From positions 7,522 to 71,521 of the forward strand of contig CAMVFY010000001.1 of assembly GCA_947166895.1 (NCBI GenBank): a stretch of DNA of 64,000 nucleotides, written 5' to 3'. A program made the translations under genes and the position numbers. Numbering within the stretch: position 1 is the stretch's first letter; the number at the start of each line of letters is the position of its first letter. Positions 1 to 64,000 of this stretch are shown here, in pieces. The notes beneath the pieces are model-generated. The model was not told the origin of the DNA and did no database searches. It saw nothing but the letters and a program-made list of their open reading frames with translations. Origin of the DNA: an uncultured Candidatus Saccharibacteria bacterium (GTDB taxonomy: Bacteria > Patescibacteriota > Saccharimonadia > Saccharimonadales > Saccharimonadaceae).

Positions 1-65
1 CGGCGGCGGAACCAGCAGGGCCGCTGCCGATGACAATGTATTCAAAATCGTATTTCTTACCCATT

Positions 66-305
66 TTATATTATTTTATCACGATTTTTATAAACATAAG
101 CTAAATCGGCGTGATATTTCTTTAATTCTTTATAAACTATCCTTTTTAGATCGTTATTGGTGATTATAGATTTTCCTTTGAGCGTTTTAAGGGTGCTTTT
201 GATAGTTTCGTTGATGAAACTTTCGGCGGCGCCGGCGGGAATTCCGAGCGCACGAGCATCGATCTTTAGTTCTTTTCGTAGACTATTTTCATTAAAAGTT
301 GTCAT
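66..305 (-). CDS. hypothetical protein (79 aa)
   Basis: ORF with GGAGG upstream; start overlaps the stop of the upstream minus-strand gene. Confidence 0.7.
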   Translation of the reverse strand: MTTFNENSLRKELKIDARALGIPAGAAESFINETIKSTLKTLKGKSIITNNDLKRIVYKELKKYHADLAYVYKNRDKII

Positions 306-1000
306 AGGATAAGCCCTCCAATAAGTAGGGTGGCAAGGATAAAATATAGTAGGCCAAGAAAAATACGGAAGAAAGTTTGATTTTTGAGACGATGGCGCAA
401 GAAGTCAGCGAGGTTGTGTCCGGTCCTGAAATAAAGATGGGTGGCAAAAAGCGGACAAACAGCCAAAATGGCGTAAAAAATGATAAGTCCCGCACAGGGA
501 AATGGTGACAGGCTGACATTTGAGATGGCAAGAATAGAAACAAAATATAGTGGTAAAGTGAATGGAAGCTCTGGGATACCAGACATCAGGCCAAAGACAA
601 AAGCGTCGGAGGAATTTTTAATAGATTTTGGACGGTCAATGAGCGTGGCGGCGGTTTTCCTAGAGATGAAGAGCTGACCGTTTTTGCGAAAATATACAAA
701 AAAAGCAGTGAGGCTTAGACCAAAAAAGATGCCGGCGAGTATCCAGACTAAAATGGGATTTTCGAGGTTGACGGTGGAGGGGGGCAAAGTCCAAATAATT
801 GTGGCGATAAGAAAAAGACCTAAAACGACCATAGTTTCAGTACCAAGAATGAAGAAAAGGCTGAGCGAGTCGGCTTTGGTACGAGTGTATTTACCGGAAG
901 CATGATGGAAGAAATTGGCGAAAATTCCGGGAATAAGCATTAAAAAAGATGAGATAAGCACAGCCAGAATTAAGATTCCCAAAGAGGTGAAAACACTCAT
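302..1000 (-). CDS. multi-pass membrane protein
   Basis: About six hydrophobic segments. Start moved to ATG at 1000 because TGCTATAAT lies 6 nt upstream (leaderless pattern). Confidence 0.75.
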   Translation of the reverse strand: MSVFTSLGILILAVLISSFLMLIPGIFANFFHHASGKYTRTKADSLSLFFILGTETMVVLGLFLIATIIWTLPPSTVNLENPILVWILAGIFFGLSLTAFFVYFRKNGQLFISRKTAATLIDRPKSIKNSSDAFVFGLMSGIPELPFTLPLYFVSILAISNVSLSPFPCAGLIIFYAILAVCPLFATHLYFRTGHNLADFLRHRLKNQTFFRIFLGLLYFILATLLIGGLIL

Positions 1001-1059
1001 GCTTAAATTATAGCACAAAGGGGGTTGTATTTCTAGATTGAGCATGTTAGCCTCGCGGC

Positions 1060-2328
1060 ATGAAAAACTTATTCATCAAGGCCATCAACCCGGGATATTC
1101 CACAGATGGCAAGAACAATGTCGGAGAAATGATTGAAATTGCCCGTAGAGACTCCGATGAACCGATTTCGCTCGCTGGTACTACTGTAAGCTATACTAAT
1201 TCGAGCGGGAACGAATCGATTTTGTTTGAGTTTCCCGAGAACAGTTGGATGACCGGCGAGAGCATCCTCCTTCGTTTAGCTAGCTCGCCAGAAAGCGAGC
1301 TAGCGGCCGGGAACTATACAAAGACATTGGCGTTTAAGGCGGGATTAACATTAAGCGTGCAAGGTGAAGTGATAGATGAGGTGTGTTGGACTGGAAAGAG
1401 TGGCTGCTATACGGAATTTAAATCGGCTACTTCGACGACTTTAGTGAGAGATGCAGAAACCGGGGAGTTTAGGCATGTGCCGAGCTATACTCCAGAATAC
1501 GATGCAGAGGCCTATAAGGTAGAAAAAGATGAGGAAATAGAGCCAGTGAGTCAGTGCAAGGGGCTGATTTTTTCGGAGATTTTAAGTTACTATGAATCTT
1601 CACGGTCGGAGCAGTTCGTTGAATTATACAATGTAGGACCCGGGCAAATACTGCTTGATGGTTGTGGTATTCGCTATAAAAACAAGATATATGGGCTAAC
1701 GGGTGTAGTGCGGGAAGAGGAGTATTTTAGATATTTGCCGACAGAGTTTAGTTTAACAAAAAATCCAACTAACGAAGGTGTGCTTGAAATAATTGATACT
1801 ACTGGTGAGGTGGTGGATAAGTTAGAATATCCGAATGGGCAGCGCAAAGGGACGTCTTATGCCCTGATTGGTTACGATGCTTTGGGGGCCGAAATCTGGC
1901 GAACAACTTATGCGCCGACACCGGGTGAGGCTAATCATTATCAGGAGTTTAAGACGTGCGAGGAGGGAAAAGTTATCAACGAAGCGACGGGTAATTGCGT
2001 GAAAGTAACGAGCGTAGTGGAAAAGATTTGTCCGGCTGGGCAGTATTTGAATATTTTAACAGGGCGGTGTCGGAAATACGTGGAAACGACCGAAAAAACC
2101 TGCAGGGAAGGTTATTACTTGAATTCTGAGACAGGGCGGTGTCGGAAGATTCAGGAGAATCAGGGGGCAGATTACGAAATTAGCCTTGATAGTTATAAGG
2201 CAGAATCCTCTTTTGTGGCACTATATGCAGTAATTGGGGTAGTAATAGTGGGGGTGGTGTGTTTGGTTTATGAGTTTAGGCGAGAGATTCAGAAGCTTTG
2301 GCGTAAAGTTTTTCGACGATTTCGTTAA
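1060..2328 (+). CDS. lamin-tail-domain-like surface protein with Cys-rich repeats and C-terminal TM anchor
   Basis: LIFSEILSYY...EQFVELYN motif; three CxxGxxxNxxTGxC repeats; C-terminal hydrophobic helix followed by basic tail. Confidence 0.7.
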   Translation: MKNLFIKAINPGYSTDGKNNVGEMIEIARRDSDEPISLAGTTVSYTNSSGNESILFEFPENSWMTGESILLRLASSPESELAAGNYTKTLAFKAGLTLSVQGEVIDEVCWTGKSGCYTEFKSATSTTLVRDAETGEFRHVPSYTPEYDAEAYKVEKDEEIEPVSQCKGLIFSEILSYYESSRSEQFVELYNVGPGQILLDGCGIRYKNKIYGLTGVVREEEYFRYLPTEFSLTKNPTNEGVLEIIDTTGEVVDKLEYPNGQRKGTSYALIGYDALGAEIWRTTYAPTPGEANHYQEFKTCEEGKVINEATGNCVKVTSVVEKICPAGQYLNILTGRCRKYVETTEKTCREGYYLNSETGRCRKIQENQGADYEISLDSYKAESSFVALYAVIGVVIVGVVCLVYEFRREIQKLWRKVFRRFR

Positions 2329-2899
2329 AAACTGCATCACGAGGCTGATCGCCGTTTACTTCTACGAGTAAGCCAAGACTTTTGTAGTACTGCAAAACAG
2401 GGAGGGTTTTTTGGCGGAACTCTTGGATGCGGGTGCGGAAAACTTCGATATTGCGATCATCTTCGCGTTCACCGCGGTCGCCGAGAGATTTGCTGGCCTC
2501 AAAACGGTTTTCGACATCGGCTTCGGAAATATTTAAAATAATGACTGCCTTGATGTGATGACCAGAATCGGCGGCGGCGGATATAACCTTTTCTTCTTCG
2601 CCGGACCAGCGGCCGACGGATGAAAGAATGAGAGGATACTCAAGCAAATCGTGACGTTCAAAGTAGGGGAGAACCCACTCATAAAAAATATCGGTGGGGA
2701 TGAGGGCACCTTTGGTGGAATATTTATTCTTGGTTTCTTTTTCCATGGCGCGGATGATTATGCCGGAAGACAAAAATTTGGCGTTTAAGGCTTCGGCCAG
2801 ACGAATTCCTTGAGTATCTTTGCCGGACATAGGGAGGCCAAAGATATTGATACTGCCGGTGCCAAGCCAAGTTTTGATAGTTTGAAGTTTGGTTTCCAT
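2276..2899 (-). CDS. adk: adenylate kinase family protein
   Basis: IFGLPMSGKDTQ P-loop, FLSSG, RxDD-type lid motif RGEREDD, EVNGDQ. Confidence 0.85.
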   Translation of the reverse strand: METKLQTIKTWLGTGSINIFGLPMSGKDTQGIRLAEALNAKFLSSGIIIRAMEKETKNKYSTKGALIPTDIFYEWVLPYFERHDLLEYPLILSSVGRWSGEEEKVISAAADSGHHIKAVIILNISEADVENRFEASKSLGDRGEREDDRNIEVFRTRIQEFRQKTLPVLQYYKSLGLLVEVNGDQPRDAVFNEIVEKLYAKASESLA

Positions 2900-2930
2900 A
2901 GATTTATTTTATCATAATAAAATACACTGA

Positions 2931-2959
2931 AAAAGCTCCGACAAAAGATGTCGGAGCTT
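2931..2959 (-). terminator. intrinsic terminator
   Basis: 11-bp perfect stem aagctccgaca/tgtcggagctt, with T-run on the minus strand downstream of ORF 2981-3208. Confidence 0.7.
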
Positions 2960-2980
2960 GGACTATTGGATGGATATAGG

Positions 2981-3208
2981 TTACACACCAAAAGATGTTT
3001 CGAACATTTTTTTGACGGTGGTGGGGATGCAGCTCCTGCGACTACAGTCGTTCCAGGATTTGGTTTTGATGTCGTAGGTGCCGGCGCTGATGAGCTGGCC
3101 TTTGGCGGTCTGAGAGACCTTGACATTGATGGAGCCGCTGCGTTTGAAACCGATATACTTCTTGTCGTTCCAGTGGATGGTTTTTTGCGAGTGAACCTTC
3201 TTAGCCAT
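2981..3208 (-). CDS. small basic hypothetical protein (75 aa)
   Basis: AAGGAGG Shine-Dalgarno upstream, own terminator downstream. Confidence 0.65.
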   Translation of the reverse strand: MAKKVHSQKTIHWNDKKYIGFKRSGSINVKVSQTAKGQLISAGTYDIKTKSWNDCSRRSCIPTTVKKMFETSFGV

Positions 3209-3325
3209 AATAAATCCTCCTTTAAAAGTACGCTAGTAAATAACTAGTCGAATTTTCGAACGAACAAAATATGTCTTGCTCGTGCGAATGTTATTATTGT
3301 AGCACAACCTGAATTTTTTTAAAAA

Positions 3326-3352
3326 TTAGCACTCTTTACATTTTAGTGCTAA
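3326..3352 (+). promoter_or_regulatory. CIRCE operator (HrcA site)
   Basis: TTAGCACTC-N9-TAGTGCTAA, one mismatch from the CIRCE consensus, just upstream of the hrcA -10 box (3358-3363). Confidence 0.93.
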
Positions 3353-3369
3353 TTGCATATAATGTAGGT

Positions 3370-4134
3370 ATGGAAATTACTCAGCGCCAAAAGGAAATTC
3401 TTTGCCAAATTATTGAGGAGTATGCTGAAACCGCTTCACCAGTAGGGAGTGTGACGTTGGCGAAGTTGTTTGGTGTGTCCTCGGCGACAATTCGGGCGGA
3501 GATGGCGCGATTAGAAGCACTAGGTTTGATTGCGCAGCCGCATACGTCGGCGGGACGGGTGCCGACAGATGCGGGGTATCGTTTTTACGTAAATACTTTA
3601 AATGGTGAAAGTGGTGGTTTTGGTAGGGATTTTTATGATGATAGTGTGACGGATGTTCGATTATTAGAAGATGGTAATTTGCGGCGTGGGATGCATGCTC
3701 TTGAGGTGAGAGTAAATGCACAGTCACGGGCTGATACGGCAATTCGGGGGGCGGTAGATGCCTTGGTGGAACTTACCGGGAACTTGGGACTTGCTACTAT
3801 TGGTGAGCAATTATACTTGGCTGGAATTTCGCGGTTATTTACGCAGCCGGAGTTTGGCGACACACGGCGGGTGCAATCTGTAGCTAAGTTATTAGATAAC
3901 TTGGAACCGTGGCTTCGAGAAGCAGCACCAGGAGAGGCTCTTAATATTTTTATTGGTCAGGAAAATCCTATCGGCAAGAATTCGGAAGTATCGTTGATTA
4001 TATCGAAATTCCGTTCGCCGTTTTCGGACCGAAGTTATATTGGCGTGCTTGGGCCAACGCGACAAAACTATTCAAGGGTAATGTCGCTGGTGAAGTATGC
4101 TGGCAATATGTTAGAGGAAATTTTGGAGAATTAA
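3370..4134 (+). CDS. hrcA: heat-inducible transcription repressor HrcA
   Basis: RQKEIL...PVGS...SSATIR.EMA.LE...QPHTSAGRVPTD.GYR.YV; GVLGPTR. Start at 3370 is 6 nt after TATAAT. Confidence 0.96.
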   Translation: MEITQRQKEILCQIIEEYAETASPVGSVTLAKLFGVSSATIRAEMARLEALGLIAQPHTSAGRVPTDAGYRFYVNTLNGESGGFGRDFYDDSVTDVRLLEDGNLRRGMHALEVRVNAQSRADTAIRGAVDALVELTGNLGLATIGEQLYLAGISRLFTQPEFGDTRRVQSVAKLLDNLEPWLREAAPGEALNIFIGQENPIGKNSEVSLIISKFRSPFSDRSYIGVLGPTRQNYSRVMSLVKYAGNMLEEILEN

Positions 4135-4135
4135 G

Positions 4136-4570
4136 ATGAAAGAAAAAAAATCAGAAGATAAATTTGACGAGAAAATTACTGAGCTGACCAATGATTTACA
4201 GCGGACGCGGGCGGATTTTGAAAATTTTAGAAAACAGGTTGAAAATCAGAAGGAGAATGAGCGTAAAGCGACAAGGCTAGCAACCGTGTATAAAGTTTTG
4301 CCGCTGCTAGATGATTTAGACAGAGCGATTGCGGCTTACGAGGAGCTAAAGCCGCTCGAAAAATCTCTTACCAAAACTCTAGGTGAGCTAGAACTTAAGA
4401 AAATTGACTCGAATGAAGGCGTGGAATTTAATCCGGATTTGTTTGAGGCGGTAATGGTGGAGGGTGAAGGCGAAAAAGAAGTGGTGGCGGAGACTTTGAG
4501 GCCAGGATATTATTATGGTGGCGAGGTGTTGCGACCGGCAATGGTTAAAGTTAAACGCATCGAGGGGTAG
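4136..4570 (+). CDS. grpE: nucleotide exchange factor GrpE
   Basis: QRTRADFENFRK, LLPLLDDLDRA-like motif, FNPDLFEAV, LRPAMVKV; follows hrcA. Confidence 0.95.
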   Translation: MKEKKSEDKFDEKITELTNDLQRTRADFENFRKQVENQKENERKATRLATVYKVLPLLDDLDRAIAAYEELKPLEKSLTKTLGELELKKIDSNEGVEFNPDLFEAVMVEGEGEKEVVAETLRPGYYYGGEVLRPAMVKVKRIEG

Positions 4571-4624
4571 TTTACAATTTCCTCTAAAAGTGATAAAATA
4601 ATGAGTAAATTTAAAGGATAAAAT

Positions 4625-5302
4625 ATGGCTGAATACAAATTAACGCTAGAGAAGCGTGAGTTAACTGGGAAAAAATTAAGGACTTTGCGGGAAAAGGGTT
4701 TGATTCCATCAGTAGTTTATGGTGGTAAGGAGCCGATGCTAATGGCATCAGAATATGTAGCGACCGAAAAGGTTTTGCAAAAGGCTGGTTACCATTCGCC
4801 GATCGATCTTGACATGGCTGGTAAGAAGCAGCTAGTGATTGCGAAAAATGTGCATATCGATCCGGTCTCACGGAAAATTATCAACATTGAGTTTCAAGCG
4901 ATTTCGGCAAACGAAGTGGTTGAAGCTACAACGCCAGTAGTGGTTGTAAACTTTGAGGCTTCTGAGGCGTCGAAAATTTATCATTTTGCTTTAACACAGG
5001 CGATCACAGAGCTTGATGTGAAGGCAAAGCCAGCAGATTTACCAAAAAGTCTTGAACTTGATGCCGCTTCCTTGAAGGAAGTCGATGACAAATTGACGAT
5101 TGCGGATATTGTTTTGCCTAAAGGCGTAGAACTAGCTGATAAGGAATTGGATGCTGAGCAAGTGGTGGTTTCGCTTTATGATCCAGCTGCCGAAGCAGAG
5201 AAACGTGAGGCTGAGGCGGAGGGGCCTACCGTCGAAGCGGCAGATGTGCCAGCTGATAATGGTACGAAGCCTGAAGCGGAAGCTACTTCTGAGCAAGCTT
5301 AG
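4625..5302 (+). CDS. rplY: 50S ribosomal protein L25 (CTC type)
   Basis: LRxxGLIPSVVYG, HIDPVSRKIINIEF, acidic tail. Confidence 0.93.
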   Translation: MAEYKLTLEKRELTGKKLRTLREKGLIPSVVYGGKEPMLMASEYVATEKVLQKAGYHSPIDLDMAGKKQLVIAKNVHIDPVSRKIINIEFQAISANEVVEATTPVVVVNFEASEASKIYHFALTQAITELDVKAKPADLPKSLELDAASLKEVDDKLTIADIVLPKGVELADKELDAEQVVVSLYDPAAEAEKREAEAEGPTVEAADVPADNGTKPEAEATSEQA

Positions 5303-7158
5303 TTGATTAAAACATTAGTATTTGCAATGAGGCGTTCTTTGAATGCCTCTTTTGCTAATTCAGCGTTGGCGTTGTTGCCAGCCCAAGCATAGAGGGCGGG
5401 ATCCTGCAAGGCGCGAGCGAAGGAAAAGGTGACTGGCCAAGGAAAGGGTCCGTTTTTGATGATTTCAGCGAGGTTATCGGTGGCTTGCTCCGGGGTTTGA
5501 CCACCGGAGAGGAAAACGATTCCGGCGAGATCTTTGGGGACATGGTTTCTTAGGACTTCAGCAGTAGTTTGGCCGACGATTGCTGGGGAGGACTTCTCAG
5601 GTTGTTTTTTGCCTGCCATAATCATGTTAACTTTGAGGAGGCAGGCTCTTAGGTTAACGTTTTGTTTTTTCAGTTCGTCAAAAAGAACGTCGAGGACATG
5701 GGCGGTGACTTCGGCGCATTTGTCAATAGAATAATTACCATCGTAAACAATTTCAGGTTCAACAATTGGGACGATGCCGGCGGATTGGCAAGCTAGAGCG
5801 TATTTTGCAAGGATCTGACAGTTTTCTTCGATGGCGATATCGGTCGGGGTCAGAATCTCGCCGGATTCAGAGAGAGTGATATTAAAAGCGGCGCGCCATT
5901 TAGCGAAGCGGAGCCCCATTTGATAGTACTCATTCAAGCGGGGTTCAAGGCCGTCTAGCCCTTTGGTATAATTTTCGGTGGTTTCTCCGATTTCTGGACG
6001 GATTTCGTTTAGAGGGGCGAGACCTTGGTCGACTTTGATGCCAGGAATAATGCATTTACTGGTGAGATAATTGACAAAGTTTTGGCCATCGTCGGCAGTT
6101 TGGCGAGCAGTTTCGTCAAAAAGGATGACACCGTTGACGTACTTTTCTAGTTCTGGGGTGGTAAAAAAGAGATTACGATAATCACGACGATTATCATAGG
6201 TATCCTCGATGTCTAGTTGTGCGAATTTTTTCTGGATAGACCCACCAGATTCGTCAGCGGCTAGGATACCTTTACCATTTAATACCAGACTGGCTGCGAG
6301 AAGTTCGAGTTCGTTTTCGGAGCCATAAGTAGTGGCAATGTCTTGGAGCTCGGATAAGGATAGAGTGGAATTGATTTTTGCGTTTTCGACGTTGGCACGA
6401 GCCATCTTTAGGCTATCTTCGACAGAAAATCCGAGCACAAAACCGCCAAGAATGGTGGCTGACATGATTGAGTAAGCTGAAAGGTGAGTTAATACATCGA
6501 CGCGTTCGATGTTGATGTTTTCGGTGATGCTTAAGTAAGAAAGCTGAGCTTCGGTAATGTGAATGATTTTTTCAGGCGGGACAGACGCCAAAGCCGACTT
6601 TAAATCTGGTGAAGCGAGCGCGTAAGGTTTTTCCGATTGGCCCCTGTTATTTTCAAGAAAGATTAAGTTGGCAAGCGGAATAAGCTCGGAGAGATTATGT
6701 TTACTGTCGCCTCCGAGATACAAGACGAGCTTGGTTTTTGAGGAAAGTTCAAGGTAGGTTTTGATTTGCTGGATGGCAGTATGGTCCAAACTAGCGGAAC
6801 GGTCAATATAAAGATAATCGACTGATTCGGCGGGAGCAATAAAAGTAGTACTGCAAAATTCGCTCGGAGTAAAGTAAGTGACGTTATCGTTAACGAGTAA
6901 AATATAGCGATAAGTAGAAGGGGCGGTTTTGGAATTGGTATCTGAAGCGATAGCAGAGAGGTTCATTTTTTGTAAAACTTCAATGGAAACAGCTGCGCCA
7001 CCAAAATTGCTACTGCGGTTAAAAAAATGGTGTTTACTGGCATTAAAGCTGAGGTTGAGCCATTCGGTATGATCACTATCGGTTTCGAAGTTTTCTGAGC
7101 GAGTATCGAGATTTAGATAGACGTCTTTTGTAATGTTGCCCACCACTAAGATTTTCAT
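5299..7158 (-). CDS. fusion of a degenerate PfkB-like domain and class I fructose-bisphosphate aldolase
   Basis: C-terminal half has KGILAADES, PGIKVDQG, FAKWRA, IVPIVEPE, FLSGGQ, TFSFARALQ. N-terminal half has PfkB-like start (ILVVGNITKD, FGGAA). Confidence 0.88.
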   Translation of the reverse strand: MKILVVGNITKDVYLNLDTRSENFETDSDHTEWLNLSFNASKHHFFNRSSNFGGAAVSIEVLQKMNLSAIASDTNSKTAPSTYRYILLVNDNVTYFTPSEFCSTTFIAPAESVDYLYIDRSASLDHTAIQQIKTYLELSSKTKLVLYLGGDSKHNLSELIPLANLIFLENNRGQSEKPYALASPDLKSALASVPPEKIIHITEAQLSYLSITENINIERVDVLTHLSAYSIMSATILGGFVLGFSVEDSLKMARANVENAKINSTLSLSELQDIATTYGSENELELLAASLVLNGKGILAADESGGSIQKKFAQLDIEDTYDNRRDYRNLFFTTPELEKYVNGVILFDETARQTADDGQNFVNYLTSKCIIPGIKVDQGLAPLNEIRPEIGETTENYTKGLDGLEPRLNEYYQMGLRFAKWRAAFNITLSESGEILTPTDIAIEENCQILAKYALACQSAGIVPIVEPEIVYDGNYSIDKCAEVTAHVLDVLFDELKKQNVNLRACLLKVNMIMAGKKQPEKSSPAIVGQTTAEVLRNHVPKDLAGIVFLSGGQTPEQATDNLAEIIKNGPFPWPVTFSFARALQDPALYAWAGNNANAELAKEAFKERLIANTNVLIN

Positions 7159-7919
7159 AGGACTCCTAAAATACCCCTCAAGGCAAAGGCGGTGTCTTCG
7201 TGGTTTCGGACGGTGATGGTGTCGATACCCATTTGAACAATGGGGTAGTCGTTGCCACCAGGTTGAGTCATGTCGCCAAAGTATAAAATATCGTCTTTTT
7301 TGACATTTAGTTCCTCTAAGAGATGAGTCATGCCGAATGTCTTGTTCATACCTGGTATGATGGCGTTGATTGAGGTAGTGCCACCGATTTCGTAGTCAAA
7401 TTCAGGCGTAAGCTCTTTACAGCGCTTGACGATGGCTTCGCGCTTTTTGTGATCGGGGTCCCAGGCATATTTGGCTTCGGTACCGGCTTTTTGACCAAGG
7501 GCAGAAAAGGTGACTTGGGAGAGACGGTTTTCGATAATTTCATCACCTTCGGCGAGCTTGTCTTCTTCCCAAAATCCAAGTTCACGAGCGGCTTGCTCGA
7601 TAGTTTGGCTGATTTTGGCGACTTGTTCATCGGTCATAGGGTAGTTGTAGATTTGTTGCCATTCTCCATCTTCGTAGCGATAATATTGAGTACCCTGAGC
7701 AACGAAAAGATGCAGATGCGTTAGGGCTTCTGGTGTAACGCCACAATCGAGTAAACGATTAACAATTTGAATTAAAAATTGATCAAATTTTTGGCCGGAA
7801 ATGGGACAAATCTCAAAATGATTAAGGCATTTGATTAAAAGTTCGGCGATGTCGTCGGTGATGGGGGTTTTTGCGACATTTAAAGTTTGGTCAATATCAA
7901 AGGCTAAAACTTTTTTCAT
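7155..7919 (-). CDS. HAD-IIB hydrolase, eukaryote-type phosphomannomutase-like
   Basis: LAFDIDQTL, IGGTTSI, FGDMTQPGGNDY motifs. Confidence 0.85.
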   Translation of the reverse strand: MKKVLAFDIDQTLNVAKTPITDDIAELLIKCLNHFEICPISGQKFDQFLIQIVNRLLDCGVTPEALTHLHLFVAQGTQYYRYEDGEWQQIYNYPMTDEQVAKISQTIEQAARELGFWEEDKLAEGDEIIENRLSQVTFSALGQKAGTEAKYAWDPDHKKREAIVKRCKELTPEFDYEIGGTTSINAIIPGMNKTFGMTHLLEELNVKKDDILYFGDMTQPGGNDYPIVQMGIDTITVRNHEDTAFALRGILGVL

Positions 7920-7940
7920 GTTATAATTGTAACATGAAAA
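7913..7940. promoter_or_regulatory. palindromic bidirectional promoter (PMM-like gene / tpiA)
   Basis: ttttcatgttataattgtaacatgaaaa: TGTTATAAT-6nt-ATG on plus and TGTTACAAT-6nt-ATG on minus. Confidence 0.75.
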
Positions 7941-8704
7941 CTTATATTGTGGGCAACTGGAAGCTGAATTTTACGGTCGGAGAGGCTTCCATCTATCTTC
8001 ATAAGCTACTGAAGGCTTTACCAAATTACAGAGATATCGAGGTGGTGGTGGCGCCATCTACGATTGCTTTGCAGCCTTTGTCACTTCAGGTTGATAGACA
8101 CAAAATAAAGCTTGCTGCACAAAATGCTTTTTATAGGGATTATGGGGCTTTTACGGGTGAAACTTCTTTTTCGCAACTGAGGGGAATAGCTGACTACACG
8201 ATAGTAGGACACTCTGAAAGACGGTATATTTTTGGTGAAAATGACAAAATGATAGAAAAAAAGGTAGCGGCAGCCATTCGAAATAAGATTACGCCAATTT
8301 TGTGCGTGGGGGAGACGGAGTCGGAGAGGTCGTTTGGCGAGACGGCGGATGTGATTCGGGATCAGGTGATTGGTGGATTGACGGACGTAGCAGACGATGA
8401 TTTGGATAAAGTTGTAATTGCCTATGAGCCAGTATGGGCGATTTCGTCCACTAAAGCGGCGAAGTTAGCGACTCCAGATGAGATAGCGGAGGTGGTAGCG
8501 TTGATCCGAAAGACGCTTGCCGATACTTACGGCAAAGAGGTGGCCGAGAAAGTTCCGGTGCTGTTTGGTGGGAGTGTAAACCCATCTAATGCGGGGGCAT
8601 ATCTTACGGTGCCGGGCGTGAATGGTTTGTTGGTTGGTGGATCGAGTTTGATTCTTAGCGAGTTTACTGATATAATCGAAGTAGCAAAAAGAGTGAGATC
8701 ATGA
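7934..8704 (+). CDS. tpiA: triosephosphate isomerase
   Basis: VGNWKLN, VGHSERR, AYEPVWAI, LFGGSV, LVGGSS. Confidence 0.97.
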   Translation: MKTYIVGNWKLNFTVGEASIYLHKLLKALPNYRDIEVVVAPSTIALQPLSLQVDRHKIKLAAQNAFYRDYGAFTGETSFSQLRGIADYTIVGHSERRYIFGENDKMIEKKVAAAIRNKITPILCVGETESERSFGETADVIRDQVIGGLTDVADDDLDKVVIAYEPVWAISSTKAAKLATPDEIAEVVALIRKTLADTYGKEVAEKVPVLFGGSVNPSNAGAYLTVPGVNGLLVGGSSLILSEFTDIIEVAKRVRS

Positions 8705-9225
8705 ATAAAAGATATATGGATTTTGTTCCGACCAAGAAAGCTAGTGGTGAGGTTTCGACTGCGCCAAAATCATCCAGGCCGGCAGTAAGGAACGAAGTAA
8801 AGTTGCCACCGAGAATGACTGTCAAAAAGGCCACGACTAGGCCTATGCAGCCAGCGGTGAGGGCTAAGGATGAAGCCGAATTGGGTGTGATCGAGAATCT
8901 GGGAGTAGTAGAGAGCAAAACCGAAACGACACCCGCAAAGAAAGTTGATCTAAAAACCGAGGAAAAACCTAAAAAAGAAGCGAGCAAATCTTTTCAAGTT
9001 CCCCGTAATCCATTTATCAACCAAAACAAAGTGGAAAAACGGCCATTATCTAAGAATGTCTACCCAAAGAAGATAGTGGTGCCAAAAGAGGAGCCGAAGG
9101 GACCGGTGACGATTATTACAAAGCCGGAGAAAGATGCTCATGTTAGCTTGATTGTGGCGGTGATTTTGACAATTATATTAGGTGCTGCTGCTGGAACGGT
9201 GGCGTTTCTTCTTTTACCTAAGTAA
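8701..9225 (+). CDS. hypothetical protein, low complexity with C-terminal TM helix
   Basis: Start overlaps tpiA stop (ATGA); C-terminal hydrophobic helix. Confidence 0.7.
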   Translation: MNKRYMDFVPTKKASGEVSTAPKSSRPAVRNEVKLPPRMTVKKATTRPMQPAVRAKDEAELGVIENLGVVESKTETTPAKKVDLKTEEKPKKEASKSFQVPRNPFINQNKVEKRPLSKNVYPKKIVVPKEEPKGPVTIITKPEKDAHVSLIVAVILTIILGAAAGTVAFLLLPK

Positions 9226-9237
9226 GGAGTAAATAAA

Positions 9238-9546
9238 ATGACAAATAATCCATTCCTAAAACGCCTGATGAAAGCGAAAATGGAGGATGTGGCACATTCT
9301 TCGGCCTATGCAAAGGCGCAAAATCCTGGGGGGATGGGATCCGCTTCGGCTGAAAGCTTTGGGGCTAGGATGATGATGGAGCAGAACCGCAAGAATGTTA
9401 GAGGGTATGGAGATTCACGGGTAGTTAGCGATATGCGCGCAGGCGCGCCAAGGGCAAAAACCTTTGAAGGCGCGGTTGGTGCTGGTGGTACGAATACGAA
9501 GCCAGTAACGCCACCTATACGGAAAAATCCTGGGATTTCAAGATAA
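9238..9546 (+). CDS. hypothetical protein (102 aa)
   Basis: AAGGAG SD upstream. Confidence 0.65.
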   Translation: MTNNPFLKRLMKAKMEDVAHSSAYAKAQNPGGMGSASAESFGARMMMEQNRKNVRGYGDSRVVSDMRAGAPRAKTFEGAVGAGGTNTKPVTPPIRKNPGISR

Positions 9547-9565
9547 TATGATATAATTGGGGTAT

Positions 9566-9643
9566 GGTGGGATTAGCTCAGATGGTTAGAGCGTCTGATT
9601 GTGGTCCAGAAGGTCGTCGGTTCGATCCCGATATCCCACCCCA
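9566..9643 (+). tRNA. tRNA-His (GTG)
   Basis: G-1, acceptor GTGGGAT/ATCCCAC, anticodon loop ttGTGgt, GGTTCGATCC T-arm, C73 and encoded CCA. Confidence 0.95.
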
Positions 9644-9656
9644 TTAAAAATATGTT

Positions 9657-9731
9657 GCGAGTGTAGTACAGCGGTTAGTATACAAGTTTTCCAAACTTGG
9701 GATGAGGGTTCGACTCCCTCCACTCGCACCA
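9657..9731 (+). tRNA. tRNA-Gly (TCC)
   Basis: Acceptor GCGAGTG/CACTCGC, anticodon arm caagt-ttTCCaa-acttg, GGTTCGACTCC, encoded CCA. Confidence 0.95.
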
Positions 9732-9808
9732 TTTTTGTGTCAGAAAAACTTTACAGTCGGGAGTCGGACCTTCGGTGCGACTCCCTCCACTTGCACCATT
9801 TTTGTGTC
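9711..9808 (+). repeat. 31-bp direct repeat of the tRNA-Gly 3' end (att-like)
   Basis: 9711-9741 versus 9778-9808, 30/31 identical. Confidence 0.9.
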
Positions 9809-9815
9809 TTTATAA

Positions 9816-9844
9816 TTGACATTTTGAGTAAAGTGTGATATAAT
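9816..9844 (+). promoter_or_regulatory. sigma70-type promoter
   Basis: TTGACA-17-TATAAT with AAGTGTG before the -10. Confidence 0.85.
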
Positions 9845-9899
9845 TGAGGTATGTAGCTTAAAATCTGGGAGCAAATTAGAGTAAAAGGAGGACATAACT

Positions 9900-10337
9900 A
9901 TGTCTAAGCAGGCGGTACGCAAGGAAAAAGAGGCTGGGCCCGTTGAGCCCGCAAAGGCCACTCCCAGCGACAAGGTCGACAACGAGATCAGACTTGAGGA
10001 TCTCAAGGCCGAGGTCGCTCAAAAGGTAAAGGAGATCGAGGAGCTCGAGAAGGCTGAGGCTGAGCGCAAAGCGGAAGAAGAGCGCAAAGCGGAGGCAGAA
10101 GCCAAGAAAAAGCGGGCCAAAACCGACAAGCTGAAGGATTTGGCTCAATCCTACGAAGGGGTCGGACGTGCTTACAAGTACTACGATCCCGTGACGAAAA
10201 CCTACGGGCTTTCGTCGGACATCTGGAAGGCAAAACAGATTTCGAATGGGAATTATGAGCCCATTTGGGTCTGGTATGCCACCGGAGAAATCGATCACGT
10301 CCTCTCGAAGGACGAACTGGAAGAATACCTTCCGTAA
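9900..10337 (+). CDS. hypothetical protein with charged coiled-coil region
   Basis: AGGAGG SD, own promoter and terminator; C-rich codons unlike flanking plus-strand genes. Confidence 0.75.
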   Translation: MSKQAVRKEKEAGPVEPAKATPSDKVDNEIRLEDLKAEVAQKVKEIEELEKAEAERKAEEERKAEAEAKKKRAKTDKLKDLAQSYEGVGRAYKYYDPVTKTYGLSSDIWKAKQISNGNYEPIWVWYATGEIDHVLSKDELEEYLP

Positions 10338-10488
10338 CCCAGATTTTAAGCTCAAGTACCTTGAAAGAGGTCCGGCAATCGTCGGGCCTTTTTCATGCGG
10401 TTTTTTTGGCGTTTTTGGCGGCGAATTCTCTAATTAATACGCTAATGTATAATAAAATAGACATAAGCTCAAAATACTGATATTTATA

Positions 10489-10517
10489 TTGACAAAAAAG
10501 CTAAAGTGTGATACAAT
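10489..10517 (+). promoter_or_regulatory. sigma70-type promoter
   Basis: TTGACA-17-TACAAT with AAGTGTG. Confidence 0.85.
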
Positions 10518-10672
10518 GTAGGCAGTCTGAGTTTTGGTGTGTTTTCAAAACAAGAAGACCATTTACAACCAAATCATCTCAGATTTCAAATGAAATCTGA
10601 GAGCTATCTAACTAACTCCCCACCCCCGGGGGCGTTAGCCTCCGGAAAAAATTATGAAGGAGGCTAAAAGCC

Positions 10673-12598
10673 ATGATTTTAAGCATTATTTTGGCAATCA
10701 TTGTGGCGCTGGCGATTGCTACGGCAACGCATTTGCTCCACGGGGGCGGGTTGACTGAAGAGGTCGAAACCCGTACAGGAAAAAAGAGGAGCAAGTTTGC
10801 TTTTCTGAAGGAAGTAGGTTCGGATGAATGGATAAAGGCCATTTGTGTCGGTCTGATAGTGGGGGCGATAAATTATTTTACGCCCAAGCTGTCGGCTGCA
10901 CTGTGGCTGGCTCCGGTTTTCTTGGCCGTAATGGTGGCCTGGTATATTTATTTGATGTACTGGTGGCACCGTGATGGTTCTGAGTGGATCGAAGTAATTC
11001 CGTTTGTCGTGCTAGCGGTTGTGTCGTTTTTTACGATGCGGGCTACAGCGATGGCAACAGCGGCGCTCTGGAACAGTGCGTTTTGGACTTCTGTTGTTGT
11101 AACTATTCCGTGGCTGTTCATTATGGCAACGATCGGATTTATCATTATCGATGCGTTTTATTTCCGCTATCGGGAAATGTATGAAGCTGAAGATGGTGAC
11201 TCCGATGAAGTGCTTGATGAAAAGGATGAGAAGAAGGGACATTATCATGCACTAGGCATTCTTGCCAGCGTGGTGACGACGATTATCCTGATTGTCATTT
11301 TGGCAACTGGGGTAAAGTGGTCTAGTTTCAATCTTCCGGCACGGAATGTGACTCAGCCAGTAGTGGTGGAGACGCCAACTGTAACGCCGAATGAGCCGGT
11401 GATAACTGAACGAGCGGCGCAGCCGTTCATAGCCTTTTTTAATCCGTCGATGCTGAAGGACGAGGACTCTTCGAACGATTTTAACTTTGGTTATAATCCG
11501 AGAGAGTTCTTTCCGGAGTGGACGGAGGCGAAGGATTTCGACCGTGATTTTCGCGATCGGATTGAAGTTGACCCGGCGCTACTCGCGGCAGATGCGGCTT
11601 GGCTTGATGCAGTGGTCGGAACCAGATACACTGGTAAATTTTATGACTCTTGCAAGGGTGACTGGGCGGAAACTATGAATCAGGCTAAAGTCAAGTTCAT
11701 GGAAGATCCGGAGCTTTATAAGGCGACTCGGGAAGCGTGTTTCGCTTTTCTCGATTCGGCGACAAAGGTCGAGCTGAAGGAAGCTGAGGATATGGACGAT
11801 CAGATGTATATGAACCCGTTCACGGTGGACGGAGTGCCTGACATCATCGTCATGAAAACGAACGACCACACTGGATTGTTCCTAGTGTATAGTTTCGAAA
11901 TTAAGGGAGAAGTGTTTGAAGTGGCGTACCGGATTGACTGTGGGTATCAGCCCACGAACGTCGAGAAGGTGATGAAGATTCCTCCGGTGAAACCGCCGGT
12001 GAATCCTACTCCGACACCCACTCCTACGCCCACTCCGACTCCGACTCCGACGCCTACGCCTACACCGACGCCCACACCGACTCCCACGCCTACTCCGACT
12101 CCGACACCGACTCCCACGCCGACTCCGACACCCACGCCTACTCCGACTCCGACGCCGGAACCGACGCCGGATCCTCCGGAGCCGTGGTGGCCTTATTATG
12201 ATAAGGATCCGCGCGAAGGAGTCCAGGGCGATCCAGTCGCCCCGAATGACAATCCGGGACCTGGACCGAACACCAACAACGGTCGCGGCGCGATGGAATC
12301 CACTGAGGATTTGGATACAAATTCCAATCACTATAACAGATATCGGGATTACCAGAAGGACCTCGATGAGTTGGAGGAAATCAACGACAATCAGAGAACT
12401 GGGGACGATAATAATCGGCCCTCGACTCCGGCACCGACGCCTGGCACAAACGTTGATAACAACGGAAACCGGGGCACTGGAAACGGCGGCATTAACAACC
12501 CGACTCCGGTGGAACCGTTGGTGGAAGAAGAAGACGGAGACACAATTGTCAACAATCCCTCGAATCCGGCTGGCGAATGGGGAGGCCCGCCGGATTAA
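10673..12598 (+). CDS. membrane-anchored protein with (PT)25 linker and Asn/Asp/Pro-rich tail
   Basis: About six N-terminal TM segments; Pro-Thr repeat; GGAGG SD. Confidence 0.8.
12005..12154 (+). repeat. (Pro-Thr)25 coding tandem repeat
   Basis: 25 consecutive CCN-ACN codon pairs with varied third positions. Confidence 0.95.
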
Positions 12599-12790
12599 GC
12601 ACCATAGATAGCTATGTGGGTGAAGTCCATGGGCGGGACGGCCCAAGTACCTTAGTAAAAAGTCCGGCGGTTTTGAACCGTCGGACTTCATCCAAGATTT
12701 GAGACTGAGATGATTTGGCTGTACAGACGAATATTAACAATTCGGCTAGCAACACAAAATTATTATCAATTATTTAAAGAAAGGAATAAT

Positions 12791-14068
12791 ATGCGTAATA
12801 TTTACAAAAGCATTTTAGGCTTATCTGCTGCTGTAGTTATAGCAGCCGGTACGCTAACTCCTGCTATCGTAAATGCTTGGGGTGACTCTAACAATGGTCG
12901 TCCGAGCTATACGTTGTCGCAGATTGAAAATGGGGTACTTGGTAATACAATTACCTTTAACTCCATTTCAAATAACCAAAAAATCGGAAACGAAAAGAAT
13001 TTCGTCGGTGCAAAAGTAGCTGGTGAAAAGGTCACCACTTGGAATGCCGACACGATAAATGTGAAAGATGGCGAAACTTATACGATTCGTCTTTATGTTC
13101 ACAACAATAACCCCAAGGGGTTAAATGCAATTGCTAAAGATGTAAGAGCTACCTTTAGCGTTCCTACTACAGTTGCTAAAACTCAAACGATTATCGGGTA
13201 TCTTGATTCTTCAAATGCCTACCCGGCTCGTTATTGGGATGAAGTAACCCTTAAAGCTAGTGAGGATGTTTACCTTGAGTATGTTGACGGTTCGGCTAGG
13301 TATGTAAATGCCAAGCTTGGCACCGTTAAACTTGCAAACTCAGTGGTAACCTCTGGTGCGCTTTTGGGTTATGATAAATTGGACGGCAATATCCCTGGTT
13401 GTTATAAATATGACGGCGTAGTGATGATTGACGTTAAGGTCCATAGCTCTGTAGCTGCGAAGGTCTCTAAAACTGTGCGAATTAAGGGCAGCTCTGACAA
13501 GACTTGGAAAGAATCTGTTACCGCTAAAGTTGGTGATGAAGTAGAATTCCAAATTGAGTACGTGAATTTACTTGCATCGCAAGTGAATAATGTGATGATT
13601 CGGGATGTGCTTCCGACTAACATCGAGTACGTAAAAGATTCTACTTATCTTTATAATGCTGCTTACCAAAAGGGTATTTTGCTAAATGATAATACTTTGG
13701 TTACCAATGGTATTAACATCGGTAGTTACAGCCCTAAGGGTAATGCTTATGTTCGCTTTACTGGTAAAGTAGTGAATAAGACTTTGGCTTGTGGTTCTAA
13801 CCAGTTAGTTAACTGGGCAAGCGCTACGGTCAATAAGGATGTTTACAAGGATGATGCGTCAGTGATGGTTAATAGGGATGATGAAACCTGTAAGACCACT
13901 CCGACACCGACTCCTACTCCGACACCAACTCCTACTCCAGAACCGACTCCAACCCCAACCACAATAGTGTCGACGGGTCCGGAGACGATTGTAACTGGTG
14001 CGATTGGTGCTGGTTCGATCGTAACCGCTGCTGGTTACTTTATTGCTAGCCGTAAAAAGTTAATGTAA
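12791..14068 (+). CDS. secreted DUF11-like repeat protein with PT linker and xxTGP-type C-terminal anchor
   Basis: Signal peptide; KTVR...VTAKVGDEVEFQIEYVN...IRDVLP; STGP followed by TM helix and RKK. Start set by AAAGGA SD. Confidence 0.75.
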   Translation: MRNIYKSILGLSAAVVIAAGTLTPAIVNAWGDSNNGRPSYTLSQIENGVLGNTITFNSISNNQKIGNEKNFVGAKVAGEKVTTWNADTINVKDGETYTIRLYVHNNNPKGLNAIAKDVRATFSVPTTVAKTQTIIGYLDSSNAYPARYWDEVTLKASEDVYLEYVDGSARYVNAKLGTVKLANSVVTSGALLGYDKLDGNIPGCYKYDGVVMIDVKVHSSVAAKVSKTVRIKGSSDKTWKESVTAKVGDEVEFQIEYVNLLASQVNNVMIRDVLPTNIEYVKDSTYLYNAAYQKGILLNDNTLVTNGINIGSYSPKGNAYVRFTGKVVNKTLACGSNQLVNWASATVNKDVYKDDASVMVNRDDETCKTTPTPTPTPTPTPTPEPTPTPTTIVSTGPETIVTGAIGAGSIVTAAGYFIASRKKLM

Positions 14069-14145
14069 TTGACCGCTTCACTAGGGTGGTCTCAAAAATA
14101 AACTCCGTAACAGGGGTTTATTTTTTTGTGAAAAAGGAATTAAGC

Positions 14146-14174
14146 TTGACATTTTTTGTGAAGTGTGGTATAAT
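14146..14174 (+). promoter_or_regulatory. sigma70-type promoter
   Basis: TTGACA-17-TATAAT with AAGTGTG. Confidence 0.85.
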
Positions 14175-14272
14175 GAGAGTATAAAGTTAGAGGCAGCTTT
14201 GGTAGATTAAGTATTAGGAAGATTGTCAGAATTTCACTACATTTTGAAAATTAATATGGGGAGGATATTAAA

Positions 14273-15094
14273 ATGAAAAAGGTATTTTGTGTCATTTTGG
14301 TCATGGTGGCGCTTTTGACTCTCGTGGCGTGTAAGAAAAAGACGCCCACAGTGTCGACGACGCCCAGTGTGGCAAGCGGTGGCTATGTTACGAGTGGACC
14401 TGACGAGCCGCGTGTGACAGAGTCGCGGCCAACCGAGTCGCCCAAGTGGGAAGAGTTTCCGGAAGTGAAACTGGTCCCAAAACAAACTCCAGGAGTAGAG
14501 GATGAATATGCAGGTTTGGAAATGTCGGGTTTTGATTTGGAAAGAGCGGGAGTGTATCTTCTAAGAAATGATAAGATCTACACTATTGATGATCTGGCAG
14601 AAGTGAAGGAGAAATACCCCGGGTATGGCTATTTCATCTCGCCAGGCAGAATGGAAATCTATCGTTTAAGGGGTATGGAAGTAGTTTCGCATGGCGACGT
14701 GCCGGTATTAGTACTTGAAGAGTCGGATAAGATAGTGATGTGTTCGCCTAAGGGTGACGTGCCAATACTGCGGTTATACACTACGGTGTATGAGGGTTAC
14801 ACTTTGCCGGTTTATGGTCGCGAATACTATGATTACAGTATTCATTCGAGTAAAGCTTGGGTAGGAAAGTATGATGCAAAAAGCATCACTATAACAGATA
14901 GTGAGGGCAACGAGAGGGGAGTCAATGGTCTGGATAGGGGAGCAGAGTACACGATTTCGTGGTACATAGGAACTTTGTACGATGAGACGACTCTCGTTGC
15001 AAACTGCCGAGCTTATAGCCTGGAAGGGACTACCCTCACCGAGATCAAAGGAACGTTGACAACTGGCTGCAGGATATTACTGCGTGTCTGGTGA
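14273..15094 (+). CDS. putative lipoprotein
   Basis: MKK, hydrophobic stretch, LVAC lipobox-like motif; GGAGG SD. Confidence 0.7.
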   Translation: MKKVFCVILVMVALLTLVACKKKTPTVSTTPSVASGGYVTSGPDEPRVTESRPTESPKWEEFPEVKLVPKQTPGVEDEYAGLEMSGFDLERAGVYLLRNDKIYTIDDLAEVKEKYPGYGYFISPGRMEIYRLRGMEVVSHGDVPVLVLEESDKIVMCSPKGDVPILRLYTTVYEGYTLPVYGREYYDYSIHSSKAWVGKYDAKSITITDSEGNERGVNGLDRGAEYTISWYIGTLYDETTLVANCRAYSLEGTTLTEIKGTLTTGCRILLRVW

Positions 15095-15210
15095 AGGAGC
15101 AGGGCGAGGAATAATCGAAATTCGATAATCTTTTAACCTAAAAACGTGTCGGTTTTCCGGCACGTTTTTCTTTTGCAAAAATAAAAATGCTTATGTTATA
15201 ATGAGGATAT

Positions 15211-16059
15211 ATGAATCCGTCATCCAATAATGTTTTTGGTGATACTCCTTTAGGCCAGGGTAGTATTTTGGTGTCTACTCCTGAAAAAACTACTGATAAA
15301 AAATGGGTGATTTTTGTGGTGATTGCGTTTTTGATTCTGATTGGTGCGATTGTGGCGCTTGTAATCATTAATCGTAGCGCGGGAGAAAAAAGGAACGTGG
15401 AGGGGGTAGAAACTGCGTTAGGGAGGTTAGCAAATTATACCTATTATGGTGGCGATGGTTATTCGGATAGTATTTCTGCAATGCGACCAGAGCAAAGTTA
15501 TTTGATGGGAACACTGATGGGGGTGTTTGATAAAAATGTTTTGCAAGGTTATTATTCGGAGAGTCTTTTACTTTATGATGAGTATGTGAAATTATCAGAT
15601 GATTTTTATGCGGATGAGGGTGAGGGAAAGATGCTTGCGGATAATGATGCCTATATGAAAGGTATTTTAACTTTCTTGCAGGCATATACGATGAATGTTC
15701 CGCAGGTGATGCCAGAAGATTATAACCTGACCGAGGCGGAGTATCTAGCTAAGTTTACGGGGATTTCGGATTTGGATTCCGAGGTATCGCGGGATTATCT
15801 TGAGCTTCAGGGAGAAAATTACAGAGCAGGTAGAAGCGTTTTTGCAATATACTTGGCAAAAGGTTGCTATCAAAATTCGGTCCTATCGCCGGAGTGTGTT
15901 GACGGGCTAGAATATTCTGCAGATGAAGCGGATTTGTTGGCTGAGTTAGATGTTATTTCAACGAATTTGTTTGAATATCCAAGTTTATTGGTGAGAAAAT
16001 TTTACAATCGGTGCTTAGATAACTACAACATAATTCAAGGTGGCGAAGAAAATGCTTAG
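15211..16059 (+). CDS. single-pass membrane protein
   Basis: One TM helix near the N-terminus; overlaps the start of the next gene. Confidence 0.75.
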   Translation: MNPSSNNVFGDTPLGQGSILVSTPEKTTDKKWVIFVVIAFLILIGAIVALVIINRSAGEKRNVEGVETALGRLANYTYYGGDGYSDSISAMRPEQSYLMGTLMGVFDKNVLQGYYSESLLLYDEYVKLSDDFYADEGEGKMLADNDAYMKGILTFLQAYTMNVPQVMPEDYNLTEAEYLAKFTGISDLDSEVSRDYLELQGENYRAGRSVFAIYLAKGCYQNSVLSPECVDGLEYSADEADLLAELDVISTNLFEYPSLLVRKFYNRCLDNYNIIQGGEENA

Positions 16060-19000
16060 GAAAACTAATCGAAAAATTGCTGTAGTAATTGCGATGTTCG
16101 GGTTACTTTTGAGCGTGGTTTGTGGAGGGCGAGTATTTGCCGATAGTGTAACGGATTACAGTAATTCGCAAATACGAAAAGCTTTTTTGACGGCAATGTA
16201 TAATTGCTATACAAGTGGAAAGTTGGAAACTACGGCGGGGTACTATTCGGATTTTAATGTGGTTGATTATAAGCGTGATGAAGCCTTGGAAAAAATCATT
16301 AATGGTACCAATAATGTTTATTTGCCGGCTGGGCAAACGGATGTCGCTAGCGATAAATTAAGCTGTCGCCAGCTTTTATTGGGGGCAAAATCGTTTTTCG
16401 GAGATCAGATTTTTGCTGGATTACTAAGACTTAGTGGGCACTATAACGATGGGGCTGAAACATTGTTGAAAGGGTTGGGATATACAAATACTACAGTGGT
16501 GGGTGCTGGCGGTGAGGAGGTAAGTGGTCGAAAATGTATGTCGTTTGCTTATGATTGGAAAACTTATGAATTTAGCGTTTGGGGTGGGTTTAGATATGTA
16601 CTTAAGGATACTAAAACTTGGACCAGTCAGAACGTTTGCGCGGACACGGATGGCGACACTATTACTGGGTTTAGTATAGAGCCAGATAATTGCCCTTCCT
16701 CTGGTGATGGGTGGGATAGATGTTTATTCTTCAGATTTCGCGAAACTAACGATGGCAAAATAACCGTCACTACAGAGGGTGCGGGCTATAGTGGGATTGG
16801 GCTTACGGTTACCTCTGGGCTTCCTGTAACAACTACACAAGGGGTTGGTAGTAGTTGGAATGACTTTAGCAGAGAACTGGGGAATTTGGTAGGCAGTAGT
16901 GTACAAAGAGTAGAAACAGGCTCTTCTTCTGTAGGTAGTAACCCGTCGTATTATGTGATTGATAATCTGCATGCCCAAGGAGTGGAGGATACGGAATCAA
17001 TTTCAAACGATACTTTGTACAGTATGCCGTCTGGAAGATCGCAGGACGAAGTTTATCGGCTAGCTGGGGATGCGGCCATTAGATATTTATCTAATGGTAC
17101 CATCACTGAAGGTGATGATTTAAAATTTGATCCAAACGATAAACTGAACTTCTACCTTTATATGCTGAAAAATCATTTTTTTGAAGGAGTAGCTGCATCG
17201 GATTATTGGGTTTGTAATATTGATGAAAATAATTTTTCGCAGGCGAGATTTGATTACGATATTTTAATTTCGGCGAGTGGGGCGAAGGGTGAGAGATGTA
17301 AGATTGACGGGGATATGGCTTCGAAAACGGATACGATCGAGGGGATTTCGGGCGATTACTACGATTCGACTGGTGCTACGAGGATGAATTTGGAGCAGGT
17401 GATTGCCGCGATTAATGAGCTTTTGGCCGAATATGATATTGACGATCCAAATTCAGGAATTATCGTTGACCCCGATATTGATGATACTGAAGGCGTAGAA
17501 CAAACATGTGCTAGTTCGGGGGCGGCGGGTTCACTGGGATGGATTGTGTGCCCGATTATAGAATGGATGAGCACCGCTGCTACAGATGTTTATAATGACT
17601 ATGTGAAGCCGAGCTTGCAAGTACAACCGACGATTTTTACCGGTGCTAATGACGGTGTACGCGGAGCGTGGGAGACATTCAGAAATTTTGCAAATATTAT
17701 TTTTATAATTATCCTCATGGTGGTGATTTTCTCCCAGTTGACTGGATATGGGATTGATAATTACGGTGTAAAGAAGATACTGCCGAGACTAATTATAGCG
17801 GCGGTATTGATTAACTTGTCGCTTTTGATTTGCCAAATCTGTGTGGACCTTTCAAATATAGTTGGTAATGGACTGCAAAATTTGTTTGATGGCCTGGCGA
17901 ACGGAGGGGGGTTAACAGACAAAATAACAATTAGCGGAAAAAGTGGTTCGATAGGTAGTGGTGATGCTATTTCGGCGATCGTAATACTTGTCACTTTGTT
18001 TGGTGCAATCGGAATCATCGCTAATCCGGCCATATTATTAACTTTGCTAGTGTCGGCCCTTGGGGTGCTGATATCGATTTTGTTCCTGTTTGTTTTACTG
18101 GCTGGTCGTAAAGCGGCAATTGTAATACTTACTGTGATTGCGCCGATAGCCTTAATCCTATTTATGCTACCAAACACAAAGAAATACTTTGATAAATGGC
18201 TGAAGTTGTGGGGGGCGATGTTGCTTTTGTATCCGATTTGTGGTTTGTTGGTGGGGGGCGGTAATTATGTATCGAAATTGCTACTTTCGATTGGTACGGC
18301 GGCGGAAACGAGCCCGTTTGAAGCCTTTACGGCGATGATTATCGGAGTGTTGCCTATTTTCTTTATTCCTTCACTACTTAAAGGATCATTTGCGGCGATG
18401 GGAAATATCGGAGCAAAGGTGTCTGGTATTGGAGCGAAACTTCGAAGTGGAGCGACGAGTAGGATGCGTGGATCGGAGTTGTACAAGGGAGCACAGGAGC
18501 GAGGTCAAGAACGGCGAACGAGGTTACGGGCCGGCCTAAATAGGAGAGGGGAAGAATCTGTTACTGGTAGTATAAGAAATAGTTTGGGGATTGGTAGGCG
18601 AGGAATGGCGAGAGCCAGGGCGCAGTACTTGAAGAATCAGGATGCGAGAACGAGGGAAGGAAGTTTGATGGGTGTGGGATATGCGGCTGCGGCAATTGGT
18701 TTACAGAAGAAGGCAGAAAAAGATGAGACGGCGGACTATATGACACTCATCAATAACGAAACAAGGAATGGTGAAAATACGGATAGACTGTATCAGATGT
18801 TTGATGAATACATGGAGGCAGGCAATAAGGCTGGCGCGGTGGCAGTGGCGAGAATTGCTGGGCGACGAAAAGATACGGCTGACGATTTCTTGTCGAAAAA
18901 AATTACTGGTGTCAGAGTTTCTAGAGGTGAAAATGGGGAATTGGTAGAAACGATGTCGAATGTGTCGGCTGGATACAATAAGAAGACTTTGTCGTCGGTA

Positions 19001-19774
19001 ATGAAAGAGATTTCAACTGGTGAAAGTAGCGGAATGTATCGTTCTTCGTCGCCACTTGGCTTTGAATTTGCGGCGCAATTTAACCGTGAATACCGTGAAG
19101 ATGAAAACGGTGCGCCTGTGGATGGGGCGGGAGAAGCAAACTATGAGGTTTGGAGAGGTGCAACAGCTACCGATGAAAGTGGACGTACTATCAGGAATGT
19201 AAATACTGACAGATCGATGAGTAACTATGTTACTGATAGCAGGGAGCTTGTGGGGGTAAAGAATTCGTCGCTTCGTGAAATGAACAAATTGATAGAGGAT
19301 GGAGCGATTTCCCCAGAAGAAATTGGACGCTTGAGGAGATTAGCTAACGATACTATTAATAATAAAGACTCTACCGGTGTGTGGGATACGACTAAAGCAG
19401 AAAACATTTATCGTATGGCTGGAAGGTTGGATGAATACAGGGCTATAGCGGCTTCTGATGACGGGAGAAGTGGCACCACGACTACTGGCGGTGGTGCTAG
19501 CGAGGGTGGCTCTGGCGCGGCTTCTGGTGCGACTTCTGGTGCGGCTACGCCGACTCAAACTTCGGCTCCGCAGCCTGTGGTAACGGGGCAGAGTACCCAA
19601 AGGCCTCAGGCGATTAGGGAGCCTCGAAATAGTAGCAATGACTCTACGCCTCGACGTGAAATAATTTTAGACACTACCGGCGAGCAAGCACGACAAGCGA
19701 TGCGTGAGTTTGATGAACGGCAGAGAGGCAATCGTAATTGGCCAGGAAACCAGATAGGGGACCAGACGCGATAA
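16040..19774 (+). CDS. large VirB6/TrbL-like membrane protein with extracellular N-terminus
   Basis: Signal peptide; central multi-TM block (FANIIFIIILMVVIFSQLTG...KKILPRLIIAAVLINLS...VDLSN); long charged C-terminus. Confidence 0.65.
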   Translation: MAKKMLRKTNRKIAVVIAMFGLLLSVVCGGRVFADSVTDYSNSQIRKAFLTAMYNCYTSGKLETTAGYYSDFNVVDYKRDEALEKIINGTNNVYLPAGQTDVASDKLSCRQLLLGAKSFFGDQIFAGLLRLSGHYNDGAETLLKGLGYTNTTVVGAGGEEVSGRKCMSFAYDWKTYEFSVWGGFRYVLKDTKTWTSQNVCADTDGDTITGFSIEPDNCPSSGDGWDRCLFFRFRETNDGKITVTTEGAGYSGIGLTVTSGLPVTTTQGVGSSWNDFSRELGNLVGSSVQRVETGSSSVGSNPSYYVIDNLHAQGVEDTESISNDTLYSMPSGRSQDEVYRLAGDAAIRYLSNGTITEGDDLKFDPNDKLNFYLYMLKNHFFEGVAASDYWVCNIDENNFSQARFDYDILISASGAKGERCKIDGDMASKTDTIEGISGDYYDSTGATRMNLEQVIAAINELLAEYDIDDPNSGIIVDPDIDDTEGVEQTCASSGAAGSLGWIVCPIIEWMSTAATDVYNDYVKPSLQVQPTIFTGANDGVRGAWETFRNFANIIFIIILMVVIFSQLTGYGIDNYGVKKILPRLIIAAVLINLSLLICQICVDLSNIVGNGLQNLFDGLANGGGLTDKITISGKSGSIGSGDAISAIVILVTLFGAIGIIANPAILLTLLVSALGVLISILFLFVLLAGRKAAIVILTVIAPIALILFMLPNTKKYFDKWLKLWGAMLLLYPICGLLVGGGNYVSKLLLSIGTAAETSPFEAFTAMIIGVLPIFFIPSLLKGSFAAMGNIGAKVSGIGAKLRSGATSRMRGSELYKGAQERGQERRTRLRAGLNRRGEESVTGSIRNSLGIGRRGMARARAQYLKNQDARTREGSLMGVGYAAAAIGLQKKAEKDETADYMTLINNETRNGENTDRLYQMFDEYMEAGNKAGAVAVARIAGRRKDTADDFLSKKITGVRVSRGENGELVETMSNVSAGYNKKTLSSVMKEISTGESSGMYRSSSPLGFEFAAQFNREYREDENGAPVDGAGEANYEVWRGATATDESGRTIRNVNTDRSMSNYVTDSRELVGVKNSSLREMNKLIEDGAISPEEIGRLRRLANDTINNKDSTGVWDTTKAENIYRMAGRLDEYRAIAASDDGRSGTTTTGGGASEGGSGAASGATSGAATPTQTSAPQPVVTGQSTQRPQAIREPRNSSNDSTPRREIILDTTGEQARQAMREFDERQRGNRNWPGNQIGDQTR

Positions 19775-19781
19775 AAATCAT

Positions 19782-20558
19782 TTATAGCGTAGCTTGAATA
19801 ACGTGATCAAAAAGGCAGGAGACAGTGAGAGGCCCGACGCCGCCTTTGACGGGGGTAATGGCGGCGAGGTCGGTGCGAGAGCGAATTTCATCATCGATGT
19901 CGCCTTTTAACACGCCGTTTTCGGAAGCTGTGCCGGCGTCGATTACTACGGTGCCGGGTTTAATCATAGAACTAGAAATCAGACCGGGAACACCAGTCGC
20001 TGTGATGATTATATCATATTGGTTAAGCTTTGTCAAGTCAGAACCGCGGTGAAAGAGGTCGACGTGGTAGTTTGAGTTTGTAAAAATTTTATAAAGTGGT
20101 GCACCGACGAGCTTGCCACGGCCAACGATGGCGATTCTTTGGTTGTCCAATTTGATGTCGTAACCGGCAAGAAGCCAAAGAATGGCGGTGGCGGTGGCGG
20201 AGTCGAAGTTGGCATGGATACCTAGGCCGTCGACGTCTTTTTCGGGTGCGATGAGGTCGCAGAGAGTTTCGGTATGAGATTTATTGATGAGGGGGAGTTG
20301 GATGATAATGCCGTTGATAGATGGGTTTGAATTTGCACGAATGATTTCTTCTCGGAGCGCATCGGATACGAGGCGATCCTCAACGACGATACCGATATCG
20401 TTGCCGTAACGTTTTTTTAGTTCGACATATTTTGTGATGACGGGATTGTCGGAGTCACGAAGAATGAGAAGTTTGGGTTTTATCGTCATGGTGGCGACTT
20501 GGTGAGCTTGGCGCTCCTTAATAAAACCGGCAAGTTCACGGCCGTTTAATTCTTTCAT
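19782..20558 (-). CDS. folD: methylenetetrahydrofolate dehydrogenase/cyclohydrolase
   Basis: GIIIQLPL, PEKDVDG, IVGRGKLVG, ITPVKGGVGPLTV. Confidence 0.94.
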   Translation of the reverse strand: MKELNGRELAGFIKERQAHQVATMTIKPKLLILRDSDNPVITKYVELKKRYGNDIGIVVEDRLVSDALREEIIRANSNPSINGIIIQLPLINKSHTETLCDLIAPEKDVDGLGIHANFDSATATAILWLLAGYDIKLDNQRIAIVGRGKLVGAPLYKIFTNSNYHVDLFHRGSDLTKLNQYDIIITATGVPGLISSSMIKPGTVVIDAGTASENGVLKGDIDDEIRSRTDLAAITPVKGGVGPLTVSCLFDHVIQATL

Positions 20559-21646
20559 TTGATTTCCTCGGGCTCTTGTTGGAGCCAGTAGCCGAATTTA
20601 TCGTAAACTTTGCCTACGATTTCGGTACGGGCGGCGACGAGGTCTTGATAGGACTTGGCAGATTCGTTAATGAGGATGAGAGAGGCTTTGTCGCTGACGC
20701 GGAAACCATGAAGTAGTTTGCCTTTGAGGCCGGCTTTTTCGATTAGCCAGCCGGAGTTGATTTTGTTGCCATCATGACCACGGTGGACTGGGTAGCCTTT
20801 GGCCTCAGCGGCGTCGGCTTCTTCGTTGGTGAGGTAGATGTTTTTGAAGAAAGAACCAGCGCTGGGGGTGGTTGATGGATCCGGTAGCTTGTCGGTGCGG
20901 ATGCGACTTACGATGTCACGGATGCCTTGGGGTGAGAAGTCGGTGCAGTTGTTTTCGGCGATGTAGCGTTCGACAGAATTGTAAAAAGGACGAGACATTT
21001 GGCCTTTTTTTAAGGCAAGTGTAACGGAGACGACGAAGTAGCGACCTTTTTCAGTGGTGTTGAGTAGGCTTTTACGGTATGAAAATTGAAGGTCGGACTT
21101 TGCTAAAGTTTTGAAAGTGTTAGTGACGGAATCGAAAACTTCGATTTCGACTAACGTGTCGGCAATTTCTTGACCGTAGGCACCGATGTTTTGGACAGGG
21201 GCAGCGCCGGCGAGACCAGGGATTTTGCTTAAGGCTTCGATGCCAGTAAGACCACGTTTACAAGCGAAGGCGACAACATCATCCCAGTATTCGCCACCCA
21301 TAACTTTCAAGCACGTTCCGCTCGGCGGGTCCTGCCGCGCCTTTTCCTCCCCCATTTCGCTGACGCTCAATGGGGGGCCCCCTCCAGGCGCGTCACCCGC
21401 TGATGTAATGTCTTGCTCGGATATGCCACGGATGCGGTTGGTGAGGATGACGCCGGGATAGCCTTCGTCGTGGCCGATGGTGTTGGCGCCATAGCCGAGG
21501 ATGAAAATCGGGAGATTGTTGGTACGAGCAAAATTATAAGCTTCGGGAATATCTTCGGGCTTTTCGATTTCGATAACATATCTTGCTGGGCCACCAAGAC
21601 GCATGGTGGTAAGGCTAGAAATCAAAACGTTTTCACTGATTCGCAT
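20555..21646 (-). CDS. murB: UDP-N-acetylmuramate dehydrogenase with in-frame insertion
   Basis: TTMRLGGPA, IPGLAGAAPVQNIGAYGQE, FSYRKS, PSAGSFFKN, SGWLIEKAGLKG, EPE. Confidence 0.94.
   Translation of the reverse strand: MRISENVLISSLTTMRLGGPARYVIEIEKPEDIPEAYNFARTNNLPIFILGYGANTIGHDEGYPGVILTNRIRGISEQDITSAGDAPGGGPPLSVSEMGEEKARQDPPSGTCLKVMGGEYWDDVVAFACKRGLTGIEALSKIPGLAGAAPVQNIGAYGQEIADTLVEIEVFDSVTNTFKTLAKSDLQFSYRKSLLNTTEKGRYFVVSVTLALKKGQMSRPFYNSVERYIAENNCTDFSPQGIRDIVSRIRTDKLPDPSTTPSAGSFFKNIYLTNEEADAAEAKGYPVHRGHDGNKINSGWLIEKAGLKGKLLHGFRVSDKASLILINESAKSYQDLVAARTEIVGKVYDKFGYWLQQEPEEIK
21308..21415 (+). repeat. GC-rich palindromic element inside murB
   Basis: Nested stems tcggcgggt/acccgctga and tgacgc/gcgtca; contains ACGCTCAA, shared with the pnp and ruvA copies. 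Confidence 0.6.
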
Positions 21647-21779
21647 ACTGTTATTATACTATATTTATAAGCCTAGGCGGGATAAAAGTGTTGATTATAG
21701 TTTTGGGGTGTGATACAAGGGGGCGCAGAGGGTAGGGTTGGTGTAGTTTAATAGAATGTGGTCAGAAGAAAGGAGGTTT

Positions 21780-21854
21780 ATGGAAGTTGAAGTTGAAAAC
21801 ATAAAGTTGATAATCAGACTAAAAATTTCTCCTCGCAAAGCGAAGAGAAATTAA
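21780..21854 (+). CDS. candidate small protein (24 aa)
   Basis: AAAGGAGGT SD then MEVEVENIKLIIRLKISPRKAKRN*; TTGATT-17-TACAAG-like promoter upstream. Confidence 0.4.
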   Translation: MEVEVENIKLIIRLKISPRKAKRN

Positions 21855-21953
21855 CCAAAACTTAATTGATTCTACCATACAAAGTTGCTAAAATCAACCC
21901 TATCTTCATTTTACTAAATAATATATAATAATCAACAGAAAGGTAATACTATT

Positions 21954-22979
21954 ATGGCAAAAAAGGATGCGGTGGCGGAAAAGAAAAACGACAATGACGG
22001 AAAAAGTGAGGCTTTGAAACTCGCGATTTCGCAGATTACAAAACAATTTGGTGACGGTTCTATCATGAAACTAGGTGAGACTCCAAAAATGGACGTGGAG
22101 CTACTCCCGTCGGGTTCTTTGTCTTTGGATTTAGCATTAGGTGGTGGATATCCAAAGGGGCGAATTATTGAAATATACGGACCGGAATCTTCAGGCAAAA
22201 CGACTTTGGCTTTGCATGCGATTGCGGAGATTCAGAAACAGGGTGGACAGGCGGCGTTTATTGACGCGGAGCATGCACTTGATCCGGCTTACGCAAAAAG
22301 GATTGGTGTGGATACGGCGAATTTACTAATTTCGCAGCCGGACAATGGTGAGCAAGCACTCGAAATTACCGAGACTTTGGTGCGTTCTAACGCGGTGGAT
22401 TTGATCGTGGTTGATTCAGTGGCGGCACTAGTGCCACAGGCCGAGATTGATGGCGACATGGGTGAGGCTCAAATGGGACTTCAGGCAAGGCTAATGTCGC
22501 AGGCGATGCGAAAACTTACGGGTATTATTTCGAAGTCGCGTGCGACGGTGATATTTATCAACCAAATCCGGATGAAGATTGGCGTGATGTTTGGCAACCC
22601 AGAAACTACGACGGGTGGTAATGCACTGAAATTTTATGCGTCGGTGCGGATTGATATTCGGCGAATTGGGCAGATTAAGGAAGGCGATAACATTTCGGGT
22701 AACCGTACTAAAATTAAGGTCGTGAAGAATAAGATAGCGGCGCCTTTTCGCACGGCGGAATTTGACATTATGTATAATGAGGGGATTTCAAAAGCTGGTG
22801 ATGTATTGGACCTTGGTGTGCAATATAATGTGCTGGAGAAGTCTGGTGCGTTTATTAAGTATAACGGTGAAACATTGGGGCAAGGTCGCGAAGCGGTGAA
22901 AAAGTTATTCAAGGAAAAACCGGAATTGATGGCGGAAATTGAAGCCAAGGTACGCGAGAAAGCTTCTGCGGAAGAATAA
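21954..22979 (+). CDS. recA: recombinase RecA
   Basis: [53 protein letters not shown]. Confidence 0.99.
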
Positions 22980-23659
22980 TGATAATCACTAACTTAAAGC
23001 AGGGGGTGAAGAATCCGAATCGGGTGAATGTGTTTGTTGACGGAAAGTTTGAGTTTTCGTTAGATATCACGCAGGTAGTGGATTATAAATTGAAGGTCGG
23101 AAAGGAATTAACGGTTAAGGAGTTTGACGAGTTAAAAAAGGCGAGTGAATTTGGAAAGTTATATCAAAGGACTTTGGAATGGGTGCTAACGCGACCGAGG
23201 AGTGAGAAAGAGGTCCGAGATTACTTGGTGAGAAAACTGAAAACATCTTCTTCGGGACGCTCCTCGCTCCCGTCTTCACGGGGCTCGTCGCTGCGTCCTC
23301 GTAGCAACTGCGGATGCCCCTCAGAAGATATTTTCCAGTTTTCTCAGGCAATCATCGACCGTCTAATCACCAAGGGGTATCTGGATGATAGAAAGTTTGC
23401 AGAGTGGTACGTTCAGAATCGGTTTGTGAAGAAGGGGGTGTCGAGGAAACGTCTTCAGATGGAACTGATGAAAAAAGGGATTTCTCGCGAGATTATTGAT
23501 GAAGTATTAAATGCACGAAATGATGAGGAAGAAATTTTAAAGATAATCGCCAAAAAGCGGACAAAATATACGGACGAAAAGCTTATTCAGTATCTTTGTC
23601 GGCAGGGGTTTTCGTACGAGCTGGTGCGTAATCTTGTTCAGACTTACGAAAAGGATTGA
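22979..23659 (+). CDS. recX: regulatory protein RecX with in-frame insertion
   Basis: Follows recA; NRVNVFVDG, RPRSEKEVR, YLDDRKFA, YLCRQGF. Confidence 0.88.
   Translation: MIITNLKQGVKNPNRVNVFVDGKFEFSLDITQVVDYKLKVGKELTVKEFDELKKASEFGKLYQRTLEWVLTRPRSEKEVRDYLVRKLKTSSSGRSSLPSSRGSSLRPRSNCGCPSEDIFQFSQAIIDRLITKGYLDDRKFAEWYVQNRFVKKGVSRKRLQMELMKKGISREIIDEVLNARNDEEEILKIIAKKRTKYTDEKLIQYLCRQGFSYELVRNLVQTYEKD
23237..23338 (+). repeat. GC-rich palindromic element inside recX
   Basis: Arms ctgaaaacatcttct / agaagatattttccag; inner ends TTCGG...CCTCAGAAG match the pnp-leader copy; 102 bp. Confidence 0.75.
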
Positions 23660-24191
23660 CGAAATTGGGGACAAAATCTTCTTTTTCGGCGCGGGATTTT
23701 AGGACTTTTTCTTCGTCTTTTACGATGACTTTGTAATCGGTGATTTCGACAATTTCCTTTCTTGAAATGGTGAGTTCGGGATCGATAAAACTTTTAACAA
23801 GTGGGCGTTTTACAATAATCTGTTGGACAACAAAGTCATTGTCAGTGACGGTGTAGTCAGCAATACGGCCGAGTTTGTTACCTTTTTTGGTTTCGACTTT
23901 GAGGCCAGGGAGTTTGAAATTAAGGGTGAGGATTTTCTGAATTTTAATGACGTCATCGGCGGAGACTAACTCGTCGATATTATCAATGACGGCGCCGAGG
24001 CTGGAATATTCACGGATACTGGTAACGTCGAGAATGTTGGCGGATTTGGAGACGAGGGGACCGTCGGCGACAAAAGCGATGATTTTAAGATTGTCGGGAT
24101 CGATGATGGGTTCGGCGAGATAGCCAATGGGGCCGCCGGCTTGGATGCTAAGAATAGGGGTACCAATGAGGCGTGAACTTGTGACTAACAT
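23583..24191 (-). CDS. PRC-barrel domain protein
   Basis: LIGTPILSI...GYL.EPIIDPDNLKIIAF; second barrel KVETKKGNKLGRIADY. Confidence 0.75.
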   Translation of the reverse strand: MLVTSSRLIGTPILSIQAGGPIGYLAEPIIDPDNLKIIAFVADGPLVSKSANILDVTSIREYSSLGAVIDNIDELVSADDVIKIQKILTLNFKLPGLKVETKKGNKLGRIADYTVTDNDFVVQQIIVKRPLVKSFIDPELTISRKEIVEITDYKVIVKDEEKVLKSRAEKEDFVPNFVNPFRKSEQDYAPARTKTPADKDTE

Positions 24192-24198
24192 AAGTTTA

Positions 24199-24954
24199 TT
24201 ATATCATATCGGTAAAATTTGAAAGTGGCGTAGAATCTTTGATGTCATAGGTTCCAACCTTGGTGCGGCGCAGGGCGGTGAGATAGGCGCCAGTTTGAAG
24301 CTTGGCGCCGATATCTTCGGCTAACGTGCGGATGTAAGTGCCGGAGCTGCAGTGGATGCGGAGTTTGAGTTCGGGGTAGTTATAGCTTAAAATGTCGATG
24401 GAATAGATTTCAACTTCGCGAGAGGGGATTTTGAAATCTTGGCCTTTGCGAGCGAGCTTGTAGGCACGTTCACCGCCTATTTTGATGGCGGAGAATTTGG
24501 GTGGGGTTTGCACAATTTTACCAACGAATGTTCTGGTAATTGTCTCAACAGCATCCAACTCGGGGCGCGTCGCTCGCGCTCGTCGGCACGGGGCGAGCGC
24601 GCTACTCCTCGCCTTGCCAGGCTCCGGACCCCCTTCGTTTGGATACTGTTGAGACTTTGAAAATGGTTGAATCATTCCCTCCGGGTCGCCGGTGGTGGAG
24701 GTGTAGCCGAGTTTCAGGGTGGCTTCATAGATTTTGTCGAGTTTTAGAAAATCGGTGGATTTTTTGGTCATTTGGCCGGTTAAGAGGATTAAGAGGCCGG
24801 TGGCGAAAGGGTCTAATGTCCCAGTGTGGCCGACTTTGACTTTGTGGCCGAGTTTGGCTTTTAGATACCCACGGACTTTGGCGACGACGCCGAAGCTAGA
24901 AATCCCCGCGGGTTTGTCGATTAGGATAACTTGATTATCGGGAGTATTTTCCAT
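24199..24954 (-). CDS. truB: tRNA pseudouridine(55) synthase with in-frame insertion
   Basis: IDKPAGISSFGVV, KVGHTGTLDPFATGLL, PPKFSAIKIGG, CSSGTYIRTLAEDIG. Confidence 0.96.
   Translation of the reverse strand: MENTPDNQVILIDKPAGISSFGVVAKVRGYLKAKLGHKVKVGHTGTLDPFATGLLILLTGQMTKKSTDFLKLDKIYEATLKLGYTSTTGDPEGMIQPFSKSQQYPNEGGPEPGKARSSALAPCRRARATRPELDAVETITRTFVGKIVQTPPKFSAIKIGGERAYKLARKGQDFKIPSREVEIYSIDILSYNYPELKLRIHCSSGTYIRTLAEDIGAKLQTGAYLTALRRTKVGTYDIKDSTPLSNFTDMI
24542..24655 (+). repeat. GC-rich palindromic element inside truB
   Basis: 17-bp arms gtctcaacagcatccaa / ttggatactgttgagac (16/17); core starts CTCGG; 114 bp. Confidence 0.8.
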
Positions 24955-25049
24955 AAGATTATTTTATAAAAAAGTGTTGACATTGTTAAGCATAATCGAT
25001 ATACTTAGAAGTAGCTGGGGGCGGTCATACATTAATTAAATAAAAAAAG

Positions 25050-27926
25050 ATGAAAAACAAAAATTATTTTTGGAACTTGTTGGACTATTGTGGCGGTAAA
25101 GTATTGTTGTTGGTGGGCTGTGCATTTATCGGGTTGAATTGTGGTTTTGCAGGTGAAGCATTTGCTTATACGGCTTCGATTGCTACTTCGGGTACCGTAT
25201 CGATGGAGGTTTCGGCTTCGGGAAACCAGGCTAATATCGGTGTAGATAATGTGGTGGTAAACTCAACTTGCCCGCTAGGTTATGTTGTTTCTATTGTTGG
25301 GCCTTCAGATAGTGCTTTGTATAAAAACGGCAACAATGCTGACGGTAATAAGATAGATCCGTCTGCTGGAACTAGCGATGCCCCACGCCCTATTTTGGGT
25401 AGCGACGGCGGTAATAGTTATTTAGGTACTTGGGGTTATACCACTCAAGAAAATGCAACGGTTAGCTCTAATTTTATCGGCCTCACTGGAACTCCTGCGG
25501 TATTAGTCACCAAAAACTCTGCTTCTACTAGTGGGGGTGATACTATTTCGGTCCATTATGGCGTGTCGGTGACAAGTACGACTGAGCCAGGTATTTATAC
25601 GCTGGCAGAATCTTCTCCTGGCGCTAACGATAATGTTATTACCTACTACTTGACTACTAGTCCGAATTGTAACAGTTTTATTATTAAGTATAATGATAAC
25701 GGCGCTAATTCGCCTACTACCATGGCGGGAGTAAGTCATGTTGTGGCGGAGAATGATGAGGTGACTTTGATGCCGTCGAATTATCAGCGTTCTAATTATG
25801 GTTTTGCGGGTTGGTCTACTGAGCAACTCAACCCGGATGCTACGGATTTTGATACGAAGCTTGCAACGGCAAGGGCCAATGGTCATGTTTTTGGGCCAAT
25901 GGAGACGATTACAGTAGATCAATCCTTGATAAGCCAGTCTGTAGTTGACAATAATACACAGGTTATTACCTTGTATGCAATTTGGGTTAAGCCAAAAACT
26001 AATCCTACCACTTCTCAACCGGAAACTCTCCAAGATTGGACTGGTTGTAGTACTTTGTCGCAAGGACAGGTGACTGCCCTGAAAGATATTAGAGACAATA
26101 ATACTTATGCGATTGCTAAGTTGCCTGATGGCGATTGTTGGATGATTGAAAATTTGAGGCTTGACAATACTGCTACGATAAACAGTACCAATACGGATAA
26201 TCCTGCCAGTGAATTTGCTTTTGTGGCACCACAGAATCCTACCGCGACGAATCCCTGGTGCAATGAATCGACAGAAGCGTGTGTGAACCAACCATTATTA
26301 GCGACATTCAACACGGCCGATACGGTGGCTGAAATGACTTCGATTAATCAAAATATCTATAGTTATGGAAATTTGTATAACTGGTATTCGGCTACTGCGG
26401 GTAGAGGGACGCTCTCTACTGATGGTGGACAGAATGTTTCGGGTAGTATTTGTCCGGCGGGGTGGAGATTGCCTACCGGTGGAGGCTCCGGTGATACTAA
26501 TAGTGATTTTTGGAGATTATCTGTGGCTACAGTAGGTTTTGAGCCACAGGATAACACTTGGGCAGAAGCTTCGAGATACCGCTATGGTAACCTGGACAAC
26601 AATAATCATGGTGTGCAAGCCTCTTTGGCGATGAGATCTTATCCGGCGAATTTTATTTATTCTCATGCGTTGCATTGGTCTCCGGGGGTAGTTAATACTG
26701 GATATTTGTGGACGTCGACAGCCTATAACACCAATAATGGTTTCCTGTTTGTGGTTAATAATAGCTATGAATATCCTGGTTCTGGTAGCAATACGAAAAA
26801 CAGTGGCTTTGGCGTGCGATGCGTGGTGGATGACTTTGTTCAATATGACGAAAATGGCGCTAATAGTCCTACTACGATGGGTAACCAAGTGATTGAGCCT
26901 TCTGACAGCGAGATAGTTCTTTGGGCTTCGAACTTTAAGAGGCCGGGATATGGGTTTGCTGGCTGGAACACCAAGGCGGATGGGACCGGAACTTCTTACG
27001 GCCCTAACGAGACTATTACGGATACAACTACTGTTAATAATATCAAAGACGATGGGCTTAAGCTTTATGCTATGTGGGTGCCTAGTGCGGGAAATTTGCA
27101 GGCCTGGGATGGATGCTCTGCGCTTTCGATTGGTGCTGTTACTGCTTTGACCGACACCCGCGACAACAACACTTATGCGATTGCGAAACTTGCTGATGGT
27201 CAGTGCTGGATGATAGAAAATCTAAGGCTGGATAGTACGGCCACTATCAATAGTACTAACACGAATAATCCTGTTAGCGGGTTCACTTTGGCGACAGCAC
27301 ATAACCCTACTGAGGCTAATCCTTGGTGTACTGATCTTACTGAGGCTTGCGTTAATCAGTCGCAGCTGGTAAACGCTAATACTGTTGATACTGTCGAGAA
27401 AATGACAGATAGAAGTCAAAATGTTTATGGATATGGTAATTATTATAATTGGTATGCAGCTACGGCGGGTAATGGTACGTATGGGACGATTGATGTTTCT
27501 TCTAATGTTGCTGGCAGTATTTGTCCGGCGGGGTGGCGTTTGCCGACTGGTGGAAGTGATGTTTCAAACACCGACTTTGGAAGATTAGCGATTCAGAGTA
27601 TAGGGAGTGCACCGAACGAACTGTATGGTGCTGATGCTCAGAGCAATAGGCTCAGCCGATATGGAAACTTGGATGGTGGGACTCTTGGTACTGAAGCATC
27701 AAATAAGCTGAGAACTTACCCGTATAACTATGTGTATTCTGGGCTTGTCGATAGTAGCGCAATTAGTTATCATGGCATTTCTTATGTTTCGTATTGGTCT
27801 TCTACACCCAATGGGCGAAACGGCGTGCTTAGTACGGTTATGGTTAGTAGTAGACTTTATCCTGGAACCGCTAACACGACGTATATACTGAAACGATATG
27901 GGCTTTCGGTACGGTGCGTCAAATAG
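25050..27926 (+). CDS. surface protein with two InlB-B/Flg_new-like repeat plus FISUMP (Fib_succ_major)-like modules
   Basis: Twice: RD...Y.IAKL.DG.CWMIENLRL, GN.YNWY.ATAG, SICPAGWRLPTGG, terminal VRCV; FAGWNTKADG repeat. Confidence 0.8.
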   Translation: MKNKNYFWNLLDYCGGKVLLLVGCAFIGLNCGFAGEAFAYTASIATSGTVSMEVSASGNQANIGVDNVVVNSTCPLGYVVSIVGPSDSALYKNGNNADGNKIDPSAGTSDAPRPILGSDGGNSYLGTWGYTTQENATVSSNFIGLTGTPAVLVTKNSASTSGGDTISVHYGVSVTSTTEPGIYTLAESSPGANDNVITYYLTTSPNCNSFIIKYNDNGANSPTTMAGVSHVVAENDEVTLMPSNYQRSNYGFAGWSTEQLNPDATDFDTKLATARANGHVFGPMETITVDQSLISQSVVDNNTQVITLYAIWVKPKTNPTTSQPETLQDWTGCSTLSQGQVTALKDIRDNNTYAIAKLPDGDCWMIENLRLDNTATINSTNTDNPASEFAFVAPQNPTATNPWCNESTEACVNQPLLATFNTADTVAEMTSINQNIYSYGNLYNWYSATAGRGTLSTDGGQNVSGSICPAGWRLPTGGGSGDTNSDFWRLSVATVGFEPQDNTWAEASRYRYGNLDNNNHGVQASLAMRSYPANFIYSHALHWSPGVVNTGYLWTSTAYNTNNGFLFVVNNSYEYPGSGSNTKNSGFGVRCVVDDFVQYDENGANSPTTMGNQVIEPSDSEIVLWASNFKRPGYGFAGWNTKADGTGTSYGPNETITDTTTVNNIKDDGLKLYAMWVPSAGNLQAWDGCSALSIGAVTALTDTRDNNTYAIAKLADGQCWMIENLRLDSTATINSTNTNNPVSGFTLATAHNPTEANPWCTDLTEACVNQSQLVNANTVDTVEKMTDRSQNVYGYGNYYNWYAATAGNGTYGTIDVSSNVAGSICPAGWRLPTGGSDVSNTDFGRLAIQSIGSAPNELYGADAQSNRLSRYGNLDGGTLGTEASNKLRTYPYNYVYSGLVDSSAISYHGISYVSYWSSTPNGRNGVLSTVMVSSRLYPGTANTTYILKRYGLSVRCVK

Positions 27927-27984
27927 TGCGCTAGGTTGCTTTAGATAGTAGACAATTTGGGCAAGAGGTGATATAATAGAGCGC

Positions 27985-28251
27985 ATGATAACAAAAGAGA
28001 ATAAAGACAAGGCTATTGCCAAGGTTGCTCGTAATAAGAACGACGTTGGTTCTCCTGAAGTTCAAGTTTCGATTTTGACTGAGCGCATCAAAGAGGTGAC
28101 GGAACATGTCAAAAACAATAAACATGACTTTATGGCCAAAAGAGGTTTAATGCAGATGGTAGGCAAGCGCAAGAAGCTCTTACGCTATCTAGAAGAGACC
28201 GATTTTGAGCTGTATAAGAAAACTGTGAAGAAACTTGGGCTTAGGAAATAG
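27985..28251 (+). CDS. rpsO: 30S ribosomal protein S15
   Basis: DVGSPEVQVSILTERI, HDFMAKRGL..MVGKRKKLL.YL. Confidence 0.97.
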   Translation: MITKENKDKAIAKVARNKNDVGSPEVQVSILTERIKEVTEHVKNNKHDFMAKRGLMQMVGKRKKLLRYLEETDFELYKKTVKKLGLRK

Positions 28252-28264
28252 CTTAGACGTTAGG

Positions 28265-28295
28265 AAAATCCCGCCTGAAATTCAGGCGGGGTTTT
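28265..28295. terminator. bidirectional intrinsic terminator
   Basis: aaaatcccgcctgaa-a-ttcaggcggggtttt. Confidence 0.8.
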
Positions 28296-28305
28296 GGAGT
28301 TGGAG

Positions 28306-28677
28306 TTAATTGGGGAGATGGGGGATTTCTTTGGTGATTTCGTCGGCGACGTTTTGAATATACATCGAGGCGAAATAATTGATTTCGTCATCAGTGTATC
28401 GTTTTTTCAGTGACACCAGGTCGCTGACGAGTACGCGAATGATTAAACCATCGCCCAATGGCGTCACCAGGTAGACGAAGCAGATTTCAGGGCATTTTGC
28501 CCATTTTTTGAGCTTGAGGTTGTTTTTCTTGCGGGTTTTGCGCCCGCAAGGGTATCCATCCAGGTAAAGGTGTTTAATTTTGTGGCAGGCTTTCAGAATT
28601 TGCTCTATTTCGGCTTTCGAATTGATATCCACCCCGGATAGTTCGATGGTGGAAGTGGTGATTTTTCTGATCTCCAT
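28306..28677 (-). CDS. hypothetical protein
   Basis: AGGAGG SD fixes the start at 28677. Confidence 0.7.
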   Translation of the reverse strand: MEIRKITTSTIELSGVDINSKAEIEQILKACHKIKHLYLDGYPCGRKTRKKNNLKLKKWAKCPEICFVYLVTPLGDGLIIRVLVSDLVSLKKRYTDDEINYFASMYIQNVADEITKEIPHLPN

Positions 28678-28803
28678 TTTTATCCTCCTAAGGTACAAGA
28701 TTTGAGCATCCTCTGCCTATATTATAGCACAGATTGCGAATTTTGTCAATAACTGATATAATAAAAATAACATTAACAATAGGGAAGACGGCAGATATGG
28801 GTT

Positions 28804-28890
28804 TAGGAGCCATCATAATCTCCTCTTCGGACACGCTCAAGGGCGCTCGCCCAAGCTTACGGTCCTCAGAAGAGATTATGATGGCTTCTA
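28804..28890 (+). repeat. palindromic element in the pnp leader
   Basis: About 22-bp imperfect arms around a 41-bp core (28827-28867). Confidence 0.85.
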
Positions 28891-28930
28891 GGTCAATACC
28901 TGAAGTTTTCCCCAAGAAAGGATTATTTTT

Positions 28931-31108
28931 ATGGAAATAATTAACCCGAGTGGGAAGAAAACGGTGCGGGTTTCGACCGAGTGGCTAGGGCGAGAATTGA
29001 CGCTCGAGGTGAACCGAGTCGGGTTTCGGTCAACTTCGTCGGTTTTGGTGACCTACGGTGACACTGTGGTGCTTGGAAGTGTAGTGGTTGGAACGAAGCC
29101 GGTGGTGCAGGACTTCTTCCCTCTCTCGATTGATTACGAAGAAAAATTTTACGCGGCGGGGAAAATTAGTGGATCGAAATTCATTAAACGTGAGGGTAAG
29201 CCAGCGGATGAGGCAGTGCTAGTAGGGCGACTGATTGATCGACCGATTCGCCCGTTGTTTCCGAAGGGTTATCGGCAAGAAGTACAGGTGGTATGTACGG
29301 TATTATCAATGGATCCAGCGTTTCGGCCAGATTGCGTGGCGATGATTGCGGCATCGTCGGCACTAATGAATGCGGGTGTGCCGTTTGATGGGCCAGTAGC
29401 CGGGGTGAGAATTGGGCAGATTGCTGGGGAATTTAAGGCGTTCCTTAGCCCTGAAGAACGAGAGGTGTCGCCGCTTGACCTAGTAGTGGCTTGTAGAGAC
29501 GGTAAAGTGATGATGGTGGAAGCTGGTGCAAATGAGGTGACAGAAGCTACTATTATTGATGCGATGAAATGGGCGGTGAAGAACGTACAGCCGGTATTAG
29601 ATTTGCAAAGAGAGTTGTCGCGGCAGGTAGCGGCTCCGGCGCAAGAATATGAGTTAGTGCTACCTGATGAAGCGATTTTGAAGGAAGTTGAGGAATGGAC
29701 GAAGGGTAAATTTGGTTCGAAGGTGCGCGGTAATGTAATGGAGCGAGCACACATTTTGGATGACATTAAGTACGCGATGCATGATGAGTTTGCGCTTTCC
29801 AAGGGGCAGGGCGAGACAGACAACGAGAAAGTAGAATGGTATGATGAGAATTTGCGCGACGTATATGATCAAGCGTTTGAGCTGGCGGTATTTAAGGAAG
29901 TACGCCGAGGGATTGTGGAAGAAGGCGTGCGACCGGATGGACGAAAGCTAAATGAGGTACGGCCGCTGTCGAGCCAGGTGTCGATTTTGCCGAGAGTACA
30001 TGGGTCTTCCCTCTTTACGCGTGGGGTGACACAGGCGATGAACATTGTAACGCTTGCGCCGTTGTCGTATTCGCAAGAAGTGGACACAATGGAAGTGACT
30101 GACGGTAAAAGGCGTTATATGCATCACTATAATGCGCCGTCTTATACGGTGGGTGAGCCAGGGAGAATGGGGTCGCCTGGGCGTCGAGAAATTGGCCACG
30201 GATATTTGGCGGAAAGGGCGTTACTCCCGGTATTGCCTTCCGAGGAAGAGTTCCCTTACGCGATTCGCTCGGTGACTGAGATTATGTCGCAAAATGGTTC
30301 GACTTCGATGGCAGCGACATGCTCGTCATGTATGGCATTGATGGATGCGGGTGTGCCTCTTAAGCGGCCGGTGTCGGGCGTGGCGATGGGGCTAATGGTA
30401 GATGTACCCAAGGGGACTGAAATCACAGCGGATGATGTAGATAAAGCGTATGTTTTGACCGATTTGATGGATGCGGAAGATTTTGCTGGAGATATGGATT
30501 TTAAGGTAACGGGTACGACTGAAGGCGTGACGGCACTCCAGATGGACATGAAAGTGCACGGACTTCCGGTAGAAATCATGGAGAAGGCTTTGAAACAGAG
30601 CCATGAAGGGCGGATGTTTATTTTGAAACATATCCTTGAAGTGATTCCGGAACCGAGGAAAGAAATTTCAAAGTATGCACCACGAATTGAAAAGTTGATG
30701 ATTAAGCCCGAAAAGATTGGTGCGGTGATTGGCAAGGGCGGCGAGATGATCAATAAAATCACTACGGAGACTGGCGCCGAGGTTGATATTGAGGATTCAG
30801 GTCTCGTAACGGTATCTGGTAAAGATCCGGAAAAAATTGCAAAAGCTTTGGAGTGGATTAAAGGGCTAGTGGAAGAGCCGGAAGTAGGGAAAGTTTATAA
30901 TGGCACGGTGGTGACGATTAAGGATTTTGGTGCGTTTGTAAATATCATGCCGGGGATTGACGGAATGCTTCATATTTCACAGATTGTGGAAGGACGACGT
31001 TTGAAGAAGGTTGAGGAAGTTTTACATGTGGGTGATAAAGTACGGGTGCGCCTAGTCGCGATTGATAACGGAAAGCTGTCACTCACGATGATTGGTGTCG
31101 ACAAATAA
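28931..31108 (+). CDS. pnp: polyribonucleotide nucleotidyltransferase
   Basis: FFPLSIDYEEKFYAAGKI, RLIDRPIRPLF, RREIGHG.LAERAL, GDMDFKVTG, KH and S1 domains. Confidence 0.98.
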   Translation: MEIINPSGKKTVRVSTEWLGRELTLEVNRVGFRSTSSVLVTYGDTVVLGSVVVGTKPVVQDFFPLSIDYEEKFYAAGKISGSKFIKREGKPADEAVLVGRLIDRPIRPLFPKGYRQEVQVVCTVLSMDPAFRPDCVAMIAASSALMNAGVPFDGPVAGVRIGQIAGEFKAFLSPEEREVSPLDLVVACRDGKVMMVEAGANEVTEATIIDAMKWAVKNVQPVLDLQRELSRQVAAPAQEYELVLPDEAILKEVEEWTKGKFGSKVRGNVMERAHILDDIKYAMHDEFALSKGQGETDNEKVEWYDENLRDVYDQAFELAVFKEVRRGIVEEGVRPDGRKLNEVRPLSSQVSILPRVHGSSLFTRGVTQAMNIVTLAPLSYSQEVDTMEVTDGKRRYMHHYNAPSYTVGEPGRMGSPGRREIGHGYLAERALLPVLPSEEEFPYAIRSVTEIMSQNGSTSMAATCSSCMALMDAGVPLKRPVSGVAMGLMVDVPKGTEITADDVDKAYVLTDLMDAEDFAGDMDFKVTGTTEGVTALQMDMKVHGLPVEIMEKALKQSHEGRMFILKHILEVIPEPRKEISKYAPRIEKLMIKPEKIGAVIGKGGEMINKITTETGAEVDIEDSGLVTVSGKDPEKIAKALEWIKGLVEEPEVGKVYNGTVVTIKDFGAFVNIMPGIDGMLHISQIVEGRRLKKVEEVLHVGDKVRVRLVAIDNGKLSLTMIGVDK

Positions 31109-31109
31109 A

Positions 31110-31139
31110 TCAAAAATAGCCCCGTGGGGCTTTTTTGAT
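31110..31139. terminator. bidirectional intrinsic terminator
   Basis: tcaaaaatagcccc-gt-ggggcttttttga. Confidence 0.8.
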
Positions 31140-31244
31140 TGAGAATATTTAAAATCCGGTTCGGTTCTAAAACTAAAAGAGTTACCATTCGGATAGAGTG
31201 GTAACTCAAACAACCCGTGGCGGTGGCTAGGCGCCGCCCTTATA
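31112..31244 (-). ncRNA. candidate small RNA
   Basis: Orphan TTGACA-17-TACACT promoter on minus (31278-31250), two hairpins, ends at the bidirectional terminator. Confidence 0.4.
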
Positions 31245-31352
31245 AGTTAAGTGTAGGCTATATGGCAAAATCTGTCAAGATTGTGGCGTGTGCCAGAAAA
31301 AAGAACAAGGGAAGTTTTTGTCTTATAAGGTGGATGTTGTATAATTGGAAGA

Positions 31353-31898
31353 ATGGAAAAGATACGGAATTTTTGTATTATTGCGCATATTGATCACGGG
31401 AAGTCGACGATTGCAGATCGGATGATGGAGCTCACGGGGACGGTGGAAAAGCGCGAGATGAAAGCGCAGCTGCTCGATTCGATGGAGCTGGAGCGGGAAA
31501 AGGGGATTACGATTAAGCTCACTCCAGTGACGATGCAATGGAAGGGCTACACCTTGAACCTGATTGACACGCCGGGGCATGTGGATTTTTCGTACGAAGT
31601 GTCGCGGTCTTTGCAAGCGGTGGAGTCGGCGGTGCTAGTGGTAGATGCGACGCAAGGAATACAGGCGCAGACGCTGGCGAATGTATATCTAGCTTTGGAG
31701 CAAGATTTGATGATTATTCCGGTAATTAACAAAGTGGATTTGCCGGCAGCGGATGTTCCGAGGGTTGCGGCGCAAATTATAGATTTACTTGGATGTAAGC
31801 GGGAAGAAATTATTGAGGCGTCTGGCAAAACTGGGCTTGGTGTTGATAAGATTTTGGATGCAGTAGTGGAACGAGGCCCGGCGCCAAGAAAACCGTAA
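31353..31898 (+). CDS. lepA: elongation factor 4 (LepA), N-terminal half: complete G domain
   Basis: [56 protein letters not shown]; stops after the GPAP linker. Confidence 0.95.
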
Positions 31899-31976
31899 AA
31901 TTAAAGCGAAAGCGGGTTGACTTTGAATTGTGGAGTGATATACTAATATACAATATAGAACTCTAAAATAAGGCGT

Positions 31977-33545
31977 ATGAAAATGGCAATAAAAAAAGAA
32001 CCCGTGGGCGGGGATAATTACAAGGTAAATGCCGGTAAAAGTGGCATAGTGAAGCTTTTTGCGTGCGATGCGGCGGCGTTGATGCTGACGGTGCTGGTGG
32101 GGACAGTGTTAGCTAGCGTAAGAGCTGCGGCAAGCGACACGGTACAATCTAGAGCGGCGGTGACGGTGTCGTCATCTTGCCAGCTTGAGGCCGAGGTGGA
32201 CACGGCACATGAAGCGGAGGTAACCGCCAGCACCTATCGGGACAACATCGGGCAAACGACGATTACTGCGACTTGTAATGACGTGAATGGTTATGCGGTA
32301 TATGCGATTGGCTATACTAATACGGAGTTTGGTCGTAATGATATGCTGGGTGAGAATACCGGCAGGACGATTGCAACGGGTTCCGCTACATCGGGTAGCG
32401 TGTCTAACTGGGCGATGAAGCTAACTGCTGTATCGGGCGAAGTAGCGCCGACGATCGAGACGGGTTACCAGGCCTACCATGCGGTGCCAGATGAATACGA
32501 AAAGGTGGCGAGCTATGGTGGTAGTACGGTAAACTACGTGGCGGGCTCACAGTTTAGGACGACATACGCAACATATGTAGCAAGTGACCAGGCGCCAGAT
32601 ACGTACGTTGGTAAGGTAAAGTACACCTTAGTACACCCAGCGGATACAACCAATGCGCCTTGCTCAGCAACTTATACAATTGGCTATAATGCGAATGGTG
32701 GTACTGGCAGTATGGATAGCCAGACGGGATGTCTTGATACACCAATTACATTACTGCCAAACGGCTTTACGCCGAAGGCACCTCTAAACGAATACCAATT
32801 CGGTGCATGGAACACAGAGGCGGATGGTAGTGGGTACATTTACTGGCCGGGCCAAGCGGTGACGAACCTTTCTGCCCCGGATGGAATGGTGATACTTTAT
32901 GCAATGTGGATTCCGCGCTATATTCAGGACCTTACTCCTGGGGTGTGCCAGGCGATGACGGCCGAAGATCCGCTTACGATGATTGACCGTAGGGATGGTA
33001 ATGATTATACGGTCCGATACCTGCAAAACGCTTGCTGGATGACGCAAAACCTAAGACTAACCGATACGGTAAGCTCACAATACTCAAACTTTAGCACTAA
33101 CCCTACCTTTAACCCGTGTGTGGGTGACCTAACTGCAGGTAACACTTACGATGAGGCACGATGCCATGATTCGGGAAGTACTGAAACGGGTGTATGGTAT
33201 AACTACGCTTCAGCTTCGGCTGGCACCATCACAGGAAGCAGTAATAGTACAGCCGCTACTGAAGATATCTGCCCTGCTGGATGGCACTTACCAAGCTACG
33301 ATACAGCTAAGCCAGCTGGCTCCGTTAATAGTCTACTAGATTTGCCGATTAAATCTTACTTCTCCCCGGTTACCGGCGGCTACTACAGCGGCGGTAATAT
33401 CAGCAGTACCGGCATCGGTTACTGGTGGTCGTCTATCGCCCTCAATACCACGAATCGCTACGCCCTGTACTACAGTGGTAGTAGCCTGAATACCCGCAGC
33501 CTCGTCAGGAACAGCGGGTTCTATATTCGCTGCGTTAGAGAGTAG
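31977..33545 (+). CDS. DGR target protein: exported, Flg_new-like repeat plus C-terminal FISUMP-like domain
   Basis: N-terminal hydrophobic segment; YNANGGTG...WNTEADGSG; WMTQNLR, ICPAGWHLPS, GYWWSS, FYIRCVRE; 3' end is the VR. Confidence 0.92.
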   Translation: MKMAIKKEPVGGDNYKVNAGKSGIVKLFACDAAALMLTVLVGTVLASVRAAASDTVQSRAAVTVSSSCQLEAEVDTAHEAEVTASTYRDNIGQTTITATCNDVNGYAVYAIGYTNTEFGRNDMLGENTGRTIATGSATSGSVSNWAMKLTAVSGEVAPTIETGYQAYHAVPDEYEKVASYGGSTVNYVAGSQFRTTYATYVASDQAPDTYVGKVKYTLVHPADTTNAPCSATYTIGYNANGGTGSMDSQTGCLDTPITLLPNGFTPKAPLNEYQFGAWNTEADGSGYIYWPGQAVTNLSAPDGMVILYAMWIPRYIQDLTPGVCQAMTAEDPLTMIDRRDGNDYTVRYLQNACWMTQNLRLTDTVSSQYSNFSTNPTFNPCVGDLTAGNTYDEARCHDSGSTETGVWYNYASASAGTITGSSNSTAATEDICPAGWHLPSYDTAKPAGSVNSLLDLPIKSYFSPVTGGYYSGGNISSTGIGYWWSSIALNTTNRYALYYSGSSLNTRSLVRNSGFYIRCVRE

Positions 33546-33570
33546 CTAGTCCCCCTACAGGCCTCCACCC
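33353..33570 (+). repeat. DGR variable repeat (VR) including putative IMH
   Basis: 218 bp matching the reverse complement of 35626-35843 with 22 mismatches, all at TR adenines. Confidence 0.97.
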
Positions 33571-33579
33571 CAGGAGAAC

Positions 33580-33604
33580 GCGCCTCGGTCTGAGACCGAG
33601 GCGC
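33580..33604. promoter_or_regulatory. post-VR hairpin/cruciform
   Basis: gcgcctcggtc-TGA-gaccgaggcgc, perfect 11-bp stem 9 nt after the VR. Confidence 0.85.
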
Positions 33605-33630
33605 AGAGGTAATAAAAGAGGATTGACGAG

Positions 33631-34491
33631 ATGTTGCCAAAAACTGATCTGAACAAGAAAGAAGTTAGAGAAGCGATTTCGCACAATTCGCGTGGGCGTG
33701 GCAGAAGTGATGCGGAAAAGCGTGATTCGTTTGCTAAGTATCAAGACAACAAGAAAAAGGTAATTGAGCTGGAGCGCAAAAATTTACAATATCTCATTTT
33801 GTTTCCTGCTTCGGATGTTGATGTGAATAAAAAATATCGGTTTTATAACATGGGTGGTAATTCGGCGATTATTTACGTTCACGAAATTGCTCCAAGGCTA
33901 AAGCGCAAGGCCAAGATGCGTCGCGATATGGATCCTTGTTCGGAGAAAGAGAAGTTTCACAGTGGCATCTGTTCGATTGCAAATCTTGAAGGTTTGGAAG
34001 CGGCACTTCTTACTATCGACGTGAAGCGAATGAGCGTGAAAGGTGAAATTGTAATTTTTAAGCTAAACCGCGAGTATTCAAAAGACGAAATCAAAAACAT
34101 GTTGAAGCTGGAGCAGCAGAGGCTCGATTCTTTGAACGAACTAATTTACTCAAAAGTACTTTATCCGGATGTACACAAAAAAATCATTGATTTGAAACGT
34201 TCGATTCCGGCGAAGGTTAAAAACATGGAGAAAACTTATCGTGAAGTGGTGGGTATGGAGATGATAAAGTCTTTGATGACGCTTGTAAAAACATATTCGC
34301 AGGTTGCCCATGGTAATGATTCTCCAGAAAACGGTGGTAATGTAATGCTTGCTGCGTGCGATAATCTGCTCGCGGAAGTGTCGATGATGAATGAGCTTCG
34401 GGTGGGGGAAGTTGATGCGTGTATTCGGATAGCAAGTACAATAGTTGAACTAAAAAGAGCAATAAAGGGGAGGCTAAACAAGATACAATGA
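33631..34491 (+). CDS. DGR accessory protein: C-terminal Avd-like four-helix bundle, N-terminal possible MutS-I-like domain
   Basis: Directly upstream of RT (ATGA overlap); C-terminal about 110 aa helical with P..VK.M.K.YR...G pattern. Confidence 0.65.
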   Translation: MLPKTDLNKKEVREAISHNSRGRGRSDAEKRDSFAKYQDNKKKVIELERKNLQYLILFPASDVDVNKKYRFYNMGGNSAIIYVHEIAPRLKRKAKMRRDMDPCSEKEKFHSGICSIANLEGLEAALLTIDVKRMSVKGEIVIFKLNREYSKDEIKNMLKLEQQRLDSLNELIYSKVLYPDVHKKIIDLKRSIPAKVKNMEKTYREVVGMEMIKSLMTLVKTYSQVAHGNDSPENGGNVMLAACDNLLAEVSMMNELRVGEVDACIRIASTIVELKRAIKGRLNKIQ

Positions 34492-35624
34492 AGGTAAGTG
34501 ATGGGAACAACCGAGAATGGCTGCATGACGTGGAGAATCGGTTGTTGTTTGAACTATACATAGCTTACTTACAGGCGAGGGCTGGTGGAAAGCGTGGAAC
34601 TTTTGATGAACATAAGTTTGAGGTGAATGAGTTTGAGAATTTAATAAACTTGCGAGATAGCTTGATTGATAAAACTTATCGTCCGTCGAGAGGGACGGCA
34701 CACGTGATTTTTAAGCCTGTGATTAGAGAAATATTTGCGGCGTCTTTTCGCGATAGGGTGGTGCATCATTTTATTTACAATACGGTTTGTGATTGGTGGG
34801 ATAGACATTTTATTTATGATTCATATTCGTGTCGGGAAAATAAGGGAACGGATTTTGGAATTAAGAGGTTAAGCAGAATGTTGCAATCGGTAACGGATAA
34901 TTATAAAAAAGAAGCTTGGGTAATAAAACTGGATGTGCAAGGATATTTTATGAGTTTGCCACGTAAGCAGCTGTATCGGCGAGCAATATGGGGGCTTGAT
35001 AGACAATTTGAAAATAATCATAATTGGAAATACGAACTAGTAAAGTTCCTGTGGGCACAAACAATATTTGATGATCCGTGTGCTGGGGTGCGAAAGAAAG
35101 GCTGGCCTGAGGATTGGAAAGATTTGCCGGCTTCGAAAAGTTTGTTCACGCAATTGCCGGGGGTCGGGATTGTAATTGGTAATTTGACTTCACAATTGCT
35201 GTCGAACATCTATTTGGACCAGCTGGATAGATATATTAAGTATGAGTTAGGCTGGAAGTATTACGGTAGATATGTGGATGATTTTTTTATCATTGTAACT
35301 GAAGAACAGTTGCCGCGAGCTTTAGAGGACGTAAAGAGGATAGAGGCATTTTTGGGGAGACTAGGACTAACGTTGCATCCTAATAAACGCAAAGTACAGC
35401 CGGCTCGGAATGGAGTGGAGTTTTTGGGGGCAGTTGTATATCCTGGTAGAGTACATCCTGGGAAACGAATAGTAAAAAATGCTGGGATGGCGTTTTCTGA
35501 AGTTGTTGAGGGGGTGAAAGATGTTGAGAGTGTCGTGTCTTATATGGGGCACATGAAACACTATAATACCCAGATGTTAATGACAAAATTGTTTGACAAA
35601 GCTGGGTGGGACTATAGGAGTTAA
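34488..35624 (+). CDS. DGR reverse transcriptase
   Basis: REIFAASFRDRVVHH, DSYSCR..KGT, KLDVQGYF, IGNLTSQLLSNIYL, RYVDD, FLG; no group II intron X/En domains. Confidence 0.96.
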   Translation: MKVSDGNNREWLHDVENRLLFELYIAYLQARAGGKRGTFDEHKFEVNEFENLINLRDSLIDKTYRPSRGTAHVIFKPVIREIFAASFRDRVVHHFIYNTVCDWWDRHFIYDSYSCRENKGTDFGIKRLSRMLQSVTDNYKKEAWVIKLDVQGYFMSLPRKQLYRRAIWGLDRQFENNHNWKYELVKFLWAQTIFDDPCAGVRKKGWPEDWKDLPASKSLFTQLPGVGIVIGNLTSQLLSNIYLDQLDRYIKYELGWKYYGRYVDDFFIIVTEEQLPRALEDVKRIEAFLGRLGLTLHPNKRKVQPARNGVEFLGAVVYPGRVHPGKRIVKNAGMAFSEVVEGVKDVESVVSYMGHMKHYNTQMLMTKLFDKAGWDYRS

Positions 35625-35625
35625 T

Positions 35626-35843
35626 GGGTGGAGTCCTGTAGGGGGACTAGCTACTCTCTAACGCAGCGAATATAGTTCCCGTTGTTCCTGTTGTTGTTGT
35701 TGGTATTCAGGCTACTACCATTGTAGTTCAGGTTGTAGCGATTCGTGGTATTGTTGGCGATAGACGACCACCAGTAACCGTTGCCGGTATTGTTGATATT
35801 ACCGCCGTTGTAGTTGCCGCCGGTAACCGGGGAGAAGTAAGAT
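35626..35843 (-). ncRNA. DGR template repeat (TR), antisense to the RT operon
   Basis: Minus strand has 20 AAY codons in the VR frame; a minus-strand TATAAT lies at 36082-36077. Confidence 0.95.
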
Positions 35844-36117
35844 GCTTGGAGGACGCACTACTTCTTACAACAAATACACCGAAAGGAACTTCAGCCTAAT
35901 ACCCATTAGGAACGGAACGAAGAAGAAGCAACTTAAAACCTACTTGGTTCGTAAGTCAGGTAGGCGCTATGACCTTCACTCATCACGAAGGGTGCTTCTG
36001 GCCTCCACCCTTACTGCGACCTTTTAGCGACACCGTGATCTACTGCCAGGTCGGAGGGATATTCCCCCATGTTGTTATTATATTATGTTATAATTATCTT
36101 AGTAATGAGAGAGGTGT

Positions 36118-36963
36118 ATGATGCGAAATGATATGTTTTTAATTACGCCGATGAACCAAAAGGTGTATCTAAATCGGGGGGAAGAATACCGTGGGTCGAT
36201 TCGGGTGGTGAACCCGGCGGAAGCAACAAGAGATTTTCACTACCGGGTGGACGTGGCACCATACGGTGTAGTGGGCGAGGGGTATGATGCGGACCTTACG
36301 AGCGAGTCGCAATGGACGCAGATAGTGGATTGGATTACGATTGAAAATAACGAAGGCGTGCTGGCGCCAAACGAAGTGCGGGATGTGGAGTTTGTAATAA
36401 AAGTGCCTGAGGATGCGATAGTGGGGGCGCAAACGGCAGCACTAGTAGTGAGGCAGGAAGATGACGAGAAGGCTATCGATGGGGTGAAGGTAGAGAACGT
36501 TTTTGAGATGGCGAGTATTATTTATGGCCAGGTGCTTGGAATTGAGGAGCACGATGCGTCGATACTAGCGATGGATGTTCCGGGGTTTTCGACAACGCCG
36601 GACGTAGCGGTGACGGCGAGTTTTGACAATCATGGGAACGTGTTTGAAGAGGCAGAAACCAAGATTGTTGTAAAAAATGCACTGAGCGGTGAAGTGATAC
36701 TTCCGACTAGTGAGGCTTCTGGTGAATATACCGAGATAGTAATGCCCGACACTACTCGTAAAGTGACGCGTAAGATAGACGATTTGCCGATGCTGGGGGT
36801 GGTACATGTTGAATACCAAGTGAAATATAACGGTGAAGAAATGATGATGGAGAGGGATTTGGTGATTTGCCCGATTTGGTTTATGGTGATGATGGCGGTA
36901 GTAGTAGGGATGATCATAACGACGATTGTAATGCTGATAAAAAAATATCATAAAAAAGCTTGA
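36118..36963 (+). CDS. DUF916/WxL-interacting-like membrane-anchored protein
   Basis: ITP...YL..G..Y.GSI.V.N beta-sandwich start, FDNHGNV, C-terminal IPIW-like segment plus TM plus KK. Confidence 0.55.
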   Translation: MMRNDMFLITPMNQKVYLNRGEEYRGSIRVVNPAEATRDFHYRVDVAPYGVVGEGYDADLTSESQWTQIVDWITIENNEGVLAPNEVRDVEFVIKVPEDAIVGAQTAALVVRQEDDEKAIDGVKVENVFEMASIIYGQVLGIEEHDASILAMDVPGFSTTPDVAVTASFDNHGNVFEEAETKIVVKNALSGEVILPTSEASGEYTEIVMPDTTRKVTRKIDDLPMLGVVHVEYQVKYNGEEMMMERDLVICPIWFMVMMAVVVGMIITTIVMLIKKYHKKA

Positions 36964-37067
36964 CATTTTATAGCATTAGCGTTATATTGAGGTTACAAAA
37001 GGTCATACAAAAATAAAAAGGTCATACAAACATACCAAGCTTTGGTGTTTTGTGCCAAGGAAAACAC

Positions 37068-39182
37068 ATGAAAAACACAATAAAACAAAAACGAGTAATC
37101 GCTGGTGCGGTGTTTTTTGGTATTGTTGCGGTAGTTGCTAGTATCGCAGGCTCTGAGAAAAGTTATGCTGAGGGTATTTTGTGTAACCCTAACGCAAGGA
37201 CGATAGAAAGCGCAGTGTGTATTCAGGATGTGAACCAGTCGGTGATTAACAGTATGGAAGAAGGAAATGAATACTATTTGATCGATTCGCGTGATGAGGA
37301 AGAGTACATCGTGGGGAAGCTAGCGGATGGGAAGGTATGGATGCTCGACAATTTGCGCCTAGGTGGTACAAGCGAGATACGCTTGACATCGAGAGATACG
37401 AATATAGATGAAAGTGTGAACGGTGGGGAGTTTATTTTGCCTTCTGCAGACGACTGGGCGGATAGTTATGAGGAGCCATATTTGAACGACTATTATAAGT
37501 GGGATTGGAGCATTGATGAGGATTGGCTAATTGGCAATTATTACAACTACTGTGCGGCGTCGGCGGGGACCTATTGTGGCGAAGAGGGGGAAGAATTTGG
37601 TGACGCTAAGTATGATATTTGTCCGGCGGGATGGAGAATGCCAACTGGTGGATATGGTGGTGAGTACGAAACTTTGTATAATGCGTATGGGGCTGAGCTT
37701 GAACCTTTTGGCATGGCGTTTCACCTGACGCTTTCGGGAAGATTTTATGATTATGGTGCGGGTTATATTGATGAAGACGGGTATTTTTGGAGTTCATCTT
37801 ACCGAGATGGAGCTAGAATGAGATATTTGCTCGTGAGCCGTAACGATGGCGTGGCCGCAACATCCGGATTTAATCGTGATCGGGGGTATTCGATGAGGTG
37901 TGTGGCTAAGGGTAATGAGGCGCCGGAGCCTGAACCAGAAGCGGTGGTGTGTAATGCGAGTGCTAAGAATATTGACGAGGCATCTTGTATGCAAGATATG
38001 AATCCGCTAGTAAAGCACAGTATGTCGGTGGGGCAGCGCTATACCTTGGTGGATAAGCGTGATGGCGAAAAATACACTGTGGCTAAACTTAGAGATGGCA
38101 ATGTGTGGCTGCTAGATAACTTGAGGCTGGGCAAGAATGAGCCGATTACCTTGACTGCCGAGGATACTAACCTTGTAGGTGGTTCGTTTGTTTTGCCGGC
38201 TGGCGGAAATTGGGAAAATACTTATGTTGAGCCGAAGCTGAGCATATCGAATATTTACGAGAAAGTGGAAGCTGTGGTGCCACTAGACGTAAATCCTGAC
38301 ATTAACGTTATTAAAAGTAATTTACTTAAGGGAAGTGCGAATATTGTGAACGGGCTAACGATTGGTAATTATTATAATTACTGTGCGGCGTCGGCGGGAA
38401 CTGTGTGTGATGAGAGAAATACGAATTTTGCGAGTGCGGAATCGGACATTTGTCCGGCTGGTTGGAGAATGCCAACCGATGCGGCGGATGGGGAGTTTGC
38501 CAGATTGTATAGCCTTTACGATAATAATTATGATAGTTTTATGGGGGCGCTTAGATTACCTTTAAGTGGGCGGTTTTATAATGGCCATGTAGGGTACCTG
38601 AATTATTCGGGGTACACTTGGTCATCGACTTATCGAGACGAGGAGAGAATGAGGATTGCGACGGTATCTAGAGGTAGCCTGGATTTGGTGAGTAGTCACT
38701 ATCGGGATCGAGGATTTTCGATGAGATGCGTGGCGAAGGTGGGGGATTATGGAAGTGGTGAATACGAATGGGTGTACGGGAATGTGTATAGCGATGAGGA
38801 TGATAACAGGTTGGTCTTAAAAATTGACTTTGACATTGATGCGTTAATTCGGGTTGAAGTTGATGGCAACGAACTTGATGTTAGTAAGTATGTTTTGGAA
38901 GAAGGAAGTACCATAATTAATTTTAAGGATGAGTATTTAGACACATTAGCGGATGGAACTTACGCGGTAAAGGCAGTGTACAAGGATGGGTTAGAGATTA
39001 ATACGGATTTTATCGTGATAAATTCGGTGGTGGTGCCAAATACTGGAACGATTGCTTCTGGTGAAATTAACTCTAAAAATGACCTTACGGGGATTGCGGT
39101 GATGGGCGGCGTGTTAGCTACGGTTACCTCACTTGGCGGATTTGTTGTTTATAAAAGATACCACAGAAAAATGTCCTTTTAG
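37068..39182 (+). CDS. surface protein with two FISUMP-like domains and VPNTG anchor
   Basis: Twice WMLDNLRLG, GNYYNYCAASAG, ICPAGWRMPT, SMRCVAK; VPNTG followed by TM and basic tail; TTGACA-17-TATATT promoter. Confidence 0.82.
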   Translation: MKNTIKQKRVIAGAVFFGIVAVVASIAGSEKSYAEGILCNPNARTIESAVCIQDVNQSVINSMEEGNEYYLIDSRDEEEYIVGKLADGKVWMLDNLRLGGTSEIRLTSRDTNIDESVNGGEFILPSADDWADSYEEPYLNDYYKWDWSIDEDWLIGNYYNYCAASAGTYCGEEGEEFGDAKYDICPAGWRMPTGGYGGEYETLYNAYGAELEPFGMAFHLTLSGRFYDYGAGYIDEDGYFWSSSYRDGARMRYLLVSRNDGVAATSGFNRDRGYSMRCVAKGNEAPEPEPEAVVCNASAKNIDEASCMQDMNPLVKHSMSVGQRYTLVDKRDGEKYTVAKLRDGNVWLLDNLRLGKNEPITLTAEDTNLVGGSFVLPAGGNWENTYVEPKLSISNIYEKVEAVVPLDVNPDINVIKSNLLKGSANIVNGLTIGNYYNYCAASAGTVCDERNTNFASAESDICPAGWRMPTDAADGEFARLYSLYDNNYDSFMGALRLPLSGRFYNGHVGYLNYSGYTWSSTYRDEERMRIATVSRGSLDLVSSHYRDRGFSMRCVAKVGDYGSGEYEWVYGNVYSDEDDNRLVLKIDFDIDALIRVEVDGNELDVSKYVLEEGSTIINFKDEYLDTLADGTYAVKAVYKDGLEINTDFIVINSVVVPNTGTIASGEINSKNDLTGIAVMGGVLATVTSLGGFVVYKRYHRKMSF

Positions 39183-39227
39183 AGTGAAACGGAGGGAGAC
39201 GAGGCCACAATATGGTATAATACGGGT

Positions 39228-40454
39228 ATGAATGGTACTCGGGCTTTGATATTTGATTCGTATTTTGATGATTACCGTGGGGTGGTACTATACGTTAGGA
39301 TTTTTGAGGGGAAAATTCCGAAGGGGGCGGAAATTTTGATGATGGCAGCAGGGACAAAGGGGTTAGCGCTTGAAGTGGGGGTGTTAACTCCCAAAATGTC
39401 ACCGCGAGACAAACTTGACACTGGTGAAATAGGCTATATTGTAACAAACCTTAAAACAACGCGTGAGGCAAAGGTGGGCGACACGGTTACTTTGGTGCAT
39501 GAGCCAGCTAGTGAGGCTTTGCCTGGATATAAAAACGTGTTGCCCTTTGTGTACGCGGGGTTTTTTCCTGTTTCGAACGACCAATATAAGGAGCTAAAGG
39601 AAGCGATAGAAAAACTGAGTTTGTCGGACTCGGCCTTGCGATACGAACCGGAGAACTCGCCGGTTTTAGGATTTGGGCTACGAATTGGGTTTTTGGGGCT
39701 TCTTCACATGGATATTATACGAGAGAGGTTGGAACGGGAGTTCGGACTAGATTTGATTGTAACAAACCCGTCAACGAATTATGAAGTAGTAATGGCGAAC
39801 GGTGAGGTTCGTGAAATTAAATCAGCAGCGGATTTGCCGGACGTGTCGGAGATTTCTGAAATACGAGAGCCTTGGGTAAAGGGCGAAATAATTTTACCAA
39901 AATCAATGATTGGAAACGTGCTGAATTTAATCAACGAGAAGCGTGGGCATCAGACGAATTTGTCGTATATTGAGACCAAAGCGGTGATAGATTTTGAGGC
40001 GCCGATGGCAAATTTGCTGACGGATTTTTATGACCAGTTAAAATCGGTAACTTCGGGGTATGCATCCTTTAATTATGAGATTAATGGTTATCGGGCGGGA
40101 GATTTGGTGCGAGTGGATTTTTTGGTGGCAGGGCACAAGATGGATGCTCTCTCGGTGATGGCGCATCGAAGTGAGGCGGATGCAATTGGGCGAGAAGTGA
40201 CAAAAAAGTTGAAAGAGGTAATTCCACGTCAAAATTACGAGGTGGCTCTCCAGGCGGCGATTGGGGCGCGAGTGATAGCGCGTGAAACGATTGGTGCGTA
40301 CCGAAAGGACGTGACAGTAAAAATTCACACTGGGGATCGCGATCGTAAGGCAAAACTGCTAGACAAGCAGAAGCGTGGTAAGGCGCGGATGAAGAGGTTT
40401 GGTAAGATCGACATCCCATCGGAAGCCTTTACGGTGATGCTAAAACGTGATTAA
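39228..40454 (+). CDS. lepA: elongation factor 4 (LepA), C-terminal half: domains II, III, V and CTD
   Basis: ALIFDSYFDDYRGVV, GEIGYI, GLRIGFLGLLHMDII.ERLEREF, YASFNYE, KKLKEVIPRQ, YRKDV, KAKLLDKQKRGKARMK. Confidence 0.95.
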   Translation: MNGTRALIFDSYFDDYRGVVLYVRIFEGKIPKGAEILMMAAGTKGLALEVGVLTPKMSPRDKLDTGEIGYIVTNLKTTREAKVGDTVTLVHEPASEALPGYKNVLPFVYAGFFPVSNDQYKELKEAIEKLSLSDSALRYEPENSPVLGFGLRIGFLGLLHMDIIRERLEREFGLDLIVTNPSTNYEVVMANGEVREIKSAADLPDVSEISEIREPWVKGEIILPKSMIGNVLNLINEKRGHQTNLSYIETKAVIDFEAPMANLLTDFYDQLKSVTSGYASFNYEINGYRAGDLVRVDFLVAGHKMDALSVMAHRSEADAIGREVTKKLKEVIPRQNYEVALQAAIGARVIARETIGAYRKDVTVKIHTGDRDRKAKLLDKQKRGKARMKRFGKIDIPSEAFTVMLKRD

Positions 40455-40462
40455 ATAAGAGT

Positions 40463-40954
40463 ATGATTAAAAAAATAGTGCTTTTTTGTCTGATGGCCAG
40501 CTTGCTGTCGTTGCCGGTAAGTGCGATTTCGGAGGTGCAAAAAAATGCGGTTTCGAATAACTGTATTTCGATAAAAGAGAGTCTAAAAACGACGCAACGA
40601 ATGGACGCGAGGACGAGGGTGTATCTTGGTGGTAAATTCGAGACGATTTTGACGAAATTTATTACACCACTAAACGTCAAGTTGGTGGAGAAAAACATTT
40701 CTAACCCTGGGCTAATCGAAAATCAAAGTAGTTTTGCTGAGATGAAGGCGATGTTTTCGAGTGATTTTATTAGATATCAGCAGAGCTTGGAGGAACTTAT
40801 TGGAACGGATTGTGAAGCAGAGCCGGAGGTTTTTTACAATAGGCTACTCGTAGTGCGGGAGCGACGGAAATTGATGGGACAGGATGTAGCTAGACTAAAG
40901 AGGCTAACTACAGATAACGTGAGATTAGTGACTGAACTTAGGAGTAAATTGTGA
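40463..40954 (+). CDS. secreted helical hypothetical protein
   Basis: Signal peptide, coiled-coil character. Confidence 0.7.
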   Translation: MIKKIVLFCLMASLLSLPVSAISEVQKNAVSNNCISIKESLKTTQRMDARTRVYLGGKFETILTKFITPLNVKLVEKNISNPGLIENQSSFAEMKAMFSSDFIRYQQSLEELIGTDCEAEPEVFYNRLLVVRERRKLMGQDVARLKRLTTDNVRLVTELRSKL

Positions 40955-41319
40955 TGCGAGAAGAAAAAGTTAGAAAAATAACGCGTGGGGGGAGAAATTT
41001 GATACTCCTAGGAGTGTTATCGGTTTTGATTGCTGGAGCAACGACTGGAGTGAGCCTAGCGATTTATCATAACTCCGGAGATATTTACCTAGATCGGTCA
41101 CGACCGGGATTTTTGCCGGACCAGGAAGAAATTGAGCAAGAAGAAGAAAATGAACCTGATGTAATATATGATTACGCAACGGAGGGGGACGTGACGGTGG
41201 AAGGTTTGACGGAATATTTGGAAAAATTGGACTTAGAAATAAAGTTAATTGATGCTTATGAGAAACCGTTTGATATGGAAATCTTGTCGGATGAGCATTT
41301 TGGAATACCGACGGAATAG
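40951..41319 (+). CDS. single-pass membrane hypothetical protein
   Basis: TM helix followed by YL DRSRPG and an acidic domain. Confidence 0.7.
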   Translation: MMREEKVRKITRGGRNLILLGVLSVLIAGATTGVSLAIYHNSGDIYLDRSRPGFLPDQEEIEQEEENEPDVIYDYATEGDVTVEGLTEYLEKLDLEIKLIDAYEKPFDMEILSDEHFGIPTE

Positions 41320-41367
41320 AGGGCTTGATTTTAGTAAACAAAAGTTTTATATTTTAATTAAGTAAAT

Positions 41368-42498
41368 ATGAATAAGGCGATTAAAATGAAACAAAAAAAG
41401 CAGAACTCAATGATTGTTGGGGTGTTTGCGTTGACTGCGATGGTTGTTGTGACAGCGATGGCTATTTATGGGCTTTCTAGTACGGTGGGAGAGATTCGGG
41501 AGTTGGCGGTGGCGGAAACGCCAGAGGCGGTTTTAGCTAGCGCTGGGGTGGAGAACGCAGGCGACGTCATGGTGCCAGTGGCATATTTTGATCAAAGGGC
41601 GGATGAGTGCGTGAATATGTATGATGATGCACTGAGAGCAATTTTACTAGCTAGACAGTTTGAGTGGACTAGGTGCGGATATGGGGGACAGTGGGCCGAG
41701 GAAGGCCTGGTCGATTATTATCTCGGCAACGATAGTTTACCAGTTGGAGTGGGGGGGAGGTTGACAGTTAATCGTAGCCTCAATGACTTAACTCGATGGT
41801 TTAAAGAGGTTGACAACAAAAGCAAAAGATATGCAAAGACATTGCCCCTGAGATATGTAGCTCAGGAGCTAAAATTTTTTTATGAGGGTAGTGAGTTTTA
41901 CCCACTAGACGATGTTGATTTTAGTAATGATGACTATGTAAACGGGGATGGACATAATCATTTGTTTACTATGAGTTTAGCGGTGCCGTTTAGAGTTGCT
42001 GGTAATGGTAGCGAAGCGCTAGAAATAGAAGCTGATGATGACACTTTTGTGTTTGTGAATGAGAGGTTGGCAATTGACCTAGGTGGAGTTCATGAGCCGA
42101 TGAAAGGCGTTTTTCGGATCAATGAGCAGGGTGAGGTGATGGCTGGTAAGCAAGGGGAAGAGCTAGCGTTTACTGGTATAAAATTAGAACTAGGCGATAA
42201 TGCAATAATTCGGATTTTTCATGCGGATAGGGATGCGGAGAGCTCAGTATTCAATATGAGTCTGATTGGTATAGAACCAAAAATCGTTAATACACAGATA
42301 GCGGATAGTGACGGAGTACAGGTGGCCTATGATCCGAATGATCCATTGTATGCAAAGCCACTAGGTGTAAGCAAGACCGTACAGTTAGATAATAAAAGAA
42401 GCTATATCATAATAGCGACAATTTATGGCGTGACCATTATAGTGGTGGCGATGGGGGTTGTGGTGCTAGCACGATATTTGATGAGGGTGCGACGGTAG
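41368..42498 (+). CDS. fibro-slime/PA14-like domain protein
   Basis: HNHLFTM, ADDDTFVFVN..LAIDLGGVH; N- and C-terminal TM helices. Confidence 0.75.
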   Translation: MNKAIKMKQKKQNSMIVGVFALTAMVVVTAMAIYGLSSTVGEIRELAVAETPEAVLASAGVENAGDVMVPVAYFDQRADECVNMYDDALRAILLARQFEWTRCGYGGQWAEEGLVDYYLGNDSLPVGVGGRLTVNRSLNDLTRWFKEVDNKSKRYAKTLPLRYVAQELKFFYEGSEFYPLDDVDFSNDDYVNGDGHNHLFTMSLAVPFRVAGNGSEALEIEADDDTFVFVNERLAIDLGGVHEPMKGVFRINEQGEVMAGKQGEELAFTGIKLELGDNAIIRIFHADRDAESSVFNMSLIGIEPKIVNTQIADSDGVQVAYDPNDPLYAKPLGVSKTVQLDNKRSYIIIATIYGVTIIVVAMGVVVLARYLMRVRR

Positions 42499-42499
42499 A

Positions 42500-42832
42500 T
42501 TATTTGCGAGGTTTAGATATATTGGCGGGGCGGTCGTAGATTGGCAGAATGATGGGGTGTTTGTTGCCGAGGTGGTCGTAGAGAGGGATATTTAGCTCGT
42601 GTGCGAGAGTGTTGACGATAGAAGCGCCGATGCGGAGTCCGGTAAAAGAGCCAGGACCGGACATGAAAGTGATTTCGGTGATGTCGCGAAAAGTACAGTC
42701 ATTCTCTTGCAACTTGTCGCGAATGAAAGCAAGGAGCTTTTCGGCGAGAGTATTGTCAAAAACATAACGATATTCGTGGTCGTTTAATCTTAGGATGGTT
42801 TCGGGAGTAGAGGTATCGAGATACAATTTCAT
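42500..42832 (-). CDS. tsaB: minimal TsaB (t6A modification)
   Basis: LYLDTS, GPGSFTGLRIG. Confidence 0.85.
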   Translation of the reverse strand: MKLYLDTSTPETILRLNDHEYRYVFDNTLAEKLLAFIRDKLQENDCTFRDITEITFMSGPGSFTGLRIGASIVNTLAHELNIPLYDHLGNKHPIILPIYDRPANISKPRK

Positions 42833-42851
42833 GGTATAATATTATACAATG
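42830..42851. promoter_or_regulatory. palindromic bidirectional promoter (tsaB / tsaE)
   Basis: CATggtataatattatacaATG, TATAAT on both strands 8 nt from each start. Confidence 0.75.
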
Positions 42852-43250
42852 GACATCAAATCTGAACAAGAGATGCTGAATTTTGGGCGTGAATACGCAT
42901 CAAAAATAGTAAGACCGGTCGTAATCGAGTTGGTGGGAGATGTGGGGACTGGAAAAACGACTTTTGTGAGAGGATTAGCGGAAGGGTTAGGTGTACGAGA
43001 ACCGGTTACGAGTCCGAGTTTTACGATTTCGAAATCTTATGCCTTGCCAGAGGGCGGGCGATTAATACACTATGATTTTTATCGACTTTCGGAACCGGGA
43101 ATAATGAAGGATGATTTAGTGGACAATATGAAAGATGAAAAAAATATATTGGTTGTGGAGTGGGGTGAGTCGGTGGCGGAATTGTTGCCCAAGAAGCACA
43201 CTAAAATTGAAATTGAATATACTGAAGACGGAAGGAGAATTATAATATGA
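42849..43250 (+). CDS. tsaE: tRNA threonylcarbamoyladenosine ATPase TsaE
   Basis: LVGDVGTGKTTFVRG, VTSPSFTI, HYDFYRL, VVEWG. Confidence 0.95.
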   Translation: MDIKSEQEMLNFGREYASKIVRPVVIELVGDVGTGKTTFVRGLAEGLGVREPVTSPSFTISKSYALPEGGRLIHYDFYRLSEPGIMKDDLVDNMKDEKNILVVEWGESVAELLPKKHTKIEIEYTEDGRRIII

Positions 43251-44500
43251 ATATTTATATTTCGGGAATTACTGGGACTGGTATGGGGCCACTGGCTTTG
43301 ATGGCTCGGCAGGCTGGATTTACGGTGTGCGGTTCGGACTTGAATAAGGGAGCGATTTATGATGAGCTAATAAGGGCGGGAATTGAGGTTTGCATAGGAC
43401 AAGACGGGGAATTTTTGCGTGAGAAATTAGCTGAGGGAGTAGATTGGTTTTGTTATACATCGGCGCTACCAGATGACCACGTAGAGCTTACGTTAGCACG
43501 TGGGGCTGGAGTAAAGGTTACGAAGCGAGATGACCTGACGGCTTTTTTGGTAGAAAAATTGGGACTTAAGATGGTGGCGGTAGCGGGAACTCATGGTAAA
43601 ACGACAACAACGGCGATGATTGTATGGGCGGCAATGAAGTTGGGTTTGCCAATTTCATATTTAGTGGGGACGACTTTGGGGTTTGCCCAAAGTGGCTCGT
43701 ATCACAAAGGTGACAAGTATTTTGTTTATGAGGCAGATGAATACGATCGGAATTTTTTGAAGTATCATCCCTGGATAGCCGTGGTACCGGCAGTGAGCTA
43801 CGATCATCCAGATATTTATCCTACGAGGGAGGATTATAGGCTTGCGTTTGAACAGTTTAAGGCGCAAAGTGAAAGAGTGATAGAAGATAGTAGTAGGTAT
43901 CGGCCTGATGATTTTCGGTTGGCGGGTGAGGCACGGAGACGCGATGCGAGCCTTGCGGCAGAGGCGGTTTTGCAAGTGGCGCAGGATGAAGCTAAAGGAA
44001 GGGGAGAAAAACTTTCGTTTGACGGTTCTCGGTTAGTTGAGATTTTGGACGAATTTCCGGGTGTAGGCCGGAGGTTCGAGAAAATTAAAGAAGGGGTTTA
44101 TTCGGATTATGCACATCATCCGGAGGAGATAGCAGCAACGATGGATGTTGTGAAGGACGAAAAGCGACTTCACGGGTACAAGGGGGTGGTAGTGGTATAT
44201 CAACCGCACCAGAATACGAGGCAGCACGAGGTGCGAGAGGGGTACAAAGATGCGTTTATGGGGGCGGATAAGATTTTTTGGTTGCCAACGTACTTAACAC
44301 GAGAGAATCCGAATTTGGCAGTTCTGACGCCGGAAGAGTTAACTAAGGGGCTATCTAACCGAGAGGTGGCGGAGACGGCGGAGGCGAACGAAGTTTTGGC
44401 GGATAAATTAAAACAGTACGTGCTGCAGGGGTATTTAGTAATTTTGATGACGGCTGGCCCGGCGGATGGGTGGCTACGTTCGGTTTTTGATAGAGATTAA
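43247..44500 (+). CDS. murC: Mur ligase family protein (MurC-like)
   Basis: GITGTGMGPLA, VAGTHGKTTT, EADEYDR, DYAHHPEEI, YQPH. Confidence 0.8.
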   Translation: MNIYISGITGTGMGPLALMARQAGFTVCGSDLNKGAIYDELIRAGIEVCIGQDGEFLREKLAEGVDWFCYTSALPDDHVELTLARGAGVKVTKRDDLTAFLVEKLGLKMVAVAGTHGKTTTTAMIVWAAMKLGLPISYLVGTTLGFAQSGSYHKGDKYFVYEADEYDRNFLKYHPWIAVVPAVSYDHPDIYPTREDYRLAFEQFKAQSERVIEDSSRYRPDDFRLAGEARRRDASLAAEAVLQVAQDEAKGRGEKLSFDGSRLVEILDEFPGVGRRFEKIKEGVYSDYAHHPEEIAATMDVVKDEKRLHGYKGVVVVYQPHQNTRQHEVREGYKDAFMGADKIFWLPTYLTRENPNLAVLTPEELTKGLSNREVAETAEANEVLADKLKQYVLQGYLVILMTAGPADGWLRSVFDRD

Positions 44501-44528
44501 ATAAACCCCCGAATGATCGGGGGTTTAT
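44501..44528. terminator. hairpin between convergent genes, likely bidirectional terminator
   Basis: 12-bp perfect stem ataaacccccga/tcgggggtttat. Confidence 0.75.
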
Positions 44529-44539
44529 CAGGAGGTGTG

Positions 44540-45706
44540 CTAACGATTTTTTAGAACTTGCAGTGCGCGATAGGCGGTGACAATGGCTTGCTCGGTAGTG
44601 AGTGGACCGTTGGGGTTGAACAAATTGTTCCCCACTCCTTTTAGGATGCCGGTTTGGGACGGCCAGCCTAATTCGGGGCTAGACCAATGTCCGATGACAT
44701 CGGTAAAGTTGTGGGTGTAGCCACTGGTGTTTACTCCGACGACATTGGCGACGCGATTGACTAGTGCTGCAATCTGAGCGCGGGTAAGTGTGCCATCAGG
44801 ATAAAATTGGTTGTTGCCGATGCCGTTGATGATGCCAAGGGCGTTGGCAGCAAAGACATTAGGATCATCCGTGTCGGTGAAAGCCTGAGGGTTGACTGTA
44901 ACGTTTTTGTCGACCAAGATGTCGCTGATGGGCTTGCCGTAGCTTTCCTCGAGCAGGCGCACAATGATAGCGGTAACCTTTCCACGTGTGATGGGCTGCT
45001 TATAATTTTTTTGCTCACTTTCTGGGACTAGGTGGCTGGCAATAGCAGCGATAACTTCGTCTCTAGCCCAGTCAGAAGGGTGGTCTTCGTTTACCGTAGT
45101 GTCGCCATAGTGGATGGTTGACATCAAGAGAAAATGGTTGTTTTTCTCAAAAACGATGTTTTCCCATTGCTCGGCACTGCCTGCGTAGTAAACGCTCTCT
45201 AGATTTTCACAAGCGAAGGCTGCATCGCCTACGCTTGTCAGCGTGGACGGCAAACTGAGGCTGGTTAAATAGCGACAGTAGATGAAGGCTTGCTCGCCGA
45301 TGGACGTAACTCCTTCTGGAATTACGACATTAGTGAGCCCATCACAGCTGCCAAAAGCGAATTTGCCGATGGTTTGTACGCTGCTAGGAATTTCTACGCT
45401 GGTGAGATAAGGATTGTTGTGCCACATAAAGTAAAACGAGCGGTCGCCGATGTGGGTGATACCGTTTTCGATGATGACCGTTTTGACCTTGGTGGTGTCC
45501 TTCAACTTTAGCCAGGGAGCCAACGAGGAACTGGTATAATCTTCCATGGGCCCCTGTCCGCTGATGGTGAGTGTGCCGTCATCGGTGAGAGTCCAAGTGG
45601 CGTTTTCGCCACAGGAACCACTACCGGTGACTCCTAACGCGTAGGTTTGTGGCGCCAAGACAAGACAGAGAATTAGTGCCAACATAAAGGTATAGATTCT
45701 TCTCAT
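44540..45706 (-). CDS. secreted BspA-type LRR plus S-layer homology (SLH) domain protein
   Basis: GSCGENATWTL, IP.SV..IG..AF repeats; SLH-like IINGIGNNQFYPDGTLTRAQ and ILKGVGNNLFNPNGPLTTEQA; AAGGAGGT SD. Confidence 0.85.
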   Translation of the reverse strand: MRRIYTFMLALILCLVLAPQTYALGVTGSGSCGENATWTLTDDGTLTISGQGPMEDYTSSSLAPWLKLKDTTKVKTVIIENGITHIGDRSFYFMWHNNPYLTSVEIPSSVQTIGKFAFGSCDGLTNVVIPEGVTSIGEQAFIYCRYLTSLSLPSTLTSVGDAAFACENLESVYYAGSAEQWENIVFEKNNHFLLMSTIHYGDTTVNEDHPSDWARDEVIAAIASHLVPESEQKNYKQPITRGKVTAIIVRLLEESYGKPISDILVDKNVTVNPQAFTDTDDPNVFAANALGIINGIGNNQFYPDGTLTRAQIAALVNRVANVVGVNTSGYTHNFTDVIGHWSSPELGWPSQTGILKGVGNNLFNPNGPLTTEQAIVTAYRALQVLKNR

Positions 45707-45834
45707 TATGATACCTCCTTTTTAAGGTCCATAGTGGGTAACTACAATATAATTATAACATATTTGTTGAAAAAATAAAAGTATTAGCAAAAAACGGGGT
45801 TGTTTTTTCTTTATGCTTATGCTATAATAGAGAG

Positions 45835-46368
45835 GTGAGTATAGGTGCAGTACTGACAAATGATAAAAAACAAGGCGTTGGTAGTTTTGTTTTTGTTTTT
45901 TTGGTTTTAATGATTCTGATTGTTGGCTTAACGATCGGGATCATTATTTTTAATGTTAGAAATAGTAGGGATGCTGATGAGGTAAGTATTGATGCTGCAC
46001 AAGAAGATTTGGCGGTTGCCTATTGGGCTGATTCGGTTACAACTGATATCATAGTGAAGTTGGAGGCGGGCGAAGGGTATACTTTGGATGAGGCTAGGTT
46101 GGATTTTGAAAAATTGCTAGATGAGAATGAGGGGCGTGAAAAATATTATTTGACGGTGCAATTCGCGTATTTTATTTATTTTTACTATGGCGACATCGGA
46201 TGGTCGGTCAATGTGCTGAATGGGGTGGACGAGTTGGTGGGGGATAGTTTGCGGATGGATTACTATTTGTCGTATAGGAATTTATATGAGATGGCAGAGG
46301 ATGAAAGCCAGGCGCGATATTATGACGATTTGATTAAGGAGGTCATGGAGAAAAATGCGACTAAGTAA
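45835..46368 (+). CDS. single-pass membrane protein, partner 1
   Basis: TM helix then helical acidic domain; paralogous in layout to 50078-50638. Confidence 0.7.
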   Translation: MSIGAVLTNDKKQGVGSFVFVFLVLMILIVGLTIGIIIFNVRNSRDADEVSIDAAQEDLAVAYWADSVTTDIIVKLEAGEGYTLDEARLDFEKLLDENEGREKYYLTVQFAYFIYFYYGDIGWSVNVLNGVDELVGDSLRMDYYLSYRNLYEMAEDESQARYYDDLIKEVMEKNATK

Positions 46369-49300
46369 AAAAAATGGCTTGATTGTGGGGATTTTGGCGT
46401 TTGCTTGTTGTGCTTTATGTGGTGGGAATGTGTTTGCGGATGGTGATGGATGGGTGGGGACTGGCGGGACTCCTGGTGGACAATCTGGGGGAGGAGGCAG
46501 TAGTTGTTTAGCGAACGTTTACGATACCAATGGAACTATATTGCAGTATGGCTATGATAATTATCGATATAGAATAGACTGTGCTAAAGTTTCGTGGATT
46601 TATTATGAGGCCCAGCCTGGCGGGGGAAACTATCCAGTTACGATTGCGCCAGACTCTAGACTTGGCGGTGGTGAAACGGCGCAGATTCCTGAGGTTTGCT
46701 ATCATGATGGGCAGGGTGGTTTTTGGCACTATGGTGTAAATAGGCAAAGTACGAAAAATGGAATAATAGAATGTTCTTGGTCTGGATGTGTGCCGAATTA
46801 TAGTGCGATGCCGCACAAGTGGGGGCACTGGATGACGGTGACGGTTGGTGATGGGTACGGAGAGGCGATGCCTGGTCAGGAAGGTTATGACAATCGTTTT
46901 AATTTGTCGCCAGATAATCCTTTTGGATGGCATGTAAATGAATTGGGGCATACGATGTATTCGTCTGTCGATAGCGGCACGAGGTATACGGCTACGAGAG
47001 CGGCTCTTTCGGGGGATTCCGAACTGCTAGATGATTATAAAAATGCTCTGCTATATTTTGACGACAATAGAAGCGAAAACGAAATAATGAATTTGACGCG
47101 GATTGATAATGGCGTGTGGGGATTTTGTGCGTGGGAGGGAATGAATAAAGAGTATTATGCATCGTCGAATATTTCTAATGGAATAAACTGGAAAGGGACC
47201 GGAAGAGTTAAGGAAAACGCCACGGTAAACTTAAACCCGGATCGTTTGGTGACAATACCGGACGGTGCGACGAATATAACGGTGGCGGGGGCTTTAAGGT
47301 TTAGTCACAATATTTATGCGTCTTTTGAGGATACGTCAAGCTCTAACTGGAGAGTAGAGAGGAGCGGGAATGGTTTTTCTGATTCTAGCGTTTCTATGAG
47401 TAGAACCAATACACCTGCTGCACAATATTCTGGTTCGACGACGATAACTAGTAAAATTACTAGCAGTCTTTATCAGGCGACAACGCGGCCGTTTGGGGAT
47501 GGAGAAAATTATTACATATCTAGGGATGTTTTTGATGTGACTTTTTCGAAAGAGGGGACTTATGAGTTTTGTGAGTCTTTATATTTAAGTAATAGTGCGG
47601 TTTCTAATAAAAGATTGACTACTGTATGCACTACTTATAAAGTTTCAAAAGAATCGTCGCCGCCACCGCCACCGCCTAGTGTTGAAATTTGTGATAGATG
47701 GACGCCAGCTAGCTACACGAGTTCGTATTTGGATTCCGATAATAATGGTCAGGGGACGACTTCCGTGGTTTCAAAGGTTAGAAATAACACGTTGGGTGGA
47801 GATTATGTAAATAGCGTATATGCTAAACCAACGGACAATATAAATTGGGCACACTGTTATTATCCGGGGATACAAAAGATTGCATCGGCGCTAGCTACAA
47901 GTGTTCATGGTAGTCATAGCGAAATGCTACCAGACGGAAGTAAGACCACCAATATCAATACCATTATGTCACAACTATATGCGTGGGGTAATTATTTTAG
48001 CGTGACTTCGTCTGTGAGTAAAGGGAGCAATTTTAGAAATCCGAATTCTACTAGTACTGGCAACTATCGTGTTGGTACGTTGACGCCGACTATTTATAAT
48101 GGTGGTAGATATGCGATTGGGAGTTCTGGAGTGAAGTCGCTGCTTGATAACACTTATCGTGTTGAGTACGGTAGCGGAAAAAATAAAGCCGGTGCAACGT
48201 TGACTGAAACAAATAAGAGTAGTAGGCCGACTTCTGCAGTGGTCTGGAATGAACACATCCATGTTTGGTCTTGTAATTATGAAGAAAGTTGCGAAAAATG
48301 CGGTTCTTATTCGTGTAATTGTGTTTCATGTAATTGCGAGGAAGTTTGTACGGGTGAGGGAGAGGACCAGTCATGTACGATAGTATGTGATACTTGCTGC
48401 GATATTTGTTGCTATTCTTGTGCGTGGGGTAGATGTGAACATTCGAACAATTACTATGGGAGTTTTTGTCATGAGAATGTCGCTTCTGACCATGCTGACG
48501 TGCTAGTGCCGTATAATTTCATTAATACTGCTACTATTAGTTTAAACTCTAGCTACGTTTATGCTGGTGAAATAGCAACGATTGGTTCGTCGGCTGTACA
48601 GATTCGGACTAAAAGTAATAATGTAACGCGGGGGACTTATGCTACACAGGTAGATGATGCCAAAGTGAAATTCGTGGCGTATTTATCTAGTAGTAACTCT
48701 GGCTCGGCAAAAGAAGGAGTAGGAAGCGGCAAAGCGTACAATATTTGTAATGCACTAAGTGGCTATGAGGCTTGTAATGAACTGGATTCGCGCGATGGAG
48801 CTACGCTAAATTCTAGTGGGGTGTTAGGCCTTGGGACTTCGCCAAGCACACAAGTAGCGTCTAACTCTCTAACTTCGCTCATGGGTTCTTCTTATAATGT
48901 TTATGATGGTCGGGCGGGTAAGTATTATTGCGTGGTGGCGGCGGTTTATCCGTATACTAGTGGTACTGATACCAATATGGATGCAAGTGGTAGCAATAAT
49001 TGGTATGTGTCGGCGCCTTCTTGCGCGGTAATCGCAAAAAAACCAAGCCTCGAAGTATGGGGGAATGGGCTTTATACTGCTGGAAAAGTGTTTACTGCTT
49101 CGGCTGAGAAGAGGGTGATAGATGGTTTTGTGGGCTTTACCCCGAGATCATCAAGCAATACTACTGTTTTTGGTTCGTGGGTAGAAACTAACATTATTGC
49201 TAATGGGCAAGTGGCGGGATTGGCAAGTGGAGCGGCAACGGGATTTCCGGGTTATACTATCAGGACTCTAACTAATGGAGTTCAGAGACTGAGCGGTAGT

Positions 49301-50026
49301 AGGGAAGGAAGTACTAGAAGATTTTGTACGTATCGTAGCCCACTAACAATGCCAAATGCTGGTTGTCTTACTACAATAGGGGGGTTACCTGGAGTGAACG
49401 TTGGTAGCTTGGGCAGTCCGGCGGCAGGGATGAACAAGCCCGTAGACCGTGACGCCCTAATTGCTCGCTTCATGACTGAAGACGGAACCTTTAAATATAG
49501 AAATACCTATACAAGACTCAGTCAACTAGTCTCAGAACTTGGCTCTACTATCATCCCAGCTGGTCAAAACCAAACTTACGTGATTGATGCTAGTGGTAAA
49601 ACATTTACCATTGATTCCAATATCCAGTATGCAGAACTTTACAATAACTTTACGGATATACCAAAACTAATTATTAGGGCAGACAATATCAATATCAATT
49701 GTAACGTTAATAGAATTGATGCAGTACTAATTGCTGACAAAATACAAAATAACACAGTAGCAGGCAACGTAAATACTTGCAGCAATGCTGGTGGGGTTGA
49801 TGACAGTGCTAGATCTAACCAACTTAAAATCAATGGTGCAGTAATCACTGGTTCGCTTACAGCTAATCGTACTTATGGTGCTGGAGTAGGAGCTTATTCA
49901 GTAATTCCAGCTGAAATCGTTGATTATGACTCTTCCCTTTATATTTGGGGTTCACAACGAGCTGAGGCTTCTGCTTCGGGGAAGTTAGATGTAATCTATT
50001 TACGCGAATTGTCTCCAAGATTATAA
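46355..50026 (+). CDS. giant secreted protein, paralog 1, with Cys-rich insert
   Basis: Signal peptide; colinear with 50610-54161; ends RELSPRL. Confidence 0.8.
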   Translation: MRLSKKNGLIVGILAFACCALCGGNVFADGDGWVGTGGTPGGQSGGGGSSCLANVYDTNGTILQYGYDNYRYRIDCAKVSWIYYEAQPGGGNYPVTIAPDSRLGGGETAQIPEVCYHDGQGGFWHYGVNRQSTKNGIIECSWSGCVPNYSAMPHKWGHWMTVTVGDGYGEAMPGQEGYDNRFNLSPDNPFGWHVNELGHTMYSSVDSGTRYTATRAALSGDSELLDDYKNALLYFDDNRSENEIMNLTRIDNGVWGFCAWEGMNKEYYASSNISNGINWKGTGRVKENATVNLNPDRLVTIPDGATNITVAGALRFSHNIYASFEDTSSSNWRVERSGNGFSDSSVSMSRTNTPAAQYSGSTTITSKITSSLYQATTRPFGDGENYYISRDVFDVTFSKEGTYEFCESLYLSNSAVSNKRLTTVCTTYKVSKESSPPPPPPSVEICDRWTPASYTSSYLDSDNNGQGTTSVVSKVRNNTLGGDYVNSVYAKPTDNINWAHCYYPGIQKIASALATSVHGSHSEMLPDGSKTTNINTIMSQLYAWGNYFSVTSSVSKGSNFRNPNSTSTGNYRVGTLTPTIYNGGRYAIGSSGVKSLLDNTYRVEYGSGKNKAGATLTETNKSSRPTSAVVWNEHIHVWSCNYEESCEKCGSYSCNCVSCNCEEVCTGEGEDQSCTIVCDTCCDICCYSCAWGRCEHSNNYYGSFCHENVASDHADVLVPYNFINTATISLNSSYVYAGEIATIGSSAVQIRTKSNNVTRGTYATQVDDAKVKFVAYLSSSNSGSAKEGVGSGKAYNICNALSGYEACNELDSRDGATLNSSGVLGLGTSPSTQVASNSLTSLMGSSYNVYDGRAGKYYCVVAAVYPYTSGTDTNMDASGSNNWYVSAPSCAVIAKKPSLEVWGNGLYTAGKVFTASAEKRVIDGFVGFTPRSSSNTTVFGSWVETNIIANGQVAGLASGAATGFPGYTIRTLTNGVQRLSGSREGSTRRFCTYRSPLTMPNAGCLTTIGGLPGVNVGSLGSPAAGMNKPVDRDALIARFMTEDGTFKYRNTYTRLSQLVSELGSTIIPAGQNQTYVIDASGKTFTIDSNIQYAELYNNFTDIPKLIIRADNININCNVNRIDAVLIADKIQNNTVAGNVNTCSNAGGVDDSARSNQLKINGAVITGSLTANRTYGAGVGAYSVIPAEIVDYDSSLYIWGSQRAEASASGKLDVIYLRELSPRL
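49437..49989 (+). repeat. 553-bp direct repeat, copy 1
   Basis: No mismatch found by eye against 53572-54124. Confidence 0.92.
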
Positions 50027-50077
50027 ATTATGTTAAATAATAATTAGATTTTATTTTTCTTATGCTATAATGGGAGT

Positions 50078-50638
50078 ATGAAAAATGATGAAGGCGTATC
50101 TTTTGGTAGCAGGAAACGTTCTGACAGGTTGCTCATTGGCATTTTTGTTACGTTAATGGTGGTGATTGTTGGCTTGGGTATTGCGGTGACGCTTAGCTTT
50201 GTTTTAAATGGTAATTCGGAAGATAAAGAATCTGATTTGCCGGAAAACGCTGTGACACAAAATGACGCTTTTTCGGTGGCTTTTGGAATAAATGAACGCT
50301 ACGACAATGATCCAGACTACTATTATGATGAAGCGGTGGCCGACTATGAGCAGCAAATGTCTCAGGGTGACGACTGGTATAAGTTTTCGATAGCATGTTA
50401 TTACGCTCGATTTTTGCGAGATCAGGGCAATGACTTAAATGCTGCGCTTGATGTGATGGGAAGAGCTGGGGAGTATGTAAAGACTGATAATGCGAATCAG
50501 ATGATTGACTATTATGTAGTTGTTCGGGATTTATACAAAGGTGTTAATGATGAGATGTATGATTATTATAACGGAGAAATAATCAAACTTAGTACGGTAA
50601 AGGAGGTTAATGATGCGGGTTTGCCAGTCGAAGAATAA
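50078..50638 (+). CDS. single-pass membrane protein, partner 2
   Basis: TM helix then Tyr/Asp-rich helical domain. Confidence 0.7.
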   Translation: MKNDEGVSFGSRKRSDRLLIGIFVTLMVVIVGLGIAVTLSFVLNGNSEDKESDLPENAVTQNDAFSVAFGINERYDNDPDYYYDEAVADYEQQMSQGDDWYKFSIACYYARFLRDQGNDLNAALDVMGRAGEYVKTDNANQMIDYYVVVRDLYKGVNDEMYDYYNGEIIKLSTVKEVNDAGLPVEE

Positions 50639-53600
50639 TTGGCAGATAAAGCTTGTCGCTATTTTGATGATTTTTTTGGCTTTAGGTATAAGTTTTGCTG
50701 CAGGAAAGGAAGTTTTTGCCGAAAATGGGGCGGAGGTACTTACTGGCAACGTTTTGAACAAGTGGGGCGGAGGTGGCAGTGGAGTTAACTGTAATGACCG
50801 ACTATTTTCGACTTATGCCGCTGAGTGCCAGGGTTACTCATGGGTATTTTACGCAAGCACAGGAAATGTATCAGACATGACTTTTCGGCCGGATATGACT
50901 GCCAATGATTGGCCTCAATCTTCTCAGGGTATTTATATTCCGCAAACCTGTTCTGAGCATACGGAAGATGGTGGTGGTTTTTGGCATTTTGGTCAGAATG
51001 CTAGGGCGCTGAGTAACAGCGGCTGGAGTTATTTTGGGAACTTTATGTATTTGAATGGCTATGGTGGAAAAGCGACGGATACTTATACTTACTCTACGTC
51101 GTCTGGGAGTTATGGTCATATTTTTACGACTAGCTATCAGTATGGAAGCGGTAACTTAACTGTACCGCCTTCTGGGGTGAGCCAATCTTTGTATAAGAAT
51201 GGTGCTGAAATATATTACGCAAGTAAGGTTGAATCTGGGACGAATCATAGTGGGGATAGTGGAGTTTGGGCTGATTGGTTGAAGGCTTATAAATACAAAA
51301 ATGGTTCGGAATATACCGGAAGTGATTTCCCCAGTGATTTGTATGCGTTTTGCTACTGGGGGTCAATGGATTCGGAATACTTTGCGCGTTCAAGTATTTC
51401 GAACGGGATTGAATGGAAGAGTACAAATTTTGTGGGGACGTCGGATGAAACGCCCCGTAAGGTGACACTCACTAAACGGGTGGTCGTGATTCCTGAAGGT
51501 TCTAATGAGGTTAAGGTGGAAGGCGGTTTAAGGTTTAGCCACAACATATATGCGTCGTTTAAAGATAAAGAGAATACGGCGTGGAATGTGGTAAAGGAAT
51601 TTCCTAGCGACGGAGTGAGTGCAACAAAAACTAATCAGCCAGCGATATACAGTGGTTCTACGCCTTTGAATGTTGATTTTCTTGAGTCTCTTTATCAAGC
51701 TCCGGCAAACAAGCAACCATTTGTGGATGGTAATGATACTTATATTTCTAGGGATGTTTATGATTTAGTCTTTACTAAAGCTGGGACTTACACTTTTTGT
51801 GAAAAATTGTCGATCAATAATAAGAAGACCGAAAATGCAAATAGAGAGATGACTGCAGTTTGTGCGGTTTATGAAGTTAAGAAGAATGATACTCCTCCAG
51901 ACGGTGGCGGTGGTGGTGGCGTTACGCCCCCTCCGTCCACATGTGGTTTGTGGACACCGGCTAGCTACACGGCATCTAGCAAAACGTCTGGTAACACTTC
52001 GGTGGTGTCAAAGGTGAGAAATGCGACACTTGGTACCAGCTATGAGGACAGCGTATATGCTAAGCCAACTGATAACACACAGTGGATTCACTGTTATTAT
52101 CCGGGCGCACAAAAGGTGGCTTTTACGGATGCTACAATGGTTCACGGAGCACACGACTCGTCGCTAAGTGCGGGAGGAACTACCGCAAACACGAATGTGG
52201 CACTTTCGAGCTTTGCGCCATGGTCTAATCAATTTAAGGTTACATCTACGAACCTTAGAAACCCGTCTCCAAATGGGGGAAGTTATAGCTACGGTGACTC
52301 AGCGACTAAATCCTTAGAAGATACGAGTTATAACGTCGAATATGGTACCGGTAAGAATAAGGCCGGCAAAACTTTGGTAGAAACTTCGACTGGCAAGTTG
52401 GCCTACGCAAATGTTACCAATGAGGGAAAACACAGCTGGGCGTGTGACTATTACGAGTCATCAAGCTGTAGCAACTGTGGTTCGTATTCTTGTAATTGTT
52501 CTACGGATGAAGACGGAAATGAGTCGTGTGATACATGTTGCTATAGTTGTACTTATTCGCATAGTAATTGTACTCACTCAAATGATTATATCGCTCACAG
52601 TAATGGTGGAACTGTTACTGATCATGCAGATGTATTAGTGCCATTTAACTTTTACAATGTGACTACAATTACGCTGAAAGACGGGCCTGTGTATTCTGGT
52701 GAAACGGCTACGATTAGCTCTTCTAATGTTCAGACGCTAACTAGAACCAATAATGTGACACGAGGGACCTACGCTACGCATGTAGAAAATGCAAAAGTAG
52801 TGTTTGCGGCGTATGTTTCGTCTAGCGGTAGCGGCAGTGCGAAAGAAGGTATTGGGAGCGGAAAAAGTTATGACATTTGTGGTGCAGTTAGTGGGGCGGA
52901 GGATTGTACGGAGATAGATAGTCGGGATGGACTCGCTTTGAATTCGAGCGGTGTTTTGAAATTAAACTCTTCGGAGAAAACTGAAGCGGCATCGAGCTCG
53001 TTAACTTCTCTTATGAGTTCGACGTATAACGCCTTTGATGCTTCGGCCGGTAAGTATTATTGTGTTGTGGCGGCGGTTTATCCATACACGGTGAGTTCTG
53101 ATACGGATATGAACGCTGCTGGTAGCAATAGCTGGTATGTTTCGGCTCCGAGTTGTAGGGTGATTGCCAAAAAGCCAGCTTTTCAGGTATGGGGAAATGG
53201 TTTATACACTGCTGGTAAAGTATACACGATTTCGGCTGAAAAGCGTATAACGAAGGGTTTTTATGATTTATCTAGAAGTACAGCTAAGGACGGGAAGAAT
53301 TTGACGACCTTTGGCTCTTGGGTGGAAACCAGTATTATTGCTAATGGTCAAGTGGCGGGGTTGGCAAGTGGTGCAGCGACGGGATTTTCTGGCGATACCG
53401 CAAGGACCTGGGCGCAAGGCTTAGGGGGAAGTAAAAATAGTATTTCTTCTAGTAGCTCTGGTGTTTGTGTGCTTGGTCCGTTGACTTTTCCGAATATAAG
53501 ATGTGTAACGCAGGGATCGCTTCCGGGTATATCTGCCAGCGTTGTCGGTGGTTCAGGGGCTAAGATGGCGGAGCCCGTAGACCGTGACGCCCTAATTGCT

Positions 53601-54161
53601 CGCTTCATGACTGAAGACGGAACCTTTAAATATAGAAATACCTATACAAGACTCAGTCAACTAGTCTCAGAACTTGGCTCTACTATCATCCCAGCTGGTC
53701 AAAACCAAACTTACGTGATTGATGCTAGTGGTAAAACATTTACCATTGATTCCAATATCCAGTATGCAGAACTTTACAATAACTTTACGGATATACCAAA
53801 ACTAATTATTAGGGCAGACAATATCAATATCAATTGTAACGTTAATAGAATTGATGCAGTACTAATTGCTGACAAAATACAAAATAACACAGTAGCAGGC
53901 AACGTAAATACTTGCAGCAATGCTGGTGGGGTTGATGACAGTGCTAGATCTAACCAACTTAAAATCAATGGTGCAGTAATCACTGGTTCGCTTACAGCTA
54001 ATCGTACTTATGGTGCTGGAGTAGGAGCTTATTCAGTAATTCCAGCTGAAATCGTTGATTATGACTCTTCCCTTTATATTTGGGGTTCACAACGAGCTGA
54101 GGCTTCTGCTTCGGGGAAGTTAGAGACAGTCTATATCCAAGAACTATCGCCGAGATTATAG
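50610..54161 (+). CDS. giant secreted protein, paralog 2, with Cys-rich insert
   Basis: Signal peptide; ends QELSPRL. Confidence 0.8.
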   Translation: MMRVCQSKNNWQIKLVAILMIFLALGISFAAGKEVFAENGAEVLTGNVLNKWGGGGSGVNCNDRLFSTYAAECQGYSWVFYASTGNVSDMTFRPDMTANDWPQSSQGIYIPQTCSEHTEDGGGFWHFGQNARALSNSGWSYFGNFMYLNGYGGKATDTYTYSTSSGSYGHIFTTSYQYGSGNLTVPPSGVSQSLYKNGAEIYYASKVESGTNHSGDSGVWADWLKAYKYKNGSEYTGSDFPSDLYAFCYWGSMDSEYFARSSISNGIEWKSTNFVGTSDETPRKVTLTKRVVVIPEGSNEVKVEGGLRFSHNIYASFKDKENTAWNVVKEFPSDGVSATKTNQPAIYSGSTPLNVDFLESLYQAPANKQPFVDGNDTYISRDVYDLVFTKAGTYTFCEKLSINNKKTENANREMTAVCAVYEVKKNDTPPDGGGGGGVTPPPSTCGLWTPASYTASSKTSGNTSVVSKVRNATLGTSYEDSVYAKPTDNTQWIHCYYPGAQKVAFTDATMVHGAHDSSLSAGGTTANTNVALSSFAPWSNQFKVTSTNLRNPSPNGGSYSYGDSATKSLEDTSYNVEYGTGKNKAGKTLVETSTGKLAYANVTNEGKHSWACDYYESSSCSNCGSYSCNCSTDEDGNESCDTCCYSCTYSHSNCTHSNDYIAHSNGGTVTDHADVLVPFNFYNVTTITLKDGPVYSGETATISSSNVQTLTRTNNVTRGTYATHVENAKVVFAAYVSSSGSGSAKEGIGSGKSYDICGAVSGAEDCTEIDSRDGLALNSSGVLKLNSSEKTEAASSSLTSLMSSTYNAFDASAGKYYCVVAAVYPYTVSSDTDMNAAGSNSWYVSAPSCRVIAKKPAFQVWGNGLYTAGKVYTISAEKRITKGFYDLSRSTAKDGKNLTTFGSWVETSIIANGQVAGLASGAATGFSGDTARTWAQGLGGSKNSISSSSSGVCVLGPLTFPNIRCVTQGSLPGISASVVGGSGAKMAEPVDRDALIARFMTEDGTFKYRNTYTRLSQLVSELGSTIIPAGQNQTYVIDASGKTFTIDSNIQYAELYNNFTDIPKLIIRADNININCNVNRIDAVLIADKIQNNTVAGNVNTCSNAGGVDDSARSNQLKINGAVITGSLTANRTYGAGVGAYSVIPAEIVDYDSSLYIWGSQRAEASASGKLETVYIQELSPRL
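53572..54124 (+). repeat. 553-bp direct repeat, copy 2
   Basis: No mismatch found by eye against 49437-49989. Confidence 0.92.
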
Positions 54162-54180
54162 GGCATGTTATAATGGGGGT

Positions 54181-55530
54181 ATGAAAAAACGGAGTCAGTT
54201 TGTTTGTCAGCAATGCGGGGCTTCCTATGCTAAATGGGTAGGACAGTGCACGAATTGTCGGGCCTGGAACTCTCTGATTGAACAGATTGTTGATGAAGTC
54301 GGTGACAAAAAGACGACTTTGGCGAAAGGGCAACTTTCTGGTAAAAAGTTAGATTTTGTAAAATTATCGTCAATCACGCCGTCTGATGCAAAAGCAAGGT
54401 TGGTGACGGAGTTTAAGGATTTAAATACTGTGCTGGGTGGTGGGATACTGCTCGGTTCGGTCTCTTTGCTGGCTGGGCAGCCGGGGATTGGGAAGTCGAC
54501 GCTACTTATGCAGATTTGTGCGGAAGTAGCAAAGACTCGAAAAGTTTTATACATATCGGGCGAAGAGTCGGCAGGGCAAGTGAAGCTTCGGGCGGTGCGG
54601 CTTGGTGCGGGTTCAGACAATTTGAGTTTTGCGGCGTCAACATCGGGAAATGATATTGCTAAAACAATTGAGGCGGGTGAGTTTGACCTCGTGATTGTGG
54701 ATTCGATTCAGACACTTGCGATGGATGAAATATCGTCGGCGCCGGGCACGGTATCGCAAGTAACAAATTGTGGTAATTTGATTATTCGAGCAGCAAAGGC
54801 GACTGATACAGCGGTAGTGATTGTGGGGCATGTGACGAAAGAGGGAACCTTGGCGGGGCCGAAAGTTTTGGAGCATTTGGTGGATGTGGTGCTGAATTTT
54901 GAGGGGGATAGATACGGTGGGTTTAAAACAGTGCGGGCGGTAAAAAACCGGTTTGGATCGACGAACGAGGTAGCAATTTTTGAAATGGCACCAGAAGGAT
55001 TAAAAGAAGTACAAAATCCGTCGGCAGCTTTGCTTGCCGAAAGGACTAATACGGATGGTTCAATTATTCTTGCAACTTTGGAAGGGAATCGGCCGATCTT
55101 GGTGGAAATACAGGCGCTTGCGACTACGTCAAATTATGGTTACCCAAAAAGAACAGCGAGTGGATTTGATTTGAACCGGCTAAATTTGCTGATTGCGGTA
55201 CTTGAGCGGCGGACAAAATTGAAATTATCAGATAAAGATATATTCGTAAATGTGGTTGGCGGGATGAAGCTTAATGATTCGGCGGCAGATTTGGCGATCT
55301 GTATGGCAATCGCTTCGGCGGTAGCGGGGAGGAAGTTGAGTGAGGAATATGTAGTATTTGGTGAAGTGGGGCTTGGTGGTGAAATTCGGTCGGCGTTTCG
55401 GGCGGATCAGAGAATAGCCGAAGCGAAAAAACTTGGATTTAAGCATGCGATTGGTCCGGTGACGATTCGGGATAAATTTGTGGTGCCGGTGAAAGATTTG
55501 CGCGAAACTTTAATTAGGTATGTAAAATGA
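54181..55530 (+). CDS. radA: DNA repair protein RadA/Sms
   Basis: FVCQQCG...KWVGQCTNC zinc finger, GQPGIGKSTLL, KNRFG, Lon-like C-terminus. Confidence 0.97.
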   Translation: MKKRSQFVCQQCGASYAKWVGQCTNCRAWNSLIEQIVDEVGDKKTTLAKGQLSGKKLDFVKLSSITPSDAKARLVTEFKDLNTVLGGGILLGSVSLLAGQPGIGKSTLLMQICAEVAKTRKVLYISGEESAGQVKLRAVRLGAGSDNLSFAASTSGNDIAKTIEAGEFDLVIVDSIQTLAMDEISSAPGTVSQVTNCGNLIIRAAKATDTAVVIVGHVTKEGTLAGPKVLEHLVDVVLNFEGDRYGGFKTVRAVKNRFGSTNEVAIFEMAPEGLKEVQNPSAALLAERTNTDGSIILATLEGNRPILVEIQALATTSNYGYPKRTASGFDLNRLNLLIAVLERRTKLKLSDKDIFVNVVGGMKLNDSAADLAICMAIASAVAGRKLSEEYVVFGEVGLGGEIRSAFRADQRIAEAKKLGFKHAIGPVTIRDKFVVPVKDLRETLIRYVK

Positions 55531-56036
55531 GGATTCTTGGAATTGATCCGGGGATTGGAATCTGTGGGTTTGGGTTGATTGAAACGACGTCGCGGGCGCG
55601 GGCGCTAGATTTTGGTGCAGTTACAACGATGGTGGATGCGCCTTTGCCGGCTCGGTTGAAAGAACTATACGATTCCTTGTCGGAAGTATTTGAGGAGACG
55701 AAACCAGAGATGGTAGCCGTAGAAAAGTTGTTTTTTGCAAAAAACATTACGACTGGAATTGCGGTGGCTGAGGCGAGGGGGATTGTGCTACTTGTTGCTG
55801 AGCAGCATGGGTTACCGGTTTATGAATATACTCCGAACGAAATCAAAAAGAGTTTGACTGGTTATGGTGCGGCGACTAAAACTCAGATTGAGGAAATGGT
55901 GCGAGTGCATTTGGGGCTTGAGTGCAAGCCAAAGCCGGATGATGCGGCGGATGCGCTGGCGGTGGCGATTACTTGCAGTTTTCTTTATGAGCATGGTCAA
56001 AATCAAGAATATAGTTTTTCAAATTCGCGTCGTTAA
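55527..56036 (+). CDS. ruvC: Holliday junction resolvase RuvC
   Basis: ILGIDPG, VEKLFF, AEARG, YTPNEIK..LTGYG.A.K, PDDAADALAVA. Confidence 0.96.
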   Translation: MRILGIDPGIGICGFGLIETTSRARALDFGAVTTMVDAPLPARLKELYDSLSEVFEETKPEMVAVEKLFFAKNITTGIAVAEARGIVLLVAEQHGLPVYEYTPNEIKKSLTGYGAATKTQIEEMVRVHLGLECKPKPDDAADALAVAITCSFLYEHGQNQEYSFSNSRR

Positions 56037-56117
56037 AATATGAGATTTTCTTTCTCGGACACGCTCAAGGGCGCTCGCCCGAGCTTATGGTCCTCGAAAT
56101 GAAAATCTCATATTTTA
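56034..56117 (+). repeat. palindromic element between ruvC and ruvA
   Basis: Perfect 17-bp arms taaaatatgagattttc / gaaaatctcatatttta around a 41-bp core that is 39/41 identical to 28827-28867. Confidence 0.9.
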
Positions 56118-56135
56118 TATGATACAATTAGTATT

Positions 56136-56711
56136 ATGATTGCACATGTGAGAGGTAAAGTTGAGGAAAAGTTTGGTAATTCCCTAATTGTTGATGTGAA
56201 TGGAGTTGGCTATGAGATTACAGTGCCGACACCGGATTTTGAGGCGGTGAATCTTGATGAAGAAAGAAAATTTTATACCTATCACCAGGTGCGGGAAAAT
56301 GCGGAGGAACTTTATGGCTTTTCATCACTCACGGCGAAGAAGATATTTGAACTTTTGATTTCGGTGCAGGGGATCGGCCCGAAAGCTGGGATTGCAATTT
56401 TGTCTTTAGCTGAGGTGGAAGAGGTGAGAAATGCGATTGCGAATGCGGATGCTGCATTTATTGCCAAGGCTTCAGGAGTAGGCAAGAAATCGGCGGAAAG
56501 GGTAATTGTGGATCTTCGTGATAAGGTTGGGATACCGAGCCATTATGGTGCAACGGAAGCAAAATTTGCGAAGGCTACTAACGAGCCCGACGAGGCCCTA
56601 GATGCGCTAATTGCGCTGGGTTTCCCTCTGAAAGAGGCGACAGCGGCGTTGGAGAGAGTTGATTCGTCTCTTTCGGTGGAAGAACGGATAAAAATGGCCT
56701 TGAAAAAATAA
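56136..56711 (+). CDS. ruvA: Holliday junction branch migration protein RuvA
   Basis: VDVNGVGYEI, VRE...LYGF, LISVQGIGPK, GVGKKSAERV. Confidence 0.96.
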   Translation: MIAHVRGKVEEKFGNSLIVDVNGVGYEITVPTPDFEAVNLDEERKFYTYHQVRENAEELYGFSSLTAKKIFELLISVQGIGPKAGIAILSLAEVEEVRNAIANADAAFIAKASGVGKKSAERVIVDLRDKVGIPSHYGATEAKFAKATNEPDEALDALIALGFPLKEATAALERVDSSLSVEERIKMALKK

Positions 56712-56760
56712 GTAAAGTATGATAATATTATCTTCAATCGTATAATATAAAAGGTAAAAT

Positions 56761-57252
56761 ATGAGTTTTTCGATTCTAAAACAGATTGGTGATGCACAAA
56801 AAAAGAAAGCCGTTGTTGATGTGCGTTCTGGTGATACCGTGCGTGTAACCCAGAAAATTAAAGAAGGCGGTAAGTTTCGTTTGCAGACTTTTGAAGGCGT
56901 GGTGATTCGAGTCGATCGTAAAGAGTCTCATACGGCTCGGATTGTAGTGCGCAAGGTAACTTCAGGGGTGGGCGTAGAGAAGTCTTATTTGATCCACTCG
57001 CCACTAGTAGAAAAAATCGAGATTACCAAGCGTTCAAAGGTACGCCGTAATAATCTTTCGTATCTTCGTGAGCGTTCTGGTAAATCAGCAAGGCTTGCCG
57101 GTAAAGATTTTGACCGTGCAGCAGTGAATGACGTGACAGTTGAGGAAGAACCAGTTGACGATGTAGCACCAATTGCTGAGGCTGAGGCTAAGACTGAGGA
57201 GAAAGTTTCGGTTGAGGAAGCAGCTCCGGCTGAAGAAACTAAAGAAGCCTAA
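56761..57252 (+). CDS. rplS: 50S ribosomal protein L19
   Basis: GDTVRV...KEG.K.RLQTFEGVVI, VRKVTSGVGVE, KVRR..L.YLRER.GK. Confidence 0.97.
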   Translation: MSFSILKQIGDAQKKKAVVDVRSGDTVRVTQKIKEGGKFRLQTFEGVVIRVDRKESHTARIVVRKVTSGVGVEKSYLIHSPLVEKIEITKRSKVRRNNLSYLRERSGKSARLAGKDFDRAAVNDVTVEEEPVDDVAPIAEAEAKTEEKVSVEEAAPAEETKEA

Positions 57253-58199
57253 TGGCGATTCTCGGAATAGACGAAGTTGGACGCGGACCCCTAGCGGGTC
57301 CGCTTGTTGTGGGGGCAGTAATTCTCCCAGACGAAAAACCGGAATGGGTTTTGGAGCTAAAAGATTCAAAAAAATTGTCGGCAAAGAAACGCGAAGCTTT
57401 AAATGAAATAATTTTACATGAAGCGGTAGCGGGGCTTGGCTTCGTGATGGCGGAAGAGCTGGATGCAGTGGGGATTTCGGAGGCTTTGCGACTGGCGACG
57501 AGACGAGCTGTGAAGTCAGTTCAGGGACTTCACAGGGAATTTTTACAGATAGTAATTGATGGAAAAGTAAATTTTTTGAAGCAAACGGCGCTTGAAGGAT
57601 ATGTATCGACAGTGGTGAAGGGAGATAATTTGATTCGCGAGGTGTCAGCGGCTTCGATTGTGGCGAAGGTGGCACGGGATCATTATATGGTGGAGCTTGC
57701 GAGCCGATTCCCGAACTATGGTTTTGAGAAGAATGTAGGTTATGGTACGGCAAAGCATCTAGCAGCGATTTCTGAATTTGGGATTTGCGAGGAACATCGG
57801 AAGAGTTTTGAGCCGATTAAAAGTATGGTGGGATTTACTAGGCCGACAGACATGAAGAAAAATACGACTTTGGTTGGTAAGCAGGGTGAAGATGCGGTGG
57901 CAGAATATTTGATATCATTGGGGCATCGGATTGTGTCGCGAAATTTTAAGACACGGGGTTGCGAGATCGACATTATTTCCGTTAAAAATGATAAGATTTA
58001 TTTTACGGAAGTAAAATATCGTCATAATGGTGGCGGATTGATGGCGATTACGGAAACAAAGCGTCAACAAATGGGGTTTGCTGCGAATGTGTTTTTGAAA
58101 TACAATAAACAATTTAGTGAACTGAATCCACTTCTTGCGGTGGCGGAAGTAGTTGGGGATGATTTTGCGGTAAAAAATTGGTTTTCGCTTGGATTTTAG
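57252..58199 (+). CDS. rnhB: ribonuclease HII fused to YraN/UPF0102-like domain
   Basis: GIDEVGRGPLAGP, DSKKLS, SAASIVAKV.RD, GYGT..H, HRKSF; then GKQGEDAVAEYL...RNF...EIDII...FTEVKYR. Confidence 0.9.
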   Translation: MAILGIDEVGRGPLAGPLVVGAVILPDEKPEWVLELKDSKKLSAKKREALNEIILHEAVAGLGFVMAEELDAVGISEALRLATRRAVKSVQGLHREFLQIVIDGKVNFLKQTALEGYVSTVVKGDNLIREVSAASIVAKVARDHYMVELASRFPNYGFEKNVGYGTAKHLAAISEFGICEEHRKSFEPIKSMVGFTRPTDMKKNTTLVGKQGEDAVAEYLISLGHRIVSRNFKTRGCEIDIISVKNDKIYFTEVKYRHNGGGLMAITETKRQQMGFAANVFLKYNKQFSELNPLLAVAEVVGDDFAVKNWFSLGF

Positions 58200-58232
58200 A
58201 TTTTTTCAAGATTTTCGTGTATAATAAAGCTT

Positions 58233-59564
58233 ATGGAAAAGGGAGATAATGTTAAACAGCCGGAGAAAACTCCGGAAGAAGTAATTAAGGAAACTGTTGA
58301 GGAGATTCGAAGCGAGGATCGGAATGGGGTTCGCGAGGAGGAACCAAAGAAGAAAAGTCGAAAGGGTTTGTTTGCCGGAATTAGCGTTTCATTGGTGGTT
58401 TTGATAGCGACAATTGCTGCGGTGGTGACGATTGTAATGCAGCAAAAAAATGAGGAGCCAAATGGAAGTACGGTAGTGGTGGATGACGATGAAGAAGTGG
58501 GGGAGCAGGAGATGGATGTGCAGTTGGTAGCAGGAACGGTAACAACGACGATTGGTGGGCAGGCTTTGACCTATAATGCTGCTTACGTGGTAGATGGGGT
58601 TGAAGCTACGGTGTCGGCGGGCGAATATGCGTCGGCGAACGATAATGAAGTGGTGTTTTTGGTGATCAACGGTGGAAAGTTAACAATTGATGGTAATGTT
58701 GTGGTGAATAAGTCTGGAAGTGCGGATTTTCAGGGTAGGGGCGATAATTATAGTTTTTATGGGTTAAATTCGGCTATTGTGGTGGTTGGTGAAGGGTCTT
58801 CGGTTAATATTAACGGAGCGAGGATTAATACCGACGTGTCGGGAGCAAATGCGGTAGTGGCAACCAATGGCGGTGAAGTGACGATTTCGAATTCGAAGAT
58901 TACGACTTCGAAGGACAATTCGAGAGGGCTTCATGCTACTTATGCTGGTACGATTAACGCCGACAACGTTTCGATTGCGACTAAGGGCGGGTCGTGCGCT
59001 TCGCTTGCGACCGATAGAGGTGAGGGGACTATCGTGGCGAAAAAGATGACTCTAAATACTGAAGGTGCGGGTTCGCCGTTGATTTATTCGACCGGTTCGA
59101 TTACAGTGTCCACTGCAAATGGCGTGGCTAAGGGGGCGCAGATTGCGGTAGTGGAAGGAAAAAATTCGGTTACACTTTCTGACTGTGATTTTTCGGCTAA
59201 TGGGAATGGTAATCGTAATGAGGTTGATAATGCAGGGATTATGATTTACCAGTCGATGTCGGGGGATGCTGGAGAGGGGACAGGAACGTTTACGGCGGAA
59301 GACTGTAGTTTTGCGATTTTGGCGGATTCGAGCGTGTATTATACAACGCCAATGTTTTTCGTGACTAATACAGCGGCAACGATTAAGCTTACCGACGTGA
59401 AGGCGGACTTTTATGAGGATGGGTATTTTCTGCTGGCTAAAGGTACGGAAGAATGGGGTAAGTCTGGCAAGAATGGTGGTATTGTAACTTTGGAGACATC
59501 GGGGCTTGAGGCGACCAATGCAAGTATTGGCGTGGATGAAATTTCTTCGGTCGAAAGTCTTTAG
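58233..59564 (+). CDS. membrane-anchored beta-helix-like protein
   Basis: TM helix, then G/S/T/N/V-rich repetitive strands. Confidence 0.65.
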   Translation: MEKGDNVKQPEKTPEEVIKETVEEIRSEDRNGVREEEPKKKSRKGLFAGISVSLVVLIATIAAVVTIVMQQKNEEPNGSTVVVDDDEEVGEQEMDVQLVAGTVTTTIGGQALTYNAAYVVDGVEATVSAGEYASANDNEVVFLVINGGKLTIDGNVVVNKSGSADFQGRGDNYSFYGLNSAIVVVGEGSSVNINGARINTDVSGANAVVATNGGEVTISNSKITTSKDNSRGLHATYAGTINADNVSIATKGGSCASLATDRGEGTIVAKKMTLNTEGAGSPLIYSTGSITVSTANGVAKGAQIAVVEGKNSVTLSDCDFSANGNGNRNEVDNAGIMIYQSMSGDAGEGTGTFTAEDCSFAILADSSVYYTTPMFFVTNTAATIKLTDVKADFYEDGYFLLAKGTEEWGKSGKNGGIVTLETSGLEATNASIGVDEISSVESL

Positions 59565-59596
59565 ATCTAGGGTGCTTTAGCCGTGGGGCCGAGGTT

Positions 59597-60592
59597 CTAG
59601 ACGTTGAACTTGAATTCGACAACGTCGCCATCTTGCATAATGTAGGTCTTGCCCTCGGTGCGGAGTTTGCCGGCAGCTTTTACGGCCTGTTCTGAACCGA
59701 GAGCTTTGAGATCATCGTAATTGCAAATTTGGGCAGCAATGAAACCACGCTGAAAATCAGTATGAATGGTACCGGCGGCTTCGGGCGCGGTGGCACCTTT
59801 TTTGATGGTCCAGGCGCGACACTCTTTTTTGCCGGCGGTGAGGAAACTTTGTAAGCCGAGGGTGTCGTAGGCTGCCTTAATTAGTTCTTCCAGGGCATCA
59901 TGCTCGACGCCGTAGCTTTTTAAGAACTCTTTGCGTTCCTCGCGGTTCATGTCGGACATTTCTTCTTCGAGCTTGGCATTGACAAAAATACAATTAGCTG
60001 GAGCTACGAGTTTGTGTAGATTTGATTGCAAAGTTTCATCAGTGAGACCTTCTTCGTCGACGTTAAACATGTAGATGACGGGTTTGTCGGTGAGATAAGG
60101 GATGTTTTCGTCGGCTGGGTCTTTTTTACGTTTGGCTGCGATTTTTTCTCTGGTTTCTTCGTCGGCGAGCTGGAGTTCGAGATTGATGATATCGATGTCA
60201 TCTTTGGCTTGTTTGATGATGTCGTCTTCGGGTTTATTGTCGGCGCGAACGATGTCATTTGACTTGAAAGCGCGGACAACGTGACAGATAGCTTGGCATT
60301 CGCGGATGTGAGCAAGAAATTTATTGCCGAGACCTTCGCCTTTAGATGCGCCCGCTACCAGCCCAGCGATGTCGACAAATTCAACCGTAGCTGGGACGAT
60401 TTTGTCGGTTTCGTACATTTTGGCAAGGACGTCTAGGCGTTCGTCTGGAACCGGTACGATGCCGACGTTTGGTTCGATGGTCGCAAAAGGATAATTCGCG
60501 GCGAGTGCGCCAGCGTTTGTGAGGGCGTTAAATAATGTAGATTTGCCGACGTTTGGCAATCCTACGATTCCGATTTTTAAATTCATAACCAA
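59597..60592 (-). CDS. ychF: redox-regulated ATPase YchF (short form)
   Basis: GIVGLPNVGKSTLFNALT, NYPFATIEPN, DIAGLV.GAS.GEGLGNKFL, TGS domain, Y.MQDGDV..FKFNV. Confidence 0.96.
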   Translation of the reverse strand: MVMNLKIGIVGLPNVGKSTLFNALTNAGALAANYPFATIEPNVGIVPVPDERLDVLAKMYETDKIVPATVEFVDIAGLVAGASKGEGLGNKFLAHIRECQAICHVVRAFKSNDIVRADNKPEDDIIKQAKDDIDIINLELQLADEETREKIAAKRKKDPADENIPYLTDKPVIYMFNVDEEGLTDETLQSNLHKLVAPANCIFVNAKLEEEMSDMNREERKEFLKSYGVEHDALEELIKAAYDTLGLQSFLTAGKKECRAWTIKKGATAPEAAGTIHTDFQRGFIAAQICNYDDLKALGSEQAVKAAGKLRTEGKTYIMQDGDVVEFKFNV

Positions 60593-60703
60593 TCTTTCTA
60601 CCTGTTATTATAGATATATTATATCAAATTCGTCATTTAATGGTTATTGCAAAATCTGAGGAAATATTGTTATAATTACCTTAAGATAAAAAGGATAAGC
60701 GTA

Positions 60704-61213
60704 ATGGTAAAAAAGAAAAAGACTTCAACGAAAATTAAAAACTTCTTTATTGCGGCGGGGATGATTGCCTTACCGGTGGTGGTGGGGTTAATAGCATCGG
60801 CTTTAACTGGCGACGCAATGACTTCGTTTGGTGAATTAAATCAGCCACCACTAGCGCCGCCAGCTTGGCTATTCCCAGTGGCGTGGACTATATTGTATAT
60901 CTTGATGGGGGTGGCGTCGTATCTAATTTATCGGTTAAAACCGCGCACAAAAAAGGAAAAGATGCTACGGAAGGCCGAGCTTATAGTTTATTTTGTACAA
61001 CTTGTATTTAATTTCTTCTGGACATTATTCTTCTTTAAGTGGGAGTTTAGGTTTTTTGCGTTTGGGTGGCTAATTGTAATGTGGGCGATGATTCTCGCGC
61101 TCATTGTGATGGCGTTTAGGAACCAAAAAGCGGCGGCGTGGTGCTTGGTGCCGTACATATTATGGTGTACGTTTGCGGCATATTTAAATATCATGATTGC
61201 CGTGTTAAACTAA
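60704..61213 (+). CDS. TspO/MBR family protein
   Basis: LNQPPLAPPAWLFPVAWTILY.LMG, QLVFNFFWT, LVPYILWCTFA.YLN. Confidence 0.92.
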   Translation: MVKKKKTSTKIKNFFIAAGMIALPVVVGLIASALTGDAMTSFGELNQPPLAPPAWLFPVAWTILYILMGVASYLIYRLKPRTKKEKMLRKAELIVYFVQLVFNFFWTLFFFKWEFRFFAFGWLIVMWAMILALIVMAFRNQKAAAWCLVPYILWCTFAAYLNIMIAVLN

Positions 61214-61217
61214 AAGA

Positions 61218-61964
61218 GTGAGATTTCAAAATAAACTGAAGGTGCGGAGAATTTCAGTGATGGGGGTGGCACTGTTAGGGGTAATATTGTGGCTTGTTGT
61301 TAATCCGGCGAGCTATGAGGAAATCTTTACTAAGGTAGAAAATACTGGTGCAGAGGCAGGGCTAGACTATTCGGCTGAAGCGGTGACGGAGGCCGAGGCG
61401 GGTGCGAGGCTAGCCGTAGAGGTACTTGAAGAGCTAGAAGTGAAGGGACGAGCGCCCAAAACTGGATATAAGCGGGAAGAGTTTTATGGTGGTTGGCCAA
61501 CGGTAGATGGGTGCAATCTTCGGCAAAGGATTTTGAAGCGGGAGCTGGGGGACACGGCGGTGCTAGATGGATGCACGGTAGTGGCGGGGGAGTTTGATGA
61601 GCCGTACACAGGGCAGCATGTGGTGCTAAAAGATAAGATAGAGGTAGCAAAGATTCAGATTGACCATGTAGTGGCTTTGTCGGACGCATGGCAGAAGGGG
61701 GCGCGGTATCAAGATTACGAAACGCGGAACAAGCTCGCAACGGATCCTTTGAACTTACTGGCGGTGGATGGCAAAGCGAATCAAGGGAAATCGGATGGTG
61801 ATGCGGCAACGTGGCTACCGCCGAATAAGAAGTTTCGTTGTCAGTATGTGGCAAGACAAGTTTCGGTGAAATATAAATATGGGTTATGGGTAACTGAGGC
61901 GGAGAAGGAAGCAATTTCGCGAGTTTTACAGAATTGTCCAAATGAGCCGGCGGTTGGTGTATAA
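61218..61964 (+). CDS. exported HNH-type (DUF1524-like) nuclease-domain protein
   Basis: IQIDHVVALSDAW, DPLNLLAVDG.AN..K.D.DAATWLP; N-terminal TM helix. Confidence 0.8.
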   Translation: MRFQNKLKVRRISVMGVALLGVILWLVVNPASYEEIFTKVENTGAEAGLDYSAEAVTEAEAGARLAVEVLEELEVKGRAPKTGYKREEFYGGWPTVDGCNLRQRILKRELGDTAVLDGCTVVAGEFDEPYTGQHVVLKDKIEVAKIQIDHVVALSDAWQKGARYQDYETRNKLATDPLNLLAVDGKANQGKSDGDAATWLPPNKKFRCQYVARQVSVKYKYGLWVTEAEKEAISRVLQNCPNEPAVGV

Positions 61965-61989
61965 TATAGATAACTAAAGTGGAGATAAT

Positions 61990-62679
61990 ATGAAAAAATA
62001 TATCTGGAGTTTGTCAGTGGGGGTGATGGTTCTGATGATTGGGGCGTTTCTTTTGGGGAGATTTGCTTTCCCGGAGGGAGGTTTAGCTAAGCTACCGGCA
62101 CCGGAGTTAGCGGAAGGTGAGCGGGGACAACTTGGAATAGACAAAAACATCAACGAGGCGACAATAGATAATTATTTGAATCGACCAGATGCGGTGTATC
62201 GTGACGTGCGGATGCTGAAGGACCCGGGGAACTATGAAGCGATAGGTGGTGATTCGTATTTATCGGGGTTTGTGGATGGTTTTGAGGTGGTACCTTTGCC
62301 ATATATTGTGAATGTGACGGGTTTGCCGGAAGCGGTGGGAGATACTTATACTGGTAAAACGTTATTTACAAATGTTGACGGTAAATATGTAGCGAACTAT
62401 GAGGAATCAATGGACATTTTGGAATCATTATTTCCGAAAGATAAGGTGATATTCTTGATGTGCGGGGGCGGCGGATACTCTGGGATGCTTAAAAATATGT
62501 TGGTAGCGCTAGGCTGGGATGCGACGAAAATATACGATGTGGGTGGCTATTGGTTTTATGATGGGGATAATAAGGTAGAAGTAAAGCGGGAGCTTGCGGA
62601 TGGCACCGCAGTGTATGATTTTTATAAGGTGCCGTATCATGAGATTGATTTTGATAGCTTAACTAAGGCGAGCCGATGA
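61990..62679 (+). CDS. rhodanese-like exported protein
   Basis: YRDVR, IFLMCGGGGYS, IYDVGG. Confidence 0.55.
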   Translation: MKKYIWSLSVGVMVLMIGAFLLGRFAFPEGGLAKLPAPELAEGERGQLGIDKNINEATIDNYLNRPDAVYRDVRMLKDPGNYEAIGGDSYLSGFVDGFEVVPLPYIVNVTGLPEAVGDTYTGKTLFTNVDGKYVANYEESMDILESLFPKDKVIFLMCGGGGYSGMLKNMLVALGWDATKIYDVGGYWFYDGDNKVEVKRELADGTAVYDFYKVPYHEIDFDSLTKASR

Positions 62680-63179
62680 GCGAAGTGAAACATCCAAATG
62701 GTGGAGTGTTGGGACTGGTAGTAGCCTTGGTGGTGGTATTGATTGGTGGGGTGCTATTTGTGGGCGCGGTAAGCGGTTGGTTTGATGATCCAAAGGTGAC
62801 GCTGGATGCAGAATATTATTGCGAGGTGGATTGCGGCGAGCTTATGGAGATAGGCGCGACTTCGTATGATGATTTAATAGTGGCGAAGAAATCTTTTGTG
62901 GTATTTGTAGACCAAGGGGGCTGCACGACGGCGGACAGACTGAGGGGATTTGTGACCGAATACGCAAAGGAGACGGGGATCCGTATTTATCGGATGATGT
63001 TTGAGGAAATTAAAAAAACGTCATTATATGAGTCGGTAAAGTATTATCCTTCGGTGGCGGTGGTGGCGAAAGGTATGGTAGTAAGTTGGCTCCGGGCGGA
63101 TAGCGATGAGGATGCCGGGGCATATAATAGTTATGATGAATTAAAAGGGTGGTTGAGCGGGCGCTTAGAGCTTAGATAA
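62676..63179 (+). CDS. thioredoxin-like membrane-anchored protein
   Basis: FVVFVDQGGC, YYPS cis-Pro-like motif, N-terminal TM helix. Confidence 0.5.
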   Translation: MSEVKHPNGGVLGLVVALVVVLIGGVLFVGAVSGWFDDPKVTLDAEYYCEVDCGELMEIGATSYDDLIVAKKSFVVFVDQGGCTTADRLRGFVTEYAKETGIRIYRMMFEEIKKTSLYESVKYYPSVAVVAKGMVVSWLRADSDEDAGAYNSYDELKGWLSGRLELR

Positions 63180-63219
63180 AGATAAGATATGATAGGTTCC
63201 AAGAAAGGAACCTATTTTA

Positions 63220-64000
63220 ATGAAAAAAATTAATAAACAAATTGATGAATATTTAGGTTATTGCAAAGAGATAAGGGGGATGTCTCCAGTAACAATTTTG
63301 AATAAAAGGTATATTCTCGAAAATTTTGTGATGACAGTTGGGATACGAGATTTGCGGCAATTTACGAATGAAGTATTTGACGAATGGGTGATGAAAGCAG
63401 TGGAGCGTAAAGTTGGAGTAAGTTCGATCAACACTTATAGTGCTACGGTATTTGCGATGGTAAAATATCACAAAGAGATTGGTGTGAAGGTGCCGCTTAA
63501 AATAAACATAGTGAAAAAGAAAAAGGCGCAAAAAGTTCAGAGAAAATTTTACAGTACGTTTGAGGTGGAAAAAGCAATTGCGTTGGCGGACGACGAAACT
63601 GGGTTGATGATACGGATTATGTTTGAGACCGGCATGAGGATAGCTGAGCTTACGAGGTTGAGAATGGGAGATTTTGATAGTTACAGAATAAGATTTGTTG
63701 GTAAAGGGCAGAAGCTCAGGGAAGTATACATTAGTGAAAAGACGCTAGTGCTATTGCGAAAATTCGTGGAGGAGGTTGGAGCTTGTGATTATCTGTGGGG
63801 AGCAAGATCGATCGATGGGCGACCGCCAACTGTTAATACGGTGCGAAATAGGATGGGGAAGGTATTTGATGCGGCTGGATACAAGGGATTTTACCCTCAT
63901 GCTTTAAGACATTCGTTTGCGACGAATCTACAGATTCGCGGAGCTTCGATGTCAGAGATAAAGGAAATGATGGGGCATGAGTCTATCGCAACGACAGAGC
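63220..64000 (+). CDS. tyrosine recombinase/integrase (XerC/D-like), runs off the window end
   Basis: Own translation from ATG 63220: MFETGMRIAEL, VGKGQKLR, YPHALRHSFAT, MMGHESIATT. Confidence 0.92.
   Translation, partial: MKKINKQIDEYLGYCKEIRGMSPVTILNKRYILENFVMTVGIRDLRQFTNEVFDEWVMKAVERKVGVSSINTYSATVFAMVKYHKEIGVKVPLKINIVKKKKAQKVQRKFYSTFEVEKAIALADDETGLMIRIMFETGMRIAELTRLRMGDFDSYRIRFVGKGQKLREVYISEKTLVLLRKFVEEVGACDYLWGARSIDGRPPTVNTVRNRMGKVFDAAGYKGFYPHALRHSFATNLQIRGASMSEIKEMMGHESIATTE

Follow-up and report, generated by a model that had tools for sequence, protein, structure and literature searches.

The recX locus

The window, by which we mean the whole 64,000-nt stretch of DNA analysed here, belongs to a ruminant-gut Saccharibacterium whose genome (G000) is 660 kb long, has a G+C content of ~44% and is 93% complete. 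Within it, recA and recX follow one another on the forward strand, and the recX reading frame contains a long hairpin in which locus-specific arms enclose a repeated core, here called type A. The features of this locus are the following.

21954-22979, + strand: recA, from the ORF list; its stop is overlapped by the recX start (TAATG)
22979-23659, + strand: recX, an intact ORF of 226 aa with matches to RecX_HTH1, RecX_HTH2 and RecX_HTH3 and with the insert inside it; AlphaFold mean pLDDT 84
23229-23346, no strand assigned: whole recX hairpin, 118 nt, with a locus-specific outer stem, a terminal stem and two inner hairpins; supported by fold z-scores
23229-23243, + strand: left locus-specific arm, encoding VRKLK including the conserved R-K codons; not common to the leuS copy
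23244-23328, + strand: type A core, 85 nt, with a 98% identical copy in leuS of G000 and 86-99% identical copies in other species
23245-23256, + strand: 5' half of the terminal stem (ATCTTCT, unpaired TC, GGG); its partner is 23317-23329 (CCCC, TC, AGAAGAT)
23269-23283, + strand: inner hairpin 1, CCCGTCTTCACGGGG, a module common with the truB-type family (25-nt matches); 4 of 7 pairs covary
23290-23316, + strand: inner hairpin 2 with the invariant block GTCCTCGTAGCAACTGCGGA, the most conserved part, unchanged in 80 copies
23329-23346, + strand: right locus-specific arm, encoding IFQFS; its residues follow the bases of the left arm

An earlier note on this DNA had claimed an in-frame palindromic insert of 102 bp in recX, at 23237-23338. 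The claim is borne out by relatives that do not have the insert, by the intact ORF and by a hairpin far beyond what shuffled sequences form. The coordinates, the peptide and the description of the arms stand, while the extent had to be refined: the hairpin spans 118 nt, and the unit repeated elsewhere is its inner 85 nt. The locus-specific arms (TGAGAAAACTGAAAA and TTTCCAGTTTTCTCA) pair at 14 of 15 positions. Folded as RNA, the hairpin reaches −53.5 kcal/mol versus −33.6 ± 3.8 kcal/mol for shuffled sequences (z = −5.25, with none of 200 shuffles as good), and folded as DNA it gives z = −5.3. The z-score of −5.25, together with control windows, rules out a chance palindrome. The core has 64% G+C, and in a 100-nt composition window the segment stands at ~60% versus ~44% for the genome, with a local reversal of the GC skew.

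Comparison with other species established that the segment is a lineage-specific in-frame insertion. RecX matches are split into residues 1-88 and 122-226 in each of the 16 genomes that were searched outside the family but within the order, and the same split was found in several genomes of the same genus. G001 and G002 read DYLGRKVYEKKLDKKYIADVIEKLKNKKYLDD, a DYL...YLDD stretch of 32 residues, versus 57 residues in the G000 protein. The Pfam RecX_HTH1 match covers profile positions 11-26 in G000 versus 2-39 in the ortholog from G002, which is the nearest RecX sampled and has a native linker and no insert. In an ortholog alignment the segment does not align to normal RecX sequence in distant orthologs, in keeping with an insert. 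Split ortholog matches, the shorter linker of G001 and G002 and the interrupted HTH1 thus rule out a native RecX linker; in the insert-free relatives an ordinary helical linker occupies the site. A RecX tree built with the linker masked places the G000 protein beside that of G002, which has no insert (support 96/91), and is otherwise poorly resolved.

The insert in the protein

The peptide TSSSGRSSLPSSRGSSLRPRSNCGCPSED corresponds to RecX residues 89-117, the loop encoded by the 85-nt core (TSSSGRSSLPSSRGSSLRPRSNCGCPSE). In an AlphaFold model of RecX built with 120 homologs, residues 89-114 have no secondary structure and lie between helix 76-88 and helix 115-131, with pLDDT below 50 for residues 90-111 and about 90 for the flanking helices. 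According to this model the core is a disordered loop that joins helices 2 and 3 of the first three-helix domain of RecX, and the remaining fold is predicted to be intact. The helix ends are encoded by the two arms of the hairpin, the left arm providing the end of helix 2 (VRKLK) and the right arm the start of helix 3 (IFQFS).

Reading frames were compared across the type A copies described below. Almost all of them (68 of 72) lie within ORFs of at least 120 aa, 35 in sense and 33 in antisense to the host gene. About 61 of the 68 coding copies use frame F3 or R1, both of which are hydrophilic; F1 and R2 are open but rarely used, and the two frames containing stop codons are never used. Since two hydrophilic frames hold ~61 of 68 copies, reading through the core is favoured over splicing or bypassing, and the core appears to be translated into protein. 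Tryptic peptides predicted for the RecX insert include SSLPSSR and SNCGCPSEDIFQFSQAIIDR.

A superfamily of GC-rich nested hairpins

A second copy of the type A core lies in leuS (G000, C20:6876-6960), 98% identical, in frame and read in the same frame as in recX. Self-comparison of the 660-kb genome revealed ~37 GC-rich elements in five related families, including murB, truB and pnp-upstream types, and their host genes are functionally unrelated to one another. Four further elements lie in the window.

21321-21406, no strand assigned: murB-type element, related, GC-rich, in frame in murB
24542-24655, no strand assigned: truB-type element with 17-nt locus-specific arms, in frame in truB
28804-28890, no strand assigned: pnp-upstream intergenic element, a 37-nt core (28829-28865) inside 23-nt locus-specific arms
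56034-56117, no strand assigned: second intergenic pnp-type core, whose arms differ from those of the pnp-upstream copy

The match that the earlier note had seen between the inner ends of the recX segment and the element before pnp is real (TCTCCTCTTCGGACACGCTC...GGTCCTCAGAAGAGA at 28820-28876). The note had also tied coding and non-coding copies into one family, and this tie holds, a pnp-type core having been found in the recX hairpin of another species; the recX hairpin of locus L167 carries GGACACGCTCAAGGGCGCTCGCCCAAGCTTACGGTCC, identical at 37 of 37 positions to 28829-28865 of the window (checked at the DNA level). Type A and pnp-type cores have a common junction, ...TC/GG(G)AC...G(Y)CC(C)/TC..., where the slash marks the junction. 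Type A, murB-, truB- and pnp-type elements form one superfamily of nested-hairpin GC-rich repeats.

Of 151 genomes of the genus, ~30 have full-length type A cores that are 86-99% identical. Type A is without a match in about half of the genus genomes, and empty sites occur in many close relatives. The 72 type A copies are distributed over 18 orthologous sites. The invariant 20-mer GTCCTCGTAGCRACTGCGGA was found at 76 loci in a collection of species-representative genomes, 74 of them in Ca. Saccharibacteria/Ca. Nanosyncoccus MAGs from the guts of sheep, goat, yak, buffalo and roe deer; the two matches outside the Saccharibacteria are attributable to chance, and spread of the type A core across phyla was rejected. 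Viral, phage and plasmid collections gave no match to type A, and a phage or plasmid vector was dropped from consideration. No Rfam family matched the element at E ≤ 1.

Locus-specific arms and their pairing

Identity between the recX and leuS copies ends exactly at the core, and both stems run on for ~15 nt further. This outer stem, 12-30 nt long, is different at every locus, and its positions serve as ordinary codons where relatives lack the insert. The 79 copies have 73 distinct arms between them; the two arms of one copy pair at a mean of −18.2 kcal/mol versus −6.3 ± 3.3 kcal/mol for arms taken from different loci (p = 3 × 10−45), and in families A, T, P and U of G000 arm pairing is far above that of control windows. 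No palindrome beyond chance was found at the recX and leuS sites of insert-free orthologs.

The arms are made of host-gene sequence. The net gain of length in recX is 75 nt, although the hairpin measures 118 nt. Where G000 has an empty site, the native gap between anchors is 18-30 nt versus arms totalling 30-33 nt; the arms therefore take the place of native codons and are not added to them. In recX, the outermost bases of the left arm are the conserved R-K codons (AGA AAA); the complementary right arm reads TTT TCT, and the G002 codons at that place are unrelated. As the left arm keeps the R-K codons and the G002 codons opposite the right arm bear no relation to it, the sequences favour a native left arm that would have been copied to the right. 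At the leuS site, AVKP resembles the native FAKP. At the sites empty in G000 both arms are near random identity to the empty-site sequence.

The pairing is also maintained. Across 80 type A copies, 98% of the stem cells in the alignment are paired. Twelve of the 21 pairs have changed on both sides, in 101 cells versus 19.7 in shuffles (none of 500 shuffles reaches 101), and shifting the 3' partners by one to three columns abolishes the signal. In the terminal stem 8 of 9 pairs covary, around a constant TC/TC internal loop that adjoins GGG/CCC. The tetranucleotides CGTC (in hairpin 1) and GTAG (in the 20-nt invariant block) of the type A core are free of covariation and positioned at stem-loop borders. 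The invariant block of inner hairpin 2 is, from its conservation, a candidate recognition site.

The recX sockets of 13 species show what this upkeep does to a protein. The outer stem is near perfect throughout, with compensatory changes: the left-arm Leu codons CTC, CTG and CTT correspond to GAG (E), CAG (Q) and AAG (K) in the right arm, and AAG (Lys) followed by CTC on the left corresponds to GAG CTT on the right (E-L in place of E-F). A synonymous Leu or Lys change on the left is in this way answered on the right by an E/Q/K or F/L replacement, and for that reason we conclude that base pairing dictates residues of RecX. The stems are held paired by compensatory change even at the cost of amino-acid replacement. 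Between species, the cores at the recX site are 90.4% identical versus 66.9% for the flanking recX DNA.

Exchange of cores between sockets

What occupies one and the same hairpin socket varies between species: the core may be another one, or the same one flipped. Among 120 metagenomic RecX homologs, the frame K-L-K-x-S-S-S ... S-S-E-D-x-x-E-F-S encloses type A forward, type A reversed (SFEGHPQLLRGRSDEPREDGREERPEKD), two other cores (types B and C) or a pnp-type core, as well as a short form with an internal deletion and tandem or nested forms. The leuS site of other species may contain type A, in one orientation or the other, a different core, or no core, and its arms differ from species to species. 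Pairs of type A copies at the same site comprise 104 links with flipped and 152 with the same orientation. At two sites that are occupied by type A in other species, the core found in G000 is of the murB or truB type.

The mean identity of copies is 0.906 at the same site in different species, 0.889 at different sites of one genome and 0.864 at different sites of different genomes. Same-site copies being the most alike and the within-genome excess slight, much of the pattern may be due to vertical persistence, that is, to old insertions inherited under constraint with occasional exchange. The difference between 0.889 and 0.864 is a weak signal of within-genome homogenisation.

Orientation with respect to replication

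Core orientation was compared with local GC skew, which for the genus was taken from 8-kb loci, 550-nt flanks being too noisy. In G000, 33 of 37 copies are oriented with the skew (p = 1 × 10−6), and across the genus 56 of 75 (p = 2 × 10−5). Whether a core is sense or antisense tracks the place of its host gene on the G-rich strand (Fisher odds ratio 8.4, p = 9 × 10−5). Within each contig, genes on either strand agree in the sign of their third-codon-position skew, which is therefore of the replication type. Core orientation thus follows the replication strand and not the strand of the host gene. The bias is not total (75-89%), and the largest site cluster does not show it.

A preference for G·T over A·C in the stems, sought as a sign of RNA function, was not found, and a function at the RNA level was set aside for want of an excess of G·U pairs. 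We infer that the element acts as DNA, probably folding when it is single-stranded at the replication fork.

Origin and spread of the element

In our judgement the recX segment is probably a copy of a genus-wide, non-autonomous selfish DNA element, similar to the Rickettsia palindromic elements (RPE), with stems that are built and kept by template switching. Among the traits that recall RPEs, it is a dispersed multi-copy palindrome that stands in frame in unrelated intact genes (recX, leuS, murB, truB and others) with empty orthologous sites. In the mechanism we propose, a core would land in, or be copied into, a tolerant loop. Intramolecular template switching, by quasi-palindrome correction or arm-to-arm conversion, would then rewrite one flank as the complement of the other, and the same process would later keep the stem paired. 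Recombination or copy-choice at the TC/GGG...CCC/TC junction would copy, swap and invert cores between sockets, and selection would retain only copies in tolerant surface loops and hydrophilic reading frames. Template switching has already been put forward to account for coding palindromes in the mitochondria of Nematomorpha (PMC6649704).

How the cores move is the less certain part. No consistent target-site duplication was found; the best flanking direct repeat has a mean length of 3.5 nt versus 3.0 nt in a cross-locus control, with no constant length. A long parent element bounded by element termini was not found in G000, and an autonomous parent there was dropped as an explanation. G000 has no Y1/RAYT transposase (PF01797), nor have 114 of 121 genus genomes, and in the seven with a match its presence is unrelated to element load; this absence speaks against a RAYT/Y1 transposase as the mover. 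Less probably, the hairpins would be a mobile system of a new kind, with fixed, locus-specific sockets in housekeeping genes and coupled to the replication strand, in which conserved cores are copied, swapped and inverted at the junction by something other than a classical transposase. It would be driven by a structure-specific saccharibacterial enzyme that is still undescribed, or else by polymerase copy-choice alone. If copy-choice were the sole driver, the host replisome would be all that a genome parasite needed to spread and to rewrite neighbouring codons.

As regards mobility, the chief rival is a hairpin-specific enzyme that has escaped recognition. It might be encoded in the genome or supplied from outside, be HUH/Y1 RAYT-like or a hairpin-tip nuclease/ligase, and move single-stranded cores at the TC/GGG...CCC/TC junction; its preferred targets would be hairpins already present on the lagging-strand template, and it could coexist with stem building by template switching. 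The orientation bias of the cores along the replication strand speaks for it, such a bias being a hallmark of single-stranded DNA transposition in IS200/IS605 elements. So do the precise exchange of cores at one junction, with different families in one socket, and the lack of covariation in the GTAG-containing 20-nt block and in the CGTC of hairpin 1, as would be expected of a site recognised by a protein. REPs inserted within palindromes are, furthermore, on record (PMC3733652). However, PF01797 is missing from G000 and nearly all element-bearing genomes, and the 6-7 genomes that have it are not element-rich; phage, plasmid and viral collections hold no copies; the insert-free orthologs offer no pre-existing hairpin to target; and GTAG and CGTC do not lie at the ends of the palindrome, where REP tags lie by definition. 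We regard such an enzyme as unlikely.

Considerably less probable is that the hairpins benefit the host and are kept by selection, as strand-polar signals for replication, repair or segregation, as sites for nucleoid or topology proteins, or as elements of mRNA stability or pausing. A host function would fit the invariant 20-mer and the strong conservation of the core, which exceeds that of the surrounding essential gene (90% versus 67%), and it would agree with compensatory changes that preserve stems despite amino-acid change, with strand polarity and with persistence at orthologous sites in many species. It is hard to reconcile with the patchy presence of the elements (type A missing from about half of the genus genomes, many sites empty), with unrelated cores and both orientations at the same site, and with host genes that have no function in common. 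The equal frequency of sense and antisense copies and the lack of a G·U preference speak against a role in mRNA.

Removal or skipping of the segment before a protein is made, by intron-like excision, as a mini-intein or by bypassing like that of the Magnusiomyces mitochondrial 'byp' elements, can be practically dismissed: the stem would be long and stable in mRNA, and bypassed GC-rich palindromic inserts do exist in one yeast mitochondrion (cited in PMC6649704), but the host frame is open in every coding copy, stop-containing frames are never used while two hydrophilic frames dominate, there are neither matched take-off and landing codons nor a stop codon after the take-off site, no Rfam intron or ribozyme matches, 29 residues are far below intein size, and with half of the copies antisense no single RNA structure or sequence would meet the ribosome.

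Relation to known palindromic elements

The selfish, template-switching element that we favour comes closest to the RPEs (Ogata et al. 2000, in the summaries of PMC10969869 and PMC3733652). Both are small palindromic repeats in the reduced genome of a host-dependent bacterium, often in frame in unrelated housekeeping genes; both comprise several families, add a surface peptide compatible with the fold (a predicted one in our case) and have no dedicated transposase. The cores described here are, however, shorter (37-100 nt, compared with ~100-150 nt for RPEs) and much richer in G+C than the genome. Each copy, unlike an RPE, tips a locus-specific stem made of gene sequence, cores are swapped or flipped within one socket, and their orientation goes with the replication strand. 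RPEs are reported to lose the identity of their repeats over time (PMC6649704); the stems here, by contrast, are actively kept paired. Common descent with RPE-1 to RPE-10 is unlikely because the type A 20-mer is restricted to Saccharibacteria MAGs.

With REP/BIME and the GTAG- and CGTC-tagged repeats (Di Nocera et al. 2013, PMC3733652) the elements have in common short GC-rich stem-loops, some of them in replication or repair genes. REP-type repeats of the CGTC type have no transposase and some families are embedded in larger palindromes (PMC3733652). CGTC and GTAG are both present in the type A core. A REP tag, however, stands at one end of a single palindrome of 20-40 bp that is mostly extragenic and downstream of genes (PMC3733652), whereas the type A tetranucleotides lie at stem-loop borders inside a two-hairpin core, 94% of the copies are intragenic and there is no RAYT.

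Bacterial MITEs (Correia, ERIC and the QMITE of Coxiella; PMC10969869, PMC5896051) are likewise non-coding and multi-copy, with terminal inverted repeats and occasional in-frame fusions. By contrast, the searches for Y1 and for a parent element disclosed no insertion sequence with the same ends as our elements, target-site duplications are wanting, and the inverted 'termini' lie outside the core and differ at each locus. Nematomorpha mitochondria contain coding palindromes (Mikhailov et al. 2019, PMC6649704) that resemble our elements in having both arms protein-coding, in a conversion-like upkeep of pairing and in dynamic gain and loss; these palindromes, however, are perfect, reach 284 bp, belong to an animal mitochondrion and have no shared mobile core at the tip (PMC6649704).

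Finally, single-stranded DNA transposition of the IS200/IS605 kind also depends on DNA hairpins, leaves no target-site duplication and has an orientation tied to the replication strand. Here, on the other hand, there is no TnpA/Y1 gene, and no fixed target tetranucleotide with left-end and right-end hairpins could be defined. By analogy, the resemblance may point to a way of working, not to membership.

Bearing on reduced genomes

To our knowledge, selfish palindromes that stand in frame in genes are known mainly from Rickettsia, and in the library searched we found no published description joining Saccharibacteria or CPR with MITEs or palindromic elements. Saccharibacteria, unrelated to Rickettsia, ultra-reduced, episymbiotic and here from ruminant guts, hold a rich counterpart. 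Three of their features may have a bearing on how such elements work: covarying stems built at each locus, exchangeable cores and replication polarity. With stems of host codons kept paired, DNA structure determines residues of RecX, of LeuRS and of further essential proteins, which makes the elements a tractable natural system for template-switch mutagenesis. They also bear on how new protein loops arise and on how repeats spread in genomes nearly devoid of genes for recombination and transposition. At a practical level, the inserts inflate and fragment domain matches in CPR proteins and can break short-read assemblies.

Element families and their insertion sites

The murB-type family, a GC-rich hairpin family related to the type A core (the 85-nt repeat at the hairpin tip in recX), has the inverse layout. 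Its outer stem, GGGCGGGTCCTGCCGG...CCGTCACCCGCCC, is the conserved part among the copies of the source genome (G000), whereas the inner tip is a mini-palindrome that differs from copy to copy (CCCCCATT/AATGGGGG, CCCCAAAATTTTT/AAACATTTTGGGG and others). Examples in G000 are:

window 21321-21406, in murB
contig C12, 6849-6936
contig C5, 20347-20439

The last of these occupies a site that holds a type A core in other species, and at a second such site (C9:2458-2483) G000 has a truB-type core fragment, from another related family. Sites identical at the codon level are thus repeatedly occupied by different families.

In some RecX orthologs the insertion site holds not one hairpin unit but two or three, in tandem or nested, and one RecX is as long as 308 amino acids. 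Orthologs with multiple units are:

L002, the recX locus of genome G017
P0012, P0016 and P0094, proteins of alignment A4

Y1 transposases in the genus

Intact Y1 (IS200/IS605-type) transposases are encoded in a few genomes of the genus (G023, G053, G067 and G094; loci L163-L166), mostly among the larger ones (0.9-1.2 Mb). In none of these genomes was the load of type A elements conspicuous.

Replication-strand asymmetry

Replication-strand asymmetry in G000 is very pronounced for a 660-kb CPR genome. GC skew at the third codon position is unusually strong (0.4-0.6) on contigs C1 (of which the window is 7522-71521), C4, C6, C10 and C15, and its sign is identical for genes of either strand.

Other repeats in the window

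Downstream of a tRNA gene (9657-9728), a 35-nt copy of its 3' end (9707-9741) was found at 9774-9808, 67 nt away and 94% identical; this copy may have been left behind when an element integrated at the gene. A promoter-like block of ~40 nt (TTGACA ... TG.TATAAT) is repeated upstream of several genes:

9812-9855
14142-14185
27945-27981
36956-36999

A multi-kb gene block is present in two diverged tandem copies (47255-49715 versus 51489-53850) spaced by 4.1-4.2 kb, 70-97% identical in segments, with one 300-nt segment at 97% identity. Finally, long runs of a CCGAC(T/A)CC repeat, with a period of 6 or 12 nt, occupy 11963-12192 and 13871-13986; their predicted products are low-complexity stretches rich in Thr and Pro, in two adjacent genes.

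Follow-up and report, generated by a model that had tools for sequence, protein, structure and literature searches.

The truB gene of an uncultured Saccharibacteria bacterium carries a 114-bp palindrome, read in frame, whose 80-bp core belongs to a repeat family that we call family A. The family is apparently undescribed, and no account of it was found in the literature. Judged from its distribution and predicted fold, family A is a genus-restricted, multi-copy, GC-rich double-hairpin DNA element. Considering the comparisons presented below, we regard it as on balance probable that the truB palindrome is a selfish copy of this family, similar to the Rickettsia palindromic elements (RPEs), which is maintained by fold-back template switching. 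The window analysed is a stretch of 64,000 nucleotides from a genome of 660 kb (G000); other G-numbers denote related Saccharibacteria genomes.

The host gene, truB (tRNA pseudouridine-55 synthase; 24199..24954, minus strand), is an uninterrupted ORF of 251 amino acids that contains the element. Its product matched the PDB entries 1sgv, 1r3f, and 1k8w (E = 3e-36 to 5e-34) in two blocks, query residues 9-95 and 132-246. Orthologues are present in 39 of 41 related genomes, and in their alignment GH.G.LD and further invariant TruB columns are retained in this protein. The inverted-repeat search placed the palindrome at 24542-24655, with 17-nt arms paired at 16 of 17 positions (94%) and a spacing of 80 nt; the coordinates and anatomy given in the preliminary description (114 bp, in frame, with 17-bp arms around a GC-rich core starting with CTCGG) were thus confirmed. 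The arm at the CTCGG end (24542..24558, plus strand; GTCTCAACAGCATCCAA; inverted repeat I1) encodes LDAVET on the minus strand, and the arm at the CCCC end (24639..24655, plus strand; TTGGATACTGTTGAGAC) encodes SQQYP(N) on the minus strand; the one mismatch between the arms is C·A as read on the plus strand. Between them lies the repeated unit, the family-A core (24559..24638, plus strand), whose top strand reads 5'-CTCGGGG...CCCCTTCGT and which has 76% G+C in a genome of 45% G+C.

The core is predicted to fold as a double hairpin, with two hairpins enclosed by the arms (MFE -59.8 kcal/mol, z = -3.16 versus shuffles). Its closing stem P0 (24562..24633, plus strand) pairs GGGG at 24562-24565 with CCCC at 24630-24633 in the fold, and the adjoining position covaries in the alignment of other copies (GGGGT/ACCCC versus GGGGC/GCCCC). 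Hairpin H1 (24567..24602, plus strand) has a conserved apical loop and a long GC stem, the lower part of which is variable and covaries; the apical consensus CCCG-TCGCCA-CGGG is represented in the truB copy by CTCGTCGGCACGGGG. Hairpin H2 (24606..24628, plus strand) contains in the fold an inner hairpin, GCCT-TGCC-AGGC, at 24611-24622. Its variants GCCTTGCCAGGC, GCGCTGCCGCGC, and GCTTTGCCAAGC covary, and the loops of both hairpins are similar (TCGCCA versus T(T/C)GCCA). Among 146 unique copies the loops and linkers are conserved and the stems covary; a given position shows up to four types of Watson-Crick pair, and 94% of the cells are paired. In the AF2 model of TruB it was possible to see a confident helix at residues 133-141 (LDAVETITR), while the core peptide was disordered (pLDDT < 50) and the rest of the protein was confident; the residues of the arm 24639-24655 adjoin this low-confidence loop.

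Family A has 12 copies in G000 (nhmmer E <= 7e-4) and at least 137 copies in at least 119 loci of other Saccharibacteria of the ruminant gut (Ca. Nanosyncoccus). It is present in 20 of the 61 genomes of the genus, with about 10-40 copies per genome at positions that are not conserved, and the search of 246 other genera of the phylum gave no copy. Every family-A record title among the matches listed names Saccharibacteria or Nanosyncoccus. An actinobacterial or Bifidobacterium origin was discarded, the 119 loci among the matches listed having all 39-53% G+C, and a phage vector was rejected since the family-A pattern was not found in IMG/VR viral contigs. Stem variants specific to one genome recur in identical form at several of its loci, and several unrelated core families share the architecture, the ends CTCGG...CCTCGA being conserved across families. 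Regarding the hosts, 11 of the 12 copies of G000 lie in long uninterrupted ORFs and the twelfth is cut by the contig end; the genes include truB, topA, argS, alaS, ligA, pcrA, and pepN. Among the matches listed from other genomes, 125 of 137 copies are within intact ORFs and all six reading modes are used (antisense 27/17/28, sense 31/19/3), so that the same core gives unrelated peptides in different hosts.

A key aspect of these elements is the nature of the arms. Only the core of about 80 bp is repeated; the arms differ at every locus, and all copies of G000 carry their own flanking arms of 13-28 bp. In 136 copies, flank complementarity had a median of 10 versus 3 for mismatched flank pairs and exceeded the 99th percentile of the control in 71% of the cases. 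The flanks have 41% G+C against 76% in the core, and the arm composition is host-like. In truB, the arm 24542-24558 aligns with INQIKN, LDEVKE, and LADVEK of the empty orthologues and with TruB of M. tuberculosis from residue 99 on, where the PDB alignment begins with ELDAVET; the arm 24639-24655 had no counterpart in the empty TruB orthologues. The first of these arms codes for the beginning of a helix native to TruB and is thus the host-derived one; the empty orthologues, the PDB alignment, and the confident AF2 helix at LDAVETITR are in agreement on this. The arm 24542-24558 belongs to the helix-coding sequence of TruB itself, and the arm 24639-24655, its reverse complement, is a copy or rewrite of this host arm. 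An orthologous truB arm, GCTGTTGA, is common to G004, G006, and G021.

The length gained at each site is consistent with this view. With respect to empty orthologues the net gain was 84 nt in truB, 87-90 in argS, 90 in ligA, 90-96 in topA, and 96 in alaS, which in the loci compared by hand corresponds to the core plus 4-19 nt and never to the core plus both arms; in the comparisons against G000 it ranged over 75-121 nt. The import of both arms with the element was therefore ruled out, the net gain being smaller than the core and two arms, and one arm aligning to the host. It had been proposed that the insert adds 38 codons to TruB; the comparison with empty orthologues lowers this figure to about 28-32 codons, LDAVE(T) being native. 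Because net gains vary (75-121 nt), the second arm may either be truly an inverted duplication or have been rewritten without a change in length. Arms can also grow outward at the expense of host codons: in ligA, the outer 12 bp of the arm were made by overwriting CTN-AAR-CTN-AAA into CTCAACCTCAGA. The host-side arm was mostly the C-terminal side in five hand-checked loci, argS in G021 being the opposite. No usable signal for a rule (gene side, element end, or fork side) emerged when two hypothetical ancestors were scored against the G000 orthologues, which often carry their own insert at the site. A pre-existing palindrome as the target was also rejected: 63 empty orthologous sites showed no more palindromic character than positions drawn at random from these genes, a mean fraction of 0.69 of the random sites being at least as palindromic as the empty site.

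The arms are kept paired while the sequence changes, and the cores are exchanged. The truB arms of G000 and G004 are separated by two compensatory double changes (T-A to A-T; T-A to C-G); the peptide of the insert changes freely and the pairing of the DNA is kept. Cores are found flipped in place between homologous arms, and different cores fill the same loop across species in truB, topA, argS, and ligA. Many orthologous sites are empty, most TruB orthologues being without the insert, and G012 keeps a deletion remnant. At least six species have kept the insert in truB, and this persistence, together with a reading frame that is always maintained and free of stops, is what would be expected if the insert were a new loop of TruB under selection for its peptide. 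Such an adaptive role is scarcely credible to us, considering the six reading modes and the unrelated peptides they produce, the predicted disorder of the segment, the orthologues that lack it, and the freedom of the peptide to change between G000 and G004 under conserved DNA pairing.

Other hairpin copies were located in the window. A family-B insert (21308..21415, plus strand; core at about 21320-21406; HMM match C1:28841-28927, E = 1e-19) lies in murB, a minus-strand gene, and spans a minus-strand ORF of 367 aa. An A-like insert is in frame in recX (23237..23338, plus strand; core at about 23250-23304), detected as a GC island and by the HMM match C1:30771-30825; the recX ORF carries a Ser/Arg-rich insert, and the copy, which gives E = 8.6 with the family-A model, is A-like but distant. 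Two E-family cores are intergenic, one of 41 bp with 23-bp locus-specific arms (28804..28890, plus strand; inverted-repeat catalogue C1:36325-36411) and a second with 20-bp locus-specific arms (56034..56117, plus strand; catalogue C1:63555-63638), both oriented by HMM. The homology among the five cores that the preliminary description contemplated holds in part: truB is family A and recX is distantly A-like, while murB and the two intergenic copies have other cores. Its observation that the TCGG end faces leftward on the plus strand in all five was reproduced, at window positions 21320, 23250, 24560, 28827, and 56055.

It had also been suggested from these five copies that the orientation follows the chromosome strand rather than the host gene, and the genome-wide comparison with GC skew upheld this. 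The orientation was not random: considering all hairpin families of G000, the TCGG-first strand coincides with the locally G-rich one in 37 of 42 copies. In foreign loci, among the matches listed, 85 family-A copies agree with the local GC skew and 27 oppose it; when orthologous sites were collapsed, since orthologous copies inflate the raw counts, 43 were with the skew and 7 against (about 86%), clustering reducing this inflation without removing it. With respect to the host gene, 52 copies are sense and 71 antisense, and where gene and skew are in conflict the element follows the skew 36:4 (both among the matches listed). These orientation tests in foreign loci, and the mismatch tests described below, cover family A, families B and E having few matches there. 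GC skew is here a feature of the chromosome strand: in the window it is +0.1 to +0.4 throughout, independently of gene direction, and 67% of the genes are on the G-rich strand. The top strand of the element is itself C-rich, which leaves the bias unexplained by base composition. The genomes being fragmented, GC skew serves only as a proxy for replication direction. At about 86% of the independent sites, whatever the direction of the gene, the CTCGG-first strand coincides with the G-rich strand, presumed to be the leading one, and the bias is not absolute.

The arm mismatches point to the strand that folds. On the top (CTCGG) strand they were A·C in 50 cases versus G·T in 10 (23:4 by cluster), and this excess holds in the sense (22:2), antisense (23:8), same-skew, and opposite-skew subsets. 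Wobble pairing could thus accommodate five times as many of the mismatches on the bottom strand as on the top one; since those on the CTCGG strand are mostly A·C, it appears to be the complementary bottom strand that folds. The bottom strand also folds more stably in 129 of 137 copies among the matches listed. The core stems are without a bottom-strand wobble bias (on the top strand, G·T 39 versus A·C 15, mostly from one pair). Judged by these arm mismatches, the strand that folds would in most copies be located on the template of the leading strand.

The same signature bears on a structured RNA element in the truB mRNA, acting on stability, translation pausing, or in a riboswitch-like manner. 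A stable RNA fold is indeed predicted and the stems covary; nevertheless, the antisense copies are at least as frequent as the sense ones in the counts given above, the wobble asymmetry tracks the element and not the transcribed strand, related species carry different cores at the same site, and the Rfam scan of the element, even at a permissive threshold, gave only a chance-level match (13.5 bits, E = 6.7), with no matching family. This possibility is disfavoured, and we consider it highly improbable. Another possibility is that the elements are orientation-dependent single-stranded DNA signals useful to the host in replication or repair, such as priming or restart sites or polar sequences of the Chi or KOPS type, their genic location being incidental. 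Co-orientation of about 86% with the replication strand independently of genes, conserved loops and linkers over covarying stems, pairing maintained on one strand in any gene or skew direction, and arms that remain paired across speciation would agree with it. The distribution would not, being patchy (20 of 61 genomes of the genus, none of the 246 other genera), with about 10-40 copies per genome in unconserved positions, many empty orthologous sites, decay of copies by deletion, and several unrelated cores with the same architecture; furthermore, concerted evolution via template switching can mimic selection for pairing. A host signal is accordingly very unlikely in our estimation.

We also searched for transposition machinery. 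The domain Y1_Tnp (PF01797) was detected in six well-known control genomes, whereas G000 and 23 of the 24 other genomes of the genus lack it; a Y1 or RAYT transposase was rejected on this absence from 24 of 25 genomes. Given that the MAGs are 93% complete, the lack of a PF01797-type gene may be compatible with a novel enzyme, or with one encoded on an unsampled replicon or in a partner organism. No target-site duplication was detected (boundary direct repeats 1.22 versus 1.22 in the control), and no common motif was visible outside the cores of the 12 G000 copies, whose arm/core boundaries are fuzzy. A classical MITE was excluded, there being no excess of flanking direct repeats and the arms not being conserved as terminal repeats.

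These results have to be considered against a non-autonomous single-stranded DNA transposon (MITE, PATE, or REP-like, from the IS200/IS605 or RAYT world), for which a Y1 HUH enzyme would act in trans, the folded strand would be excised and inserted into single-stranded DNA at the fork, and the bias would be set at insertion. It would account for the two same-strand hairpins with similar loops, as for two ends bound by one protein, for the ends CTCGG...CCTCGA conserved across core families, for an orientation strongly biased with respect to the replication strand, and for the strand-specific folding signature; the lack of target-site duplication is like that of IS200/IS605, and identical variants are found at several loci of one genome. 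On the other hand, the Y1_Tnp domain is missing from the genus with one exception among 25 genomes, viral contigs are without copies, a conserved target tetranucleotide beside the cores is not evident given their fuzzy boundaries, and locus-specific arms derived from the host are foreign to such chemistry. Elements of the IS608 type use the lagging-strand template, unlike the folding strand of family A, which is mostly on the leading-strand template. Taking both sides into account, we find this transposon unlikely.

In the reading that the sequence signatures lead us to prefer, a selfish element maintained by fold-back template switching, a nascent single strand with the bottom-strand sequence would fold on the core and copy its own flank. 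Intrastrand switching of this type would create, perfect, extend, and flip the arms. In the majority orientation the bottom strand would be the nascent lagging strand, and this would tie the wobble signature to the replication-oriented bias. The core would be copied between loci either without a dedicated transposase or with one so far unrecognised; copies would survive only in frame, stop-free, and in a dispensable surface loop, the encoded peptide being a by-product. SbcD was absent from 25 of 25 genomes of the genus (detected in 13 of 14 controls), and the lack of SbcCD probably lets such palindromes persist. As the nuclease is absent from the genus, SbcCD-dependent loss was rejected as the cause of the orientation bias, and an argument from survivorship must rest on slippage or other nucleases. 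A bolder version, which we advance tentatively and consider possible rather than probable, is that family A is transposase-free mobile DNA: its core would spread and persist purely by replication template switching of the folded nascent strand, building its stem from the host sequence of the landing site, flipping, and swapping cores between loci, with orientation and wobble as a record of the switching strand and a genus without SbcCD as permissive ground.

If this were true, there would be an undescribed layer of selfish hairpin DNA in essential genes of ultra-small symbiotic bacteria, with stems written from the host gene and direction set by the replication fork. Template switching and strand asymmetry would be recorded naturally in organisms that are not yet genetically tractable, the spread of a short repeat without any transposase would become a testable question, and there would be a second independent case, besides Rickettsia, of protein evolution via in-frame palindromes. 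In practical terms, the inserts inflate and distort the marker alignments (truB, topA, argS, alaS, ligA, and gyrA) used in the phylogeny and annotation of the CPR.

Several known systems can be compared with family A. The GC clusters and double-hairpin elements of fungal mitochondria are short, mobile, GC-rich sequences in AT-rich genomes, sometimes in frame in genes, and resemble family A as short GC-rich hairpins, some of them with two hairpins; they are organellar, bring their own ends, and are accompanied by short direct duplications of the target, and we know of no host-derived arms or replication-strand rule in them. With REP/REPIN and RAYT systems and the MITEs derived from IS200/IS605 (PATEs), family A shares GC-rich hairpins recognised by structure and not by stem sequence, a strand-specific biology, the lack of target-site duplication, and a replication-linked orientation. 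It differs in that 24 of 25 genomes of the genus have no Y1 or RAYT gene, in its location in frame inside genes and not between them, in its locus-specific outer arms, and in a folding strand that is mostly on the leading-strand template.

To our knowledge, template switching has not been described as the mode of propagation or maintenance of a dispersed bacterial repeat family. Fold-back priming and the correction of quasipalindromes through template switching within one molecule are established mutational mechanisms (see PMC5941160, PMC7467729, PMC10622511). They would account for perfect arms, compensatory double changes, outward extension, loop inversion, and inverted flank copies; they constitute a mechanism and not an element family. 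Nematomorpha have coding palindromes in genes of their mitochondria (Mikhailov et al. 2019, PMC6649704). There, as in family A, near-perfect inverted repeats are genic, both arms are translated, repeats are gained and lost dynamically, and their maintenance is proposed to rest on template switching or repeat conversion. Those animal mitochondrial repeats lack a conserved multi-copy core, and no rule of orientation is reported for them (PMC6649704), whereas in family A a dispersed GC-rich core seeds each palindrome.

A close likeness is to RPE-1 to RPE-10 of Rickettsia (Ogata et al. 2000, 2002, as cited in PMC6649704). RPEs, like family A, are multi-copy, hairpin-forming repeats of about 100-150 bp in a reduced genome, inserted in frame in housekeeping genes without inactivating them, in surface-exposed regions of the protein, with no known transposase, and regarded as selfish DNA. 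The likeness is one of description, the two being set side by side from different phyla, with family A in the Patescibacteria. RPEs carry conserved terminal repeats and are reported to lose repeat identity over time (PMC6649704, discussion), while in family A only the GC-rich core is repeated, the stems being locus-specific, drawn at least in part from the host gene, and actively kept paired. Family A is further distinguished from RPEs by its replication-strand orientation and by cores that flip and are exchanged at one site.

The palindrome in truB occupies 24542-24655 of the window (114 bp) and consists of two 17-nt arms, at 24542-24558 and 24639-24655 and complementary at 16 of 17 positions, around an 80-nt core of approximately 76% G+C that starts with CTCGGGG. 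It lies in frame within an uninterrupted minus-strand ORF of 251 amino acids (24199-24954), which is TruB by its match to PDB 1sgv (E = 3e-36) and has orthologues in 39 of 41 related genomes; the coordinates and anatomy of the preliminary description were reproduced. Folding of the single-stranded unit gave one long hairpin (minimum free energy -59.8 kcal/mol, z = -3.16), whose interior is formed by three elements, namely a closing GGGG/CCCC stem, a long hairpin H1 (24567-24602) and a short hairpin H2 (24606-24628).

A profile of the core recovered 12 copies in the source genome (an assembly of 660 kb in 33 contigs, 93% complete, 45% G+C), and the search of this genome with the 17-bp truB arms returned no other match. 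Each core copy there has its own inverted arms of 13-28 bp, AT-rich and host-like. For 136 copies in other genomes, the flanks had 41% G+C and a median complementarity of 10, against 3 when left and right flanks of different copies were paired; 71% of the real copies were above the 99th percentile of this mismatched-flank control. Among 146 unique cores the stems are Watson-Crick at 94%, with up to four pair types per position, and the loops and linkers are conserved, the loops TCGCCA and T(T/C)GCCA being alike. The homology first supposed among five copies in the window was retained in part: they have the architecture and the (C)TCGG start in common, and their core sequences belong to several families. 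Only the truB copy is of family A; recX carries a distant A-like core, murB a different core (family B) and the two intergenic copies a 41-bp core (family E). A GC-rich 75-bp sequence (GGCGCCATCTCCC.GGAATAATGCGCCCCCTTCCCGCGAGC...) near two contig ends of the same genome (C6:13-89 and C25:355-429) would be another kind of repeat or else an RNA gene. In argS on contig C9 the family-A insert is itself near the N-terminus, and the peptide SKPRGDGSERTRSRSLQTS in the C-terminal third of the 589-residue ORF suggests a second, partial hairpin insert.

The insert is missing from most TruB orthologues in the genus, as in ...GKLEK-IS-NIVP-DINQIK-NTINSFLG. Read on the gene strand, the arm at 24542-24558 encodes LDAVET, which aligns with DINQIK, TLDEVK and TLADVE of empty orthologues and with Mycobacterium tuberculosis TruB from residue 99 on, and which supplies the opening turns of a native helix that AlphaFold2 models with confidence; this arm is therefore native TruB sequence. 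Since the loop from PEG to F.G has 49 residues here and a modal length of 21 in empty orthologues, the insert adds a net 28 codons or so (84 nt), and at most 32 if whole genes are compared in length, so that the 38 added codons initially proposed, counting the core and both arms, were an overestimate. At four further loci, checked against 24 genomes of the genus, the net gains were 87-90 nt (argS), 90 nt (ligA), 90-96 nt (topA) and 96 nt (alaS), and other loci compared with the source genome gave 75-121 nt; alignments in these variable loops carry an uncertainty of a few codons. As the gains are smaller than the core plus both arms, host sequence makes up at least one of the arms and in many cases part of both. 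The second arm would be a short duplication in inverted form or else a rewrite that leaves the length unchanged. For ligA, whose arms are 27-28 bp long, the outer 12 bp come from conversion of an ancestral CTN-AAR-CTN-AAA to CTCAACCTCAGA, which complements the conserved SEVE codons exactly. Empty sites were no more palindromic than random positions, which indicates that existing hairpins are not simply the target, and no direct target-site duplication was found at the element boundaries.

The truB insert has an orthologue in G004, a related genome, and comparison of the two pairs of arms revealed two full compensatory double changes (T-A to A-T and T-A to C-G) together with one unpaired transition each, while the lower stem of H1 had been swapped for another self-complementary variant. 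A-type cores, all antisense, occupy the truB loop of G000 (the source genome), G004, G006, G021, G001 and G013, which have the orthologous host arm GCTGTTGA in common; different cores occupy this loop in other species. The apparently empty truB loop of G012 (locus L005) retains only GAGCGTTCCGAGA, a terminal piece of the A-like core that is intact in G001, and thus elements degrade through internal deletions, and some of the sites that look empty are remnants. In the truB locus of G017 (L014), the PEG to F.G loop has at the element site an AT-rich insert of 70 residues, for which folding gave a hairpin of great length (-53.8 kcal/mol); a GC-rich core could not be recognised in it, and it may consist of arms alone or be a palindrome that has overgrown. 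In topA, argS and ligA, as many as four core families were seen across species at the equivalent loops, between arms made from each species' own local codons, and at one orthologous site the core lies in opposite orientations between homologous arms in different genomes.

A strict 25-base core pattern, scanned over one genome per prokaryotic species, matched at least 119 loci. Among the matches listed, all sources were Saccharibacteria/Nanosyncoccus MAGs from sheep, goat, yak, buffalo, deer and similar hosts, with 39-53% G+C throughout. Within the genus, 20 of 61 genomes contain the pattern, with 1-8 strict matches apiece; it was found neither in 300 other genomes of the phylum (246 other genera) nor in IMG/VR viral contigs. 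Identical, genome-specific stem variants occur at two or three loci per genome (e.g., G012, G011 and G017), which argues for recent intragenomic copying.

Host proteins in the source genome include TruB, TopA, ArgRS, AlaRS, LigA, PcrA, aminopeptidase N and RarA. Selection for an encoded peptide was considered and judged very unlikely: the 125 coding copies use all six reading modes (antisense 27/17/28, sense 31/19/3) and thus specify unrelated peptides, and the TruB model (mean pLDDT 88.7), confident elsewhere, drops below a pLDDT of 50 over residues 106-125, which the core encodes and which lack secondary structure. A function as an mRNA element is likewise very unlikely, given that antisense copies are at least as many as sense copies (71 against 52 relative to the host gene) and that the Rfam search returned no family.

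Taking GC skew as a proxy of replication direction, and with all the compared genomes being MAGs, we related orientation to the local strand. In the window the plus-strand skew is very strong and uniform irrespective of gene direction (+0.1 to +0.43 per 2-kb window). The one exception is 12001-14000, with a skew of 0.003, where short repeats of the CCGAC/CCCAC type form a C-rich run of 186 bp at about 12011-12196. The top strand, which reads CTCGG first, was on the locally G-rich strand in 37 of 42 copies of all families in the source genome, and this majority orientation is also that of the truB copy in G000 and in G004. Family-A copies in other genomes agreed with local skew in 85 cases and opposed it in 27; collapsed to 61 orthologous-site clusters, which reduces the dependence among orthologous copies without removing it, 43 agreed against 7 opposing. 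When gene and skew were in conflict, the element followed skew by 36 to 4. The earlier proposal that orientation follows the chromosome strand rather than the host gene is thus upheld, as a strong bias and not a rule. Base composition would predict the opposite orientation, since C exceeds G on the core top strand (4738 against 3560). Of the host genes (61 site clusters), about half are on the presumed lagging strand, compared with 30-33% of all genes; elements may be over-represented in lagging-strand genes, or the sense orientation may be less tolerated in leading-strand genes.

The arms also retain a strand signature. On the top strand, 50 of their mismatches read A·C and 10 read G·T (23 against 4 by cluster), and the excess holds in sense (22:2), antisense (23:8), skew-concordant (29:8) and skew-discordant (13:0) copies. 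Given that a top-strand A·C corresponds to a G·T wobble on the opposite strand, arm pairing appears to be made or preserved on the bottom strand, independently of transcription and of replication side. Mutational skew would give the opposite asymmetry. In 129 of 137 copies the bottom strand is also the more stable of the two when folded with DNA parameters (-40.9 against -37.7 kcal/mol), and in the majority orientation it is presumed to be the nascent lagging strand and the leading-strand template. Core stems did not display the bias of the arms, and it was therefore taken to reflect the way in which arms arise or are maintained.

The best-supported reading is that of a selfish, non-autonomous hairpin repeat, similar to Rickettsia palindromic elements (RPE), filtered by selection to in-frame sites in dispensable loops. 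Intrastrand fold-back template switching on a nascent strand with the bottom sequence would make, perfect, extend and invert the arms; such a process would yield host-derived arms, their outward growth, flips and the wobble asymmetry, and compensatory double changes with no need for selection. If switching took place mainly on the lagging strand, the replication-linked orientation would also be explained. Arrival of the core at a new site might proceed by microhomology-mediated template switching to another copy or through an as yet unrecognised enzyme that works on the conserved CTCGG/CCTCGA ends. A Y1 (IS200/IS605 or RAYT) transposase was found in neither the source genome nor 23 of 24 other genomes of the genus, G023 being the only one of the 25 to encode it. 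SbcD (TIGR00619), part of the hairpin-cleaving SbcCD nuclease, was undetectable in all 25, with 13 of 14 controls positive, and its absence is a plausible permissive condition for palindromes.

A full-text literature search returned no description of such elements in Saccharibacteria. The nearest published analogue is the Rickettsia palindromic elements, alongside the coding palindromes in the mitochondria of nematomorphs, which were proposed to undergo repeat conversion by template switching (PMC6649704). The in-frame selfish palindrome is a kind already known; what is new here is the host-built stems, the turnover of cores at fixed sites, the replication-strand rule and the strand-specific folding signature.

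Follow-up and report, generated by a model that had tools for sequence, protein, structure and literature searches.

The window analyzed here, a stretch of 64,000 nucleotides from a 0.66 Mb Saccharibacteria genome (G000 hereafter; its relatives are labelled Ca. Nanosyncoccus), contains two 41-bp sequences, one in the leader of pnp and the other in the spacer between ruvC and ruvA (Table 1). As originally predicted, these two cores are identical in 39 of the 41 positions, a match that none of 100 shuffles attained, and each is bracketed by its own pair of self-complementary arms. The fold energies are -51.4 kcal/mol for copy 1 (z = -9.5) and -41.6 kcal/mol for copy 2 (z = -7.9).

Table 1. Features of the two element copies, their surroundings and the other inserts in the window
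Feature	Coordinates	Strand	Description
murB insert	21308..21415	+	In frame; different family; CGGGTCCTGCCG...CGTCACCCG
recX insert	23229..23346	+	In frame; related long-core element with locus-specific arms; core TCGGGACGCTCC...CCCGTCTTCACGGGG...CCCCTC
truB insert	24542..24655	+	In frame; related long-core element
Promoter-like site for the pnp leader start	28734..28762	+	TTGCGA-17-TGnTATAAT
Native pnp leader hairpin	28782..28912	+	Outer stem GGGAAGACGGCAGATATG / TATC(C)TG.AGTTTTCCC; copy 1 in the apical loop
Copy 1, left arm	28806..28826	+	GGAGCCATCATAATCTCCTCT; outer part locus-specific, inner CTCCTCT part of the semi-conserved pyrimidine stretch; absent from the closest relative G002
Copy 1, core (41 bp)	28827..28867	+	76 bits with model R1; P2 GGAC/GTCC, conserved internal loop and apical GGGC-GCUC-GCCC hairpin, backed by covariation
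Copy 1, right arm	28868..28889	+	AGAAGAGATTATGATGGCTTCT; absent from G002
pnp start codon	28931	+	ATG, preceded by AAGAAAGGA
Copy 2, left arm	56034..56054	+	TAAAATATGAGATTTTCTTTC; starts with TAA, the ruvC stop codon
Copy 2, core (41 bp)	56055..56095	+	77.6 bits
Copy 2, right arm	56096..56117	+	GAAATGAAAATCTCATATTTTA; overlaps the -35-like hexamer of the ruvA promoter-like site
ruvA promoter-like site	-10 ending 56128	+	-10 TGATACAAT; ATG at 56136

Copy 1 indeed lies in the pnp leader and, more precisely, occupies the apex of a native leader hairpin, which a repeat search detects as an inverted repeat with 51-nt arms and 76% complementarity. The outer stem is also present in the pnp leader of G002, where it carries a short loop and no element; in the window, the copy adds newly paired arms of about 20 bp. 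A metagenome scan for strain-level empty pnp sites recovered only the relative already in the comparison. At the site of copy 2, ruvC and ruvA of G002 overlap (ATATGA), and the sequence is about 94 nt shorter than in the window. A simple scan for intrinsic terminators detected none at copy 1 or copy 2, whose loop is too long for it. The element may act in termination or processing at the pnp and ruvA sites.

Alignment of the family bears out the prediction that the stem varies while the center stays conserved. The conserved unit comprises about 57 bp, that is, the 41-bp core extended by a semi-conserved stem portion of about 8 bp (TCTTTTTC-GGAC ... GTCC-TCAAAARA). This inner stretch of the stem, about 8-12 bp long and internal to the full hairpin, corresponds to TCTTTTTCGGAC / GTCCTCAAAARA and carries 0.25-0.9 bits per position. 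Information content declines gradually with distance from the core, down to about 0 bits beyond position 12, and outside the unit the arms pair over about 14 bp without any conservation of sequence. The claim that the flanking arms are unrelated thus stands, across 105 non-redundant copies, for positions at least about 13 nt outward (~0 bits) but not for the 6-8 bp beside the core, which are semi-conserved, with the consensus TCTTTTTC before GGAC. The helices covary around an invariant internal loop (ACRCUCRA / RAGCUUAYG): all 10 pairs of the outer helix do so, with none of 500 shuffles attaining the observed score, and the apical pair switches between CG (n = 64) and GC (n = 38). An additional P3 helix (G13-C34, C16-R31) suggested by single-sequence folding was rejected, as the alignment gives it no support. 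Among the arm mismatches on the TCGG strand, A.C (108) outnumber G.T (68), which argues against selection of the hairpin on that strand. The GC content of the core is 0.61 in Saccharibacteria and Bifidobacterium alike, whereas that of the variable arms tracks the resident genome (0.40 in Saccharibacteria and 0.59 in Bifidobacterium, with flank values of 0.36 and 0.56, respectively).

The family extends well beyond the two copies, as the prediction of a repeat family implied, with 9 strong copies and 1 weak one in G000, about 170 copies in its genus, where 24 of the 37 species genomes are carriers, and more than 118 stretches with family matches in public genomes. A search of other families of the order gave no carriers (0 of 24), and searches of phage contigs and plasmids did not recover the core. 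In Bifidobacterium, 57 of the 131 species genomes carry 1-30 copies each, again with locus-specific inverted arms, and the paired or clustered copies flank ordinary genes; B. saguini and B. imperatoris are among the carriers, and a further carrier is a 0.6-Mb genome labelled Bulleidia (G068). An identical 28-mer, ACACTCAAGGCCGTTCGGCCAAGCTTAC, is common to Bifidobacterium and Saccharibacteria.

The original prediction, which grouped the other inserts in the window with the two copies, is not supported. In recX and truB, the related elements have a long core that matches the 41-bp core at its ends alone, and the murB insert represents a different core family. In other genomes, the short core lies in the apex of the hairpin of the murB-type family, and at four loci (L198, L200, L202 and L225) copies sit in the apex of a family-4 hairpin.

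Comparison of filled and empty sites demonstrates insertion behavior, as had been anticipated. G002 is empty at all 9 loci compared; the second tsaD site is filled in G000 and G025 and empty in 23 genomes; and two Bifidobacterium genomes with 83-94% identity in the flanks differ at one locus, which is filled in only one of them. About 40% of the Saccharibacteria copies (43 of 109) lie in frame within long ORFs, 25 in sense and 15 in antisense orientation; in G000, such in-frame copies are those in tsaD and gyrA, C10 and C29. At coding sites, the entire hairpin is extra sequence (78, 81 and 69 nt), with both arms missing from the empty alleles of tsaD, gyrA and C29 and a native share of an arm of at most about 6 nt. 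The nine filled/empty junctions show no consistent direct repeat that would indicate target-site duplication. About 20 of 25 copies (p = 0.004), including copies within minus-strand genes, are oriented in accordance with the sign of the strong GC skew around them, which suggests a single-strand stage.

The proposal that insertion creates an inverted copy of the target fits outer parts of the arms at intergenic sites. At L182, L180 and L129, one arm holds the functional TGnTATAAT -10 box of the neighboring gene and the other is its decayed inverted copy; at C7 and C4b of G000, one arm overlaps a conserved gene end. At the coding sites in tsaD, gyrA and C29, this proposal fails: the arms are absent from the empty alleles, so that the inner variable arm cannot have arisen by snap-back copying of the flank now present and must be carried from elsewhere or made in another way. 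Arms can travel with the element, given that paralogous copies share them in B. erythrocebi and in the burst of G009. A genome-wide search for arm donors found no second copy of the arm sequences, and among copies sought for shared inner but not outer arms, shared arms were confined to orthologues, locally duplicated copies and the G009 burst. In gyrA, the copies of G000, G004 and G063 occupy the same site and have co-varying arms, with a long core in G063; different cores are found on the same arms. Between orthologous gyrA copies, about 5 of 13 arm positions have diverged, with changes on both sides and similar cores. In tsaD, G000 and G025 differ by about 4 of 19 positions per arm vs 4 of 41 in the core, that is, the arms change only about twice as fast.

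The prediction that the family could not be assigned to a described one was supported by searches of Rfam and of the literature, using the core sequence and descriptive keywords, which produced no match. Rfam covariance models gave no match at the gathering score for the window and 7 carrier loci (six from Bifidobacterium and one labelled Bulleidia), and at E <= 10, only spurious miRNA-hairpin matches. The RAYT or TnpA(Y1) mobilizer suggested for the family did not materialize: PF01797 (Y1_Tnp) is absent from G000 and all 24 element-bearing genomes of the genus, with positive controls, and the only matches in the genus are in G023 and G061, both of which lack the element. Six further carriers (five Bifidobacterium and G068) likewise contain no PF01797 match. 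The core contains TCAA and TTAC, tetranucleotides similar to the cleavage sites of IS608; we consider this similarity coincidental because the Y1 gene is absent. Neither a mobilizing enzyme nor an autonomous IS or ORF-bearing relative of the element was found. The family is thus one without a recognizable transposase or a published description in the literature searched.

In kind, the element appears similar to Rickettsia palindromic elements (RPE) and to the small MITE-like repeats of bacteria. RPE, reportedly described by Ogata et al. in 2000 and 2002, are small palindromic repeats inserted in frame in essential genes and in spacers of a reduced genome, adding a tolerated peptide; they have no known transposase. 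The present element resembles RPE in all these respects as a small palindromic in-frame insert that genes tolerate, but RPE have a full-length consensus including the ends, whereas here only the center and about 8 bp are conserved, and the family is common to two phyla. Classical MITEs (Correia, RUP, ERIC), which can carry promoter or terminator signals and insert in frame, are also non-autonomous and multi-copy, and the semi-conserved stretch beside the core may correspond to their short imperfect terminal inverted repeats; unlike them, the present element shows no direct target duplication, has no parent IS that we could find, and possesses the additional locus-specific arms of about 14 bp outside the unit. 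With REP/REPIN-RAYT and IS200/IS605-derived elements, it shares the short hairpin-forming repeat and an orientation bias hinting at an ssDNA stage, and in some Bifidobacterium copies CTACG comes next, which reads CGTAG on the opposite strand. The layout, however, is opposite to that of REP/REPIN, where the arms are conserved, with a 5' GTAG-type tag, and the loop is variable, and Y1_Tnp is missing from every element-bearing genome tested. It is also opposite to that of integron attC sites, with their conserved outer boxes and variable center. Yeast mitochondrial GC clusters and the repetitive hairpin-forming elements of sponges, the latter the subject of PMC2800124, are comparable GC-rich self-folding inserts of AT-richer genomes that occur in spacers and genes and have no known transposase; this is only an analogy, given that hosts and sequences differ and variable outer stems are not their defining feature.

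On balance, we lean slightly toward a non-autonomous palindromic insertion element with a unit of about 57 bp that has been exchanged between Bifidobacterium and the genus of the window and whose stem is made locally. Such a unit would consist of the GC-rich structured core and short imperfect terminal inverted repeats, and would enter spacers, apices of existing hairpins and coding regions that tolerate an added peptide, with the long locus-specific stem produced and maintained at each site. The folded element might prime copying of the adjacent flank, by snap-back or template switching, and so add an inverted copy of the neighboring sequence; hairpin-templated correction could then keep the drifting arms complementary. 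Any direction of transfer between the phyla would be conjectural. The more specific scenario, in which a transposase-less hairpin element builds its stem anew at each site by hairpin-primed flank copying, generating an inverted rather than direct target duplication, swaps its core on an existing stem and was exchanged in the recent past between Bifidobacterium and gut Saccharibacteria, is tentative and, in our judgment, rather unlikely as a whole.

Of similarly limited plausibility is the mobility of the whole hairpin, arms included, whereby the element moves rarely or by cut-and-paste, with loss of the donor, and the arms drift rapidly through compensatory or copy-corrected changes around a constant core; arms would differ among loci solely because the stem requires pairing rather than a particular sequence. 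This would account for the inclusion of both arms in the insert at tsaD, gyrA and C29, for the two-sided divergence of gyrA arms around similar cores, for the arms shared by burst or locally duplicated copies, for the gradual fall-off of information from the core and for the degenerate theme common to Bifidobacterium arms, which are G/T-rich with ..GGGGCATG... Yet, the arms match the resident GC in both phyla despite the identical 28-mer, which would require complete amelioration of the arms next to an unchanged core; at several sites, one of the arms is partly composed of a native -10 box or gene end; and the tsaD arms have changed only about twice as fast as the core. Locally made stems, the reading we prefer, also compete with homing of the 57-bp unit into the apex of pre-existing hairpins, such as terminators, back-to-back promoters, leader stems or palindromic repeats, the arms being the old hairpin. 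The position of copy 1 in the pnp leader, the occupied family-4 apices and the different cores on the same arms are compatible with homing, as are two sites between divergent leaderless genes (L005 and L197), where the -10 boxes form a natural palindrome. In G002, the spacers corresponding to C4b and C7 also contain an ordinary terminator-like hairpin, but its stem is unrelated in sequence to the G000 arms. Together with the empty coding sites that lack any hairpin and the new paired arms of about 20 bp even in the pnp leader, this makes homing improbable.

Least probable, in our view, is a cellular structured RNA or ssDNA motif, such as a protein-binding internal loop, an RNase III or terminator module, or a ribozyme, that needs only a closing stem and for which spread is secondary. 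The internal loop, invariant across two phyla while both flanking helices vary in sequence and length, is so extremely conserved that it could reflect a cellular function. Bifidobacterium copies are mostly outside ORFs, with 7 of about 10 inspected located just downstream of a gene in sense orientation, and in Saccharibacteria, the arms are often laid out as A-tract, stem and T-tract; many copies with this layout lie at gene ends. Against this stand the large fraction of Saccharibacteria copies inside genes in both orientations, the lack of a link to any gene class, the patchy presence among sister species, the failure of Rfam to match even at E = 10, the negative terminator scan at both window copies, and an orientation that tracks GC skew rather than gene strand.

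A conserved center within a locus-specific stem reverses the arrangement of REP, REPIN and MITE, and points to structure-driven formation of inverted repeats. An undescribed family of palindromic inserts would reshape essential proteins (TsaD, GyrA, MurB, RecX and TruB) as well as spacers in the ultra-small genomes of epibionts and, for annotation purposes, such inserts account for numerous unusual extensions at protein N-termini and internal low-complexity peptides of the genus. As a core nearly identical between 57 of the 131 Bifidobacterium species and a single genus of Saccharibacteria, it would be a trace of DNA exchange between phyla. The shared core provides a lead on the hosts of gut Saccharibacteria and, if the proposed exchange is real, would point to Bifidobacterium as a host of Nanosyncoccus epibionts or as a donor of their DNA.

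The two stretches singled out in the original prediction, in the pnp leader (copy 1) and between ruvC and ruvA (copy 2), have 41-bp cores that are 39/41 identical, with no matches in shuffled versions of the window, and each core indeed has a pair of flanking arms of its own, ~21 bp long, that form an imperfect inverted repeat. On folding, both hairpins are far more stable than shuffled controls (z = -9.5 and -7.9).

Coordinates of the two copies, neighboring features and related insert families (window positions, unless a contig, C, of the window genome is given)
Feature	Position	Strand	Remark
Core of copy 1	28827-28867	+	between promoter-like site and pnp start
Promoter-like site upstream of copy 1	28734-28762		
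pnp start	28931		
Core of copy 2	56055-56095	+	between ruvC stop and ruvA
ruvC stop	56034-56036		
ruvA start	56136		
Long-core copies, window	23229-23346, 24542-24655		
Long-core copies, examples	C8:8208-8321, C9:3628-3745, C22:2819-2934, C32:317-419		
Fourth-family copies	~21308-21415; C11:14676, C12:3567, C12:6853, C15:10325		window copy in murB
Further GC-rich core family	C18:13402-13486, C5:9072-9219, C7:5201-5298		

The arrangement of a conserved center in a variable stem was corroborated by an alignment of 105 distinct copies, in which the outer helix and P2, the GGAC/GTCC helix at the base of the core, vary on both sides at all ten pairs, and 86.8% of the cells are paired. The covariation score was reached by none of 500 shuffles, and slid registers collapse. 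The apical stem pair alternates between CG (64) and GC (38), the entire apical hairpin is replaceable by a 32-nt or ~95-nt domain, and the internal loop is invariant in sequence (ACRCUCRA on the 5' side, RAGCUUAYG on the 3' side); pairs 13-34 and 16-31, suggested by single-sequence folding, are unsupported in the alignment, and their bases belong to this loop. The arms, originally described as unrelated to each other, are so from position 13 outward of P2, where the information falls to ~0 bits, but the 6-8 bp next to P2 are semi-conserved, with position-specific information (TCTTTTTC adjoining GGAC). From this profile, we infer a conserved unit of ~57 bp and a truly locus-specific paired stem of ~14 bp; the median stem from GGAC outward is 26 bp. 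Four of the six reading frames through the core are open.

The two copies in the window are not alone. Searching with mismatches allowed and with a covariance model of the element (R1), we detected eight more, strong to weak, in the same 0.66 Mb, 44% GC assembly (G000, with the window at C1:7522-71521), their 12-22 bp arms all different, and 1-23 copies per genome in 24 of the 37 species genomes of the genus; 24 genomes of the order that belong to other families had none. One genome, G009, contains a burst subfamily (L063-L078) of at least 12 copies with P2 changed to GGAG/CTCC and arms in common (AAATCCACTAGCATTA..); the subfamily is part of a larger mosaic repeat located at contig ends. When one genome per prokaryote species was scanned for the pattern, more than 118 stretches came up, including, beside Saccharibacteria, ~22 named Bifidobacterium species. 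The Bifidobacterium core, CGACACACTCAAGGCCGTTCGGCCAAGCTTACGGTCG, with a 28-mer center identical to that of many Saccharibacteria copies, again has a closing stem of GC-rich, locus-specific arms, 25-30 bp long. R1 matched in 57 of 131 Bifidobacterium species genomes (1-30 copies each), mostly outside ORFs; of ~10 copies inspected, 7 immediately follow a gene and have the sense orientation. Several loci set apart two Bifidobacterium genomes whose shared loci are 94-100% identical (per-locus range 83-100%). At one of them, only one genome has the insert, which at ~150 nt exceeds the hairpin in length, and the other has an empty site; at another, the same arms carry a ~95-nt apical domain. A 0.6 Mb genome labelled Bulleidia (G068) has a copy (L127) with AT-rich arms and, given these arms and its Saccharibacteria-like size, is suspected to be a mislabelled bin.

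The closest relative of G000, G002 (RuvA 92% identical), is without any copy, and all nine G000 loci are empty sites there. In the pnp leader, where copy 1 had been correctly placed, G002 has a native hairpin (GGGAAGACGGCAGATATG ... TATCTGGAGTTTTCCC) of the kind cut by RNase III in Escherichia coli pnp, and the G000 element, with ~20 bp of new arms, lies inside its apical loop; plausibly, copy 1 lengthened the native stem. In G002, ruvC and ruvA overlap (ATATGA); the ~94 extra nt of G000 comprise the hairpin and a TGATACAAT -10-like box, 7 nt upstream of the ruvA ATG. Copy 2 plausibly parts two once-overlapping genes and adjoins a new promoter-like box. TGnTATAAT boxes are found 6-9 nt upstream of many start codons (56120-56138 and 28721-28762 in the window; many relatives, L083-L105), suggesting that mRNAs are mostly leaderless; pnp, with a ~160-nt leader and a AAGAAAGGA ribosome-binding site, is an exception. 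Upstream of the C7 copy, ~80 nt (C7:2560-2620) are 100% identical in G002 although the surroundings diverged, and may represent a small conserved RNA or regulatory site.

Within long ORFs, there are 43 of 109 Saccharibacteria copies (25 sense, 15 antisense, 3 ambiguous), and copies inside genes are in frame, for example in TsaD (..AAEGQ[HALFGHAQGRSAKLMVLKEHADLRP]GD..), at the N-terminus of GyrA and in two more proteins. Genus-wide, 23 genomes have the empty form of tsaD site 2, of exactly 87 nt, and a few have a filled one. TsaD length spans ~340 to at least 445 aa inside one genus (L031-L060; up to 520 aa in one uncurated read-through frame) because different palindromic inserts have repeatedly entered two surface sites, those following HVYANWL and PGGPxIAKAA.

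The inserts in recX, truB and murB had tentatively been grouped into the same mobile family. Those in recX and truB, as well as tsaD site 1, are in-frame members of a long-core family (..CTCGGGGCGCGTCGCTCGCNCCCGTCGNNACGGGGC..CTCCGGACCCCCT..; at least 13 copies in G000) with locus-specific inverted arms, which has the basal ends, and nothing else, in common with the short core. The in-frame murB insert belongs to a fourth family with its own conserved ends (CGGGTCCTGCCG ... CGTCACCCG), in the apex of which the short core is nested in other genomes. A further GC-rich core family (GTCATACGCTGGG...CCGTCAGGAATATAC) again has locus-specific arms.

The evidence on the origin of the arms is mixed. Inserts at coding sites are as long as the whole hairpin (78, 81 and 69 nt), and the empty alleles contain neither arm, contrary to the idea that one arm pre-exists. 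At intergenic sites, native functional sequence is often found within one arm, and at several of these, the proposal that insertion creates an inverted copy of target DNA would fit the outer part of the arms: at L182, L180 and L129, the neighboring leaderless gene has its TGnTATAAT box in one arm, with a decayed inverted copy in the other, and at C7 and C4b of G000, a conserved gene end including the stop codon makes up the outermost 8-10 nt of one arm. Both arms contain working -10 boxes of divergent genes at L005 and L197. Second copies of the arms were not found elsewhere in the genome. The GC content of the variable arms tracks the resident genome (Saccharibacteria, 0.40, flanks 0.36; Bifidobacterium, 0.59, flanks 0.56), and that of the core is 0.61 in both. 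In other species, the same arms carry the long core in place of the short one at the gyrA and tsaD sites: in the gyrA copies of G000, G004 and G063, pairing is kept through two-sided changes, with the long core in G063, and tsaD site 2 of G006 shows a similar core difference on related arms. Shared arms occur only among orthologues, in the G009 burst subfamily and in three neighboring copies of B. erythrocebi (G067:C20:276500-284500, L243), which have the same orientation and flank an ABC-transporter operon downstream of dnaE.

Local copying and correction of the flanks on a hairpin template would best explain the locus-specific stem. Such copying leaves the inner variable arm at coding sites unaccounted for, so two other accounts keep a lower probability, namely, that the whole hairpin transposes and its stem then drifts fast, or that the element homes into hairpins already present. 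The many in-frame copies, lying in both orientations, make a purely cellular function as an RNA unlikely.

A search for a RAYT/TnpA(Y1) or other mobilizer had been suggested. None of the carriers tested, from either taxon, has Pfam Y1_Tnp, with positive controls giving matches; nor was the core found in IMG/VR viral contigs or PLSDB plasmids. Orientation matches the sign of GC skew in ~20 of 25 short-core and long-core copies (p = 0.004), minus-strand genes included, which hints at a single-stranded DNA stage. The GC skew of G000 is unusually strong (~+-0.22-0.29 over 20-kb windows) and goes with gene-strand bias. Among arm mismatches on the TCGG strand, A.C exceeds G.T (108 vs 68, p = 0.003).

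The data are most economically explained by a palindromic, non-autonomous insertion element that has passed between Bifidobacterium and Nanosyncoccus. Because the GC content of the core fits bifidobacteria and carriers are commoner among them, transfer from bifidobacteria to Nanosyncoccus appears to be the likelier direction.

Follow-up and report, generated by a model that had tools for sequence, protein, structure and literature searches.

The gene for EF4 (LepA), a near-universal translation factor that ranks among the best-conserved proteins of bacteria, was found divided into two intact genes lying 7,329 bp apart in a ruminant-gut Saccharibacteria, with a diversity-generating retroelement (DGR) and surface-protein genes between them. 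The locus lies in a window of 64,000 nucleotides (the whole stretch of DNA analysed) from a metagenome-assembled draft of 33 contigs. The likely explanation is a stable fission of lepA in the linker that joins the G domain to domain II (the G/II linker), giving a non-covalent two-subunit EF4, with differing cargo held in an older slot. Because related species are cut at the same place but hold other genes there, this EF4 is probably a working two-piece factor and not a broken gene. The features of the locus are given in Table 1.

Table 1. Features of the split lepA locus, with positions in the window
Feature	Position	Strand	Description
Promoter-like site of lepA-N	31318..31345	+	TTGTCT, 16 nt, TATAAT
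lepA-N	31353..31898	+	181 aa; EF4 G domain, G1-G5 intact (Pfam GTP_EFTU 5e-57, NCBIfam, 3CB4 alignment)
DGR target gene	31977..33545	+	522 aa; N-terminal membrane/signal segment, Flg_new repeat, Fib_succ_major-like C-terminal domain with VR
VR	33353..33560	+	variable repeat, found by local alignment to TR
286-aa ORF	33631..34491	+	in the place of a DGR accessory gene; no family match
DGR reverse transcriptase (RT)	34488..35624	+	378 aa; Pfam RVT_1 4e-13
TR	35636..35843	-	template repeat, on the strand opposite to RT and target gene
Membrane-anchored cargo protein	36118..36963	+	281 aa; C-terminal anchor; weak WxLIP_PGBD match only
Surface protein	37050..39182	+	710 aa; signal peptide, two Fib_succ_major-like domains, C-terminal anchor
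lepA-C extended -10 promoter	39213..39221	+	TGGTATAAT, then 6 nt, ATG at 39228; predicted leaderless transcript
lepA-C	39228..40454	+	408 aa; domains II, III, V and LepA-specific CTD (Pfam, NCBIfam, 3CB4)

The two lepA genes and their expression signals

An earlier note on this DNA had described lepA as split into two intact genes around DGR and surface-protein cargo, with essentially nothing of the protein lost, and the ORFs, Pfam matches, TIGR01393 profile and gap length bore this out. In place of the one polypeptide of about 600 aa expected of EF4/LepA, two ORFs of 181 and 408 aa were present. On the TIGR01393 lepA profile (595 positions), lepA-N covered positions 2-183 and lepA-C positions 190-594, leaving about 6 linker positions uncovered. 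The halves scored 295.9 and 533.7 bits, respectively; neither alone reaches the equivalog cut-off of 533.9, which their sum far exceeds. Both were colinear with E. coli LepA (PDB 3CB4), residues 1-178 of lepA-N aligning with residues 1-183 and residues 5-405 of lepA-C with residues 192-592, which places the cut in the E. coli linker 184-191 with nothing lost. As the note had stated, the N half stops just past the G domain (4-5 residues beyond the conserved PAP motif) and the C half starts at domain II, its N-terminus (MNGTRALIFDS in the ORF list) lying 4 residues ahead of the first strand. Frameshifts and internal stops were likewise absent from both halves in the ORF list.

The G motifs were legible in the translation of lepA-N, including NKVD, and lepA-C was matched by Pfam GTP_EFTU_D2, EFG_III (weakly), EFG_C and LepA_C (PF06421, 1e-40). 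The domains and their order, the G motifs and the CTD are those of one-piece EF4/LepA (TIGR01393; PDB 3CB4, 2YWE, 4W2E/5J8B), conservation being judged from the 3CB4 alignments, whereas here they are divided between two genes that lie 7.3 kb from each other and start independently. A single LepA_C domain and a single lepA-type N half were found genome-wide, so this is the sole lepA; the paralogues BipA and EF-G are uninterrupted.

A chimeric contig might be suspected in a metagenome-assembled draft of this kind, and misassembly had been raised in the earlier note. The order pnp, lepA-N, DGR, lepA-C was, however, repeated in independent contigs, at least eight in number and built by different assemblers from other samples, one of them in NCBI GCA_017515785.1; these contigs reach 92 kb and include strains down to 96% nucleotide identity. 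Because they agree, misassembly was excluded, and the probability of an artefact is regarded as negligible.

A leaderless start is predicted for lepA-N because only 7 nt separate the TATAAT of its promoter-like site from the ATG; across the genome, a TATAAT lies 5-8 nt ahead of the start of 132 ORFs with a length of at least 100 aa. The leaderless promoter predicted for the C half in the note was found in the raw sequence as TGGTATAAT, 6 nt and ATG, and is shared with relatives: the same module (TGGTATAAT or TGTTATAAT, 6 nt, ATG) lies upstream of the C half in five congeners (G013, G271, G753, G009 and G703).

The cargo and the search for rejoining signals

By Pfam, the five cargo ORFs matched only RVT_1, Fib_succ_major, Flg_new and, weakly, WxLIP_PGBD, and an NCBIfam search of two of them gave no match. 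The 286-aa ORF adjoins the RT gene upstream and overlaps it; when checked as an Avd-type accessory gene it matched no Pfam or NCBIfam family. The TR/VR pair, on opposite strands, was found by local alignment, a repeat search at default stringency having missed it. Homology of VR to TR extends 15 nt beyond the stop codon of the target gene. All 21 mismatches between VR and TR fall at TR adenines, as do all 27 differences between this VR and that of strain L039. The RT is thus accompanied by a TR/VR pair differing only at TR adenines and, judged from these sequences, the gap houses a genuine, active DGR. The 710-aa surface protein had no match to the local TR by repeat search or local alignment. 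Homologues of the RT were found in 45 of 61 congeners, at loci unconnected with lepA.

The halves might be rejoined by a split intein, trans-splicing, readthrough, ribosomal bypass or programmed excision (as in skin or nifD elements), and signs of rejoining were sought at the locus. Pfam gave no Hint or intein domain at the locus, and the ends of the halves abut the EF4 profile with only about 6 linker positions missing, in line with the absence of an intein motif reported in the note; with a combined length equal to that of a one-piece EF4, there is no space for intein fragments. No Rfam family was matched at E 0.05; an intron, whether of group I or of group II, is hence absent, as is any other RNA family. 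The edges of the gap share only the 8-mer ACGAGGCC, about 0.15 of which would be expected by chance, so neither a significant flanking direct repeat nor a target-site duplication was found, the latter as noted before. Pfam detected no recombinase domain in the 7.3-kb gap and no homing endonuclease gene among the five cargo ORFs. The arrangement thus differs from skin and nifD excised elements in lacking a recombinase and significant flanking repeats, and each half has its own stop or start. The one Rfam match listed, to mir-1000, scored 24.6 bits where the gathering score is 50 and was dismissed as chance.

Comparison among species bears on the same question. The stop/start junctions vary, some being in frame, some overlapping by 1 base and others out of frame across a spacing of 52 nt, which counts against rejoining. 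In G341 the stop of the N half is followed directly by the in-frame ATG of the C half, and a readthrough fusion is possible in principle there. G009 and G703 carry the two halves on opposite strands, so that reunion would be possible only at the protein level. Taken over the searches and the comparison, the halves are very unlikely to yield a spliced or rejoined product.

Distribution of the cuts and selection on the halves

A survey of Saccharibacteria lepA for splits, suggested in the note, located the G/II cut in the five congeners named above, in about 20 of 21 species of the sister genus g26, and in G447 and G489. In the congeners the gap holds other cargo, or the halves are convergent on opposite strands (G009 and G703); in g26 the halves abut behind an in-gene Shine-Dalgarno sequence. 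A second N half in G271 was traced to a contig-end overlap and is no duplication. The tree requires at least three independent origins, or re-fusions, of the G/II cut. A second cut site, in the domain II/III linker, was found in Nanosynbacter, Southlakia, many other genera and another family; in the cultured Southlakia epibionticum the II/III-cut lepA is annotated as SEML1_0727/0725 in Table S1 of PMC10633639. Open frames at II/III cuts that resembled an intein-like in-frame insert (for example 763 aa) were resolved by ORF calling into three separate genes, the cargo gene lying in a different frame from the lepA pieces. All split genomes keep both halves where the contigs permitted checking. 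The literature searched yielded no description of an EF4, or of any other translational GTPase, that is split in nature; matches to 'lepA' in papers on Saccharibacteria stemmed from the author name Lepage.

The cargo between the halves varies from species to species, and in at least 6 of 17 intact congeners this lepA linker is extended by 10-68 aa through a GC-rich palindromic element inserted in frame. The linker is lengthened there and cut here; no remnant of the element was seen at the cut edges of this genome. The earlier suggestion that the linker is a tolerated insertion hotspot gains support from both observations. Because the cut is common to other species and lineages, insertion of the DGR was probably not its cause: from the distribution, the G/II cut probably preceded the 7.3-kb cargo and the DGR landed in a pre-existing slot.

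Two expression designs were distinguished. The C half in this genus is served by a leaderless promoter, TGnTATAAT, placed 6 nt ahead of its ATG; in g26 and g278 a GGAGG Shine-Dalgarno sequence lies inside the last codons of the N half, and the stop and start abut or overlap. The pieces in g26 and at the II/III cut are translationally coupled in one operon, as would suit pieces required in equal amounts.

Purifying selection on both halves is strong. Values of dN were 0.06-0.15 and dS was above 1.5 or saturated, split-versus-split pairs included, and dN/dS was 0.02-0.05 where computable. Terminal branches of the split lineages were no longer than those of intact relatives. The dN/dS comparison proposed in the note therefore excluded relaxed selection on either half.

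These data bear directly on whether lepA is a decaying pseudogene, knocked out when the DGR island inserted. The gene is dispensable in E. coli in laboratory culture, as reported in PMC4324249, and in Southlakia Tn-seq both lepA pieces are scored non-essential (PMC10633639, Table S1), both of which speak for a knockout; the Southlakia result implies that the inferred selection acts under conditions outside that sampling. However, the frames are intact, the proteins of split species are 83-93% identical although dS is saturated, and the cut also occurs in species without a DGR. The knockout reading, which the note had likewise set aside, is effectively refuted by these comparative data and is given almost no weight.

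Proposed co-assembly of the halves and relation to known systems

The favored model is a fission in which two polypeptides would be produced, LepA-N as the GTPase domain and LepA-C, transcribed from its own predicted leaderless extended -10 promoter, as domains II, III, V and the CTD. The halves would associate non-covalently, either free in solution or when bound to the ribosome, through the native interface of the G domain with domain II, and would thereby restore EF4, a factor characterized by ribosome-dependent GTPase activity or a role in back-translocation or 30S biogenesis. Both co-assembly and EF4 activity are inferred from sequence. The gap would be a tolerated slot holding different genes in each species, here an active DGR with its surface-protein target. 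Against the model, the G domain and domain II form, to our knowledge, a rigid unit in all known translational GTPases, and it is this unit that the split severs; the lack of added interaction tails and of compensatory substitutions, described next, also speaks against it.

Alternatively, both halves may be functional and no longer cooperate, the free G domain serving as a small GTPase while the II-III-V-CTD piece binds ribosomes or tRNA independently of GTP. The halves form separate convergent transcription units in G009 and G703, each has its own promoter in this genome, and neither carries added interaction tails. A search for compensatory convergent substitutions among the G/II-cut lineages found none, one weak D/E column being the sole candidate, so a co-varying signature was also missing. 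Against this are the retention of both halves in every split genome that could be checked, an evolutionary rate in neither half above that of intact relatives, the translational coupling in g26 and at the II/III cut, and the conservation of all G motifs and the CTD as in one-piece EF4. Independent functions are accordingly considered unlikely, though less so than any of the readings rejected above.

A more tentative proposal, for which the odds are judged to be rather poor, concerns the cargo. Saccharibacteria are naturally competent and lepA is highly conserved, so the lepA halves could be long homology arms. The two interdomain linkers of lepA might then serve as recombinase-free cargo slots. 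Cargo between the halves, here the active DGR and its adhesin-like target, could be exchanged by homologous recombination, both among strains and from one species to another, and the split state would be kept partly for useful cargo. The proposal further holds that a translational GTPase may receive its G domain in trans.

Several known systems resemble the two-gene EF4 favored here. The nrdA gene of Aeromonas phage Aeh1 is split by the homing-endonuclease gene mobE and, as described by Crona et al. (2010, PMC3045599), its NrdA pieces reassemble as protein, with no splicing of RNA or protein and no rearrangement of the DNA, new terminal tails that stem from the insertion being essential for assembly. 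Inserted DNA divides a conserved enzyme gene in both cases; relative to the arrangement in that report, the present locus has no added tails and no endonuclease, its cargo is variable, and its domain-linker cut recurs in many cellular lineages. In the 'fractured genes' presented by Dassa et al. (2009, PMC2677866), a free-standing endonuclease gene lies between halves that are rejoined by trans-splicing split inteins. There too a conserved gene is in two with a foreign gene between, whereas intein sequence is absent here. Reduced genomes such as that of Nanoarchaeum equitans, an ultra-small symbiont, contain split genes in which conserved multidomain proteins have undergone stable fission at domain boundaries; lepA differs in that its cut may fall at either of two sites, has arisen several times and encloses a hypervariable cargo slot.

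A two-gene EF4 kept by selection and evolved repeatedly, if true, would mean that the core of G domain and domain II can form from separate chains, and would offer structural biologists ready natural split points. Because the II/III version occurs in cultured, genetically tractable Saccharibacteria (Nanosynbacter and Southlakia), the two-piece idea is directly testable. Annotation pipelines and marker-gene sets that assume one lepA will miscall such genomes. The variable cargo between the halves identifies, in these ultra-small epibionts, a hotspot for genome flexibility that had not been described before and that in this species sets a surface-protein diversifier beside a core translation gene.

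The split lepA gene and its insert

The lepA (EF4) gene of the source genome (G000; 660 kb, 33 contigs, 93% complete) was found in two parts, lepA-N with the G domain and lepA-C with domains II, III, V and CTD. The products covered positions 2-183 and 190-594, respectively, of the 595 positions of the NCBIfam lepA equivalog TIGR01393. In alignment with E. coli LepA (3CB4), positions 1-178 of lepA-N matched residues 1-183, and positions 5-405 of lepA-C matched residues 192-592. The profile and 3CB4 alignments place the break within the short linker between G domain and domain II with no lepA sequence missing, which upholds the earlier note's description of two intact, essentially complete halves. 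The genome contained a single LepA_C and a single lepA-type G domain; its BipA and EF-G genes were unbroken.

Features of the split lepA region in the window
Feature	Position	Strand	Description
Palindromic repeat, first copy	23237-23338		in frame
Palindromic repeat, second copy	24542-24655		in frame
pnp-lepA-N spacer	31109-31352		244 nt; terminator hairpin and promoter
lepA-N	31353-31898	+	181 aa; GTP_EFTU (Pfam)
8-mer, first copy	31869-31876		ACGAGGCC, at lepA-N end
Gap gene 1			522-aa Fib_succ_major/Flg_new protein
Variable repeat (VR)	33353-33560	+	local alignment
Gap gene 2			286-aa ORF, no family match
Gap gene 3	34488-35624	+	RVT_1 reverse transcriptase (RT)
Template repeat (TR)	35636-35843	minus	local alignment
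Gap gene 4			281-aa membrane-anchored protein
Gap gene 5			710-aa protein with two Fib_succ_major-like domains
8-mer, second copy	39198-39205		just upstream of lepA-C promoter
lepA-C	39228-40454	+	408 aa, start MNGTRALIFDS; GTP_EFTU_D2, EFG_III (weak), EFG_C, LepA_C (Pfam)

The halves were separated by 7,329 bp holding five genes, and the diversity-generating retroelement (DGR) with surface-protein genes described there earlier was recovered, with its RT and a TR/VR pair. VR and TR differed only at TR adenines (21/21 mismatches). Strain L039, identical to G000 in TR and both lepA halves, showed 27 VR differences, 27/27 at TR-adenine sites; the DGR is thus real and active. DGR RTs were present in 45 of 61 genomes of the source genus (g1) at loci unrelated to lepA, the best being 65% identical to the gap RT, so the DGR between lepA halves is specific to the G000 species. 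The RT and target genes share one strand and the TR occupies the other, converging on the RT 3' end; TR RNA would need transcription antisense to the RT. G000 encodes a second DGR-type RT (contig C6, 1254-2375; 52% identical to the gap RT).

Misassembly was tested and ruled out. The exact lepA-N protein was encoded on 14 public contigs; the eight listed came from different samples and assemblers (NCBI GCA_017515785.1 included), and all eight carried pnp upstream and the DGR target gene downstream. The full order through the DGR to lepA-C was present on the four listed contigs of sufficient length, and some strains with this layout were only ~96% identical at the nucleotide level. The origin of these contigs is suggested to be ruminant gut metagenomes. 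The spacer between pnp and lepA-N was reduced to 1 nt (TAAgATG) in ~96%-identical strains (L041, 9997-10003) and reached 554 nt in L047 (8290-8843); the lepA-N transcription unit thus differs among strains.

Cuts at two linkers in the family

Most of the ~45 g1 species seen had unbroken lepA (588-760 codons), and six were cut at the G domain/II linker. Between the halves lay the 7.3-kb DGR cassette in G000, one histidine-phosphatase gene in G013, a 329-aa ORF plus histidine phosphatase in G271, and 52 nt only in G753; in G009 and G703 an adenylate-kinase-like gene separated the halves, which lay on opposite strands. The survey found the same cut in ~20 of 21 species of the sister genus g26, and likewise in G447 (genus g278) and G489 (genus g320). 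At all three g26 junctions read (G341, G602, L085) the lepA-N stop abuts or overlaps the lepA-C start; one other g26 genome (G402) had one inserted ORF. On a maximum-likelihood tree of 35 sequences this cut required at least three state changes on well-supported branches, which indicates several independent fissions, or fissions and then re-fusions. The DGR is probably not the cause of the cut but a lineage-specific occupant of a pre-existing slot. Two near-identical copies of lepA-N plus its upstream gene in G271 (C4 and C7; L022 1-1409, L023 300-1817) lay at contig ends and were set aside as most likely an assembly overlap of strain variants.

The proposed role of this linker as a tolerated insertion hotspot agreed with the differing cargo of split species and with intact congeners, where it was hypervariable and lengthened by 2-68 unrelated, low-complexity residues. 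Of 17 intact congeners, at least six (L007, L011, L012, L013, L017, L019) had a GC-rich palindromic repeat in this linker, in either orientation. The repeat (~100 nt; at least 12 copies in G000, on contigs C4, C5, C8, C9, C10, C11, C17, C20, C22, C29 and C32), also found in frame in the truB and recX genes of the window, resembles Rickettsia palindromic elements. G203 carried a 60-aa in-frame insert at the domain II/III linker, and both linkers thus tolerate insertion. No palindromic-repeat remnant was seen at the G000 cut edges. An 8-mer shared by the two edges (~0.15 chance matches expected) may be meaningless or a faint insertion relic.

Many other genera of the Saccharimonadaceae were cut at the II/III linker (..TVTLxKY / ..VEPLPGYK..), as were 9/9 family genomes opened from this score class; judged by E-value score class, ~77 of 401 family genomes would belong to it. 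The gaps held one to nine unrelated genes (GNAT, Nudix hydrolase, nucleoside-deoxyribosyltransferase-like proteins, methyltransferases), often with overlapping stops and starts (ATGA type), the largest being 3.7 and 11.4 kb. The group includes Candidatus Nanosynbacter (TM7-076, TM7-087), in which genomes with near-identical C parts had gaps of 715 nt to >2 kb. In cultured Southlakia epibionticum, SEML1_0727 (G domain and domain II), 0726 (hypothetical) and 0725 (LepA C part) are all non-essential by Tn-seq, and the split goes unremarked (Wang et al. 2023, PMC10633639, Table S1). G357, of another family, was cut at the II/III linker with a methyltransferase in the gap; lepA was mostly intact in other Saccharimonadales families. 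Nanosynbacter-like lepA also had an in-frame insertion of 30-76 aa near G-domain residue 65 (L032 1150-2121; L033 13790-14866, from G516 and G418; G746 C4). Matches in three frames in G312 (C46, 6041-7869) could be a pseudogene or sequencing errors, and G746 carried a second, divergent lepA-like gene (C2, 119259-120821; 52% identity) beside an intact copy.

Selection, expression and function of the halves

For both halves, split-split and split-intact pairs gave dN of 0.06-0.15 with dS >1.5 or saturated beyond the NG86 method; dN/dS was 0.02-0.05 where computable, and relaxed selection was not seen. Terminal branches of split lepA (0.048-0.089; tree of 35) fell inside the intact range (0.042-0.19). 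On sequence comparison, the fission is real, recurrent and maintained by selection.

The putative leaderless promoter noted earlier 6 nt from the lepA-C ATG proved to be a shared module: in g1, TGGTATAAT or TGTTATAAT stands 6 nt ahead of the ATG of every C half, and in G013 and G271 a terminator-like hairpin and T-run lie just upstream. The promoter-like region leading into lepA-N in G000 reads TTGTCT, 16 nt, TATAAT, 7 nt, ATG. Genome-wide, a perfect TATAAT lies 5-8 nt ahead of 132 ORFs of 100 aa or more, with a TGn extension in 102 cases; G000 appears to make common use of extended -10 promoters that give leaderless transcripts. In g26 and g278 the last lepA-N codons (..PKEVE*) contain AAGGAGGT or GGAG 6-8 nt before the lepA-C start, an SD-like motif in a classic translational-coupling arrangement. 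Two distinct expression solutions for lepA-C argue for adaptation and against decay.

Rejoining into one chain or gene was considered and rejected. Pfam searches of the halves and all five gap genes, and NCBIfam searches of the halves and two gap genes, found no intein sequence, as the earlier note had held. Rfam gave no family at E 0.05 (sole listed match mir-1000, 24.6 bits, chance), hence no intron. The gap contained neither a recombinase gene nor a significant flanking repeat, in line with the reported lack of a target-site duplication. Junction frames vary by species, and two species have the halves on opposite strands. A literature search found no published description of split lepA. The nrdA gene in pieces of phage Aeh1 is the closest published analogue; compared with it, G000 lepA is without an endonuclease gene and without assembly tails. 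These exclusions leave protein-level association of the halves or independent functions for each, and the best-supported reading is that they probably function together as a two-subunit EF4.
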